Assembly: GCA_051530055.1 (NCBI GenBank)
Contig: CM121342.1
Span: 9,005,480 to 9,069,479, forward strand
DNA from: Neoechinorhynchus agilis
Taxonomy: Eukaryota; Animalia; Acanthocephala
Direction of reading: 5' to 3'
Length of the DNA: 64,000 bases
Part shown: piece after piece, positions 1 through 64,000 of the stretch
Numbering within the stretch: the stretch's first letter is position 1
Layout of the letters: each line of letters starts with the position of its first letter
Notes under the pieces: model-generated
Seen by the model: the letters and a program-made list of their open reading frames with translations, nothing else
Told to the model about the DNA's origin: nothing
The model's database searches: none
Position numbers and translations under genes: made by a program

Positions 1-1210
1 TAACCAGAGAAGCGATTGGGATAGCGTTGAGCCAAGCACCCGATTCTCTTGTAGGAACGGCCGCCAACCAAGTTCGGTTCACCAGGTCACGAGAATCTGA
101 AATTGAGGAGTTGTGAATTCTCACTACCAGGGATGAGTCCCAAATTGATTGTTTGCGACCATTGACGGGTAACTGCTCGCTGCCTGACAATAATTCTCGC
201 CAAGAACGGATTTAGCTACTTTGCGACTTGCCTCATACGATCGCAAATAAGCTGGCAGAGAAATATCGGCTGCTTTTCGGATACCTAAACCTCCGAACGA
301 GACAGGCAAGGACGCTTGTCCGACAGCTGAGTACTTAAAATTTTCTCGAGAGAGGCTTTCACCGTCTCGTCTAATTTTGCCAGCTTATCATTATGTCTAA
401 AAAAATGTGCAGTGTGCAGCTTATACAGCAGTTTTTGGATAAAGTGGGTGTTCGTGATCATGAACAGAGCCCCGGGTGAAGATAATTAATTAACTAGTTC
501 GCACAGCACCGAAAGTTGCGGCTGAAGATTGGCCTTAGAAGACTCAACCGGTCTGGAGTGATCAATTCTATCCCGGGGGCCAGGTTCTGAAAATATTTCA
601 CGATAGTTTGCCTGGTCGTTCCACGTTCATCACTAAAATCTCGCATTTCGCAGCATTCAATGCCAATTTTCGCCCTCGACTTCACGAGTGTCTCCAAATC
701 GCGCAGTACAACAGAAAGGTTACCTCCGAGCGTGACATCGTCCAGGTACCAGCCGTTAAGGCTGGACTGGAGAGAGTGCGCGACGAGATTGACTGTGAGT
801 GAGAAGGCCTAGGGCCCAAAGGATCCAATTGTTGAACTCCTCTTTCTGAACACAAAACCTGGTTATTGAAGAACAAGGGTGTCGGAATCCCATAGGCATT
901 AACGAAATAGCGAAATGCTTCTGGTGCGTGATCTCTAACTACTTCGAGCAAATCTGCTCGGTGAACTGTGTTGAATGCATTTTCGAAATCACATTTCAAG
1001 ATCACGCACGGCTAAGAGTTTCCGGTGATGAACGTGCGGAGTGAATAAACAATCGCATCTGCGCCACAAGGTGAACAGCAGCCCAACTGAGTAGCGCGAA
1101 GCAGCATCCCTACTTTTTCCGCGATCCTTTTTATCTTTTGCTGTTAAGCGGCGCACAGTTGTTCCAATTGTCATAAGAAACCTTCTTATTGGTTCGAGAA
1201 ACATTTGCAT
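1..1210 (-). mobile_element. Degraded CRE-like (RLE-type) non-LTR retrotransposon, RT region, running off the window start
   Basis: Fragmented ORFs give IGTTVRRLTAK, LKCDFENAFNTVHR, QQLDPLGP, a ..DDVTLGG catalytic motif and LPVSFGGLGIR; frameshifts and stops; same motifs as the 9.5-12.4 kb element. Confidence 0.85.
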
Positions 1211-1236
1211 TTATTTGAATGTTGTAGGAAATGATT

Positions 1237-2001
1237 TTAAAAAACCGCGCAGATTCCTTTAGGCGGCGCACAGTGCTTTTTGGCTGGGAATACTCGATGT
1301 GGCCATTTTCTACAAGCACAAAGGTACAATCCACTCCTATTAATGTCCGAGGAATTTCTCACATTGAATATAAGCAGCGGAGCATTCAAATAAACATGTG
1401 TTTTTTTGGAGTATTGTACGATATTGTCGATATTGGTTAGATCTATCTTATTTGAAATAAATCTAACTGATCGCTTACCACTGAGATGAAGAGCACGGCC
1501 TTTAAGTGTCAAATTCCCTCGTCCTTGCAATTGATTCGTGTAAAGATGTGGCAAATATGCGACTGAACAGTTCTTCATGGAAATCTTCTCTTGTTTTATA
1601 GCATATGGATCGTTTATCTTTATAAACACTCCTGAAGAGTTAATGACTAACGGACTTGGAGATTGCCCATCGCTGAATCGAATCTCCCCGTCAGTCACCG
1701 AATATTTATTGGTACTGTAGATGCGGCGGAATCGTTGTGGTGTATGAAGCAGATTTACTGACTGTGTCACCACTTTGCTATAATAAACCTTGAGTAATCT
1801 GGCACCTTCCCCTAGGCTGCCAACAAAATGTGAGTCGGGCAGTTGCCAATTGAATCTATGTAGTATTAACATCAACGAAGTTAAGTTCAATGAAGCCATA
1901 ACTAATAGGCAAACTGCTGCTAAAATTAACAACGTAGACTTCACATCATGAACAGGGCAATGCACATCAACGTCCCTATTGCTTTCCCCGTTTGACGACA
2001 T
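1237..2001 (-). CDS. Sarcoglycan family (beta/gamma/delta-like) type II membrane protein
   Basis: 254-aa ORF with short N-terminus, one TM segment (LLILAAVCLLVMASLNLTSLMLIL), beta-rich ectodomain and C-terminal Cys cluster (LYLCAC...HC...GIC); a small in-frame intron near 1440-1475 is possible. Confidence 0.6.
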   Translation of the reverse strand: MSSNGESNRDVDVHCPVHDVKSTLLILAAVCLLVMASLNLTSLMLILHRFNWQLPDSHFVGSLGEGARLLKVYYSKVVTQSVNLLHTPQRFRRIYSTNKYSVTDGEIRFSDGQSPSPLVINSSGVFIKINDPYAIKQEKISMKNCSVAYLPHLYTNQLQGRGNLTLKGRALHLSGKRSVRFISNKIDLTNIDNIVQYSKKTHVYLNAPLLIFNVRNSSDINRSGLYLCACRKWPHRVFPAKKHCAPPKGICAVF

Positions 2002-3451
2002 TTAGTGAATTTAAGTGTGTAGAAAAATCGTGCTTTAAATAGGAAAGAGAAGAGATTGAAATTTGATAGAGGCAATATTTAAATTTGACGGCTTTAATTT
2101 TGCAAAAGACGTGTTAATTTCTCACGTGTCTAATTCACTAAAGATTTATTGTTCTCACATTACTTTAATCCAAGATTGGAATCCATAAATAGCTTACATG
2201 CTTTTAAATTTATTTAAGGATGGATTTACATTATCGTGGTGGGTTCTTCGGGGAATTTAGGAAGGAAATGCAGATGAAGATGGCAAAGCACAAAAAAATT
2301 TGGCATTTGAACTCAAACGTCTAAGAAAACTGTAGATACTTTAAGAAATATTTCTTGACGTAAATATTGTCGATATAAGTTTGATATTTTTACTGAGCGC
2401 TTGACATAAACGGAGGTCTATAAAAAATTGAAGACTTCTTGAAACATTTATAAATTTCGAAAATGGCGCTTTCGCATTTGTAATGAGCTTCAAAGTGATG
2501 CAACTATCAGTGCAATCAACCAAGTGCGAATTTAATAATTAATGAAGAATACTAATCAGCTTGTTTTTAATCGGAACAAATTCCGCTTAAATTTGCAGTC
2601 CAGAATGTGAAATGATAGGTGCGTCCTTGCCCACCTTTGCAGCACTTAATAAATGATCGTCGTAGACCTAAATAATGTGGGTTTTCTTTAACAGTGAAAT
2701 ACAGAACAATTGATTGAACGAAAAGATGGTTAGACGAAGATATTTTTATTCGATTTATTAAAACTCACCTTCTAAGGAGACAAGGTTAAAATTCTTGCTA
2801 CTTTTAATAATTAGTGAATGTGGAAGTAAGTACCAAACCGATGGGTATCACATGTTTCTTTTTAATATCAAACACAGCACTTTAAACATTTAAAATACAA
2901 TTTGTAAAATGCGGAATTTAACTGCTTAAAGCCTAAAAGAACCAATCTTTTTTCAAGCTTTGATTAAATGAAGTTCAAATCAGATTACAGGCAAACATAA
3001 TGATGCCATCTTCACTATTTCTCCACATTTGATTTTTTGAGCAATTATTATGACGTTTAAGTTTATTAAAAAAATTTAAAAATATATATACAACTGGAAA
3101 TTGCGTTTTGCAGCTGGATCCAAAACTATTTTTCCATGTATAAATATCAAAATATATATTGGAATCGTAGTGTGTGTTAAGAGTTTCAAAAAAATGATAG
3201 AGGTTTCTGTGGTCCCTAAATGACATCGGAATATTCGCTGTTTCAGCTGAGGCTAACTTACCAAATAATGCTTAATAGCGGTCTTTTAATTTAGAAATTG
3301 TGGCAGGGCAACTTTGCGTTTATAAGGTCTATTGTCTTTATCGAAATAAACTGATGTTTTAATAGACTAGTGTCAAAATATGATGTTAAAATATAATTAC
3401 AACTCATTAAAAACTAGTTACCAGTATTTCAATATAGAACATTCCATTTAG

Positions 3452-3826
3452 ATTTTGTTGTGAGGCACCACACGGACGCCTCCTCGACAAGAAATCTGAT
3501 TTTGACGTTCAAAGAAGGAGATGTAGGAAATCTGACGTGTCCCGTAGCTCCCTTTACACCCATTGACCTGGTCGATTGGCATTTTAACGACCGTCAAATT
3601 AGCCAAGGAAATATTGTTTTATCACGAAGGCATCGAGTCGATCAGCTGACAATCGAAACAATCAGTCTTCTAATATATCCCCTTCAAATAAATGATTCTG
3701 GACGGTAAGACGGAAAATTAAAAAAGGATTGTAATAGCATTTAAAAAAATTGATTAAACCCTCAGGTACCTATGCATTGAACAAGAGTTTGGCGAGATCG
3801 ACGCGTTTGACTTATATGTAACTAGT
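3452..3826 (+). CDS. Exons encoding an immunoglobulin (V/I-set) domain; gene boundaries unresolved
   Basis: Splicing 3452-3704 to 3766-3826 (gtaag...ctcag) gives EGDVGNLTCPV..VDWHFND...LLIYPLQINDSGRYLC, the canonical Ig C-W-DxGxYxC pattern. Confidence 0.7.
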
Positions 3827-5298
3827 GAGTCTTCTATTAAAAGATGAATTTGGAAAAAATTCTTTGCATAGAATTCTGGCAATGCAGTCTGGCATCATGG
3901 AATACTGAAGACCTTTTCCTTCTCGTCGTGATTTCCTTGATAGATTGTCTGTGATCGTGGCTTTACAGCAAAAAGGACACAGAAGTTTAATCAAAAAACT
4001 TAATCAAAGTCATGACAAATCCGAATAAAACCTCTTTTTTCTGCGAGCGTAATTCAATTTAACTCGGATAGCAAGTAAATGGCTTTATTCAAAATTGTCA
4101 AATCGCAAAAAAAGCTATATAAACATTCCGTAAGTGTACTTAAAAATACAATGGATTTAATTTTAGTAGTCTGCAATCAACTTACGCGCAATTTTAATTA
4201 CCGTCTAAAATCCAGATACGAAGTCCGAATGCGTAAACCTGAGATAAATCAATAAAAATAGATGGGTATTGATTTTTAATTTCTAAATTTCGTTCATTAC
4301 CCAATTATAAACGTTACACGCCCGAGGAATGGAAGCTGTACCTTGAATTAAAAATTTGTATTTAATTTTAAAAATAAATCAGTTGATCTTAAAGGCTAAT
4401 GTGCACAATCAGGAATATTTTTAGCATTAAACGTCAACAATGTATAATCTGTATGCCAAAATTCGTCATTTTAAAATCTCATCGGATTACAATGGTAATG
4501 AGCTACAAAGACCAAAGATCTTTGTTAGATTTCGGAAAGGGGGTGTTGAAAATACTATTCTGATTTTTATTAACATTTTTCGATTAAAAAATGCGTTTCT
4601 GATTTTTGGTAAATTTATGAAAACCGGTAAACCAAGAGAGATTAGCAAGTTTTCGAAATGCGACAAGGCACTTACAAAAAATTAATAAAAAGGAAACGCC
4701 ATTCTGACTTCTTGTTCGTAAGCAAACCGAATTTCCGGAATAGAGAATGAAAAATTAACTCAAAGTCAATAAAAAATTATTTGGGCACTCTTCAATATCT
4801 ATTAAACGAATATTTTAAGAAAAAAAACAATGAATAAAGTGATTTTTTAGAAGAGGGAGAAAAAAGAGCGATACTTTTGAAGCAACATTTTTGAAATCAT
4901 GGATAGCCGTCCTTTCGACCGTTACACCACGGCGGCAGCTGAGTGATCCAGAAAGGCGGTGGTGTGAATGATTTTATGGCTTAATCTGAAACTACACAAA
5001 GAACGCTATAAAAAAGACATAAAAAACAAATTATTGACGGACTTTAAAGGAAGAAAACAATATTAAAGTGGGTGGTAAATATATTCTGGCATCTATTGCC
5101 AATGCCTAAACTTTTTAGGAAAACCTCTCGCAATCTTGTTCTAAGACCGAGTTGTTAGCGCTCTAACGCTATATCAATCGCGGTTTCTTTCTTGTGAAAC
5201 AGCGAGAGAATGTTAAATGGGCACCTTTAAAGTTGAATTCCATTCTGAAAATCGTATTTCTCATAAATTACACCAAAAATCTGTCTGAACCATTTTTC

Positions 5299-5312
5299 GT
5301 AACCATGGCAAC
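5299..5312. promoter_or_regulatory. X-box (RFX binding site) GTAACCATGGCAAC
   Basis: Close match to the RFX consensus GTNRCCATGGYAAC, 48 bp before ATG 5360. Confidence 0.65.
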
Positions 5313-5359
5313 GGTTTTAAGAAATGCACGAAACCCAAAGTTTGAGCAAGGAAAACACC

Positions 5360-5861
5360 ATGGAAAGGAGCGTTATTGAAAAAACTGAGCCAGAAATTCA
5401 CTTAACCGAACACTTTTCGGTTCAAACGGACAAAAGCGATGATAACAATCACGACGAGGAAAGCTGTTCTACTCGAGAAGAGTACAAGCCGGACGACGAT
5501 TCCGCCATGAATTGTGAGTGTTTTTTGTCTAAAAAATTGAATTGCTGAGAAATAACGTTCGCATCGAACAGCAGACACCTCGGGATCGGACGAAGAAAAA
5601 GACGTCCGGCCTTCGGTCCGAGTGGCAACAGGAAAAACAATGGCTGAAAAGCTAACGGTAAGTCTGAGTTGCGATTATGTGATTATCCAGACAAGTGCAC
5701 TTCCTCTCAGTCGCAGACATTTACCTTTAATGGCATCACTCGAGGTAGACGGAGGCGCAGGTACGCTCGAGTGTGCAATCTTTCGAAAACGATTATTAGA
5801 TTCGTTTCAGACCGGCGCAGTCGAATTCGTTTCAATATTTTATTATTTCACACGCTCTTGA
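5360..5861 (+). CDS. Orphan spliced gene with an acidic N-terminus
   Basis: ATG 5360 (MERSVIEKTEPE...), gtgagt donor near 5514, gtaagt...tccag intron 5658-5690, frame can be kept open; no family recognised. Confidence 0.35.
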
Positions 5862-6411
5862 CAAATGTCTAGAGGAAACCAATTTAATTATTAATTTTTT
5901 TCTTGATTTAAAATTCGTCATTAGTTCATGAATTGTAATTCGTTGATTTTGTAGCCTTGAACTTTAAAAAAATGTGCATTTTTTTCAAACCAGAAAACTT
6001 GTGCTTCTCTTTATTTTTGAAATAATCTCTTTTTTTAACTATTCGTCATAAAAATTATGCACTTTAAATGCAAACGTAAAAAATACTGTCGTTTTATTTC
6101 TCAAAATTGCGCCTAAACGCAAGCTTGGCCTTTGTCGCATTCTGATTGGCTGCAACCTAAACCGTCGCCATGCACTCTTTTTTGCTCCTTAAAGTAAAAT
6201 CTTTCAATTTCTCTGTGCACTGGTTTCCACGGCGATTTCTCGTTCTAAACTCCATTTCAATAGAGTATTCTGTCACCTTTCTCGTTACCGACTTAACCAA
6301 TCAAGCGCTGTCGTTTCCACCGAAGTTAAATGCAAAAGCGACACGGCGCTCTTGTATGTGGAATCGCACGACACCTCCACTTTCCCAATACCACCTCCCC
6401 TGCTATCGAAA

Positions 6412-8491
6412 ATGAATAATTTCACTTGTTGTCGAGCTTCCAATGCGACGACCTGCACTACTGGATCAAGCGCCGGTGCCAACAACACGTTACCACACAA
6501 CCTCTTGCCAGCCAATCATCAAGTTCCGTTAACATTGACTACCCGGGCATCGCCAGCAACGGTTTGTTTCTAGCTCATTGTCTCACACATTTTGTTTCCA
6601 TGAATATCCACTTATCAACGATCTTACCCAATGAGCAGGTTGCATGGATTCTGGACAACTTTGAGCCTTCGGAAGGATCCAGTCTCAAACGAAGCGTTCT
6701 TTTCAACCTTTACCGAGAACATTGCCTTAACGAAGGCAGCGAGCCCATAAATGCGGCCTCGTTCGGTAAACTAATCCGATCGGTTTTTGTTGGAATAAAA
6801 ACGCGACGCCTTGGGACACGGGGAAATTCAAAATATCATTATTACGGAGTCAAGGTTTCGGATCGATCACCATTGAAAAATCGAGCCGAATTTCAGTGTG
6901 AAGAATGGCTTCCTGACAATCGAAGAGTCCAAAATCGAAATTCGTATGGTCAAATTAAAGTAGAACAACCAAATGTAGACGCAACTACAATGAAACAAGA
7001 ACCAACATTTTATCCCAATTTTGATTTGGCAACAATGAACGATGCGTTTCACGTCGAATGTCGGAATTCTCACGCGACAAGTGCCTTTCTGATGACCAAC
7101 CAGCAAATTAGCGAAGCTGGACAATTTATAGCTTCATATAAACAGCATCTAAAGGTTTTTACTTCTCTATTTCAGAGATGCGAATTTGACTCTTAAGTTT
7201 TAAACGTTAGTGATATTTTTCGAATTTTGCCAGCATCAAAAATTCTTTACGTGTTTTAAAAACACTCAATTCATCTTGAATCTTTAATAAGTTTAATTTA
7301 GGACCTTACAAATGCCGTACTAAACAAATATTGCAATCAAGTTGGATATATTATCCACAATTTTTGGCAGATTTATCGACCAGGTATTTTCACGAAGCCT
7401 CCCATTCGTCATTTAGTTTTCTTAGTCGAACAGATTTCGAGTTCGGGTAATTTTGAGAATCGACCATCCGCAGATTCGAATAACTGCGTTCATATTAGTG
7501 GACTATCGGTGTCTCAAATCAATGAATTACTAAACAACGATCAGATTCTAGCGATTCTCCGAAGACTCGAACGACGCACAAATCAGACAATAGCTCAGAT
7601 CTTGATTCCGGATCCTCTTCGGCTCCAGATGAAGGAATGCGAAAACGATCTTGGTTCGTTCATTGACAGATTCGCCGAATGGAGTAGAGCGGCTGTTACG
7701 GCAACACCGTCAAAATTCCAGAATATAAAAGTTGAAAATTCATTCCACTTGGTTGTTACAGTAAACAATCGAATAAATATTGCTCGCCTTCTGACTCGTG
7801 CGGCGTCTGAAATCCGCTCTCCAATGTCTTTGAGCAACATAACTGCCGATTTCGAGAGCCTGAATCGAAATCTGATAGCAGCGTCCATATGTTGGACTAT
7901 TGAAGACGATCCCAGGTTTATTGGAAACATGGACGAGAACATTAGTCTGTATTTAAAAAGTTCTCAAAGTATCGATAGTTGCGTAAGGCGGTTGCTGGGA
8001 TACGGATTCGCATTTGCGGAGAGATTTCGAGCGGAGCCGCGTGAGTACCAGCGGGCATGCCGAACGATGGTGAACAATTGGAATTCGTATTCGTCCTCGT
8101 TATTGAAAAGTTTTCTCATCACGGCACCTGATAGCTGCACATTTTTCGGTTCACTTTTGAGCGGAATGGGTAATTATTTGCTTCAGGAAATGGCATTCAA
8201 GCACGAGACGGCTATGCCTCTGCTTTCGGCCGACCAAATGGATTTAACGAAAATGTGTATCTTTTAAGCGTCTGCTTCTATGAAAAAGATCCGCACTTCG
8301 TAGCTAATGCGATCATGATATCATCGGTTCCTCACCAATATTTACAGCCAATACATCAGAATCCAGCAAACGGAACTTCTTTCTACAACCAACAGCACAG
8401 TTTTCACAACTTAATTGACGGTCAGCAGCGGTGTTATGCGGCTGATAATGACATAACGAACGGACCGAAACGTGCAAGATGGGAAGGTTGA
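6412..8491 (+). CDS. RFX: RFX transcription factor (RFX1/2/3-like)
   Basis: Exon 1 ends TRASPAT; intron 6562-6638; exon 2 VAWILDNFEPSEG...PINAASFGKLIRSVFVGIKTRRLGTRGNSKYHYYG is the RFX winged-helix DBD; B/C/dimerisation-like regions follow; further introns 7155-7301 and 8257-8303. Confidence 0.95.
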
Positions 8492-8654
8492 TCGATTGAA
8501 AAAAACGGCAATCGTCTTCGATTGATGACCATACTGAATTCCAGAATGTTCTCGCTCAAAATAAATTGTTTTTTGCGAGTAGAAACAATTATAGGATAAA
8601 GACGGTTCTACTTTTTTGTAAATACCAGAAAAAGTTTTAATTTCAACATGAAGG

Positions 8655-8735
8655 TCTTCTCCCGGTAAAGAATTTTTTATTAAAAACGTTTCGAACATCG
8701 TTGTTTTCATCATCGGCATTTTAGTTAATGGTAAA
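8655..8735 (-). repeat. Dispersed hammerhead-like / Penelope-terminus motif, degenerate core
   Basis: Minus strand reads CCGATGA-T-GAAAAC..GTTC-GAAAC-GTTTTT-AATAAA..TTCTTTACCGGG; related copies at 30.7, 33.7, 39.2 and 59.1 kb. Confidence 0.6.
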
Positions 8736-8893
8736 GACATAAACAAGAATTCTAGTTTAAATGTTCTTTATTGATTTGCTAATTTTATCTGGCTTTCGAC
8801 TTTTATCGTTCATAAGAGTTAGTTTTGATCCTAATTCCTATGATTATTATTTTTCTAAAATCTACAATGTTTTGTAGGAAATACAGATTTATT

Positions 8894-8907
8894 GTATCCA
8901 TGGCAAC
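8894..8907. promoter_or_regulatory. X-box GTATCCATGGCAAC upstream of the Tctex-1-like gene
   Basis: RFX consensus match 37 bp before ATG 8944. Confidence 0.65.
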
Positions 8908-8943
8908 ACGTTTTTAACAAAATTCAAATTACGATCTTTCCAA

Positions 8944-9291
8944 ATGGGTATTAGCGACGATCAGTTGGAAAAGATCGTAAAGCGAAACATACGTGAGGTC
9001 ATTGGACCAAATTATAAATTCGATCCAATGACGGTACAGGAAACTCAAGATATTTTATCCAATCGCATTTTAAAGCATTTAAGTTCGCACTCCGATTACA
9101 AAAACAATTACGTCATCAAATACGGGATAACGATTGTTATGGATCGTCTTGAAAATCCTTGTCTACGAAGACTGAGTAGCTACATTAACACGGACGACAA
9201 CTGTAAAGTGAAAAAGTATAATTTTTCTTGGAAAAACGCTCATTTGAGCGCGGATGTTATAATTTGTGCGATTGAATGTTCAGTCGTATAA
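8944..9291 (+). CDS. Divergent Tctex-1 family dynein light chain
   Basis: 115 aa, intronless; pattern QLEKIVKRNIREVIG..KY.ITIVM..SWKNAHLSADVIICAI parallels Tctex-1 (VSNIVKEAIESAIG..KYIVTCVIM..RWENKTMYCIVSAF). Confidence 0.65.
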   Translation: MGISDDQLEKIVKRNIREVIGPNYKFDPMTVQETQDILSNRILKHLSSHSDYKNNYVIKYGITIVMDRLENPCLRRLSSYINTDDNCKVKKYNFSWKNAHLSADVIICAIECSVV

Positions 9292-9452
9292 AAATTTAAT
9301 TTTCGATGATGGAATTTCGGGGAGTTATTATTATGCAAATGATGCTGTCGTGCTTCGTAAAAAAAAGAAAACAAGCAAAAACTTACAAGCAAATCCACTT
9401 ATATTGAAATTTTATACCACAGGTAATTTAAGTGGGAATAAAACACTTTAAC

Positions 9453-9506
9453 AATATCCAATACAAACAAACTGCTGAAGAAGATCCTAGTTTGGATCGA
9501 AATATT
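9453..9506 (+). ncRNA. Candidate type III hammerhead ribozyme
   Basis: AATAT-C(9458)-CA..TG-CTGAAGA-A-GATCC/TAGTTT/GGATC-GAAA-TATT: intact core, 5-bp stems II and III, AUC triplet; stem I is only about 2 bp. Confidence 0.5.
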
Positions 9507-12475
9507 CAACCGCCAGCGGACAACGACTCAGAGAACTTTCAAGAATCTGAGGCTTAGACTTCCCGTCGAAACATCATCGTTCCATCATAAGTAAAAAATC
9601 TAAACACGGAGGCAGATCTCTTCCCTTCGCCCACTTCGCCCTCGATTTCGACTCGCTGTACTGTATGCGATCGCGTCATAGGCGTGACGATAAGTGGGCT
9701 CATTCGAAAACATGGCCCGGTACGATCCCGAATCCCTGGATCTTCCCTTCCACCAGTGTTGGACAAACCTTTTATCATCGACAGTCTCGAAACTCAAAAT
9801 GTGATGAAGCGCCTCTTACAATATCTTCCAAAAACGGTCTTGAAGAGGATTCCAAAAGGAGCCAGGAATGGCTGCTGTGAAATGGTCTTCTAAGCTGCTG
9901 GCAAACTGCCTATCTGAACCGACGAATACAAACTATTCACGTTTATTCGCCTTTCCAAAATTGGTTCTGAGTACTAGCCGTGACCCCGAGTCCAACCTCA
10001 CGACCACCATCAAGCAGCGGATAACCAATTTTGATCGACTTTTTGAGGAGGCTGTGACGAAAAGTTACAATAATCAAACTCTTGCCAAGAAACGTCCAGA
10101 AGGACCCTTCGGCCGTCCTTATAATTTGAGTAATAGGATTTCTGCCAAATTGGCAGACGCAGATGTCCGTGGAGCGGTCAGGTTACTCAGTTCCACAGCT
10201 ACGTTTGCGGACAACGACCGCTCGACACTGGAGGCGTTGAGAAGTAAGCATCCTTCAGCTTTGCCACCGATTTTGCCCTGGATACCGGAAAAGTCGCGTC
10301 AATCGACGAGGTGCACGCGGGAGGAACTTAGATGTGCTGTATCCTCGTTCCCCAATGGGTCGGGACATGGACCCGACGGACTTCGACCCCAACACATCAA
10401 GGATATGTTGGGATTTGGAACGGGAGTGATGGGAATGAAGCTCGAAACCGAACTCGTTAAATCATTAATGGACCTCTCCCACTTGAAGCAACGAATTTTC
10501 TATTCTCGGCATCTCTTTGCGCCCTTTCCAAATCAAACGGAGATATTCGTCCGATAGCTGTGGGCTGCACTCTAAGACGTTTGGCAGGGAAGATTTTGTG
10601 TAAGCGACTGAGCGAAAGTGTAGGTGGGCAACTCAGACCTTTTCAGTTGGGCTGCTGTACTCCATGTGGAGCAGAAGCGATAGTGCGCTCCACACGTACC
10701 TATATCGACGCCTCTGCCACCCCAACGGTCGTCCTAAAAGTCGATTTTTCGAACGCCTTTAATACAGTCGATCGAACAGCCTTGCTAAGTACCATTGCTC
10801 GAGAATTACCTGAAGCCTATGAATACTTTGTGAAGGCGTATGGTTCTAAGACACCTCTACATTTCAACGAGCACGCCATTTGGTCCGAAACAGGTCTGCA
10901 ACAAGGCGATCCTCTCGGCCCCATAGGATTTTCCTTAACAACCAATGGAATATATCGTAAGCTCAAGGCAAGTTTGAACGTCTGGTACTTGGATGACGCG
11001 ACATTGGGCGGTGACCCAAAGACGGTTCTAGAAGACCTGCAATCCCCGCTTGTTTCTGCTGCGGAATTGGGCTCACGTGTCAACCCCGCGAAGTGTGAAG
11101 TATTGCCACTAAATATTTCACATTCTCGCATGGCGGATACAATGCAGTCCTTCGAATCCTTTGCCCCAGGAATCCGATTAATCAACCGGCAAAGCTTCAC
11201 TCTTCTCGGCAGTTGCGTCCTGGATGCGAACATAGATCGCGAGATTGAAGAAGAGCTCCCTAAACTGGATCTTTTGTGCTCCCGCGTTCAAGAATTGAAT
11301 GCACACGAAGCTCTTTTCTTGGTGAGAAACTGCCTATACATACCGAAGCTTATGTTCAAGATGAGAGCAGCCCCGTACTTCCGACACACCAAACGTCTCC
11401 TTGACTTAGATGATTTGATGAAAAAGCATCTTGAGAAGGTAACGAACTGCGCCATCACTGATGAAGCTTGGCAACAAGCTGCCCTTCCGATCAAATACGG
11501 AGGTTTAGGCTTACGAAGTGTGGCTGGTTTGGCCCTTCCGGCATTCGTATCCTCGATGCACAAGACGGAGGAATTACAGGGGGAAATTCTTTTAAACAGA
11601 ATGCCGAAGCCATGCAAACTATTGAAACAGGGAGTCACATCATGGCTCTCGCAGACCGGTCTGCAACAAGCTCCAACCAACGCGCACGAACAATCTGCTT
11701 GGGATAAACCCTTAATCCTGACGGCTCACAACAAACTAAAAGGCCAGATGGACGAGATGTCTCAAGCTAGACTTGTGGCCAGTTCCTCGAAGGAGTCAGG
11801 CGCATGGTTGAACGTTTTGCCAATTGGTACTTTGGGAACTTTGCTGGACGACGAGACAGTTCGAATAGCCGTCGCTCTACGTTTAGGACTTCAAACCTGT
11901 GCCCCACACCAGTGCCGATGTGGAATAAAAGTTGACGTGCTTGGGAGACATGGACTCTACTGCAAGAGATCGAGCGGTCGTTTCCCAAGGCACGCAGAGC
12001 TCTGAACTCGATCCACGTTCCAACCATCCTGGAGCCCAATCACCTCTGTCGCTCGGATGGTAAGCGTCCCGACGGTATAACCGTTTTCCCTTGGAAAGAA
12101 GGGAAGAGTCTAATTTGGGACGCAACATGCGTGGACTCACTCGCCATGTCCAACCGGCAAGATGCTTTAGCGGAGACGGGAGGAGCAGCGAGTGCCGCCG
12201 AAAGGAGGAAAGCGGAGAAATACAGTGAGCTGAAACAAAATTACATTTTCCTTCCTTTCGGCGTGGAGACACAAGGGGCGCTGGGATCTTCGGCACGAAG
12301 CTTTTGTGCCGAACTCGGACGACGACTTGCAGCACAAACAGGGGAGCGACGCGAGAGGATTTTCCTGATCCAAAGAATAAGCCTCGCAATCCAACGAGGA
12401 AATGCGGTTAGCGTCCGGGGGACGATTTAATCATTTTTTAATTGCACAAAACACGCTTGAATAAAAATATTCTTT
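9500..12475 (+). mobile_element. Near-full-length CRE-like RLE non-LTR retrotransposon with frameshifts
   Basis: N-terminal CTVC..VT..G.IRKHGP, VLKRIPKGAR, GPDGLRP, RT (LKVDFSNAFN, QGDPLGP, YLDD), zinc knuckle CRCG..GRHGLYC..RH, RLE (KRPDG..WDATCVD..AERRKAEKY..FGVET..QRGNA); AATAAA at about 12459. Confidence 0.92.
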
Positions 12476-12554
12476 GCCATTTCCACTATACTAAAAGTTA
12501 AATTATGGAATTTAATTTGAATTTTTACTTTTATTTACGTTAGTTTCGAAGTGG

Positions 12555-12735
12555 GAAGCAGATCGCATACTGCGCAGCACGAAGAAACTGGATATAATGG
12601 GAATTCGCCGACGAGGAAGGCGGAAGAAGCGATGGGTGGATTGCATCAAACAGGATAAATTGGTTGTCGAGGGAACCTCAACCGCTCAAGAGAGAGAAAA
12701 ATGCACGAGTTAGAAGAAGATTCATAGAGCGGTCA
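12555..12735 (+). mobile_element. RTE-clade LINE 3' fragment
   Basis: Translates ILRSTKKLDIMGIRRRGRRKKRWVDCIKQD, the G.R.RGRP.KRW.D.I..D tail typical of RTE elements. Confidence 0.6.
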
Positions 12736-12794
12736 CTAGAAAGAGCGTCTAAATTTTGAGAAAGGTAAATTTTTTTATTTTTTTAAATAATAAC

Positions 12795-15105
12795 ATTATA
12801 AAGTACAAAACGTGCAATCACAACCGTCAGCAAAATTGGAGCTTCTCTCCTTCCTCGGCTCTGCGAGTGTGTCCACACACGTGGCGTCCCAGAGAAGGCA
12901 TTTGCCCTCCCGCCAAAGAAAGACCGGAATTTTGTCTGGTCGACGACCGTCTAGTCGACGAAGATGGGTAGGTTCCAAGATGTTGAGGAAGTTCGCCGTT
13001 CTCAACAACCGAGAAATTACGCTATTGATCTTAGAATGGCGTGAGAACCTTCCTCCTGACTTTCGGCAAACGAGACCGTGTCGCTCGACAGCGATGGGGC
13101 GCACTTATCAGGAGACCAAGTCATAAGGACACTGCGATCCTCGTTACCTCATCAGTGAGAAGAGTTCCACAGATGCAAGAGGAACAGCCTCCAATCACCC
13201 CCCGATTATCGTGTCGAAACTGCCAACAATCTAGCTCGGACGACCCCATCGCGATAACCTGAAAGTAGAGAGCTGTGAGCTCTCGCGACGAGAGGTCTGT
13301 CCCAGATCGACTGTCTGAGACCATTCACGGGAACATGGTTAGCGCCTGTCTGCTTGCACCATTCTTCAACTGCCACCACAAAGTCTTGGTCTAGACAAAA
13401 CTTTTCCCTCAAGGCAAGGTCTACTAGCGCCCGAATGCCCAACGCCTCATATGTGAGCTGGGCATTTAAAGTACGCTCGAGACAAGTCCTTACCTTGTTG
13501 TCGAGCTTAGCCAATCCTTCCTTATGTTTGATAACAATTTGGGGATAAAGAGTGCGTTCTTTATCAGAAATAACACTTCGTGAGCCGAGAGAGCGCTCAC
13601 TCTATCGTACAGCAACGAACGTTTCGGTATTATACGGCCGATCTCAGCTTCCACATTTGAATCAAAGACGCAACTACCCAGGAGGCTGAGTTGCTCTGGA
13701 GTAACGAGTTTCAGACCTGGAGTTACGGCCTCAAACCCATACATTAGCTCCTTGACTTTGGCGGCGTATTCGATATTTAATACTAGGAGCTCACACTTTC
13801 CAGCATTAAGCTCAACGCCCAATCTCGCAGTCTCCCTAATCAGCGTCTCCAAATCGCGCAGTACAACGGAGGGGTCACCTCCGAGTGTAGCATCATCCAC
13901 GTACCAAGCATTGAAGCTGGAATGAAAAGAGTGCGCTATTGGATTTACTGTTAGGGAGAATGCGATTGGACCGAGAGGATCTCATTGCTGCACTCCTCTT
14001 TCGGACCAAATGAGGTGGTCTTGGAAAAGCAAAGGAGTCGCGGTCCCGTAGGCACTGAGAAAATACTGGAAGGCTTCTGGCGCGTGACCCCTAATTGCGC
14101 GAAACATGCTGTATATGAACACTTTTTATTAATTATGAAGAACGATCTACACACTTGCCAGCATCTATCTTTGCTAAACGGTGTATGGATGACGAATGTT
14201 GAAGGCAAAGGAGGTGGGACTTGTTTTTGAAGGGATGTTAATGTGCGATCGGAGGCTTTGTACAGGAGATGACCGTTTGGGGGTCTTTCCTTGTTCTCCG
14301 ATTATGAAGGAAAGATTGGGCTTGGGGGAAGAAAGATTTTTGGTAGGGGGTGGTAGAAGCGAGGGGGGATGGAAAAGGTTGGGGTTACGGGTGTTTACGA
14401 AGGAAGAGTATACAGAGATGGGGGAAGAAAATTGTGGAGGAGGTTGAAGTAGACGGAGGGCGTTTTTGGAGAAAATGGAGTGGAGGTGGGCGTCGAGGGG
14501 ATTGAGTGAAGCCCCGCATATTCTAGCTGCTCTCTTGTGGAAGGTCTCTAGGGAATGGAGAGCATTGACGGAGAGGGCGAGAAAAGTGGGAAAAGCGTAT
14601 GTAAGGATAGGAAGGATGGTAGAGATAAAAGTGGGCAAGGTGTTTAAGGGATACGCCGAGACGCCGGAGGAGTTTGTGGAGGTAAAGACGAGGGTTTGTT
14701 TTAGAGAATGTAAATGAAATGTGGGCATCCCATCTAAGGTTTTCTTTGAAAGTCAGGCACAGTATTCGGAGAGCAGGGGAGCGTTGGATGGGGAGAGGGA
14801 GAGGCGCGGGGATAAGATTGCGTTTGGAAATGTGGGGGACAAGGTCCATTGAGAGAGTAAAAGGCGTTTTGAAAATCACACTTAAGAATAACACAGGGCT
14901 CTGAACTCCTCGTAGTAAGGTTTGGGAGCGCGTGGAAAATAGCTTCCGCCCGCAGGATGTGCAGCAGCCCAGTTGCACTGGGCGAAGTTGCTGCCCGTTT
15001 TTCTCTGTGATACGTTTACAGAGAATTTTTTTGCAAGTTGGCGTACCGTCGAAGATACGGCGATGGGACGAATCCCACCTTCTTTTTTTGTGATTGCACA
15101 TAATG
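12795..15105 (-). mobile_element. Second CRE-like element, decayed and interrupted by a CR1/L2-like fragment
   Basis: GQQLRPVQLGCC and LKCDFQNAF at 15.1-14.85 kb; RT resumes at about 14.1 kb (APEAF, Q*DPLGP, YVDDATLGG); RLE part WREGKCLLWDATCVDTLA at about 12.9 kb. Confidence 0.85.
14170..14850 (-). mobile_element. 5'-truncated CR1/L2-like LINE fragment nested in the CRE element
   Basis: Thumb motifs LRW.AHI...RLY.H.LLRRLG...ILPILTYA...LETFHKRAARI. Confidence 0.75.
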
Positions 15106-15129
15106 ATGCTCCAAAAAATAGGTCTTTTG

Positions 15130-17870
15130 CAACGGGATTCAGGTCCTATTGTAAGAACACCATTTTAAATTTTCTATTGCTGTCAAAAAGATAATTTTTT
15201 TGACGTTAGTTATCATTTCGCCAATAACACTTCCTATTAATCTTTGTGAAAAAGGAAGTAGAGGGAGCCTAGAAGTATAGAAGCATGAAAGGAATTGGGA
15301 TTGCAAGTGTTATGCTCTTGTTCAAAGGAGAGTAAAATGTTTCAAAAATTGTGGTTGTACGGCTGAGCGACGTTCTTATTAAGGTATTCGGTGAAAGGGG
15401 GAAAATCAACTGCTCAAATTTTAGAAGCTTTTCTATGTAACGTTATAAGGCGACGGATTCGTGATTGGGATAGGTTGCAATAGACGGAATAACCGTAGGT
15501 GTGGGAGGATGCGATATAAATAAACTTAAATGTGGACATCGGGCGAAGGGATTCCCAAGTGGCGGAGGCGTTTGAGGAGATAAATTTTAAAGGTATTTCG
15601 TTTTGAGGGAAAAATGCAATGTGCGAGTCCCATTTCGGATTTGATTGAAATTGGAGACCCGGAATTTTGAGTGTGATTTATGCAGAAATCTTTGATGTGT
15701 GTGATTTCGTTAGAGGTTAAGGAGAGGTGGGAGGGTGATTGAATGATGAGATCGTCGGCATATAAAAAAGTTTAAAGTGAGAGTAACGAGGTTTATGTTC
15801 GTTTACAAAAATATTAAAAAAAGTGGTGACAAGATTGCACCTTTGATGAGGGATAGAGTGGCCGAGAAGGTGCCAGTGGATCTGCAACGCGTTTAGGTCG
15901 AAGTAGGAACAGGCCTGGAGGAGCATTGAATGGTCTGCGGGGTCGAATGCTTTCGATAAATCAAGTTGAATGATACGATTGACGTGAGAGGGATTATTCT
16001 TAAGGTTACGTAGGAGCGTGTCATAAATGCAAAGTAGGGCATCGGTTGCAGAAAATTTGGATCGGAAACCGAATTGCATAGGCGATAATTTGTTGTTTAT
16101 AAGTTGAAGAAGGCGAGTTGTAAAACATTTTTCTACAATTTTTGAAGAGGACAGAATGGATATTGGACGGAATGATTTTCAGGTATGAAGAGAAATGCCA
16201 ATTGAAAAACGATTTATAATGTGGATGAGAGGGTCCATAAGTTCGGGTATATAATAGCATCATAATAACACGTTTCATTTTGATAAAGAAGATGAAGCAC
16301 ATACACTTGGGTTTTCGTGATCACCTGATTTTGGAGTGGATGACGGATCTGGCGAGGTGGATGAAGGATCCGGAATTTGGAGTGGATGACGGATCAGGAA
16401 TGTGGATGATGGATCCGGAGTGAATGATGGATCCAGAAGTAGATGTGGACGACGGATCCCGTGGATGATGGTCGGCGACAACCTGCAGCGAAGTGCCCAG
16501 TTTGGGATTTCGGATTGAAAGGACGAACATCGGGGTGATTTCTTGAGATGTTGTAGGACGTCATATGACGGAACTAAGGGGATTATTGGAGAGTTGACAG
16601 AAGTGTCAGTTGTGGGAGTGATAGTTTGGGTGGAGTCTAAGATGGGGCAATGGCTGTAAATTGAGTCAGGGCGGAGGTTCTGATTAATGGAATCTAGAAC
16701 CTGTTTTAATTCAGTGGAGGACAAATTAGGAATGGGATCCGTGTGGCGTAGACTAAGAGAGTCCTTGACGGCCCGCCACCATTTTGAGTCACCACCTGAA
16801 CGAATTTTAGAGGAAAGGAAGTTTTTGCGGGCGATAAGTATTTTGCTAGTTAGTGCCTTTTGTAAACGTAGAAAGCCCGGAGAGTTATTGCGGTGAGCGT
16901 TAGGAGCTTGCCTTTGAAGAAGTTTCTCCATGGTGGGCCGCGGTTGGAAATACTAATGAATTTCGTGGGTATTACCGAAGTTAGAGAATATTTTGTGATT
17001 TAAGTTATGGACCAAATGGCCAAGGAAAGGCCATTTATGTTGTCAGAATGGGATGTACGGATGTTAGAGTTGAATAATTTTATAAAATTGTGAATGTGAT
17101 GATCACGTTTATCCCGGACGAGTAAATGGGGAGATTTCATACGCTGAGGTGGGAGTAGAGGGAGTGATAAGGGCAGAGGAATGGTCAGAGTTTGCGGGGG
17201 GGAGTTTAGAGGCGGATGAGTAGGCGTCAATATTCGTGAACACTTTGTCGTGGTAAGCGTCAAAAAGTGTTGAAAAAGAGGAAATAGATTATTGAAGTTT
17301 TCTGCAATTAAGAAATGATGTGAATTTGTGGAGTTTATAAGCTCTATCATAGAGTCAAATTCGAGCAAGGAGGACTCAGGTCGAGAGGCAGGAGGGCGAC
17401 AGACGCCAGCAACGGCGAATTCTCTAAGGCCGTTTCTCAGAGGAACTAGGAAATGGACTGCGATGAATTCTAGATCGGGGTTTTGTAGGCCGTACGTAAA
17501 TTGAGACCCCCTCCTGGACGGTCCTCGCTACATGTATGGAAGGAAGAGTACCCGGGAAGAATGGCTGAATCGCTGTTGGAGGGGGTAAGCCATGTCGGCT
17601 TTTGAGGTAGATGAAATGAGTGAAATTTCATCTAGTTTAGGAAGGAGGCTACAGCGAGGAAGATGATTTTGGATTTCGGGAAATCAGGGGCGGAGGTGAG
17701 GGAGACTGTCGTTGCATTGTTCTTCGCGAGTGGTGGGTTAATTGAGCAATCGTTACGGGATGCCGACAAAGAACGATTGATTATCCCACAGAGAGAAGTC
17801 CGGGATAATTTCGTGATATCGGTATTGCAGAGCGCCTATGAGAAATGAAGAGTATGGTAGTGATTTTCGT
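15130..17870 (-). mobile_element. Decayed CR1/L2-like LINE (APE endonuclease plus RT)
   Basis: APE-like ILPGYSSF...DRPGGG at about 17.5 kb; RT QFGFRSKFSATDALL...LDLSKAFD at 16.08-15.95 kb; thumb remnants to about 15.2 kb; many stops. Confidence 0.8.
16330..16475 (+). repeat. GTGGATGAYGGATC-type minisatellite inside the CR1-like element
   Basis: About 6 imperfect 18-24 bp units containing GGATGA(C/T/A)GGATC. Confidence 0.8.
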
Positions 17871-18615
17871 TAGTACAAATGATGCTGTGGTTTTTCGTAA
17901 TAAATCGAAAAAATATTCAAATTTAATTTCCACCATGTCAAAAGTTATAATCATGAAGTTCGGTTTGAACCTCTAAATTTATTTGGGGTTTTCGCCGCTG
18001 ATCGCTATTGCCGTTTCAAAGTAAAGGAAATTAATGTCTAATTCTGCATGCATTTTTTGAAGAAAGTTGTTATTCGTAAATAGCCGTTTTGCCCTGTACG
18101 TTCCGGATAAACAAGAAAGCGAAAAGATGAAAGTGAAATTCATATTATTGGGCTTATCAGTTGTTAATCGATTAGAATTGGAGGAGATTATTTACTTAGG
18201 GATGGATGACAATCAAGTTTGTGGATAGAATTCCGCATCGTGTCTATTGAACTGATCGTGGTTATCGGTAGAATACTGTGGCATTTAATCAAATGAAATC
18301 GAAGATCGCAAAGAAGTGTCCGTTGATGACAATGTCGAAGGAAAATGTTTTTATCATGAGCACTTGTTAATAGTGCTTTAATTCTAAAAAACTGATTATC
18401 AATTCTTTGTAAAGTTTTCCCGGGAAACGCCAAATGCGCTAAAATACGAGTTTCTGCAAGCCTTTAATCGATAAAAATATAATAGGGCCTCAAGATTTCA
18501 AAGAAAATGCGATCACGAGATGAAAATATGTGTAAAAGAAATGTATCTCGTGATCATTTCAACCGATTTTTCGCCTTTAAAGGTCATTTTTAGCACCACA
18601 ATGCAACATTTGACT

Positions 18616-19266
18616 TTAGCAAGTAGGCTGAAGTTTCTTCCAATTCTTAAGTGGTCCGTGCTCCGAAATATACTTCACTCCAACTCCATCGGGTAAAAGA
18701 CGACCTTTGGACATCAAATCAGCAAATTCGTTCCGTTTGAACTTGGTAAATCCCCATTTATCCGAAACAACAATCTTCTGACGACCTGGGATCTTAAACT
18801 TCGCTCTTCTTAAAGCTTCAATAGCATGTTGTTTATGTTGATCCTTGACTCGTACACTGATGATTGGTTGATCAATATCCACGCGGGCTACGGTCCCCAA
18901 AGGTTTACCAAAAGCTCCTCTCATCCCAGTCTGGAGACGATCAGCACCAGCACAAGACAACATCTTATTAATCCGGATAATATGATACGGATGTAATCGC
19001 ATTCTTATATGGAATGCGTCTTTACCCACGTGCTTCTGAAAATATTTGTTGGCACAGATACGACTGGCTTCTAAAGCTTCGCTGCTTATTTGTTCAAACT
19101 CCTTTGAAATCAAATGAATGCAAAGTGGGAACTCCTCGACTGTAGCTCTACGGCGTCCAAGGTCGAATATCCGGATCTTGGGATCGGGAACTCCTCGACA
19201 GAACCGAGATTTCGGATATGGCTTGTTCTTGCAGTAACGATAGCAACGAGCAGGACGCCGACCCAT
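18616..19266 (-). CDS. RPL10: 60S ribosomal protein L10 (uL16)
   Basis: [37 protein letters not shown]...[22 protein letters not shown]; intact 216 aa, no coding intron. Confidence 0.99.
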
Positions 19267-19414
19267 TTTGTCTAAGAAGAAAAGCGAAGGAAACGTGGAA
19301 AGAGCGAAAGGTATATGACACGGAAGAATCCAAAACGAAGTACGTCATTGCGAAAATTTGTCTCATCAGACATTTTACGAGGAAACCTTTTGAGCCGGTG
19401 ACTTTTATTAAGTA

Positions 19415-19735
19415 TCTATGTGTGGCCCTTTTTCACGGCTGATATTTTTTTGGGGAGGGACTTATCAGTGAGTTTCCTCTTCCCATCAACGAGGTATTTT
19501 GTCCCCTTTGGTTGTGCGTCATCGGCGATAACGGATTCGAACCAGTTGACCATTAACTTAGATCAAGGGCATTCTCGCCTCATCGGGAGGTATCTGAGCA
19601 TCCGGAGAGATGTACAAACTCTTTGCCGTAAGGTTCAGCGGGTTATAAAGTGTGATTTTATGCGCTTCCCTGAACCATATCAATGGGCTGTGTGCCAAAG
19701 GAAAATTATCAGCCGGGAAAACGGCCACACATAGA
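19415..19735. mobile_element. MITE-like element with about 35-bp imperfect TIRs and TA flanks
   Basis: TA|TCTATGTGTGGCCCTTTTTCACGGCTGATA ... TATCAGCCGGGAAAACGGCCACACATAGA|TA. Confidence 0.7.
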
Positions 19736-20050
19736 TAACAAACCTTTTTAGATAAAGTTTATTCAGATTTAGCAAATAAGCTAAAATAGCGACATTGCGA
19801 CCAAGTATTTTATGTCCTCTTAAATTCGTAAATTTTCCCTTTAACAAAGAGGAAGAACCGAAGCTTTATTTAAATCCAAGTTTTTTCATATATACAAATG
19901 CATTGGATTATTATCTCTGTAACGAAGGGAAAATATAGTTTCTTTTTCTTAGTTTTGCCACCCCGCCCGGATTTAAATTCACTAATTTATTTCACTTGTC
20001 GAATAATTCCGACATTTTCCCGACGTTTTTTCAGGTAGAAGCTTTGTTTT

Positions 20051-20820
20051 TGCTTAAACGACCAAATTCCTTTTAGGAGAAAAAGAAAAGCTTTTATTTT
20101 TCACCAAAAACAATGATAAAATCTTGGGAAAATGTCGAAATTATGAAACAAGTGAAATATCGGGGAAATAAATCAGTGAATTTAAATCCCGGAGTGGTAA
20201 AACTAAGAAAAAGAAGGTTTTTCAAGGTTTGTCCAGGTTGGAACTTTGGTTTATGCTTAAACGAGCAAATTAGCCTAAGGAGAAAAAGAAAAGCTTTTAT
20301 TTTTCTCCGAAAAAAATGATAAAATCTTGGGAAAACGTCGGAATTATCCAACAAGTGAAATATCGGGGAATAACTAAGTAAATTTAAATCCCCGGAGTGT
20401 CAAAACTAAGAAAAAGAAGGTTTTTTGAAGGTTTGTCCAGGTTGGAACTTTGGTTTATGCTTAAACGAGCAAATTAGTCTTAGGAGAAAAAGAAAAGATT
20501 TTATTTTCCACCGAAAAAAATGATAAAATCTTGGGAAAACGTCGGAATTATCCGAGAAGTGAAATATCGGGGAAATAAATCAGTGAATTTAAATCCCGGA
20601 GTGGTAAAACTAAGAAAAAGAAGGTTTTTTCAAGGTTTGTCCAGGTTGGAACTTTGGTTTATGCTTAAACGAGCAAATTAGCCTTAGGAGAAAAAGAAAA
20701 GATTTTATTTTTCACCGAAAACAATGAGAAAAAATTGAGAAAATGTCTGAGTTACCCGGCAAGTGAAATATCGGGGAAATAACTAAGTAAATTTGAATCC
20801 CCGGAGTGTCAAAACTTAGA
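20051..20820 (+). repeat. Tandem array, about 204-bp unit, about 3.7 copies, preceded by an inverted partial unit at about 19940-20030
   Basis: TGCTTAAACGA recurs at 20051, 20254, 20458 and 20662. Confidence 0.95.
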
Positions 20821-21384
20821 ATGATAAAGACGTATACAAATAATGAATCACAGCGGTAATCATTCTAAATAATGAATTTTGTAAATTAAAAAAACACACG
20901 ATATCTCGATTTGCCTAATACAGAATCCGCACGAATACTCTAAAAGGTCTCACAAACGTTAGAAGAGTATTGAAGACCGATTTTCGATTCTTAAATAAAA
21001 ATTCTAACCTATTATAATTAATAGTAATTCGCTGAAAACATCCCGATCAGGAATTGTGGTCGAATAAAACGTCGCCCAACTTCGACTCCTGATATTTTGG
21101 CATTTTCCACGTATTATCAAGGCAAACAATCATTGGATTCTGAACGGTTTAGTCAATGATTTGGTTAACCATTTCTGAATTCGCTCTTTGTAAAAAATTG
21201 GTTGTCAAACAAGCCGTCATTATTGAAAAGTAAAGATTTGAGTTCAATGTGTGAATTTTCAACGATTTCCACGAAAAACGAAACATTTTCTATAGATATG
21301 GAATGTTTATTTCGCAATTATTCCACTGTGTTGTTGTTCAATATTTTAAACTGCTCCGTTGAGTTCGTCTAAGAAGACCGAATG

Positions 21385-21744
21385 TTAAATTTGCTTAGAA
21401 AATCTTTCTGCGACAATATCAATGAAGTCAAATTCACCGTCAGAGTCGGCGATTGAGCAACCCGAGCACACGGAACACTCGTTTGATTTTTGTTGGCTGT
21501 GAAGTTCGGCCTTTCGATGTTTGCGTCCACAGCACAGCAATATATTTCTAAATGCCTCAGATGTTGTAGTTCTATTGGCGTTCCGGATCCATCGATTCAC
21601 CACCACTTTGTCTCCTTCAGAAAGACTTTCTTCGTCTGTACTTTCAAGGGGATCATGGGATTCAACAGTAGACATTGATGTTGCCGAGTCCGGTTCCGAG
21701 TACTCTTCACTCTGTCGCCTAGACGCCAATGGCCCGCATCCCAT
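21385..21744 (-). CDS. Orphan protein with a predicted N-myristoylation/palmitoylation start (MGC)
   Basis: 119-aa single-exon ORF, acidic and Cys-containing; X-box 46 bp upstream. Confidence 0.45.
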   Translation of the reverse strand: MGCGPLASRRQSEEYSEPDSATSMSTVESHDPLESTDEESLSEGDKVVVNRWIRNANRTTTSEAFRNILLCCGRKHRKAELHSQQKSNECSVCSGCSIADSDGEFDFIDIVAERFSKQI

Positions 21745-21789
21745 CTTTGCTTTCTTACACCATAAGTCTCTTACAATTCAAGAAATATC

Positions 21790-21803
21790 GTTGCCATGAC
21801 AAG
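21790..21803. promoter_or_regulatory. X-box-like GTTGCCATGACAAG
   Basis: One perfect GTTGCC half-site plus ATG spacer, 46 bp upstream of the minus-strand ATG at 21744. Confidence 0.5.
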
Positions 21804-22402
21804 CAGAAGATTTTAGTCACGTTCTCCCTAAACAAACGTTTTTGAATCGTTTGGCTTTGGTACGTGTGTGTGTGAGCCTTTAAACCTGGAACTTTCGGAT
21901 AGTCGAAGAAGCTCTTGGGAGAAAGTCGCGGGATCTCTCGAGGCGTATTAAGCTTTTCACGGATTGTACTTTTTAAAAGAGATTAAACTGCTTTTTCACT
22001 TTACTAGCTGAATTGTTTGTAATTTGAACCATGGCAAAATTTCTAGTTAATGATCAAGCCTAAAAGTAAAACAACAAAAAAAGATCCTTTCCCACCTTAA
22101 ATAAGCAACCTTTAAATACGCATCTACGATCTGGGTGTGTGTTTTTAATAGCTCCTTATCCTAGATGCGATCTTTCCAAACGTCCAATTTCGTGGGATAG
22201 AGCAGCATTGACATTTCCTTTTAGAAATGCCAAAGAACGATAATATACCGCCCTGAGCGGTGAGGTGGTAGCTGCATTTTCTTCGACACATTCAGAGTAA
22301 ATGGATTTATGTCGTATTTCTGTCTCTTCCTTTCCGTAGCAAAATAGAAAAAGAGAAAAGTGTGTTGGCGGTGCCATCACTTCTTCAAACGGAGCTTTAA
22401 CG

Positions 22403-25535
<3,133 letters not shown>

Positions 25536-26129
25536 ACGCATTGATTCAGAAGGTTTGAATTTCAATTCTCTACTTTAAATAGAAATATCAAAGTTTCGTT
25601 GATTCCGCATTCTGCGTAGATTGCTATATGTTCGCTTAGTGAAATTTCGAACGTGGGTTATTACTGATCCGTTACGCTTTACCGTGTTTTTTGCAAATAC
25701 AAATGTATGACTTGCTTCTATTCTGTGATTTATGAACAAATACCAAGTATAGTCTAAGACCAAATACATCGAGTAAAAAGGCAAAATGAGCATTATCGAT
25801 TCCTATGAAATCCTTGCTGACTGTTCACTTGCTTTTTGAACATAATAATATCTACTGAAGTCTATAAAACATTTTAAAAGCCAATGTCGAATGAGATTTT
25901 TTCATTCTGAGCATAAACCAATCACATCGAACAAAAACAAATAAATGACCCTTAAATGGGGAAGTAAAAGAAATTCGACGTTTGAATTTTTACTGCAATG
26001 GAACGAATAATTCGTTTTTCTTCGAAAATTGCCTCGCGCTATGCAAATATCTGAAATATCGACAGATTCGAAACGTTTTGCTCGGTCTTAAAAAATAGAA
26101 GATATCTGACGATAAAAGAATGCCATCTC

Positions 26130-27520
26130 CTGGCGTAAAAATAAAAGGAATTTATTAATTCCGATATTTCGGAGGCATCAGGGTATAAAATCTACATATG
26201 AAGAATGGTTACATTCACCCTGTACTTAGATTCAGTTTAAAGTCCGCTTCGTTCCTTTCAACTGTTTCCAACCTGGCGCATAAGACATCAATTATGACGC
26301 AATCCCATTTGGATTCACTTCGCGCCAAAATGGCGGCATATCCATGACGTGGCCTTATTGTTCAGATTTTGGGAAACGTCCAAATCAACGGCTATCGGGA
26401 CCGTCGTTAGTAGTATAAGACAAAGGAGAAAGCGCCTACTTGCTGCAGCGAAACCAAATTGTCCCGTAGTTTTCTTAACGCTGGACCAATCCGCTTCAGG
26501 AGCCAGTGAAATGGCGAAAAAGGCACGGAAAAAGGGAGACTAAAGACTGAGTTTCTTCTCAGATTTGAAACTGGTATCGGTGCCTCTCCTCCGGGCTAAT
26601 ATGTGTCCGTTGGTTCTTTTTTCCAAATTGTTTGTTTGGCCTACATAGGATTTACTAAATAATTCCGTAAGTCGAGAATGTGAAATTCCATTCACAAATG
26701 CAACCAAAGAAATTTAATGGTGATGTCCAGTGCTGCGAACTCATTTAATGCCCAATAATGATGATGCCCAAGAATATCATACATAGTTTATAATGGTATG
26801 TGCGTTGGTTCGTCTATCAATCGACTACGATAACGTGCCAATTTCGTTTTTAGAAGACCCAGGTGGTATTCGGTTGCTTTGTTTTTCTGAGTCCGAGCCA
26901 TTTCTTACTCGATCTCATGGATATTCTCTAAAATACCCATCTAAAGGAAGACCACCATTTTTTGTTGAGAAAGCAATCGTAGTCTCAGGCAAGCACTCTT
27001 TCGTCTCGTTTCTTCACAACAGAGCTTAATGGTTGGACTTTCCTGGTGTAGTTACAACAATTTAGGTCATTGGAAGCAGTTCCTGTTATCAGATTGTTAA
27101 TTGCAGTGAACAGCTCATCATCGACGAATGGTGCACCTTCGAAGACCTTTCGTTTGGGCTTGTGACGCACTGTTTTCCTACGATAGAAGACCCTGCAACT
27201 AGCTCATCTCATCACATAGATTGGGTTGTCCTTTCCTTTGAGCATATTCCATGGAAACTTTAACTCGTTATTGAGGGATTCTTAATTTGAGCAATAGTTG
27301 TAGGCACAATCAAACAGCGACTTAATCCTGACAATTTTTATACTTAATTGGTGCCATTGTGATGAAGGAGAGGGCACTGTCAGTCGGTGGTATACCAGTC
27401 TTCCTGTATACAAATTGGTTGCAAACTCCGCTCCTTGTCGCTTTATCAAAACGTCAAAAAAGGGGACCGAAATATCACATTAAATAAATTCCTTTAAGTT
27501 TTCCGCCAGATTGAACTATT
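26130..27520 (-). mobile_element. Penelope-like element remnant (RT C-terminus/thumb, GIY-YIG, hammerhead-like 3' end)
   Basis: VPFFDVLIKR..TNLY near 27.45 kb; KSLFDCAYNYCS..ELK near 27.3 kb; SYVGQTNNLEKR..H near 26.64 kb; terminal CCTGATG..CCGAAATATCGGAATTAATAAA at 26185-26145. Confidence 0.7.
26788..26940 (-). pseudogene. DRG2: DRG2 GTPase N-terminal fragment with an in-frame stop
   Basis: [44 protein letters not shown] matches the DRG2 N-terminus ([44 protein letters not shown]); not in the supplied ORF track. Confidence 0.9.
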
Positions 27521-27521
27521 C

Positions 27522-27650
27522 ATGCTTGTTTGTGGCGTAAAAATTAAAAGAATTTATTAATTCCGATATTTCGGCACGATAAAGACACAAGATTATACCG
27601 AAATATCGGAATTAATAAATTCTTTTAATTTTTACGCCACAAACAAGCAT
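27522..27650. repeat. Perfect 53-bp inverted repeat with a 23-bp spacer at the Penelope 5' junction
   Basis: 27522-27574 is the exact reverse complement of 27598-27650; the arm also recurs at about 26131-26173. Confidence 0.95.
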
Positions 27651-27890
27651 AAATAAGTATACAATAAGTATCGAAAGCGAGTATAAAAATCGCTCCGATT
27701 TTTTAATTTATGCTTTAATGTAGCAATACCGCATACGAATGTAAACATTACATTGTGTTTGTTTCTTTTATTTAAACTCGGAAAATAAAGTTTAAATTAG
27801 AAATAATTAACCATTTAGAAATAATTAACCATTAGCTTCTTTTTCGTGCTTTGTATTCATCCACTGACCTTTGTGTTATTTCAGTTGATT

Positions 27891-28283
27891 TTAAAATCGT
27901 GAATAAACATTGTCAGTTAGCTGCAGGGCATTCTCCGAGCCACTCGCAAATGCAAGCGATCCAATCTTAGTGAATTTTTCGACGGAACTGAATTGGCTGT
28001 TTATATTTTGATTTTGCCACCAAATCCCTGTCTTTGGGTCAATTCCTCTAACGACTTCAATTGGTTCGAGTGTGTCGCGAATCAAACAAAGACAAGTTAA
28101 ATCCTTTTTTCTAATTTGCTTCTTTTGCCCGTAGTAATTTAAATTTGAGAATCGCTCAAAATTCTTCTCGGTTAAGTTTAATGGTCGCTTTCTCTTCATT
28201 GGAACGACGTTTTGCGCACGCGGGAGGCTTACTATTCGCAATTCTCCTCTGCTTAATTCTCTGAAAGACGGTTCGAGTTGCAC
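27891..28283 (-). CDS. Unassigned ORF or exons
   Basis: 130-aa ORF with plausible ttttag acceptor and gtaagc donor; no family recognised. Confidence 0.25.
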   Translation of the reverse strand: MQLEPSFRELSRGELRIVSLPRAQNVVPMKRKRPLNLTEKNFERFSNLNYYGQKKQIRKKDLTCLCLIRDTLEPIEVVRGIDPKTGIWWQNQNINSQFSSVEKFTKIGSLAFASGSENALQLTDNVYSRF

Positions 28284-28781
28284 CGATTGCGACGCAAGGT
28301 CTAAAAAAATGAATTTCCTCTGTCCGTGAGACCTGTAATTGCAATCATTTTTCGGCTAAACTCGCAACACGCAAAAATCCGTTTAAAATTCCAGTTTTAA
28401 TACTTAATAAAATAAGATTCAGCAAAAAATTCCCAAAAATTCGCAATTTTTAATGAGGGCTTCGAAAAAAGCGTAGTTTTTATCCCATAACAACATAAAC
28501 CCTAATAATCGTTAACAATCCCTTTTTATATTGACGGGCGTGAGATGTGGACATTCCAATTCAAGTTTTCGTTATACTGAAGACCCGTAAATCCGTTGAT
28601 CTCTCTAAATGGTGACGTCTGAAGTTTTCAGATTCATTTTTTCTGATTAATGGTCCATTTCAACCTACAATTTGTAAATTAAAGAAATGTTCAAATGAAT
28701 GAGATGTGTGATATAAAAGCAGCTCTTCGTTTCAATGAAACCCATTTTTATTTAAGATAACATAGGGCATGTAAAACGGCT

Positions 28782-29828
28782 TTAATTTTCAAAAGTTGAA
28801 TCTCCAGTATTTTGGACTCTTTTTATTGTAACATTGATGGGTAGATTGAACGACGGAGCAGATAGTCCTGTAAGATGCGGCGAAGATGGTCGTAAGTTAT
28901 CAGTGCTACTGTTAATGTTACCATGGATACACGTAGTTGAGGTTTGAGGGCAAGCGAACTTGCGGACAACGAATTCATTGAAGACCATACAATCGCCGTC
29001 TACGATAGCACCTTGGATTCCGCCTCCATCGACAATGTTTCGGCAGATTGATTGGAAAAGGATTCGTCTTGTATGATCGGTGCAACTAACAAGTTCAAGA
29101 CGATACGTGAATCTTTCTTGTGATCCGGATCTTGAAATAACCTGTACGATGCAATAGAAGTGATAGCGTGGATTATGTTGATGATTTCCGATTTTTTGTT
29201 TTTGTAGAATAAGGATAAAGTCGTGGTCAAAGCATCGTTGCATCATGACCCAATTGACCTGGCCGGTCCTTTGATGAGGTCCAGGTCCGTCCAGAATGAC
29301 TTCGGTTGCCAAAAACACGATTTCCTCACCGGCTAAACTTGTAACAGACGGATGATCACTCGATTCGAGGTGTCGAACAACGTCATTGGGCGAGAGGCCA
29401 GTCCAGTGGCACGGTGGTCCAGGACATGGACACGTAAAAGGTCTACACGGGCATTCTCGTTCATGTTGGAGTTTTTCACGCCAATCCAATGTCCGCTGGC
29501 ACCCGAGTTCAGCGTATTTGCAAGGGAAAGGGATCATATGTACGATCCGTTCGAGTGACAAGTTCCTGCTTCCCCATAAGAACTCACTGTCGCGACATGA
29601 CGGGCACGTTGGGCATCGCGGCCTACACTGAGCACAAGCGATATGGCCATTTCTACATTGCAGGATAGGCGGTAGAACGTATTCGAAGCACACGGGACAC
29701 TCGGCCATTGCAAGGAGCTCTTGTTGAACCAAAGAAGTCGGTGAGATTGAGATTGGTTCGACCATTTCACTACTAGGCGGAGTGTTGACTGTTGAGTTCG
29801 TTGTCGTCGTTGTCGTCGGTTTCCTCAT
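28782..29828 (-). CDS. SIAH1: SIAH/sina RING E3 ubiquitin ligase
   Basis: CPVCFEYVLPPILQCRNGHIAC..CPSCR RING; RNLSLER..FPCKYAELGC..HEREC..CPCPG zinc fingers; GEEIVFLAT, WVMMQRCFDHDF, NLPINVTI; intronless. Confidence 0.95.
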   Translation of the reverse strand: MRKPTTTTTTNSTVNTPPSSEMVEPISISPTSLVQQELLAMAECPVCFEYVLPPILQCRNGHIACAQCRPRCPTCPSCRDSEFLWGSRNLSLERIVHMIPFPCKYAELGCQRTLDWREKLQHERECPCRPFTCPCPGPPCHWTGLSPNDVVRHLESSDHPSVTSLAGEEIVFLATEVILDGPGPHQRTGQVNWVMMQRCFDHDFILILQKQKIGNHQHNPRYHFYCIVQVISRSGSQERFTYRLELVSCTDHTRRILFQSICRNIVDGGGIQGAIVDGDCMVFNEFVVRKFACPQTSTTCIHGNINSSTDNLRPSSPHLTGLSAPSFNLPINVTIKRVQNTGDSTFEN

Positions 29829-30230
29829 TTCCACTCACAAACCTTAACGCACACTCGCGCGCCAATGGACTATTTGAACGAGAGTGGGTGTTTGAATGTG
29901 GAACGAGCGAGCGAGAGAGAGAAAGTCTAAGAATGAACGAAGGTTTAGATAGTTAACGAATGTTGATCTGTCGATTTGAGGGGCACAGATTCGGCAATCC
30001 GCCACTTGGCCGTCATCCTCGCTCTCTCTGAAACAAACACGTTCCGTTAGCGGGGTTACGCGTACGCACACACGCACATACACACGCAATCTTGAAAACA
30101 GGTAAATACGAGCGCGAAAGAAACATGTCGTCCGAATTACGTCATCCATGCAAAAGGATTCTTTCGTGTATTATACAATCGACGAATATTGTAAAAAAAT
30201 TGAAGAACTGATCATTCTTTTAAGAACAGA

Positions 30231-30722
30231 CTGATGATTGACTCCTTTGTGGTGTTTGCAGAACGTCTTTAATTACTAAAAAACTGACGATGAATCCCTG
30301 ACGAGATTCGCAGAACGTCTTTAATAAAGTCTTAAACGTCTTTTAAGAACTAAAAACTGATGATAAATCCCCGACGAGATTCGCAGAACGTCTTTAGTAA
30401 CTAAAAAACTGATGATGAATCCCCGACGAGGTTCGCAGAACGTCTTTAGTAACTAAAAAACTGACGATGAATCCCCGACGAGATTCGCAGAACGTCTTTA
30501 ATAAAGTCTTAAACGTCTTTTAAGAACTAAAAAACTGATGATGAATCCCCGACGAGATTCGCAGAACGTCTTTAGTAACTAAAAACTGACGATGAATCCC
30601 CGACGAGATTCGCAGAACGTCTTTAATAAAGTCTTAAACGTCTTTTACTAACTAAAAAACTGACGATGAACCCTTTACGATTTTCTCAGAGCCTCTTTAA
30701 TAAAGATTCTTTACCGGGTAAA
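30231..30722 (+). repeat. Tandem array of a hammerhead-like unit (mixed 52-bp and 74-bp units, about 8 copies)
   Basis: CTGA(C/T)GAT at 30231, 30284, 30357, 30409, 30461, 30535, 30586 and 30660; unit CTGAYGA-T-GAATC-CCCGACGA-GATTC-GCAGAACGTC. Confidence 0.95.
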
Positions 30723-31239
30723 GACTTCTAAATAGAACCCTCCAATAGGAAAAGGCTCAGAGTTTACTTTGAAGCAATCTAGACGGAAGATATTTCTTTT
30801 TTTGGCAGTTTAATCAACATCTATAAAACTAAAAAAGCAGTGACAAATATCGAGAAATTCGGTGAATTTATATGTACGCGAATTGGTATGGTTTCAAAAA
30901 AACCATAAAAGAAATTGGTGTTACTTTTTAACGAGAACCGAATTCGTCCAAAGTTGGAGCGAGAGCGTTCCCTTTAAAAAGCGCGAGCGCTGAAAAATAT
31001 ACCTGGCGCACGTCGAGACTACGAGTCACTCAGCGGAGTACGCAAAAACGATGCGTGGCAGACGTTCAATGGGGGAGAGATAACCAGTCATTGAATATTA
31101 TTCATAAGCAGCCTTGGCTTTTTTAGATGCAAACACGAAAGAAACCAAAAATCATCGACAAACTAAATGTTTCGGATTAATCAAAGTATTCTTTTGGCGG
31201 AAATAATCAACCGGTCATTGATATATTTCGAAGGAGGTA

Positions 31240-31530
31240 ACTTCGCCTCATCAGCATCGAGCGGATTTTGGTGGCACCCACTTTATAGAAATAGAGCAAA
31301 ACTTAAAAAGACGGCTTGTTTTGGAGGCCTTACATATCGTTGTGTCCAACACAATGGAAGGAAATAAAGCTAATATTAGCTTGAAACTTCCAGCCATCGA
31401 CGTGTTAAAAATCAATGCTAAAATCATGGGAAAAACGTAGTACAGCACAGGGGGGTTCGAGCGGATAATTGGTCCCCGAACTTCGGGTTTGGCGATCCCG
31501 CGCACTCGAGCTTAAAACCTTAATGTGTAA
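31240..31530 (+). mobile_element. Copy of the Penelope 3' end (GIY-YIG C-terminus), pLTR-like
   Basis: Near-identical to about 32965-33195 (HRADFGGTHFIEIEQNLKRRLVLEALHI), with an extra ~50-bp segment. Confidence 0.8.
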
Positions 31531-31810
31531 AACTCAGCAACCAAACAATGAATGGCCCAGCGAATCTTCTGATGAGGAGGATTTAACTTTTAACGAGGAT
31601 AATGAACCGGACAATACAACAGAACAAATGGAAGTAGCTAATCACATAGCTGTTATCGATGAAATCATTTCTGCAGTTATAAGCGGGACCCCTGATGATG
31701 AATACATTCCACCAGCTCTTGGAGAATTTTATCAACGAATTAGAAGCCTTTTCAATGAGCTACAAGAAGACAATACCTCAGAGGAAGACGAGGAGCAATG
31801 GCAACAGTAA
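31531..31810 (+). CDS. Acidic orphan ORF segment between two Penelope termini
   Basis: Open frame QQPNNEWPSESSDEED...EFYQRIRSLFNELQED..*; no clear start codon. Confidence 0.3.
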
Positions 31811-32246
31811 AACTTCCGCCAATTCTATAAATTCGCCATTTCTTTTTAAATATATTGATACAGAGCTTTTGTTTCAGAGATGCAATTGAAAACACCATAA
31901 TTTCGGTTCATATCGTAATTTCAATATAAAACGCCATCGAAAAAATTCATAGACGCGAATCATAAACTGCATTTTAACGAACCCACATAATATTTTTGAT
32001 ATAAACATTTCAACAAATGCAAAAAAATTTGAATAAGTAAACGAAACATAATAACTGAAAGAAATTCAATCTTTTTAAGTCTGCGATTTTTTACAGATAA
32101 TCCGTAAAACAAAATCGGTATTATAGTTTAAATCCAAAATGCAGAATTACATTACCGAGATAATTGTAATCATTAGCTTATTGTCCATTTCTGTATCAAC
32201 CATTTATCTTTTATAATTTTGGTAAAAATAATCCCGTTATTAGCAC

Positions 32247-33320
32247 AATCGCTCTCAGAAGCACATTCAAGAAGGGTAAAATTGAGATGTGGACGATGTA
32301 TTCATTCTGACTGATTCTGACTGATTCAAACAACAACAGAGATTCTCTAAATGGTGAACTTAACAGTCAAGATCCACACATACAGTTTACAGTCAATGAA
32401 GAGGACATAAATGATGAAGTCTCGTTCCTGGACGTCCTTGTCAAGCGTTCTGCACAAGGCAAAGTTAGCACTTCACTTTACCGCAAGGAGAACTTGCCAT
32501 AGGGACCACCACACTGGTCAAGTCACCAACCGATGAGGTTCCGAAGTGCTACTCTTATCTCATCTACTCGATTTGCATGGATTAGGGAAAGGGAGAGGAT
32601 AGTACAGAAGCTGAAAATGAGGGTACCTCCCAAATGGATTATAGACCGGGAAATCAGAGGCAGTAACTACCATCCGCATAACAACAACAAATCTTCTTCA
32701 GAGCCTGTATGCTTCGAAATAGTGCACTTCATTGATGATGACAGGAATCAAATGATTTACTCCATTATGAATAAGAAGGCTGGAATTCGTCTATACAATA
32801 CTAAAGGAATCGCTCTCAGAAGCACTTTCAAGAAGACGGATAAAATTGAGCCGACTAGTCTATCGGACAAACGATGCAAGGCATTGAGAAGTGGTTCGCT
32901 CAACTTAAGCAAGTTTGTAGTCGATTTGAGCATTCGTCGATAATCTCTAATCATCAAACGGCATGTAAGCATCGAGCGGATTTTGGTGGCACCCACTTTA
33001 TAGAAATAGAGCAAAACTTAAAAAGACGGCTTGTTTTGGAGGCCTTACATATCGTTGTGTCCAACACAATGGAAGGAAATAAAGCTAATATTAGCTTGAA
33101 ACTTCCAGCCATCGATGTGTTAAAAATCAATGCTTCCCCGAACTTCGGGTTGGCAATCCCTCGCAATCGAGCTTAAAACCTTGACGTGTAAAACTATAGA
33201 AGAAGCTCGCTTTTGGTAAATTCCTTCGTATTAAAAGTAAACAAACGTCCAATCAGTCGATTAAATGAAACTCCATCTTAGATTTGCTGATGAGAAACGA
33301 GAATGCGAAAAATTTGGGGA
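32247..33320 (+). mobile_element. Penelope-like element, 5'-truncated and decayed
   Basis: VDDVFIL, IQFTVNEE..VSFLDVLVKR..TSLYRK, thumb/linker, IGQT..HRADF..EQNLKRRLVLEALHI (GIY-YIG), then a hammerhead-like CTGATGAG..CGAAA at about 33287-33313. Confidence 0.85.
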
Positions 33321-33344
33321 TTGTTTTTTATATGCCGGTGAAAA

Positions 33345-33770
33345 ATTAATGGAATTTATTGATTCCGATTGGTTTCGGAGCCACAATCTTGTACGCCTTT
33401 TGATCAAAGTTGTTTATTATCACTAAAAAGAACACTTCTAAAAACATGAATAGTTCAACCTTAAAACACTTTGGTGATTGTTGACGTTTTTGAACCAATT
33501 CTTAAACAAAAGAAAATCAAATAACTACACTTAAGAATGTTGATATTTGAGCAAGAAGCGGGGAATATTTAGGTATACCGATGATAAAGAATTTTTTAGT
33601 GAAGACCTAAATTATTATTTATTAAAGTCGTTTCGTTTATCATCAGTTGAACCGTACGAGATCTGAAACGTCCTTAATCAAAATAATCATTTACCGCGGG
33701 TGTAGACTTCTAAACAATAATTCCAATCACATTCCCCCCGGTACCTCACATGTCGACACTTAAATTATAC
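33345..33770. repeat. Cluster of Penelope-terminus / hammerhead-like motifs in both orientations
   Basis: Minus strand CCGAAACCAATCGGAATCAATAAATTCC (33345-33380) and CTGATGATAAACGAAACGAC (33625-33647); plus strand GAAACGTCCTTAAT..TTTACCGCGGG; 33700-33760 recurs at 45540-45595. Confidence 0.7.
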
Positions 33771-34317
33771 TTCTAATACTCGACGAAATTTCACCGGGTT
33801 TTGGAATCAAAACTCTAACTTAATTTTTCGAGATAGTCGTAATTCCCCTCCCCATTGAACTTCATCATTTCGAGTATAAAAAGGTGTAATAAAAGAAAGC
33901 GTGATTTTTTGTTTAGAAAATAGTCAAAATTTACAGATTTTATAAATAGAAACCTTAGAGTTTGTCTAGAGCATAGTCGTAATCTCCTACATAGTTGATT
34001 CCTAAATGAACGATTAGAAGAAAAATAAGTTACCTGAGTGTGTGTAGGAATGTAATAGATGGAAATAGAAAACTTGGACTTGGCATCATATCAATGAATA
34101 GAACAAAGATGTAGGGAAGATACCTTAAGGCATGAGATTATTCGTAAATGGCTATAAGCATTGTAGATAACGAGACTTTTTTTGAAAAGATATTGTCGGT
34201 TGCGTACATACAAATTTGTGATATTTATCAATTGAAACCCACATACAATTTTTTCAATTGTACTCACGCCACTCATCGCGAAGTATAAAAGCGAGTTTGA
34301 AAGGATTTCTTAAATTT

Positions 34318-35546
34318 TTAATTTAGTGTGTGTGTGCCTGTATCGCTTGTTTGTAAGACCATATCGCCAGGATTTGTATACAGAGCAGATTTTGTATTGC
34401 CATCATTTGTCAAGATATAATCTAATAAATTTGAAACAGTATCATGTGGATTTCATTATTATGAAAAAGACAAAGAGAATGTCGCACCTTTGACAAGACA
34501 TTCCGTGGGTAGAGTGATTGATATAATCTTGCAAATGATTTCATCTTGATTGGCTTGATTGGTTTGAGAAAGGAACGTACGAAGGTCGGTGAATCGTCCG
34601 ACAATGTCTTGAATCGAAGGCCGACGTCGTTCAGACGATCGAGTCCAAACACTGAGCTCAGCACTTCCACGTCCGTGTGGACCTTTCATCCGAACGATTT
34701 GACATGAGGATGCCGGTTCTCGGCCGGGATAGTAAAGACTGTTTCTACGATTGTCATGGGTGATTCTCTGTAAAGCGTATATAACTTTATCATGATTTAT
34801 AGATCCAAGAAAAAACGTGTAGATATTGTCGTCTCGGAGTCCGACGAGTTCAACTGCGAGTACTTGTCCTCTGCATAAACGAACAGATCCCGTCAACTGA
34901 ACATTGAAACTTTGTGCGTTCATAAGAAATCGAAAGGAAAATTAAAACACTTACACTATCCGGATCATGACAAATAAAATGAACGGGCGAATCGTAAATT
35001 GTATTTTGATCTTCTTGAGTTTTATGGGGAAACGAGGACATTCCCTAAATGAGTAAAAACAAAAAGATTATAATAACCCTTTCACATTCAGAGTTAACTT
35101 TAATTCAAAAATCCTTCTCAGCGCCTTTTGGATTTACCTGCGACAGCTTGCTGATCATTTGAAGATTAGTGCTAGACAATCGTTGGCAAACAGCGCAAAC
35201 AGCAACATAGTCGAATTGATGAAGGACAACATTCAAATGAAATGATCGCCTCCAATCATACCGATCTTTCAGTTTTAAACATTCACTCACTCTTTCTGAA
35301 CCATGCCGATATACTTCAGTTACAGTCTAACATCTAGACAGCGTCTATGAAATATTCTTTAATTGTACGACAAACCTTCTCTTCATCATTTCGATTTGAC
35401 CGGACGAAGAATATTAGATCATCTTTTGCCACGCCCATTTTAAAATCTTCAGACCCGAAGTAATCACAAAAGCCCGAATGCCAATCACTTTTTGTTTGAT
35501 CGCAGCTTCTAAGCGTTGCGAGTAGACCTCCAGGTAAAGAAGTCAT
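34318..35546 (-). CDS. KIAA0930: KIAA0930/DUF2045-like protein, multi-exon
   Basis: DDLIFFVR, DWRRSFHLNVVLHQFDYVAVCAVC, AVELV, FLGSI, VRMKGPHGRGSAELSV parallel KIAA0930 ([40 protein letters not shown]). Confidence 0.85.
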
Positions 35547-36049
35547 TTAAAATCGAAAAATCTACAATAAATGAATTTGTAAAAGCAGAACATCTCATTG
35601 TGCTAAGTGATAAAGGTTAAACAACGATATGTGTTTAGGCGACGTTCAAAATTTTTGAGCAAGAAGGTGAAGTTACTCAGCTAGGAAAATGAGTTGCTCT
35701 TACACTTGCAACCTGTAATTTATAAGAATATCATTAAACCCGGTTTCTTTGAACGATTTCAACTACTGTAAGAGACTTATAGAATCCTGTTGGCCAATCT
35801 TTTTAGACTAAACAGCCTTTATGCGATTTTTTTAACGAAAACCTACGATGATAATACAACCGAGTATGATGGGTTCTTTTTTATGTTTGGCTTATCGATT
35901 TATTTACTAATTTGAGCAACAGTAACCCGTTAACCACCATTGAAAAGCACATATCTTTAAGATTCTCTAAGCTAGATATTGCAAGTGCAAAGTTCGTTCC
36001 ACAAAATCCATGATTCGTAAAACTGCTACCGTTAACAAAATACCCAATC

Positions 36050-37210
36050 TCACACATTAACAGTTCTTTCCTTATGTTTTTCCTTACGAGGAATCCATGC
36101 ATATTTCCTTACTCGGCTCCTATAAGCATCGACCTCCTTTCTATACCACGTCGGCATCCACTCTTCATACGGCTCGGCATGTGGATAAGGAAGATTGTCG
36201 TGTATGTGTCCTTCAAATGGACAGACGTCTTCTAGATATTGCTTTAAAACTTGTTCATTTACGTCTTTTCTGTCTCGATAAGCATCCAAGTACCTACGAA
36301 TTCTATAAACTATAAATAGTATTTAAAAAATTAACCTGTTGAACGGTAGGAGCTCCGGATGAATAACTTGTTCAGGAAGTTTATCATTTTCAAGTTTGTA
36401 CTCAAACACGGGCTCAGAGATTCCTGAAACGAATATTGGAATTTTAACTATCAACAAATAAAATTTACCTATTCTTTGATGAAAAGTCGTTGTAACATTC
36501 GCTTCCCATCGCGATTGGATAAAACAGATTCCTATAATCTTCAGTTTGTTCGTCTTTACAAACTCACTCACTTTAAGTGTTCGTGCTTTTATTTCGTCCA
36601 GTCCACGACTTGTTGGATCGTAATCAAATTGCAACTTCTGATTAGGTAATTGCCGAATCAAAAGAGCAGCGAATCGCTGAGAACCAAGTCCACGAATGGG
36701 AAAGGGTCGAAGAAATGGTACGGGTTCATCGCGATATTGAATCTGATTTCCTTTTACATGTGCATTTGTCCTATATGTGATAAAACGACATCCAAGTATA
36801 CATTTAAAAAAAGAAGAAAACGCATACGCCATCCATAAAACAAGCTCACGGTCAGCATCCACTAAATTTCCATCCATGGCAATTAGCATCAAACTGTAAC
36901 GTCCACTGGGAACACCATCAATACTGAAATCCGGCCGTGATGACATCTTAAGAAGGTTTGAATTACGGTTCTTAGGGGGGGAATTCACCTGTCCTGGGGT
37001 CAAAAAGTTTCCATAGTACATATTTATATCATTTCCAAAACTCACACTGAGTACACCTTCCAAAGAAAACTCTTCACCAAGATCTTGGAGAACGCCGTAA
37101 TGCCATGCAGATCGTTTAATCTCATTATGGTAGCTGGAATTATTCAATCGGATACATTCAAAAATCCGAGTTGCTTCGATATCATTTAAGTCCAAAAGCA
37201 CTAAAACCAA
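36050..37210 (-). CDS. MRPL38: Mitochondrial ribosomal protein mL38 (PEBP fold); 5' exons probably extend to about 38.0 kb
   Basis: HYGVLQDL, YYGNFLTP, YSLMLIAMDGNL..ELVLW, FLRPFPIRGLGSQRF..LIRQ, QSRWE, PVFEY, final exon YLDAYRD. Confidence 0.85.
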
Positions 37211-38248
37211 ATGAATTTAAGCATTATGAAAGTCGTAAGAAACTGAACGTGATTTTTGGACCAAAAAAGCTTAAGAATCCAAAAACCAATTTATGATCGG
37301 AACAATTGTTTAAATTTTACTAAATTCGAAATGCACTCTAAAAAGGCGACCGTTGGCACGGGAAAACGTTCTGACAATAAAATTAAATATTAGATATCGA
37401 TCTCATTCTGTACTGTGCTGAACGACAGCGTCTCAATGGAACTCAAAAACTTGACGGAATATGAAATTATAAATATTTCATCCCGAAAAACTATCGTGTT
37501 TGAAAAATAGGAGTACAAATTTGTACAATGTGATGTTGCACGAACAGTAGGCTGATCCTGGAGCAAAAATAGCTAATATCCAGTGATTAACATGTTTAAA
37601 TTTATATATTGTAGGGCAGTATTAAAACACGAATGCATCCACATTGAGAAGGCATCACGGGGCTCCATTTTAAATCTTAATAAGAACAAATAGTCCATAA
37701 ACTACAATGGTACATTTTAGATTACAGTGGAACATTAATTATCCCGATATATTTTCAGTTAGCTACATGAACTTTAACCACAAAATACTTAAAAGTGGTT
37801 TGGCTTGAAGTAAAAAGTGCGACACCTTTTCCGTAGAAAAAGGAAATTCTTAATTCGGTACTGCGTCGGATGGCCTGGAGAAAGGAAAAAGTGGAACGTC
37901 TCTGGCACAGTTTTATAACGTTGGAAATTCACCCATTTCCGATAATCAGCGACCTTGCAGCGAACAAACGAAGGTGTGCAATGATAAAAAGATATCAAAT
38001 AAGTGATTATTTTCAACAATAAAGCTAAAAATATTTAATTCTATCGCAATTTCGCTTTTTTAAATCACTTTCCCCGCATTCACTGTGTTTCGGTTATCCG
38101 AAACAAATCTCGTATCAGAATGGTGTCCGGTCCAAATCAATTCGCACATAAACGACGCTCTACTGTATTTTTTTGACAAAAGACACAAAACCTAGAAAGT
38201 TCTGCTAAGAATGAAGAACATCGACAATAGGAATTTCATTAAAAAAAC

Positions 38249-38478
38249 ACATACCTTTCCGATCATTTTGTTGTTTAACCATCAGTTGCGAAAGTTTGTT
38301 CGTTCTGTATGTACTCGAATTTGCAGCTAAGCGAGCATCTATTCTTCGTGAGCGTTGTGGTTCACTCAAGCAAACTGGATCTTCTGCGACAATGCGGCAT
38401 AATCGACTCTCGAGTGATGGCCAACGGTCAGTATCAAACGAGTACTCGTCATGGGTCACTTCCCATTTATTCTTCATT
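38249..38478 (-). CDS. Unassigned exon (possibly MRPL38 5' region or a separate gene)
   Basis: Open frame bounded by a cacag acceptor and a gtatgt donor. Confidence 0.3.
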
Positions 38479-38569
38479 CTGTGTGGGAAACGTCTACATC
38501 AGTGATCGATGCTGTGTTAAGAATCATAGAAATACTAAAAAATTAATCATAGAGAATTATCGTCGGTGT

Positions 38570-38835
38570 GAATTTGATTCGAGTTTGGCGATGTTTTTCC
38601 CCAGGACTGTTGTTGGTGTTGATCATATATTTTAAAATATTTCGTAAACTTTTTCGTTTACCTCTTCAGTTAGATCTACAAGTTAAGCTAAAGTCAAAAT
38701 TGGACAATAGGCGTGGATCCGCGGGTTCGCCAAGCGCCGTGTACACCAGCTGCGGTGACTTAACGTTTTGGTTTTAATGATCAACACCAACAACAATCCG
38801 GGGGAAAAATCGCCAAACACGAATAAAAAATTAAT
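38570..38835. repeat. Imperfect inverted repeat (about 55-bp arms, about 150-bp spacer)
   Basis: ATGATCAACACCAACAACA.TCC.GGGGAAAAA occurs on both strands; the spacer holds a minus-strand CTGAAGAGGTAAACGAAA. Confidence 0.8.
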
Positions 38836-39119
38836 ATTGAACATTTCTCATAATGGAAAACTGGTGATAAACTTTAATTTCGAAATATGCATATGGGCAG
38901 CTCGAAATTTAAGCCTCGCTAATAATAAAATCTACAACCGACTTTGTTTCTCGTTCATACATAAAGTCGTCATGATTTTATATTGAGGACACTGCAGTGA
39001 GCAACTTCATTCCGTTCGAATAGGAGAGTTCATTTAGACCAGTATTTATTGGTGGTGGATTATTCCTTACAAAGGGTCCAAACGAAAATGCGAATATTTT
39101 AAATATTTGGTCCTAAAAG

Positions 39120-39265
39120 TACTCTACGTCGGTAAATAATTTATTATTAAAAGTGTTTCGAACCTCGTCGCGTTAGCAGAATAACCATTTAAGAACTTGT
39201 AGTTTAGAACTTATGATGTACCCGACAAGGTTCGAAACGTTTTTAATAAAAAAATTATTTACCGA
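39120..39265. repeat. Back-to-back pair of degenerate hammerhead-like motifs
   Basis: Minus CGACGAGGTTCGAAACAC..AATTATTTACCG; plus CTTATGAT..CGACAAGGTTCGAAACGT..AATTATTTACCG. Confidence 0.7.
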
Positions 39266-39709
39266 ATGAAAACCTAAACAATAATTCTAATCATATACCA
39301 CCACAAAATTTATGGGAGCTTAGAGAAAGAAAAAGTAACACAAATCATTTCAACAAAATCGGTGCACAGTGACCGAATTTCTTTTCCCTTTCAAATGCTC
39401 GACTTTAATTCGAAGTTTTTATTTGGAATTTAAAAATAGTTTAAAGGCTCGAAATATAAATTATCGAATTTTCGAATGTGAAATTTCACTGCATATCACA
39501 TAACGGATTATCGACCACTAATCCACGCCACAAGTTAGATACGTATTCCATTGGATTTGGTTCAATATCATAATGAACGGAAAGATTTCTAACCTGACCC
39601 ATAAGCAATTGAAGTTTCTTTAAATCAGTTGCCCTCATAATTCCCAAATTCATCTAAAACGGAGTGGCGCACTAAACTGCGGAATAGAGTTCAAGCATCT
39701 AAAAAATGA

Positions 39710-40505
39710 TCAGATCGGTTTCTTTTTGAATAACTTCATAAGAAGCACTACCCAAATAAAAGCGACTACAACGGCAATCACAGCGAATAACTGTGAACAA
39801 TTCGGCAGCCATGAAATGCGGGCTTTGAGCGTTTTTGTTTGTTTACTCAGTCGGTCAATATTTAATGATACAGACGCTTCTATTGAGCTGATCTTTTTGA
39901 TATCTTGAGCTAAGACAAGATGAGCTGATTCGGCCTGATCTCTGAGCATCTTTGATAACTCAGTCATTTGTCCGACTATTTCATCTTGTCGAATCAGGTT
40001 CCTGTCGATCCTTTCATTCTTTGAAAGTTCGCCTGAAGTACCTCGATATCTAAGCTCGTGAGTAGACTCAACAGTTACGAATTCATCTTCGTTGTCTGCT
40101 TTTTCGAGGGTAGACTTCGTAGAAAATGATTCAGAATTAGATTCGAGAGACTTAATCCTCTGTCGATAGCTATCGATCACTGATGCATCGAGAGGACTAA
40201 ACACAATCTGAAGATTAGTGTTCCATTGAAGAAAAATATTACTCTTCCGATCGCTCCAATTCGTGCATGATGTCTTCGGCGACTAAAATCCAGAGCTAAA
40301 TAAAAATTATTTAAGAACCAATGAAATATTTCTTTAATATAATTTCAGTACAGTAATGAAAACGCAAAATTACTCTTAAAACATAAGAAAATGCAGCAAA
40401 GGACATATTTCAAAAGCAATTACTAACCTTCTTTTCATTTTGACTGTAACTGTCACAAACATTCAAAATTTCATTGAGTCTAAATTGTAAAAGGCAAAAT
40501 GGCAT
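39710..40505 (-). CDS. USE1: Vesicle transport Qc-SNARE USE1
   Basis: Exon 1 MPFCLLQFRLNEILNVCD; last exon VIDSYRQRIKSL..QDEIVGQMTELSKMLRDQAESAHLVLAQD (SNARE coil) plus a C-terminal TM ending KKKPI. Confidence 0.8.
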
Positions 40506-40544
40506 CTAAAAAATGACTAATTTTTTACATAAAAGCACATAACG

Positions 40545-40640
40545 TGCAATCACCACCGTCCGCAAAATCCTAGCTTCTCTCCTTCCTCGGCTGTCGCTAT
40601 CACGCTAGCCGAATTGCCTCGTTGTACTGCAAGCCAAAGA
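40545..40640 (-). mobile_element. CRE-like 3' end fragment
   Basis: SLAVQRGNSASV; 3' tail similar to 12810-12860. Confidence 0.75.
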
Positions 40641-41404
40641 GTGAATCAAACAACAGAATTAGAATTTTTTAAATTAAAAAGAAAAATAATCGAACGAAGG
40701 GCGGATATTAGGCATTCCTTTATAAATTAAGGATTGCATTCGGATGGTTTCTGATATGTTGTTATTTAGGCCGCTTGTGGACACCCGAGGGGGATAGCGT
40801 TAAAGAAACGAATGTATATTTCGACTGATTGATTCAGTCATTTGATCAATTCAATTGATTGTAAGTTTTACACAAACTCCTCATCAATTGAATAGATTTC
40901 ATGACTCTGATTCCAGTAGTCGACGTATATTCGTCTCTTTAACGCGATTCCCTCGCATGTCGAATTTCAATGCTATTAAGCAACAATCGAAAAAGTGCAG
41001 GCTTTTAGTTCGCCTTAAGACAAAATGATGTTGGCCAAGCGAATTTTTGTACCACAATGAAACATAAGCTTACGATTTGAGAGCGAATTTAAATGACATT
41101 CCGACCGTGCAAAAATACTAAACTTCGAAAAGTACAAAGTAGCAACCTCACATTCCGTATTTGTGGAAACAAAATTTCCGTTTTTAAACCGACTGAAATT
41201 ATCCAATCGATCGCCAAAATAAGAAAACCAAAAAAGTAATGACGTTCAAAATAAAGTTATGAAAGAAAGAACAAAATAAATTCAACTACCCCTTGGAACA
41301 ACCCTAAAAACAAACAATATTAAAACTTAAGCCAACTTACGAAAGTTAATTCACGAAAAAAGTGGCCTTTTAACAATAATTCGCGTCTTCTTCCACAAGC
41401 GCAT

Positions 41405-43740
41405 CAAAAAGTGATGGTGAATCCTCGCTCATCCTAAAGATTCCTTGAATTTTCAAAGTGTTGGATGGATGATGGAATCAACTCTTCGTTTTTGTGAGAA
41501 ATCTTGTTTTCTCGTGAAAAATTGTCTGGATCCGTTTCATTAGCAACATTTCCTCGGCTTAACGGATCGCCTTCGGGACCTCGCGACCCCCAACAATTCT
41601 TTCGCTTGAATGAAGTTGCCCGAGGAATTCTAATCTACGATGCCGAGTGACGATGAATCGTCGACCTTTTACAAGACGAGTGGATTTCTTGAAAACATTC
41701 CGACGCCTATAAATCTATCGTAAACTCATTGTGAATCCACGTTTATCCTAAGGATTCCTTGAATTTTCGGAGTGTTGCATGGATGATGGATTCAACTCTT
41801 TGTTTTTGTGAGAAATCTTGTTTTCTCGTTAAAAATTGTCTGGATTCGTTTCATTAGCAACATTTCCTCGGTTTAACGGATCGCCTTCGGGACCTCGCGA
41901 CCCTCAACAATTCTTTCGCTTGAATCAAGTTGCCCGGGGAATTCCAATTTACGATACCGATTGACGTTGAATCGTCGATATTCTTTTACAGAACCAGTGG
42001 ATTTACTTCTTGAAAACATTTCGACATCTATAAATCTATCTCAAAATCATTGTGAATCCACGTTTATCCTAAGGATTCCAAAGATCTTCGCAGTGTTGGA
42101 TGGATGATGGATTCAACTCTTTGTTTTTGTGAGAAATCTTGTTTTCTCGTAAAAAATTGTCTGGATTCGTTTCATTAGCAACATTTCCTCGGTTTAACGG
42201 ATCGCCTTCGGGACCTCGCGACCCCCAACAATTCTTTTGCTTGAATCAAGTTGCCCGGGAATTCCAATTTACGATACCGATTGACGATGAATCGTCGATA
42301 TTCTTTTACAGAACCAGTGGATTTACTTCTTGAAAACATTTCGACATCTATAAATCTATCTCAAAATCATTGTGAATCCACGTTTATCCTAAGGATTCCA
42401 AAGATCTTCGCAGTGTTGGATGGATGATGGATTCAACTCTTTGTTTTTGTGAGAAATCTTGTTTTCTCGTAAAAAATTGTCTGGATTCGTTTCATTAGCA
42501 ACATTTCCTCGGTTTACGGATCGCCTTCGGGACCTCGCGACCCCCAACAATTCTTTTGCTTGAATCAAGTTGCCCGGGGAATTCCAATTTACGATACCGA
42601 TTGACGTTGAATCGTCGATATTCTTTTACAGAACCAGTGGATTTATTTGAAAACATTTCGACATCTATAAATCTATCTCAAAATCATTGTGAATCCACGT
42701 TTATCCTAAGGATTCCAAAGATCTTCGCAGTGTTGGATGGATGATGGGTTCAACTCTTTGTTTTTGTGAGAAATCTTGTTTTCTCGTAAAAAATTGTCTG
42801 GATTCGTTTCATTAGCAACATTTCCTCGGTTTACCGATCGCCTTCGGGACCTCGCGACCCCCAACAATTCTTTTGCTTGAATCAAGTTGCCCGGGGAATT
42901 CTAATTTACGATACCGAGTGACGATGAATCGTCGATATTTTACAGAACCAGTGGATTTCTTGAAAACATTTCGACGTCTATAAATCTATCTCAAAATCAT
43001 TGTGAATCCACGTTTATCCTAAGGATTCCTTGAATTTTCGGAGTGTTGCATGGATGATGGGTTCAACTCTTTGTTTTTGTGAGAAATGTTGTTTTCTCGT
43101 AAAAAATTGTCTGGATTCGTATCATTAGCAACATTTCCTCGGTTTAACGGATCGCCTTCGGGACCTCGCGACCCCCAACAATTCTTTTGCTTGAATCAAG
43201 TTGCCCGGGGAATTCTAATTTACGATACCGAGTGACGATGAATCGTCGATATTCTTTTACAGAACCAGTGGATTTACTTCTCGAAAACATTTCGACATCT
43301 ATAAATCTATCTCAAAATCATTGTGAATCCACGTTTATCCTAAGGATTCCAAAGATCTTCGCAGTGTTGGATGGATGATGGATTCAACTCTTTGTTTTTG
43401 TGGGAATCTTACTTTGTCGTTAAAAATTGTCTGGATTCGTTTCATTAGCAACATTTCCTCGGTTTACCGATCGCCTTCTGGACCTCGCGGCCCCCAACAA
43501 TTCTTTCGCTTGAATCAAGTTGCCCGAGGAATTCAAATTTACTATTCCGATTGATGATGAATCGTCGATCTTCTTTTACAAGACGAGTGGATTTACTTCT
43601 TGAAAACATTTCGACGTCTATAAATGTGTCTCAAAGTGATTGTGAATCCGCGTTTATCCTAAAGATTCCAAGGATTTTCGGCGTGTTGGATGGTTGGTGG
43701 ATTCAACTCTTCTTCCTTGTGCGATTTCTTGTTTTTCCAT
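41405..43740 (+). repeat. Tandem array, about 313-321 bp unit, about 7.3 copies, two sub-variants
   Basis: TGGATGATGG landmark at about 41466, 41780, 42101, 42421, 42738, 43051, 43372 and 43691. Confidence 0.97.
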
Positions 43741-43931
43741 TGAATATTATCTTGAGTGAATGGAATACTTGTTTTGTTTACTTGTGCGGCGCTTGCATTT
43801 CAAAATTGCGACTAGATGGACACATCGGTTTTTGCTCAATTACGTTCGGCTTGTTATTAAAAATTGGATCGAATATTCATCTCTAACGTGGTAAAACAGT
43901 TATTTTTTAATGTCATCGCTTATCAGGACAC

Positions 43932-46792
43932 TCACACAACAAATTTCACGAAAGGAAATTCTCGCATTAATTTTTCTACTTCTTCTTTTCGATCACACAA
44001 GGGACATTGTGAAATATCGACGATTTTTAGCTTCTGGCAGGCTCTTAGGTACGGTATGATTTTTGCGCTTGATGTTAGCTTATTCTGACTAAGGTTCACG
44101 GTCTCGAGTAAGGCGAGATGTTCAATACCGCTGAGATCTGTAAGGCAGTTTCCGGAAAGATTGAGTGTTTTCAAAAATCCGAGGTATTGAAAATGATAGA
44201 GATGTGTAAGTGATCGTCGACTTATATCGGGTTTTCGCTCTTGTGTCAATAAAATTTCAATCAGTATCCTTGATCGGAGATCGCGATAAAAGTTTCTTCT
44301 ACAAGGATCAGCTGCGTAAAGTTTCTCAATAATAATCTCAAGTTGATCAATACTCATGTTTGCATTTCCACCCATCGAACGTATAATCGTTAAAGGCGCT
44401 AACAGGCACCACCGATTCAACGGTTCCATGTCAACTAATTCTTGAAGTGTACGAATTTCTGGTTCATATGCAGATACTGAATCTTCGGTCAATCCGAGAT
44501 GATTGATTAGATCAAATTGTACCTGAAGCGATGATGATGATGCGAAATTATAAAGCTTCTGCGTCTGAGTTTCTGAATCGGATATCGTGATTGTAAATTC
44601 TTTGGGCAATCTCGGCTCTACAATAATGTTCCACACATTGCTCAGAATAGACCCGAGAGCGTTATTTATTTTTATCACATTGATCTCGGCTTCTGGAGAT
44701 AAAGTGTCGGTTATTTTCACCAGTTTGGAATTTATAGAAGCTGATGTTGACGAGTCTGAAAAGGTGAGAACCAAAAATGCATTTAGAAATGAAGATTGGG
44801 AATTCTAAAATTTTGTCCACTCGACAAAAACAAACGGAAATCCTAATATGTTATAGAGTTTACATATGCAATCATAAATTCACTCGAAAAAATACACATT
44901 AATGTTCATGTCTTTAGGATATTCGTTGAAAATACTCCGAGCAGTTCCTATTTTCGAAAATGGACACTTGTGAGAGCTTTATTTCCAAACTTTCCCCTTC
45001 TTAGGGCTTCTTCGAAAATCTAAAAAGACGCATGAAGATGTGAAGTTTGTATTAAAGTAGCGACTTTGAAGTGTGTAAAGTTCGTCCCTTTTGTTGAGTA
45101 GTTATGTGGCTTTGTCGAGCGATTATCCAGAACTCTCCCTCGCCTTCCTCATCCAACCGTCGGGGTTATAAGTGGCGCTTCTACGATAGATGGACAAACC
45201 TAATTGACGTGGAGAATTTTACTTCTCCGTTGCTGTGACACTCTGAGTGAAGTTTTCTAATGGTGTGTCCATAGCTCGACAAAGTCCCAGAACTGCTCAA
45301 CCGACTATGTCGCTACTTTAACACACTTACGATCTCCACAAGCCTTTGTTGATTCTTGAATAAGCCGTAAGACGACGAAAGCTTGGAAATAAAGATTTTC
45401 TTTATCCTTACAATAGCCCTCTCCCAAGTAGAATTATTGCCTGGAAGTCTACACCCGCGGCAAATGATTATTTATTAAGGACGTTCTTTAAACAAGTTTG
45501 TTAGTTATTAAAGGACACTAACAAACTGATGATAATAAACCCGACTTCTAAACAATAATTCCAATCACATTCACCGGTACCTCACATATCGACCCTCTCT
45601 TAAGTGTCCATTTTCGAAATTACAAAACTTAATCATACGGCTGGAAAATAAAGAAGTATTTCACAATAATATTTCATAATTATAAAAGTAAGCGGCAAGA
45701 TTGATTTTTGTAATCCTTGTTAATTTTGAAACCCTTTATTTAAAAACTATTATAGACAATGTTTTATAGATGGCAACGCTGTTCTCTGAAAAATGCCAAT
45801 TTTTTACATACCGTTTCCCATCAGCGATTAACAGCAATATGAAAGCAAAGATGGCTCTTATTTGTATACCAAATTGTAAAATAAGTGTATACAAAATGTT
45901 ATCATTGGTAACAATGTAAGAAATGAAATTTCAATTTTAAAAAAGTTAATCGATTTCTATTAACTATTTCGACGTCAAATTCAGTCTTCATTAAATCAAC
46001 TGCTTTTCTAAACCAAATTCGAATGGAATTTTGTTCGTTATGAGTATAGAGCACGTCATATTCATAGTTTGATCGTTTCTGGTCTACATCCACCAGCCAT
46101 CGATAATAGAGCCAAGGACTCTGATCAGAAGGATCAGTAAATAGAGCGTTATGAGTCAACGACCGTTCACTGCTTAGCGTGTTTCTATTGATGACCTTAC
46201 CGTTTGATGTGTGAAGTTTAATTAAAATTTGACTTCGATAATGCCAAGCCGAATAGTTAGAGAAATTCTCAAGTAATTTCTTTGTGACAAATGTCAATCT
46301 ATCCTCATCAGACATGTTCATCTGTTCAGAAATAAACCACCAATGGCACCAACAGTGGAAATTCCGTTCATCTCTCACGAGGTGTTCCGTACACAAGTCC
46401 ATTTCTTCGGTCCAACGTCCACAGGGAGTCCTAAGGAGACACCAACAGCGATGAAACCACGAAACGTATGATTTTGGGTTTATACTTAAACACACTGCAG
46501 TGAATCTTAACTCATTCTCGAATAGATTGGCAAGGCTTTCTGACTGTCTTAGAATTATCTCTCTTCGAAGGTTCCATAACGAACCGTTATCCGGATTGAT
46601 CATCAGTGCATCACCAATGTCGCCGAGATCTTCAGTTGAAAACTCCTGACGATTATGCCTCTCAAAGTGACAATCACCGTCCCCATTACGGTTCAGGAAC
46701 TTCTTTAAAAGAATCCCATACTTATCTCTAATCTCCTTCTCTTCTTGTAACTCACTTTCATCACGAGTTGAAGACTTGGCTATCCCATGCAT
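43932..46792 (-). CDS. RABGGTA: Rab geranylgeranyltransferase alpha subunit
   Basis: MHG start, NPDNGSLWNLRRE, NPKSYVSWFHR, DERNFHCW, NFSNYSAWHYR, FTDPSDQSPWLY prenyltransferase repeats; exon 2 LVDMEPLNRWCLL..DPCRRNFYRDLRSR plus C-terminal LRRs; intron about 1.1 kb. Confidence 0.93.
44950..45620. mobile_element. Foldback/MITE-like nested inverted repeats in the RABGGTA intron
   Basis: Outer TTTCGAAAATGGACACTT / AAGTGTCCATTTTCGAAA; inner TTAAAGTAGCGAC..TTTGTCGAGC / GCTCGACAAAG..GTCGCTACTTTAA. Confidence 0.7.
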
Positions 46793-46993
46793 TAACCATT
46801 AAGAAAACCCTTAAATATCAAAGAATAAAGATTGTTTTTCTTTCTGGGTCTCGGCGTAATCTTTTCATCCTAAGACTTTGCTACTAAACCCGCGTCTCTT
46901 GCGGAGGTTCCATGATACATCCCAAATAAATCATTTTTAGACATTTGCTCGAATCACGTCCAATACAAATACGATAGCTAAAAAATAAAATTC

Positions 46994-47515
46994 TTTGATG
47001 CAAAAACGGAGTTTAAATAACGGACTGGATAAAACGGCACCCCGGAAAACGTTATATAACAAATTTGTCAAGATGATAGTCGAGAAAGTGACCTTAACTA
47101 TATTCCCAAGTCCTTCAGGAGGGCTAGTGCCGACCCTCCCAAGGCCGTTTCCACACCGAAGGGGACAAAATGGTAATTTCGGATTAGCTCCCTGTATTTT
47201 GAGCATTCCCGATCCTCTGCAGCCGTCGCCGCTCCTCCTGGACCTTTTTTCGAGTGGCTGATGTTGGAGTTTGCCAACGTGTCCACACACGTTGCATCCC
47301 ACAACAAACATTTTCCCTCCCGCCAAGGACTACATTCCCTAAAGTTTTCTAATTGCTGTATTTATAATGTAAGAAACATGAACAAGGGTTCCTTACAGCC
47401 ACAACAAAACTAGTGAATGTTATCGAATATTTTATTAATAATAATCAATTACAATCCTTAAATTTAAGAATTGAAATATCAAAGTCAATAGTTTCGGGAT
47501 AAATATACTCAGAAA
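46994..47515 (-). repeat. 522-bp direct repeat, copy 1, containing a CRE-like RLE fragment
   Basis: Matches 49901-50422 (two substitutions seen); encodes PWREGKCLLWDATCVDTLA..KYREL..FGVET. Confidence 0.95.
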
Positions 47516-47573
47516 CCCATTGGACGGTTTTGAGAATCTCTTCTTCGAAATAATTCCTTGGCAAGCTTTTTAG

Positions 47574-49082
47574 TCAGTCGATCGATGTCTTTTTATGAGC
47601 CTCTGAAACTGGGCATGTTAAAAGCTCCGTAATCTTCAATCCTATTGTCCCGATCATGTCCATTAGTGGAGCATTCGACTCGTTATTTGCCATCTCGAAC
47701 AGAATATTGATTAGTCCGGATTCTATTACTTCATTAGGATTCATCTTGCACGATAACATCTCGGATAAAACGCTATTGGTCAGTTCAACGCTCTTAGCCC
47801 TTCGCTGATTGTCTAATAGATGAAGAAGTCTTTGTTGAAGAGCCGAGAATTCTGAGCGCTTTGACTGAATATTCGTGCTGTCGATGATTGAATGCCTATT
47901 TGATTTATTATCACCGGGCCCCTTTTCTTCATCCGTTCTTTGCCTTTTTAACAAAGTTTCCGTTTTGTTAGGCGCATTATTCTTTGATCTTTTAATCTGA
48001 AATTTTTCCTTAATCTTGATTGCAACTCGGTTCATTATTTTAAAATACCGAGTATTCTCATCGTTTTCAAGCATTGCGCTCAAGAGATCTATCAGTCTGG
48101 CTTTTCGTACTTTGTGCAGACTAACTTTTTCTTTTAGAATATCTTCAAAAATATTCTTTGCCCGAGCGCCATTTATGATTTTGTAACTGGAGTCCAGGCT
48201 GTTCATCAACCGTCGACGGAGAATAAGGCCCTCTGACGGTTTAGCGATCGTTGATTTTGAGACTCCGGTGCTTGTATCCATTAACTCATTAAAACTTTGA
48301 TCTTGAACACCGCTTACTTTTCTAGAAATTGGACGTTGATGTTCTTCATTCGTCCGTTTCTTGGTCTCAGCATCGGTCCAATCTTGTTTTATATCCTCGG
48401 TAAGAACGGTTTTCTCATTTTCGAAAACCGATTTTAGTTTAGAAGCCACTTGTTTGATGAGATGTTCTAGAATTGCATTGTCCTCATTTTGTTTTATCCG
48501 ATATAAAATCCGTATTAGTTTCGATTCTCGGATTTCAGCCATTGTCGGATTCATTTGAAGAACTTCATGCAGGATACCGGATACCGATTTCGTGTTTTCG
48601 ACTTTGAAATTTCCGTCTAATGCCATTCTAATCTTTCTGTAGAGCCCACAAAGATGGTTTTCGGACCTTTTAGGAGAAGGATTCTCTTTGTTGGCTACCT
48701 TCCTTTTTTCCTTTTCTTTATTTGTATCTTCAAGTTGTCGTTTCCGAGTTGATGGCGCAACAATCACAGTTGGATATTTCTTGTATTTTGGTATCCTGCA
48801 GTGGTTTGCCTCCAATATTCCTTTAAATTTGATCCTTAATTTTCGGAGGAACCAGTTTATGCTTGAGGACTCCTCATTGCTTGCCATTTGCTCGACCAAT
48901 TGAAACATCTCCCAGTTTAGAATATCATAAACTGTAACCGGTCGAATTAATAATTCTCGTAAATTTCGTTTCGCTACCGCCTGAATGACCGTCATGTAAT
49001 CTTCATCCAAATTTTCTCGAAGGTCACAGCATATCTCTTCGATTGACTTGTCCTTGATATTGGCTAATCGTTTGCTCGGCAT
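47574..49082 (-). CDS. Intronless 502-aa protein with four tandem LEDGF-IBD/TFIIS-N-like helical domains
   Basis: About 75-aa modules, e.g. LYRKIRMALDGNF...ILHEVLQMNPTMAEIRESKLIRILYRI...IKQVASKLKSVF, repeated four times with basic linkers. Confidence 0.6.
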   Translation of the reverse strand: MPSKRLANIKDKSIEEICCDLRENLDEDYMTVIQAVAKRNLRELLIRPVTVYDILNWEMFQLVEQMASNEESSSINWFLRKLRIKFKGILEANHCRIPKYKKYPTVIVAPSTRKRQLEDTNKEKEKRKVANKENPSPKRSENHLCGLYRKIRMALDGNFKVENTKSVSGILHEVLQMNPTMAEIRESKLIRILYRIKQNEDNAILEHLIKQVASKLKSVFENEKTVLTEDIKQDWTDAETKKRTNEEHQRPISRKVSGVQDQSFNELMDTSTGVSKSTIAKPSEGLILRRRLMNSLDSSYKIINGARAKNIFEDILKEKVSLHKVRKARLIDLLSAMLENDENTRYFKIMNRVAIKIKEKFQIKRSKNNAPNKTETLLKRQRTDEEKGPGDNKSNRHSIIDSTNIQSKRSEFSALQQRLLHLLDNQRRAKSVELTNSVLSEMLSCKMNPNEVIESGLINILFEMANNESNAPLMDMIGTIGLKITELLTCPVSEAHKKTSID

Positions 49083-49900
49083 TCTCGTTTCTCTATGTAG
49101 CTGGTTTTCGACTATATTAAACGGCTGCTCGCTTACGGTTGCCGAATTTGAACGAGGTCAAATCGACCCTCGTTGTAACGTTTTTTAGTTAAAACAATTG
49201 AATAATATTTACGCGCGGAAGGTGTTTATGGCTCTCTTTCATCAAAATAGCAACAAATAAGAAAATAATCACAAAGAAAAGTCAAACATTTGTTTCCGGT
49301 GGACGTTGTCCATTGAGTTATTTAAATTTTATTGGTTAACCAAAATTGCATGAGTTTAAATCCCTTATCTTCGATAATGCTATCGATGTAATATGTTGGT
49401 GGGAATCTCTTTAACCTTATTAACTTGATTTATACAATTTATAAATACTGCCACATTTGGCAAGAATATAACGACGCCAATCAAATTTAAATCTCGTAGC
49501 AATCAAAAGTAATTTGAGATATTGAAAAAAGTTAAAGCCAATATTTTTATGTTGTTCGTACCGTTGAAATATGCAGTAAATTGCAGCTTAATATTTCTTA
49601 TCGATCTTTCTATACACAAATAGATTGTATTGTAAAGACTCATCCAATTTGACTGATTTGAATGAATTAATGCACCATAAAGAATTGTAAAGACCAATTA
49701 TTAGGATAACTTTAATGAGCAACATGGCTGGATAACGTCTTCTAACCTACAGCTTAGCCAATCGAGAAGGAAAGATTTAGCTACCTTGAGATCAGTCGTA
49801 TACACATTAATATCTGTCTATACTTGAAAAACATCGAAACCGCTTTAAGAATTATTCATATGTTGGAGTTGTGGTGATCACAATCCCGGATAAAACATAT

Positions 49901-50422
49901 TTTGATGCAAAAACGGAGTTTAAATAACGGACTGGATAAAACGGCACCCCGGAAAACGTTATATAACAAATTTGTCAAGATGATAGTCGAGAAAGTGACC
50001 TTAACTATATTCCCAAGTCCTTCAGGAGGGCTAGTGCCGACCCTCCCAAGGCCGTTTCCACACCGAAGAAGACAAAATGGTAATTTCGGATTAGCTCCCT
50101 GTATTTTGAGCATTCCCGATCCTCTGCAGCCGTCGCCGCTCCTCCTGGACCTTTTTTCGAGTGGCTGATGTTGGAGTTTGCCAACGTGTCCACACACGTT
50201 GCATCCCACAACAAACATTTTCCCTCCCGCCAAGGACTACATTCCCTAAAGTTTTCTAATTGCTGTATTTATAATGTAAGAAACATGAACAAGGGTTCCT
50301 TACAGCCACAACAAAACTAGTGAATGTTATCGAATATTTTATTAATAATAATCAATTACAATCCTTAAATTTAAGAATTGAAATATCAAAGTCAATAGTT
50401 TCGGGATAAATATACTCAGAAA
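49901..50422 (-). repeat. 522-bp direct repeat, copy 2
   Basis: Offset 2907 bp from copy 1; abuts a half-copy of the 52.8 kb palindrome at about 49867-49900. Confidence 0.95.
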
Positions 50423-51178
50423 TCCAAAAAACAGATATTGATTTTTTGTCCCAGACTTTTTCTCGATTTTACAGATTCTTCATTTCCAATATGAAAGTGT
50501 CTGAACTATCAGATTGCTGCCTAAAAAATGTTTCTTTACGAATATGAACATCGGCGGTAAGCATGATGGTCGCTCCATGAACAAGATAAAGTCGGTCAAG
50601 TTGTTCAACTATTTAAAAAATTGCTAATATTTTCATTGCACAGGACAACTGTTGTGGTTCTTAGCGAAATGGAAACCTACCTCAGTGTTTAAAAGTTGCC
50701 AACATTCCTTTGATCAAAAAATATCGCAAAGTTCTGTCTTTTTAGGTTTAAAGTATGAAGATTTAAATGTGTGTGAAAAATTAAGCTAGAAATAACGGGT
50801 TTGTTCAAACAAAAATGAAATCTAACCAAAAGTACGTTCTTCACCATCAACATAAACATTCACAATTCCAATAATAATTTTTGCCTTCCTGTATCCATTT
50901 CAAAAATACAAACTTACTAACTAATAAATCTATTAAGGAAGTACAAAGAGCTTGAGTTTTCGAAAATCAGTTTAAAATTTCAATAAAACATTTTACTTCA
51001 TGGAAATTTGCATTATGTTTTTTAATATTAAATACACGCAATAACTCGTGTTCGATTAGCTGGACAATTTCTGCAAGATTTAGGACACGATTTATCTTAA
51101 CAAGAAGAGGCTAATGTAATATATTTGCTAAACTAAAGGAAACATACTATGAAGGATCTCTAAACTGTCATCAGTTCA

Positions 51179-51709
51179 TTAGGTCGAATTTCCTTGACCC
51201 TGGGTCTTTGGGCGCAATAATATCTGAATAGGCAACTGCTGATTGGATGGCACTATCGGTTGAGATTGTTGTACTGCAGGAATCTGAATTGGAATAACGA
51301 TCGGCTGAATGATTGGTTGTTGACCGTAATACTGTTGCTGGGGAGTGAAGTCCATATTATATGGTCTGGCTTCATTTTGAAATTGTAGGTATTTTATGTC
51401 GTTTGGATCGGCCAATTCGAGTTCATATAAGTTTGAAGCAACTCCTTGCTCTCCTGTTTGTTCAGCGAATTCGTCAAGCGTTTGTTCGTCATTGCCATCA
51501 TAAGTCATGTTCAATGTCTGGTCTTGGTTGAAAGCCAGTGGGTCAATAAGATTGATAGCTACTTCGGGAAGAGCATTGGATTTACGAGATCCTGCTGGCT
51601 TTATAAGATTGATGACCACGGATTCTCTTTTCTGGACAGCTTTCTCGTCAGTTGGTAATGCACTGAGAATGCTAGCAATGACCAGTATAATGTAGATATG
51701 AGCAATCAT
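51179..51709 (-). CDS. Orphan secreted protein with a Q/P/I-rich C-terminus
   Basis: MIAHIYIILVIASILSA signal-peptide-like start, a KR dibasic site, intact ORF (alternative ATG at 51754). Confidence 0.6.
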   Translation of the reverse strand: MIAHIYIILVIASILSALPTDEKAVQKRESVVINLIKPAGSRKSNALPEVAINLIDPLAFNQDQTLNMTYDGNDEQTLDEFAEQTGEQGVASNLYELELADPNDIKYLQFQNEARPYNMDFTPQQQYYGQQPIIQPIVIPIQIPAVQQSQPIVPSNQQLPIQILLRPKTQGQGNST

Positions 51710-52790
51710 GACTACGATGTAGAACTCGAACTTCGATGAATGTTTTGCTTTCATACATAAAATAAGGAGAAGTCAAAACGAACGTCGATTGTTGTTAAAC
51801 TAATCAACAATTCAGTAAATATTATTAGACAAATTTTACCACATCATTTAATAACTTTTTAATCATTTTGAAAATGTACCGGGCGTTTTGAAGAATTAGG
51901 ATTTGATTGTTTACGATTTTTGGATCTTATCATAAAGATGCATTGATAAACGCGTCCAAGAGAATGGTTTAAATCTCGTTGTTGACATTCAATTACACCT
52001 AACAACATTGATTTATTAAAAAGTTCCTATGAGAACTTAGGAACATCGTTATCCTCCATTGCCTCGAGGATCCAACATTCCGTTTCTGAATCTCTAATAA
52101 AAATCGTCGACTGCATGAATTTCCGTGTTGCGACTAACCATTTTCCAACCTTGGTTAAGAAATTTGCGGTGCTTGGTCGCTGCCAATAGAGATGTACATG
52201 TTCGGTATTTCTCAATAATTGCATCGGGCCTAATTGTACCTCACGGTCCAGCCACGGGAAGCCACCTCCGAGGACCCTTCCTACAATCAATGAACATACC
52301 GGACAATATTACACCCGCCAATCCAACTAATAATGATTTTACTGTTCACAAAAAGCAATCCTAGCCTTTGGCTAGTCCGTACCTCAAACGAACCGCCTGA
52401 AAACCTAATTTAGGACGGTTTTCCTATCCAACCGATCAAGAATTAACGACTAATTTTACTCGAAATGCATGTCCAAACGGATACATCAATAGAAAAATAT
52501 TGGTTTGAAAAGTAATTGCGAAGTTTCCTTAATTACCGACCCTGAGGAGTTTTTGTGCCAAACACAATATTGATACATTTGTACACGTTATTAAACGATG
52601 CGAGATTGAAATTCGCTCGTAATTGTGAACGGCGTATTTATCTGATTTAAATTTGAACCACATGAGATGCTTATCGAGTTTATAGCGGGTACGAATCGAA
52701 AAATATAAAAGGAAGCAAAAAGGCACTTTGAAATACTATCGGAATCACAATTATAATAATTATACCGTCACTTAAGACGAATTAGGATAT

Positions 52791-52892
52791 GTAGTTGTGG
52801 TAATCATAATTCCACGGATAAAACATATTTTATTGAAACATTGGAATAAATTGTGTTTTATCCGGTGAGGGGATTATGATTACCACAACTAC
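52791..52892. repeat. About 100-bp palindromic MITE-like element
   Basis: GTAGTTGTGGTAATCATAAT..GGATAAAACATA / TGTGTTTTATCC..ATTATGATTACCACAACTAC. Confidence 0.8.
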
Positions 52893-55800
52893 AACTCTAT
52901 CATTCCAAACGATTTTCTCTCAGTGACGAATATGGATATTTTTGTACTTTTATTAGTCTTTTAATCGTAAAATTCTTTGCAAATAACAAAAAATCAATTT
53001 TTTAAGAAAAGGTTGGGGCTAGAATATGTCCGCTTGTAACCCGAGCTTACAAGACAAAACAATTAAAAAAGAACTACTATGCAAATTATTCTTTTTTTAG
53101 AAATTACTCTTAAAGCGAGGTTTCCTCCTTCGAAATATTTCATAATAATAAAGGAATCGTGAACTGGGGCACCAGAATTCAATAGCTGGAAAACTTCGAT
53201 ATTTTATAAACGATTTATTCATAATTTTATAACGTATTTTTATAAATTAAAGTGATTAATATGGAATATTAATGACATATTAAAAAACTTAATTGCATTT
53301 TTCATAATTTATTTCTCTCAAAAATAAAACAAATCGATAAAAATATAATTTTAACAGTACAATGTCTAAAATAGACTCCTAATCTCATTCTTCGCAGAGC
53401 GGATAATATAACCAACTAAATCTATGAACTATAAATTGCTAACGACCATACTATTCGTGTAAGCGAATTAAAAAGTCATTCGGTTCTAGACTTGCCGAAG
53501 AACATAAGATTATTGGATGGCGTTGCCAGGAGCACTTTATTCCAATTACGGCGTATTATGTAGTTGTAGAAGAAATTCCAATACGATCCAACTATATCAT
53601 TGCATCTCTCGGCAACTATCCATTTCTAATCTTACTTCGCTCAGTTGAATCGAGTTTGAATAATCAGAATGCATCCCGCAGTGGGAGCAGAGTAAACTCA
53701 TTACCACCTTCCTGAAGAAACTCCAATGCAATCTCTTGTTTTTAGTGTGTTTTTGGAATAAGTAAAAGGGTCTTTGTTTGTAAATTGAGTTCAATGAAGT
53801 CAAGAACGCGCCAGTCCTTAACACCATCATCTAGTGAAAGAAATCCAATTTTTTAATGTTTCGCAAATGTCTTCAACATTCATAACATCGAAGAAAGCTT
53901 TTATCGCTATTCCCTCAGTCTTACGAATACTGATGAATTCACGACTATGCAACGATAAAGTATGTAAATGCTTAAGATATGGATTTCATTCAGCGAGATT
54001 TTCTTGCAACTTATTCTCCTTTGATGGACAAACCTGTTGGTGTTCAGTTTATTACTGTATTTTCCGACTTTATAGTGGGGCTAAAAGGTATTTAAAAATC
54101 TAGAACCCGAGATGAAGAAACGAAATTTAATCGTGCCATGAAATTCAATCCATCTTTTTGCGAAAAAAAACTGTCTTAGCTCGCTATTCTCCTCGGTTAA
54201 TTTCCATACATGCGTTGCTCGAGTTGAGTTCTACTAAGGAAAGGAGAAACAAGGAAATCCATTCAATTAGTTTGACTTTTTTTACAAGATTAAAGATAAA
54301 AAGGCTTATACTTGACGTATTGAGCTATAATAAGATTATCCTATTTTATATGAGTGCCACGAATTTCGTATAACAATACTGTTCTAAGAATTGACATTGT
54401 TCTTTGGTTTAATAGTGGTTTAATTTTTTACTGTTCAATAATTGCTGATTAGCGTAAGATACCTTCCGCTTTTTTAATTGGCTTTAAAATTTGCTACAAT
54501 ATAGAACTTACTTTTTTTTAATTTATTCATAAACCTAATTATAATCCTTTAAAGTAAATCTTGGTTTTAAAGTATTAGTTCCGAATTGTTAAGAGCGCAA
54601 TAATGTGTGAAAGGGTAACTTAGATTAAAATAATTTCCAGGGCTTATTTGCACTATATGCTCGAAGGTATTATGTGGAATCAGCACACTGAGATACCATC
54701 AAAATCCAGCGCCATATCAAAGATGAGCAAGCCCTCTAGAAAGGGGTACCATTAAGTCTGCCTTTTCCAGACATTCTGTGAATGGATCATAAATTCTGGA
54801 ATAAGTAAAACCGTCCGTTGCCCCTCCCCTAAGGCTTTGTTGACGGAATGTCTAAAAATTCATTTCTTCAACTTCCAAGTTTTGCTTTTGGTCCACGCTG
54901 CCGATGAGGACAATGTAGCAGAAAAGCAAAGAATCAGTAAAATGCCAAAATCTTGTAGTTATGGCATTGTCAACGTTTTGTAAATGTCGCTTTCATTAAG
55001 AATGACGATCGAGCCTTTCCTTGGTCTATCTATCTTTGTCATCCATGGGAATTTCATGGGAATCTGCTCTGCAAACATTTTATTTCAGATCGCTTTAAAG
55101 CTATAAACAATTCATATTCTTGTCAGGGAAAATGGTACATGTATGTGATTTTTTTAATTTACCAATTCTTTGGCCTAAAGTTATTTTGTCATTTTAAAGA
55201 CTCAATTGCTCGTCCTAATTTTACGAATTTGTCCCCATGGCGGTTATAGTATTGCACAGCACAATTTTAGGTGGCCCCGAGGCATTAGGATTATGTAGGA
55301 TAATACGCAGGTGCAGCAGCTCCGATTTCGAAATGTCTGGAAAATTATTGCGGTGTATATAGCCAAATTCGCTCAATCCACTAAATCGATGATGACTGAG
55401 CATTGTGATCTTGTCAACATTCCAATAATTTTACTAATAGGTGCTCAAAGATGTGAAATGAATCGCGATTTTAAATTGAGAATGATTGTATTTTTTATAA
55501 GAAGTATTTAAATAATTTCTTAAAGTGTCATTTTGAAAACATCTTTAAGAAACGTTGCCGCACAAATTCTTTAAAATCTCCTTATGAATCAAAATTCGAT
55601 ATTGGATCACTAAAGGGGCATCACATGTTTTTATAGTTTTTCCTTATACTCGTAAAAGTAAATGAATTTCCTAGCTACTTTATGCTTATCACATTGAATT
55701 CTGAATAGTGAAAAGCTTAACGCATATGTTGAACTCAAGAGGAGATAACATTTCGAATCTAGTTATACTACTTAGTTAACCATGCGATCGCTGAGCATAA

Positions 55801-56904
55801 GCAAATGTTCTTCATTCCTTATTTTCCATTTCCATGGCTCCAATGTCTCGCTGGCAATTTTTTCCTTATTATTAAGCCAACAATCGAGTGTGTGTTTAAG
55901 ATAAACGTTTCATTGCTGCTCATACTGTGTCGTTTCTAATGGATCATTTCATATAGACCCTGCTCAGTCTACATCTTCTAGCGATTCGATGCCGTGAAGC
56001 ATCCAAGAAACAATTGCCACTTTAAGCTTCGTTTTGGCAGCACGTTGGCAACGTCGCTCAAGCGACTATTTCTGGACCTTTAGAAGACGCGCAGACGGTG
56101 TAGACGAAGACTTCATGTGGAGGCGCCAGGAGAGAATTAGTTGCTCCCTGTTGTGCCACTCTCTCCCTTGTTTAGAAGGGGGAACAATCGACGATGATAT
56201 TACTATTCTATTATCTTGGGAAATTGTTAGGTGAGTCCAGGTGCCTATAGTCGCCGATTAACTTGGCAAACGTTTCTTTTGGTAAGTACTACCTTTTCTG
56301 TGTGTGTCTGAACTTTTACTTGCAAATATGGAATATCGCGTCCTTGTCGATAATGAAAACGGCAAAACAGTTTTTAGGATCCGTGTGCAAAATCTGAAAA
56401 TAATTCCATTAGACAAAATCCCACGGAGCGTATTATGCAGCCCATTATCCCATTTGGTCGAACCTTATCGTTTAAATGTTTTTTAGTGCGAATAATAGAC
56501 AAGGGAGGGAAGTTGGAAATCTAAAGTTAGTGTATCCATGTACTCAATGAACTAAACATTGATACAATTACTCACAAAAATCCTTTCCATACTTAAATCT
56601 TATCTTAAGCTAAACATAATATCCAAAGAGCGGTGGATCATAAATCAACACATTAATCGCGTTTACGAGACTCACCACACCGACTTGTAGCCAGCCAATA
56701 TGCTGATACCGAGTGCTTTTGTCGAAAGTGCGGAGAAATATCAAGTTTTACGGAAATTCAGGCAAACACTTTGTCTCTCTTTTGAAGATCTTTACGATAA
56801 CGACCTCTTTTCACAATCTGATCACCATAGTTTCAATCTGATCGGTCGACCTAATGGCCTCCTTTTAAAAAATAAAGTAGGTGTCTAAAGATCTATCTAA
56901 ATTC

Positions 56905-58765
56905 ATGTTTTATTAAATCCGATTATATTCGGAGCCACAATCTTGAACGCCTTTTTATCAAGGTTACTTTATCAATATATCAAGCCGATGTTTTCATCCA
57001 ATCAAAATGGGAATTAGCAATGAATTTAACTCTAAATACATTTATTTGCATTTATGGCGGTGAACAATTGAAGGAATTTTCGTTAAATCGGATTGTTTTC
57101 GGAACCACAATCTTGAACGCTTTTTTATCAAGGTTTCTTTTAGTAATATATCAAGCCGACGTTTTCGATCGGATAAAAATAAGAAAAATTTATATGTTTT
57201 GATCAACTGTGAAGAAAGGAACGCTGAATTTAACTCTAAATACATTCTTGGGTTTATTGCATTGAAAAATTGAGGGAATTTTATTAAATCCGATCGTTTT
57301 CGGAACCACAATCTTGAACACTTTTTTATCAAGGTTACTTTTATTAATATATCAAGCCGATGTTTTCGATCGGATAAAAATTGGAATTAGCACTGAATTT
57401 AACTCTAAATACATTTTTGGGTTTATTGCATTGAAAAATTGAAGCAAATTTTATTAAATCCGATTGTTTCCGAAAACACAATCTTGAACAATTTTTTATC
57501 AAGGTAACTTTTATTAATATATCAAGCCGATGTTTTCGATCGGATAAAGATAAGAAAAATGTATATGTTTAGATCAACTGTGAACAAAGGAACGCTGAAT
57601 TTAACTCCAAATATATTTTTGGGTTTATTGCATTGAAAAATTGAAGGAATTTTATTAAATCCTATCGTTTTCGGAACCACAATCTTGAACACTTTTTTAT
57701 CAAGGTTTCTTTTATTAATATATCAAGCCGACGTTTTCGATCGGATAAAAATAAGAAAAATTTATATGTTTAGATCAACTGTGAAGAAAGGAACGTTGAA
57801 TTTAATTCTAAATACATTTTTGGGTTTATTGCATTGAAAAATTGAAGGAATTTTATTAAATCGGATTGTTTCCGGAACCACAATTTTGAACGCTTTTTTA
57901 TCAAGGTTTCTTTTATTAATATATCAAGCCGATGTTTTCGATCGGATAAAAATTGGAATTAGCACTGAATTTAACTCCAAATATATTTTTGGGTTTATTG
58001 CATTGAAAAATTGAAGGAATTTTATTAAATTCGATTGTTTCCGAAAACACAATCTTGAACACTTTTCTATCAAGGTAACTTTTATTAATATATCAAGCCG
58101 ATGTTTTCGATCGGATAAAGATAAGAAAAATGTATATGTTTAGATCAACTGTGAACAAAGGAACGCTGAATTTAACTCCAAATATATTTTTGGGTTTATT
58201 GCATTGAAAAATTGAAGGAATTTTCGTTAAATCCGATTGTTTTCGGAACCACAATTTTGAACGCTTTTTTATCAAGGTTTCTTTTATTAATATCTCTAAC
58301 CGACGTTTTTCATCCAATCAAAATTAGAATTAACACTGAATTTAACTCTAAATGCATTTATTTGCATTTATGGCGGTGAACAATTGTAGGTATATTCGTT
58401 AAATCCGATTGTTTTCGGAACCACAATTTTGAACGCTTTTTTATCAAGGTTTCTTTTATTAATATATCAAGCCGACGTTTTCGATCGGATAAAAATAAGA
58501 AAAATTTATATGTTTAGATCAACTGTGAACAAAGGAACGCTGAATTTAACTCCAAATACATTTTTGGGTTTATTGCATTGAAAAATTGTAGGTGTATTCG
58601 TTAAATCCGATTGTTTTCGGAACCTCAATCTTGAACGCCTTTTTATCAAGGTTTCTTTTATTAATATATCAAGCCGGTGTTTTCGATCGGATAAAAATAA
58701 GAAAAATTTATGTTTAGATCAACTGTGAAGAAAGGAACGCTGAATTTAACTCTAAATACATTTGT
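56905..58765 (+). repeat. Tandem array with mixed 170-bp and 201-bp units, about 10 copies
   Basis: T(C/T)TTGAAC landmark at about 56941, 57111, 57312, 57482, 57683, 57884, 58053, 58255, 58427 and 58629; the unit core matches the solo copy at 33345-33420. Confidence 0.97.
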
Positions 58766-59104
58766 CTCTAAGCTTCGAAATTAGAAAGCATTCTAATAGT
58801 TTTCTATGACAAGGTAGAAATAGAATCGGAATTTTTGTGGCCTAAATTTACAACAATGGATTGGTTTCTAGCGTTCTCTTGAGCTTGCAAGCGTGCATTG
58901 TAAAGCCACCAAAAAGTGGCTTTTATGGACCGTTTCCACATACAGCAAAATTGCTGCCTTGACAACCAGAAAATTCTTATATGCCCATTTTTCTGTCGAA
59001 TGCCAACTGTTAAGTTCTAGAAAATTCACAACGACAACATTTAGTGGTTTATATCATTGCAATGAATTTCCTAGCATTTTGAACTAACTTTTTTTATTAG
59101 TCCT

Positions 59105-59170
59105 CACCCGGTAAAGAATTTTTATTAAAGACGTTTCGAACATTGTCAGAGGTTCATCATGAGTTCGAAA
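59105..59170 (-). repeat. Dispersed degenerate hammerhead-like motif
   Basis: CTCATGA-T-GAAC..GTTC-GAAACGTCTTTAATAAAAATTCTTTACCGGG. Confidence 0.6.
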
Positions 59171-59346
59171 ATCTTAAAAGGTTTGCAAAACGTCTTTAGG
59201 ACTTTTATATATTTTTTATTAAAAAATCGAAATCGCCGCCACTTATTAAGAGACAACAATATTCTTACCATTTTCAAGCTAATTTTTTCCTTTTTGATTG
59301 CGATCATTTTATTCTTAAGAGTCAATTATGTTTGAGAAGTTGTTCA

Positions 59347-59508
59347 TGATAAGAAAAATAGATATTGATTTATTAATTCTTAATATTTCATCCGTTTCGT
59401 CGGACTTCTTCAGGTTATTTAAGTGTATTATACTCACAACACCTGAAGAAGTCCAACTAAACGGACGAAATATTAAGAATTAATAAATCAGTCTCTATTT
59501 TTCTTATC
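59347..59508. repeat. Inverted repeat made of two divergent hammerhead cores
   Basis: Plus CTGAAGA-A-GTCC/AACTAAAC/GGAC-GAAA-TATT (59443-59474); minus CTGAAGA-A-GTCC/GACGAAAC/GGAT-GAAA-TATT; arms about 68 bp. Confidence 0.85.
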
Positions 59509-60508
59509 ACAGAAACAACATTTTATCTCGGTATAGTTCGATTTCAAAAAAGAAAGCCTTTTGACGCCTTTAATCGATTTGGTAAGTAAAACGCTTTTTC
59601 CAAAAAGCCGTCATTTCTCTCCTGGCACGTACATTCCATTCAACACATTGAAATTGTTCTGAGGACTCTTTTCATTCTCAATTCATCGCATGGCCAAACT
59701 TCCGTGCGTGTGCTTATATTCGCAATGAAAAGCATATTTTCAAATTTTCATCAGCTTAAATTACTTCCTTTAAATCATGCATCTAAGATTCCATCAACCG
59801 TAAGCGTCCACATCTTCGATCTTAGATCACAATAAAAAAACTATCAGTAGAACCATGGGAATCATTGTTTTAATCTAAGGAATCGGAAATTCAAAATGTT
59901 TTGCCTCGAGGTCTCATTGGAGGGGGCTCTAATAATAAGACGAAATTATCTTAACCAAAATTGAAGGACGCAATTGATTAACGGATAAATGAACAATGAC
60001 GTCACCATCTTAAAATACACGAATCTTTTTCAGTCTTTAAAAATAATACCATTATAAACGACCCGAACCTCCATGTTTCTCGGTCAGGGTCAGCAATCAT
60101 TCGAGACGCCGTCACTAAAGTTCGCTTTTATGTGTTCAATGAACCAAAACAGTGTCTTCTTCCGATTGCTTTCCATAATATCACTAAAGCATCTTTTTAA
60201 CGTTAAGCTTTTGTAAATGTTGATTTTTTCGCATTTTGTTCCGATCGTTCGAATACTCACACTTCTTTTTTACTCTTCTTATAATACCAAATCGCCTTAA
60301 GCCGACTGTCGAAAATAAACGTTCAATCGATAAAGCCACCGAGTTCATTCTGTTCACACAAATTTCCCCAATATGATAATCAAAAAATACTGCATCAATG
60401 CAACCAACTATGTCGAGTTATACAATCATTTTAACAATTGAACATTCTCATGCATTTGGAATAACACCAAAATAACCCTAAACGTCGGTGTTCCAACTCC
60501 ACATCTTT

Positions 60509-62408
60509 AACTCCCAGATTTCGGTGTTCAGTGTATTCCTAAGTTCATTTATCGGTATTTCGATTAACTTCATTGCTCATGAACATTCCGAAAAAAACCC
60601 GATATTTCAATCTCAAACTCTCTTATTATTTAAAATATTTATATCGTCTACTAATAATTATCTATTTCCTACTTAAATCTGCCCTTCCGACACGTCTTTA
60701 ACTCCCAGATTTCGGTGTTCAATGTATTCCTAAGTTCATTTATCGGTATTTCGATAACTTATTGCTCGTGAACATTCCGAAAAAACCCCCCCACCAACCC
60801 CAACAGTTCATTTATCGTATTTCGATAACTTCATTGCTCTGAACACCGAAAACCCGATATTTCAATCTCAAACTCTCTTATTATTTAAAATATTTCTATC
60901 GTCTACTAATAATTATCTATTTCCTACTTAATCTGCCCTTCCGCACTCTTTAACTCCCAGATTTCGGTGTTCAATGTATTCCTAAGTTCATTTATCGGTA
61001 TTTCGATAACTTCATTGCTCTGAACATTCCGAAAAACCCGATATTTCAATCTCAAACTCTCTTATTATTTAAAATATTTCTATCGTCTACTAATAATTAT
61101 CTATTTCCTACTTAAATCTGCCCTTCCGCACTCTTTAACTCCCAGATTTCGGTGTTCAATGTATTCCTAAGTTCATTTATCGGTATTTCGATGAACTTCA
61201 TTGCTCGTGAACATTCCGAAAAAAACCCGATATTTCAATCTCAAACTCTCTTATTATTTAAAATATTTCTATCGTCTACTAATAATTATCTATTTCCTAC
61301 TTAAATCTGCCCTTCCGACACGTCTTTAACTCCCAGATTTCGGTGTTCAATGTATTCCTAAGTTCATTTATCGGTATTTCGATGAACTTCATTGCTCGTG
61401 AACATTCCGAAAAAAACCCGATATTTCAATCTCAAACTCTCTTATTATTTAAAATATTTCTATCGTCTACTAATAATTATCTATTTCCTACTTAAATCTG
61501 CCCTTCCGACACGTCTTTAACTCCCAGATTTCGGTGTTCAATGTATTCCTAAGTTCATTTATCGGTATTTCGATGAACTTCATTGCTCGTGAACATTCCG
61601 AAAAGAACCCGATATTTCAATCTCAAACTCTCTTATTATTTAAAATATTTCTATCGTCTACTAATAATTATCTATTTCCTACTTAAATCTGCCCTTCCGA
61701 CACGTCTTTAACTCCCAGATTTCGGTGTTCAATGTATTCCTAAGTTCATTTATCGGTATTTCGATGAACTTCATTGCTCGTGAACATTCCGAAAAAAACC
61801 CGATATTTCAATCTCAAACTCTCTTATTATTTAAAATATTTCTATCGTCTACTAATAATTATCTATTTCCTACTTAAATCTGCCCTTCCGACACGTCTTT
61901 AACTCCCAGATTTCGGTGTTCAATGTATTCCTAAGTTCATTTATCGGTATTTCGATGAACTTCATTGCTCGTGAACATTCCGAAAAAAACCCGATATTTC
62001 AATCTCAAACTCTCTTATTATTTAAAATATTTCTATCGTCTACTAATAATTATCTATTTCCTACTTAAATCTGCCCTTCCGACACGTCTTTAACTCCCAG
62101 ATTTCGGTGTTCAATGTATTCCTAAGTTCATTTATCGGTATTTCGATGAACTTCATTGCTCGTGAACATTCCGAAAAAAACCCGATATTTCAATCTCAAA
62201 CTCTCTTATTATTTAAAATATTTCTATCGTCTACTAATAATTATCTATTTCCTACTTAAATCTGCCCTTCCGACACGTCTTTAACTCCCAGATTTCGGTG
62301 TTCAATGTATTCCTAAGTTCATTTATCGGTATTTCGATGAACTTCATTGCTCGTGAACATTCCGAAAAAAACCCGATATTTCAATCTCAAACTCTCTTAT
62401 TATTTAAA
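60509..62408 (+). repeat. Tandem array, 191-bp unit, about 10 copies
   Basis: AACTCCCAG at 60509, 60700, 60952, 61137, 61328, 61519, 61710, 61901, 62092 and 62283; right-hand units look essentially identical. Confidence 0.98.
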
Positions 62409-62823
62409 TGTTTGATCCATCGATTTAATTGGCTTAAAATGAAAATGGATTGCAAGAATAAGAAATTTGCATAAAAACGATCGCCAATCAACGTTTTCAA
62501 TCAATTATTTGTTGCGGCATAAAGATTCCATGTAGCCCCCCAGATGACGTCATCCGTGCACTTTTCTTAATCTCGTCTAATTATCAAATGCGCGCGCGCT
62601 CACCTTATTGACGTGTTCATCTGGTGCGTGCGCGTATCACCGATGGACCGCGCGCGCGCTCGTGCGTACGACCTTCACATCTTCGTTTTTCTCCCTCAAA
62701 AGCGCTCCTTCAGGTGCCTGTCTGTTGATCTCTCATTGATAAGAGGAACATGAACGTGTGTTTATGGAGGATTGATTGTTCTTTTCTTCTTTTGTGCATC
62801 CGTATCATTCGCGTATTTGTTAG

Positions 62824-63321
62824 ATGGGTACTTGTGGAAGCCGACATCGTAAACGCTCGGCCGACTTAGCCGCCGAGAGCGTTGATGTCTCACTCATCTC
62901 ACCGGTTAAAGAGGAACCTCGAGATTATTACGACGAGGCTGCTGTATTCTCGTCAAATACCAATGAAAGCAATGCTCTCGATTCAAGTCAACCGAATACA
63001 CCGGTCGTCATGTCCGATACAAAACTCGTCCGAACAACAACAGCAACCTCATCGCTCGATATGGTCACTATTCCCGATCCGGTGGAACCTGTGCCCGGTT
63101 CCGTCCCTGCACATTACCAAGGAATCTCACTCAGTGATGCTCTCAGAGCTGCTCGAGTTGCCTTCTATTCTGGTCTCCATATTCGACTTATGCCCACCGC
63201 TCAACAATTCGGAAAATATGACGTCCATGTTTCTCATGGAGGAGTACTCTTTCCACTTGCATTTCTCCTTGGGAACGCCTTTACTTTTCCTAAAATTCGA
63301 AAATTCCGATTTTTACTGTGA
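62824..63321 (+). CDS. 5' exon of an unidentified gene with a lipidation-type start (MGTC)
   Basis: ttag|ATG after a GC-rich promoter-like region (GCGCGC tracts, palindromic GATGACGTCATC at about 62543); true 3' splice boundary unresolved. Confidence 0.55.
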   Translation: MGTCGSRHRKRSADLAAESVDVSLISPVKEEPRDYYDEAAVFSSNTNESNALDSSQPNTPVVMSDTKLVRTTTATSSLDMVTIPDPVEPVPGSVPAHYQGISLSDALRAARVAFYSGLHIRLMPTAQQFGKYDVHVSHGGVLFPLAFLLGNAFTFPKIRKFRFLL

Positions 63322-64000
63322 ATTTCTTTAAAATTTGACTATATTATTTACAATTTTTTTGAGATCAACATTTTTTCTGAAAACATTATCTCAAAAATTG
63401 TTTGCTGCTTTTTTTATTAGATACTTTTTTAGAAATCACTTTGATTTTTGTTATCGTAAATACCGATTTTTACTGCGAATTTCTTTACAATTTGACTCTT
63501 TTATTCAAATTTTTTTGAGATCAACTTTGGTGTTTTTTGCTGAAAAATATTATCTCGAAAATCGACGCTTTTCTTTTTTAGCAAGTTTACTCGATTTATT
63601 TTACATTTCATTTGATATTTAATTTAGAAGACAAAAAATGTTAAATCGCGTAACAAATATTATTTACAATTCCAGCGTTTTGATGTATTGCTTAAGCTCT
63701 GGTATTCTTAAATCCTTTATCACTTAATTCTAAAGATTTATTTGTCGTAGAAACCTACAAAGAAATTGGTTATTTTATTGAAGGTATTGCGCACTCTACC
63801 AATTGACCAAAACATTTTATTCACTTGTTATACAACAAACAATGAACATAAGTTTTGAGTTTATTTTGAAGTTGTTGTTTTTACAACTCTGAATCTTCTA
63901 ATTTGGTTAGGACAGATTTTCGTTGATTCCGGTTTTTTTTCCTTCAAGATAAAGCACGATAACTTTCGAGTGCAAGTAGATGGCACAGAAAAGGTTGAAG

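Follow-up and report, generated by a model that had tools for sequence, protein, structure and literature searches.

The hammerhead-like motifs scattered over the window, the 64,000-nucleotide stretch of Neoechinorhynchus agilis contig CM121342.1 analysed here, are very probably what remains of inserted Penelope-like elements (PLEs) with a hammerhead, along with short non-coding derivatives that the PLE machinery copied. At least five families (A to E) can be told apart, and the arrays at 30 kb and 57-58 kb would be tandem amplifications of such end-pieces. Each copy would correspond to the 3'-terminal piece of an element, consisting of a minimal type-I hammerhead and, behind it, an A/T-rich tail of 35-110 nt that includes an AATAAA-like word. 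The predicted layout of the hammerhead is CUGANGA, one unpaired base, a G-C-closed helix II of 4-6 bp, GAAA and an AUAU or ACGU palindrome, with U or C as the putative cleavage site letter. Strong 5' truncation, together with an inverted 5'-truncated copy beside the main copy, would produce the solo copies and twins. The ribozyme of the parent element may have cut tandem or read-through transcripts as a dimer, judging from the literature.

Hammerhead motifs across the window

The initial annotation had listed solo and paired copies of a single recurring motif between 8.7 and 59.4 kb. Self-BLAST, seed BLAST, nhmmer and covariance model (CM) searches confirmed that each of these sites is a real repeat copy. 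The pattern CTGANGA-N4-30-CGAAA gave 9 matches in the window against 1.87 expected, and a strict minimal-hammerhead descriptor, requiring the catalytic boxes and helix II, gave 4 matches against 0.15 +/- 0.40 expected from shuffles. Both boxes and helix II were intact only at 9475 (plus strand), 38669 (minus), 59413 (minus) and 59443 (plus). The alignment detected one core-box substitution each in the copies at 8.7, 39.2 and 59.1 kb, and about ten more copies were 5'-truncated, internally deleted or devoid of helix II. A common hammerhead-type motif was thus upheld, but it is divided among at least five families and most of its copies have a damaged core.

The Rfam search detected no hammerhead match, neither at the gathering threshold nor at E<=10, as expected because the motifs lack a helix III hairpin. 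The CM proposed in the initial annotation, built from four solo copies and scanned over the window, recovered dispersed copies, namely 38631-38674 from an unrelated family and the twin at 59.4 kb, along with six units of the 30-kb array.

Bulged base, G10.1-C11.1 pair and palindromic 15.2-16.2 segment are listed traits of PLE minimal hammerheads (PMC4209133). All four intact copies in the window carried CUGANGA and GAAA in type-I order. All 4 descriptor matches had the unpaired base, and so did the rows of alignment A7 for family A and the array; in A7, G10.1-C11.1 occurred in 10 of the 12 rows and G-U in 1 of 12. With A7 fitted to the hammerhead model, which bears on the covariation figures, 89.7% of the paired cells were complementary compared with 65.7% in shuffles and 10-61% with slid partners, and changes on both sides were found in 7 of 8 pairs. 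For helix II in this fitted alignment, 91.7% of cells were paired with both-side changes in 4 of 5 pairs, and the slid controls collapsed. Judged from the aligned sequences, helix II is kept between families by compensatory changes. The letters following GAAA were UAU-U in families C, D and E, UAU-C in family B and CGU-C/U in family A, with a non-G at position 17. A palindromic 15.1-16.1/15.2-16.2 segment (AUAU or ACGU) replaces a stable helix III, and could allow dimers. Helix I had 2-3 bp at most in every copy; its three modelled pairs were 86.5% paired, yet mostly A-U inside A/T-rich flanks. The assignment to Penelope-type hammerhead ends was supported by the boxes, bulge, helix II and palindromic segment, and putative linkage to a PLE ORF was found for one copy only.

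Families and insertion architecture

The single linked copy belongs to family B, which retained the tail and, of the core, just the GAAA box. It lies at 26116..26181 on the minus strand (nhmmer E 2e-17), at the 3' end of a putative gutted PLE, and comprises CUGAUG without helix II, GAAAUAUC and, after these, a tail about 33 nt long. Approximately 350 nt upstream of this end (26.13-26.18 kb), on the same strand, a GIY-YIG endonuclease remnant of 55 aa was detected at 26540..26707 (Pfam PF01541, E 5.2e-5, 23.9 bits against a cut-off of 22.6; score of 0.94 for Atlas GIY-YIG clusters), a putative fragment of the PLE ORF. It was the only candidate PLE coding remnant in the window; a PLE reverse transcriptase was not found there, and families A, C, D and E had no PLE ORF nearby. 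Further family B copies were a GAAA box with tail at 27463..27524 (plus strand, nhmmer E 2e-16), placed tail to tail with a head-to-head twin at 27517..27655 identified by inverted-repeat search and nhmmer, whose arms (27517-27574 on the minus and 27598-27655 on the plus strand) were 98% complementary and separated by a 23-nt spacer. The solo copy of family B2 at 33320..33411 on the minus strand (BLAST; nhmmer E 6.5e-13) shared 76-86% identity over 57-94 nt with the units of the 57-58-kb array.

Family A, whose tails occur in a short and a long form, was represented by two solo copies with short tails on the minus strand. The hammerhead at 8640..8721 had the box CCGAUGA (U4 changed), matched CM R1/R2 at 8680-8721 and the A-tail HMM at 8640-8695 (E 4e-14), and was aligned in A7; that at 59087..59168 had CUCAUGA (G5 changed) and was detected by CM and nhmmer (E 3e-13). 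Three head-to-head twins were also found. In the twin at 33578..33757 (sequence, BLAST, nhmmer), the minus arm, with its box at 33646, lost helix II, and the plus arm was truncated at the GAAAC box with the long tail present. The twin at 39112..39287 (nhmmer E 4e-8 and 1.5e-11, inverted repeats, A7) combined a decayed minus arm (39112-39179) with a plus arm (39205-39287) carrying CUUAUGA (G5 changed). The twin at 45431..45593 (BLAST, nhmmer E 9e-13) had a truncated or mutated GAAAC box in the minus arm and CUGAUGA followed by an internal deletion in the plus arm.

The catalytic boxes were intact on both arms of the family C twin at 59347..59509 (descriptor, inverted-repeat search, CM), with G-U at 10.1-11.1 in the minus arm. 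Family C was multi-copy in the sequencing data of the organism, as the contig depth was 53-225 compared with 2-5 for unique flanks. In other contigs its flanks differed, and the similarity had edges at 59347-59354 and 59415-59420; these sequence boundaries suggest that a unit about 70 nt long is conserved. The family D twin at 38560..38828 (descriptor, CM R1, inverted-repeat search) had an intact hammerhead with a 6-bp helix II in the minus arm (38631-38674; CM R1 28.1 bits, E 1.2e-4), which was absent from the CM training set, and a plus arm (38777-38828) truncated downstream of the ribozyme. Family E was an intact minimal hammerhead core at 9470..9511 on the plus strand (descriptor; fold z -2.67), composed of CUGAAGA, a 1-nt bulge, a 5-bp helix II and GAAAUAUU.

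The inverted-repeat search thus identified six head-to-head pairs of motif copies, and a seventh pair was located at the 20-kb array. The twin arms often start just 5' of the ribozyme and not at random points, a pattern that random truncation alone leaves unexplained.

Tandem arrays

The array at 30203..30740 (plus strand; TRF, CM R1, A7 rows, A-tail HMM, SW) consisted of hammerhead units of 51-74 nt, for which TRF gave two higher-order periods (125 and 177 bp). Its derivation from a PLE end was supported by the CM, the A-tail HMM and SW alike. The units matched the CM from solo copies only with E 2e-4 to 0.03, the similarity of the array to solo copies reached SW z=9 against shuffles, and a family-A tail closed the array at 30692-30735 (A-tail HMM E 8e-7). 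CUGAYGA, the bulge and a 5-bp helix II were intact in the units, and the GAAA box was changed to GCAGAAC in every unit in A7, with two inserted bases and one substitution in the G12-A13 region.

The array with periods of 170, 201 and 371 bp at 56908..58763 on the minus strand (TRF, BLAST, B-tail HMM, SW; extended to 58763) proved akin to the family-B Penelope end through tail homology. Each unit contained a family-B-type segment of about 90 nt with the GAAA box and AATAAA tail, and BLAST with solo-copy seeds gave E 1e-16 to 1e-10. The B-tail HMM, built from solo copies only, matched 10 units with E 2e-6 to 0.07, and SW gave z=20 against shuffles. The units had no recognisable CUGANGA box or helix II, and no CM match at E<=10.

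Repetition of the ribozyme itself, with the usual family-A tail at the end, would account for the 30-kb array, and repetition of a 170-200-nt piece containing the family-B tail for the 57-58-kb array. The satellites had been suggested to be mostly inactivated, which agrees with the damaged GAAA box at 30 kb and the loss of the core at 57-58 kb. Because the 30-kb units share the damaged GAAA and the 57-kb units are coreless, both arrays would have been amplified without need for self-cleavage. Growth after loss or damage of the ribozyme argues, at least here, that amplification was independent of its activity. Unequal exchange at the DNA level may have enlarged the arrays, or the reverse transcriptase may have switched templates. 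The window would show two stages together, one in which the ribozyme itself is arrayed and one that keeps the tail only.

The arrays at 20 kb and 60-62 kb had also been counted among the hammerhead derivatives, which the comparison with dinucleotide-shuffled sequence, set beforehand as the refutation condition, did not bear out. The 20-kb array (20025..20821, plus strand; TRF; 3.8 units of 204 bp) scored SW z=-0.8 and contained no hammerhead, no CM match at E<=10 and no significant similarity to solo copies. It shared only short words with family B, including the 10-mer GAAATATCGG, which was found at 5-6 independent loci, where 0.18 would be expected. An inverted partial unit at 19929..20057 (minus strand; inverted-repeat search, alignment, BLAST), without the 11-nt GAAATATCGGG segment, abuts the 5' side of this array as a PLE-like head-to-head arm. 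On this architecture, the 20-kb array may be a PLE-mobilised repeat. The 60-62-kb array was no better than the shuffled controls (SW z=0.5; CM 10-11 bits, E 6-9). A hammerhead candidate at 60 kb was rejected, as its GAAA sits in a hairpin loop closed by 8 bp and not in a hammerhead layout.

Alternative explanations and relation to known elements

Recurrence of A/T-rich words (GAAAT, AATAAA, TGATGA) by chance in an AT-rich genome, with no common descent, is very unlikely to explain the motifs: it holds for the 60-62-kb array and, at the sequence level, for the 20-kb array by shuffles and CM, but shuffles, E-values and covariation reject it for families A-E and the arrays at 30 and 57 kb, and even the 10-mer GAAATATCGG exceeded its chance expectation. 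We also considered carriers that merely resemble PLE ends, such as mini-elements, SINE-like elements or the 5' end of an R2/CRE-type LINE. The family E hammerhead indeed lies about 360 nt upstream of the ORF of such a LINE (9.9-12.0 kb; its relatives have CCHC and restriction-like nuclease motifs) and not of a Penelope ORF, and the similarity of family C is bounded at both ends as a unit of about 70 nt. However, no such hammerhead motif was found upstream of three LINE relatives from other organisms, a tRNA-like head was absent from the whole window, and the head-to-head architecture and minimal-hammerhead traits are hallmarks of PLEs, on whose machinery short carriers would rely in any case. 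This alternative is thus regarded as unlikely.

An active retrozyme-like system, in which the arrays are transcribed and self-cleaved and the monomer circles are reinserted by the PLE reverse transcriptase, appears extremely improbable. Head-to-tail hammerhead units at 30 kb, a unit of 170-201 nt at 57 kb within the published 170-400-nt range (PMC7229834), and the provision by a tandem array of the neighbour copy that a minimal hammerhead needs for a dimer would fit such a system. On the other hand, the altered box in every 30-kb unit is otherwise invariant, these units are far shorter than known retrozymes, and those at 57, 20 and 60 kb were coreless by CM at E<=10 or gave noise only. Folding of array units was no better than that of shuffles (z -0.41 and +0.81); furthermore, among the runs with window sequence, none is on record as RNA, and the four compared behave like low-coverage DNA contigs. 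A broader proposal is that the PLE machinery repeatedly seeds satellites in this acanthocephalan, keeping as its module a short 3' piece for recognition or initiation (GAAAUAUCGG mini-hairpin and A/T-rich tail) and not the ribozyme, with the 20-kb and 60-62-kb arrays also PLE-mobilised. These two otherwise unrelated arrays had an exact 10-12-mer of the GAAAUAUCGG mini-hairpin in common. We consider this proposal quite unlikely; if it were true, no tandem hammerhead repeats described so far would be smaller than the 30-kb units of 51-74 nt.

The preferred reading, relics of PLE ends, agrees with the PLE hammerheads of Cervera & de la Pena 2014 (PMC4209133) in the boxes, bulge, G10.1-C11.1, covarying helix II, palindrome and a predicted short helix I, in the many heterogeneous families per genome with mostly solitary copies of truncated elements, and in opposite-strand pairs 100-700 bp apart or closer. 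Helix II is 4-6 bp here compared with 7-8 bp in the Schistosoma families of that study, and helix I is 2-3 bp compared with approximately 4-5 bp in PLE minimal hammerheads. Unlike the published cases, most window copies are damaged or deleted in the core, and the sole copy linked to a putative PLE ORF fragment lacks helix II. PLE insertions show much 5' truncation, an inverted 5'-truncated copy, a 30- to 40-bp tail and hammerheads near the 3' ends (Craig et al. 2021, PMC8557442), with internal initiation of reverse transcription near the ribozyme (Frangieh et al. 2024, PMC11167929). The 5' truncation, partial tandems, inverted copy at the 5' end, optional short tail extension (cf. the short and long tails of family A) and hammerhead near the 3' end found here are alike, whereas most insertions in the window are only 70-180 nt long, with little beyond the ribozyme and tail.

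In newt hammerhead satellites and Schistosoma Sm-alpha, as here, the repeat unit includes a type-I hammerhead. The newt and Sm-alpha hammerheads are intact, and their cleavage was shown experimentally, working best as a dimer. By comparison, the present arrays are decayed.

Non-LTR retrozymes are tandem repeats of about 170-400 bp with type-I hammerheads (Cervera & de la Pena 2020, PMC7229834). Li, Clavereau & Pollet 2026 (bioRxiv 10.64898/2026.07.22.740005) proposed that they arose from PLE pLTRs. The window likewise contains head-to-tail repeats carrying or derived from type-I hammerheads that coexist with PLEs, and dispersed PLE-end copies have sequence in common with the array units, as also reported for Xenopus (bioRxiv 10.64898/2026.07.22.740005). 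In comparison with retrozymes of approximately 170-400 nt, the 30-kb units are too short (51-74 nt) with a damaged core, and the 57-kb units, though of fitting length, are coreless; the intact type-I hammerhead per unit that characterises a retrozyme was found in none of the arrays at 30, 57, 20 and 60 kb. The route from Penelope ends to satellites had been called lineage-specific, which is unwarranted, as the origin of tandem hammerhead repeats from PLE pLTRs was already proposed for other animals (PMC7229834; bioRxiv 10.64898/2026.07.22.740005). The link from PLE end to retrozyme or satellite is already published, and the window is an acanthocephalan example of a known phenomenon. Many of the small inverted repeats and motifs with AATAAA in this compact genome are explained by the 70-180-nt relics and their twins, which should be masked in annotation as PLE-derived and not read as new RNA genes.

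Hammerhead cores and their carrier families

The plain pattern CTGANGA-N4-30-CGAAA was detected nine times in the window, compared with 1.87 +/- 1.26 times in shuffled sequences. A strict descriptor, in which CUGANGA is followed by no more than one unpaired base, a helix II of 4 bp or longer with a loop of 3-14 nt, and GAAA immediately after the stem, identified four sites, 9475(+), 38669(-), 59413(-) and 59443(+), when 0.15 +/- 0.40 with a maximum of two was expected from 200 dinucleotide shuffles. In all four the first box was CUGAAGA, a single unpaired base preceded helix II, and GAAAUAUU stood 3' of helix II, corresponding to A15.1-U-A-U16.1 followed by U17; helix II was closed by G-C in three of them. 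The helix was readable directly from the DNA as GAUCC/GGAUC, GUCC/GGAC, GUAAAC/GUUUAC, GAAC/GUUC or GAAUC/GAUUC in the various copies, and single-strand folding recovered it in three intact copies (z -1.6 to -2.7). Helix I was only 2-3 bp long. The Rfam scan of the window gave no hammerhead match, whether the cut-off was the gathering threshold or E<=10; a weak mir-305-like match at 59392-59464 was the hairpin of the family-C twin, a pair of head-to-head copies.

The solo and paired sites listed in the initial annotation were each confirmed, by self-BLAST and seed BLAST, to belong to a short dispersed repeat family. Their description as one family did not hold, as the five groups (A-E) could be aligned with each other in the ribozyme core only. 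Beyond the core no significant alignment was obtained, the HMM of the family-B tail reaching only E 2.9 against family C, which indicated several families with a common architecture. Family A was located at 8.7(-), 59.1(-), 39.15(-)/39.2(+), 33.6(-)/33.7(+) and 45.45(-)/45.55(+) kb, and family B at 26.2(-), 27.47(+), 27.55(-), 27.6(+) and 33.4(-) kb. The intact cores belonged to family C at 59.4 kb, family D at 38.6 kb and family E at 9.5 kb.

Reading the first box of family A as AUGAUGA proved to be in the wrong register, which was corrected by two alignments, one including the tandem array at 30 kb (A1) and one fitted to a covariance model (A7). The true register consisted of the box, a U bulge, GAAC-loop-GUUC and GAAAC-GU-C/U, with one-base departures in the box at 8.7 kb (CCGAUGA), 59.1 kb (CUCAUGA) and 39.2 kb (CUUAUGA). 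As these changes sit at differing positions, the core of the source element was presumably intact, with independent decay in the separate copies. Family B retained only CC-GAAAUAUC-GGAAUUAAUAAAUUC plus the downstream sequence; its copy at 26.18 kb kept CUGAUG and had lost helix II. Family C was multi-copy, with a depth of 53-225 in four contig sets of uncertain kind from one study. These sets had read-length contigs and a depth of 2-5 over unique flanks, resembling low-coverage DNA. The matching contigs ran on into unrelated sequence, and their similarity was bounded at about 59347-59354 and 59415-59420. The 56.9-62.4-kb stretch was contained in no sequencing run recorded as RNA.

A covariance model (CM) was built from an alignment of four solo copies only and searched with filters off. 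Family D, unrelated to the training copies, scored 28.1 bits (E 1.2e-4), six array units gave E 2e-4 to 0.03, and the two family-C arms gave E 0.04 and 0.3. Paired cells in A7 reached 89.7%, compared with 65.7% in shuffles and 10-61% when the partners were slid, and both-sided changes occurred in seven of eight pairs, in an alignment that was fitted to the model and is thus biased towards structure. Weak CM matches (E 0.03-7) were also seen at 2423-2453(+), 18339-18365(-), 25850-25878(+), 36519-36549(-) and 40313-40337(+); these had both catalytic-box-like words and no helix II, in which they resemble the 26.18-kb and 33.6-kb copies. They may be additional decayed copies or chance matches.

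Paired copies and Penelope-like elements

Six head-to-head pairs were found, at 27.55/27.6, 33.6/33.7, 38.67/38.78, 39.15/39.2, 45.45/45.55 and 59.41/59.44 kb, with spacers of 1-150 nt and the tails pointing outward in all. Insertions of Penelope-like elements (PLEs) are heavily truncated on the 5' side, where a second, inverted copy that is itself 5'-truncated adjoins them; a tail of 30-40 bp is optional, and the hammerhead lies near the 3' end (PMC8557442). The six pairs fit this structure. The tails of family A, short at 8.7 and 59.1 kb and long at 33.7, 39.2 and 45.45 kb, may represent this optional tail. The window copies also have the non-trivial features of PLE hammerheads listed by Cervera & de la Pena, including an extra base between 9 and 10.1, G10.1-C11.1, a palindromic 15.2-16.2, opposite-strand pairs and the presence of many heterogeneous families in one genome (PMC4209133). 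The starts of several twin arms clustered a few bases 5' of CUGANGA (59415-59420, and the junctions of the twins at 39.18/39.21 kb and at 33.65 kb), and family-C copies in other contigs likewise started a few bases 5' of this box. Random 5' truncation is insufficient for such clustering, and a preferred stop or template-switch site of the reverse transcriptase is one possibility. PLE reverse transcription is known to begin internally, slightly downstream of the ribozyme (PMC11167929).

The only reverse transcriptase ORF in the window, 10560-12005(+), was considered as a Penelope enzyme and rejected. Its relatives, 700-800 aa in length, possess a CCHC motif together with a nuclease motif of the restriction-like PD...D/E.K type and have no GIY-YIG domain, which assigns the ORF to an R2/CRE/NeSL-type LINE; no PDB relative was found by sequence. 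This LINE (9868-12005(+)) was frameshifted into ORFs 9868-10557 and 10560-12005, and the intact minimal hammerhead at 9475 lay about 360 nt upstream. That the hammerhead is a conserved component of the LINE's 5' region was not supported, as three relatives from other organisms were negative with both the CM and Rfam; the arrangement is thus read, provisionally, as juxtaposition. A tRNA-headed carrier was also dismissed, since the scan of the window gave zero tRNA-like genes. The ORF at 26540-26707(-) matched GIY-YIG in Pfam with E 5.2e-5, just over the cut-off, and GIY-YIG appeared in 46 of its 60 Atlas feature-search matches. This remnant, on the same strand as the family-B copy at 26.2 kb and about 350 nt upstream of it, is probably a PLE trace. 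A second, identically oriented family-B copy (27533-27574) lay another 1.4 kb upstream, and the two copies would make a frame resembling PLE terminal repeats (pLTRs) around a gutted body.

Minimal hammerheads in PLEs have been known since 2014 (PMC4209133), and non-LTR retrozymes coexisting with PLEs in animals since 2020 (PMC7229834). Hammerhead-bearing PLEs have been catalogued in another acanthocephalan (PMC8557442), and a 2026 preprint on Xenopus argued that retrozymes stem from PLE pLTRs (bioRxiv 10.64898/2026.07.22.740005). The phenomenon is already known, and the window is a further example.

Origin of the tandem arrays

The initial annotation had proposed that several satellites may be amplified, mostly inactivated ribozyme-bearing PLE ends. 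Its observation was confirmed in part and this interpretation supported in part. Against shuffled controls, which that annotation had named as the refuting comparison, the arrays at 30 and 57-58 kb stood out, whereas those at 20 and 60-62 kb did not.

The 30-kb array, with units starting at 30279, 30352, 30404, 30456, 30530, 30581 and 30655 (spacing 51-74 nt), aligned with the solo copies at a Smith-Waterman-type (SW) z of 9 against shuffles. Each unit had CUGAYGA and, after a bulged U, GAAUC-loop-GAUUC. In all of them the GAAA box was GCAGAAC, in which the invariant G12-A13 region has gained two bases and carries one substitution, and the tail that follows the last unit, at 30692-30735, belongs to family A (E 8e-7). 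The common GCAGAAC and the single terminal tail indicate that a family-A ribozyme was multiplied after the core change. The 57-58-kb array, on the minus strand and reaching 58763, was homologous to the family-B tail (SW z=20). Ten of its units were matched by the B-tail HMM from solo copies only (E 2e-6 to 0.07), and the solo copy 33320-33411 showed 76-86% identity to its units over 57-94 nt. The ribozyme core was not supported, as the CM gave zero matches in these units at E<=10; they retain the GAAA box and tail only. UUGAUAA in a 57-kb unit, considered as a U3-A8 variant core, was rejected: the word was present, helix II could not be drawn and the CM was silent.

For the 20-kb array, derivation from a ribozyme or PLE end had no support at the sequence level: SW z was -0.8, nhmmer reached only E 3.8-7.7, and the CM gave no match. 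An inverted partial unit (19929-20057) adjoined its 5' side in the twin layout of PLE copies, both arms ending within about 20 nt of one unit phase. Compared with 20480-20631, the inverted arm lacked the 11-nt segment GAAATATCGGG present in every unit, and one base pair of the hairpin TTGG...CCAA was changed on both sides. For the 60-62-kb array an origin from a ribozyme was likewise rejected, with 10-11 bits (E 6-9) in the CM search and z=0.5 in the SW comparison; the GAAA proposed there lies in the loop of an 8-bp hairpin. The family-B 10-mer GAAATATCGG was common to family B and these two arrays, which otherwise had no significant similarity. Exact copies of it occurred 18 times, at 5-6 independent loci (260, 20154-20765, 26170, 27572, 27600 and 60608-62382), compared with 0.18 expected. 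A 22-nt stretch at 260 resembled the 60-kb unit.

Genomic setting and other repeats

The window was AT-rich (GC 32-49%) and contained ordinary animal genes for RFX, Sina, the prenyltransferase alpha subunit and an LRR protein. The satellite at 41407-43735 (seven 320-bp units, 93% alike) was unrelated to the hammerhead families, with SW z=-0.6 and CM matches at noise level only. An intronless ORF of 502 aa (47574-49082), giving no match in the Pfam search, was flanked on both sides by a 526-bp direct repeat (46994-47519 and 49901-50426, 99.4% identity), and these flanks look LTR-type or duplication-type. Another direct repeat, of 167 bp with 99.4% identity (31253-31419 and 32968-33134), had its copies 1.7 kb apart and was followed by a second common piece of about 62 bp. 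A strong skew of G over C (0.38-0.40) extended over 14000-18000, inside which a minisatellite of 46/63 bp was located at 16330-16458.
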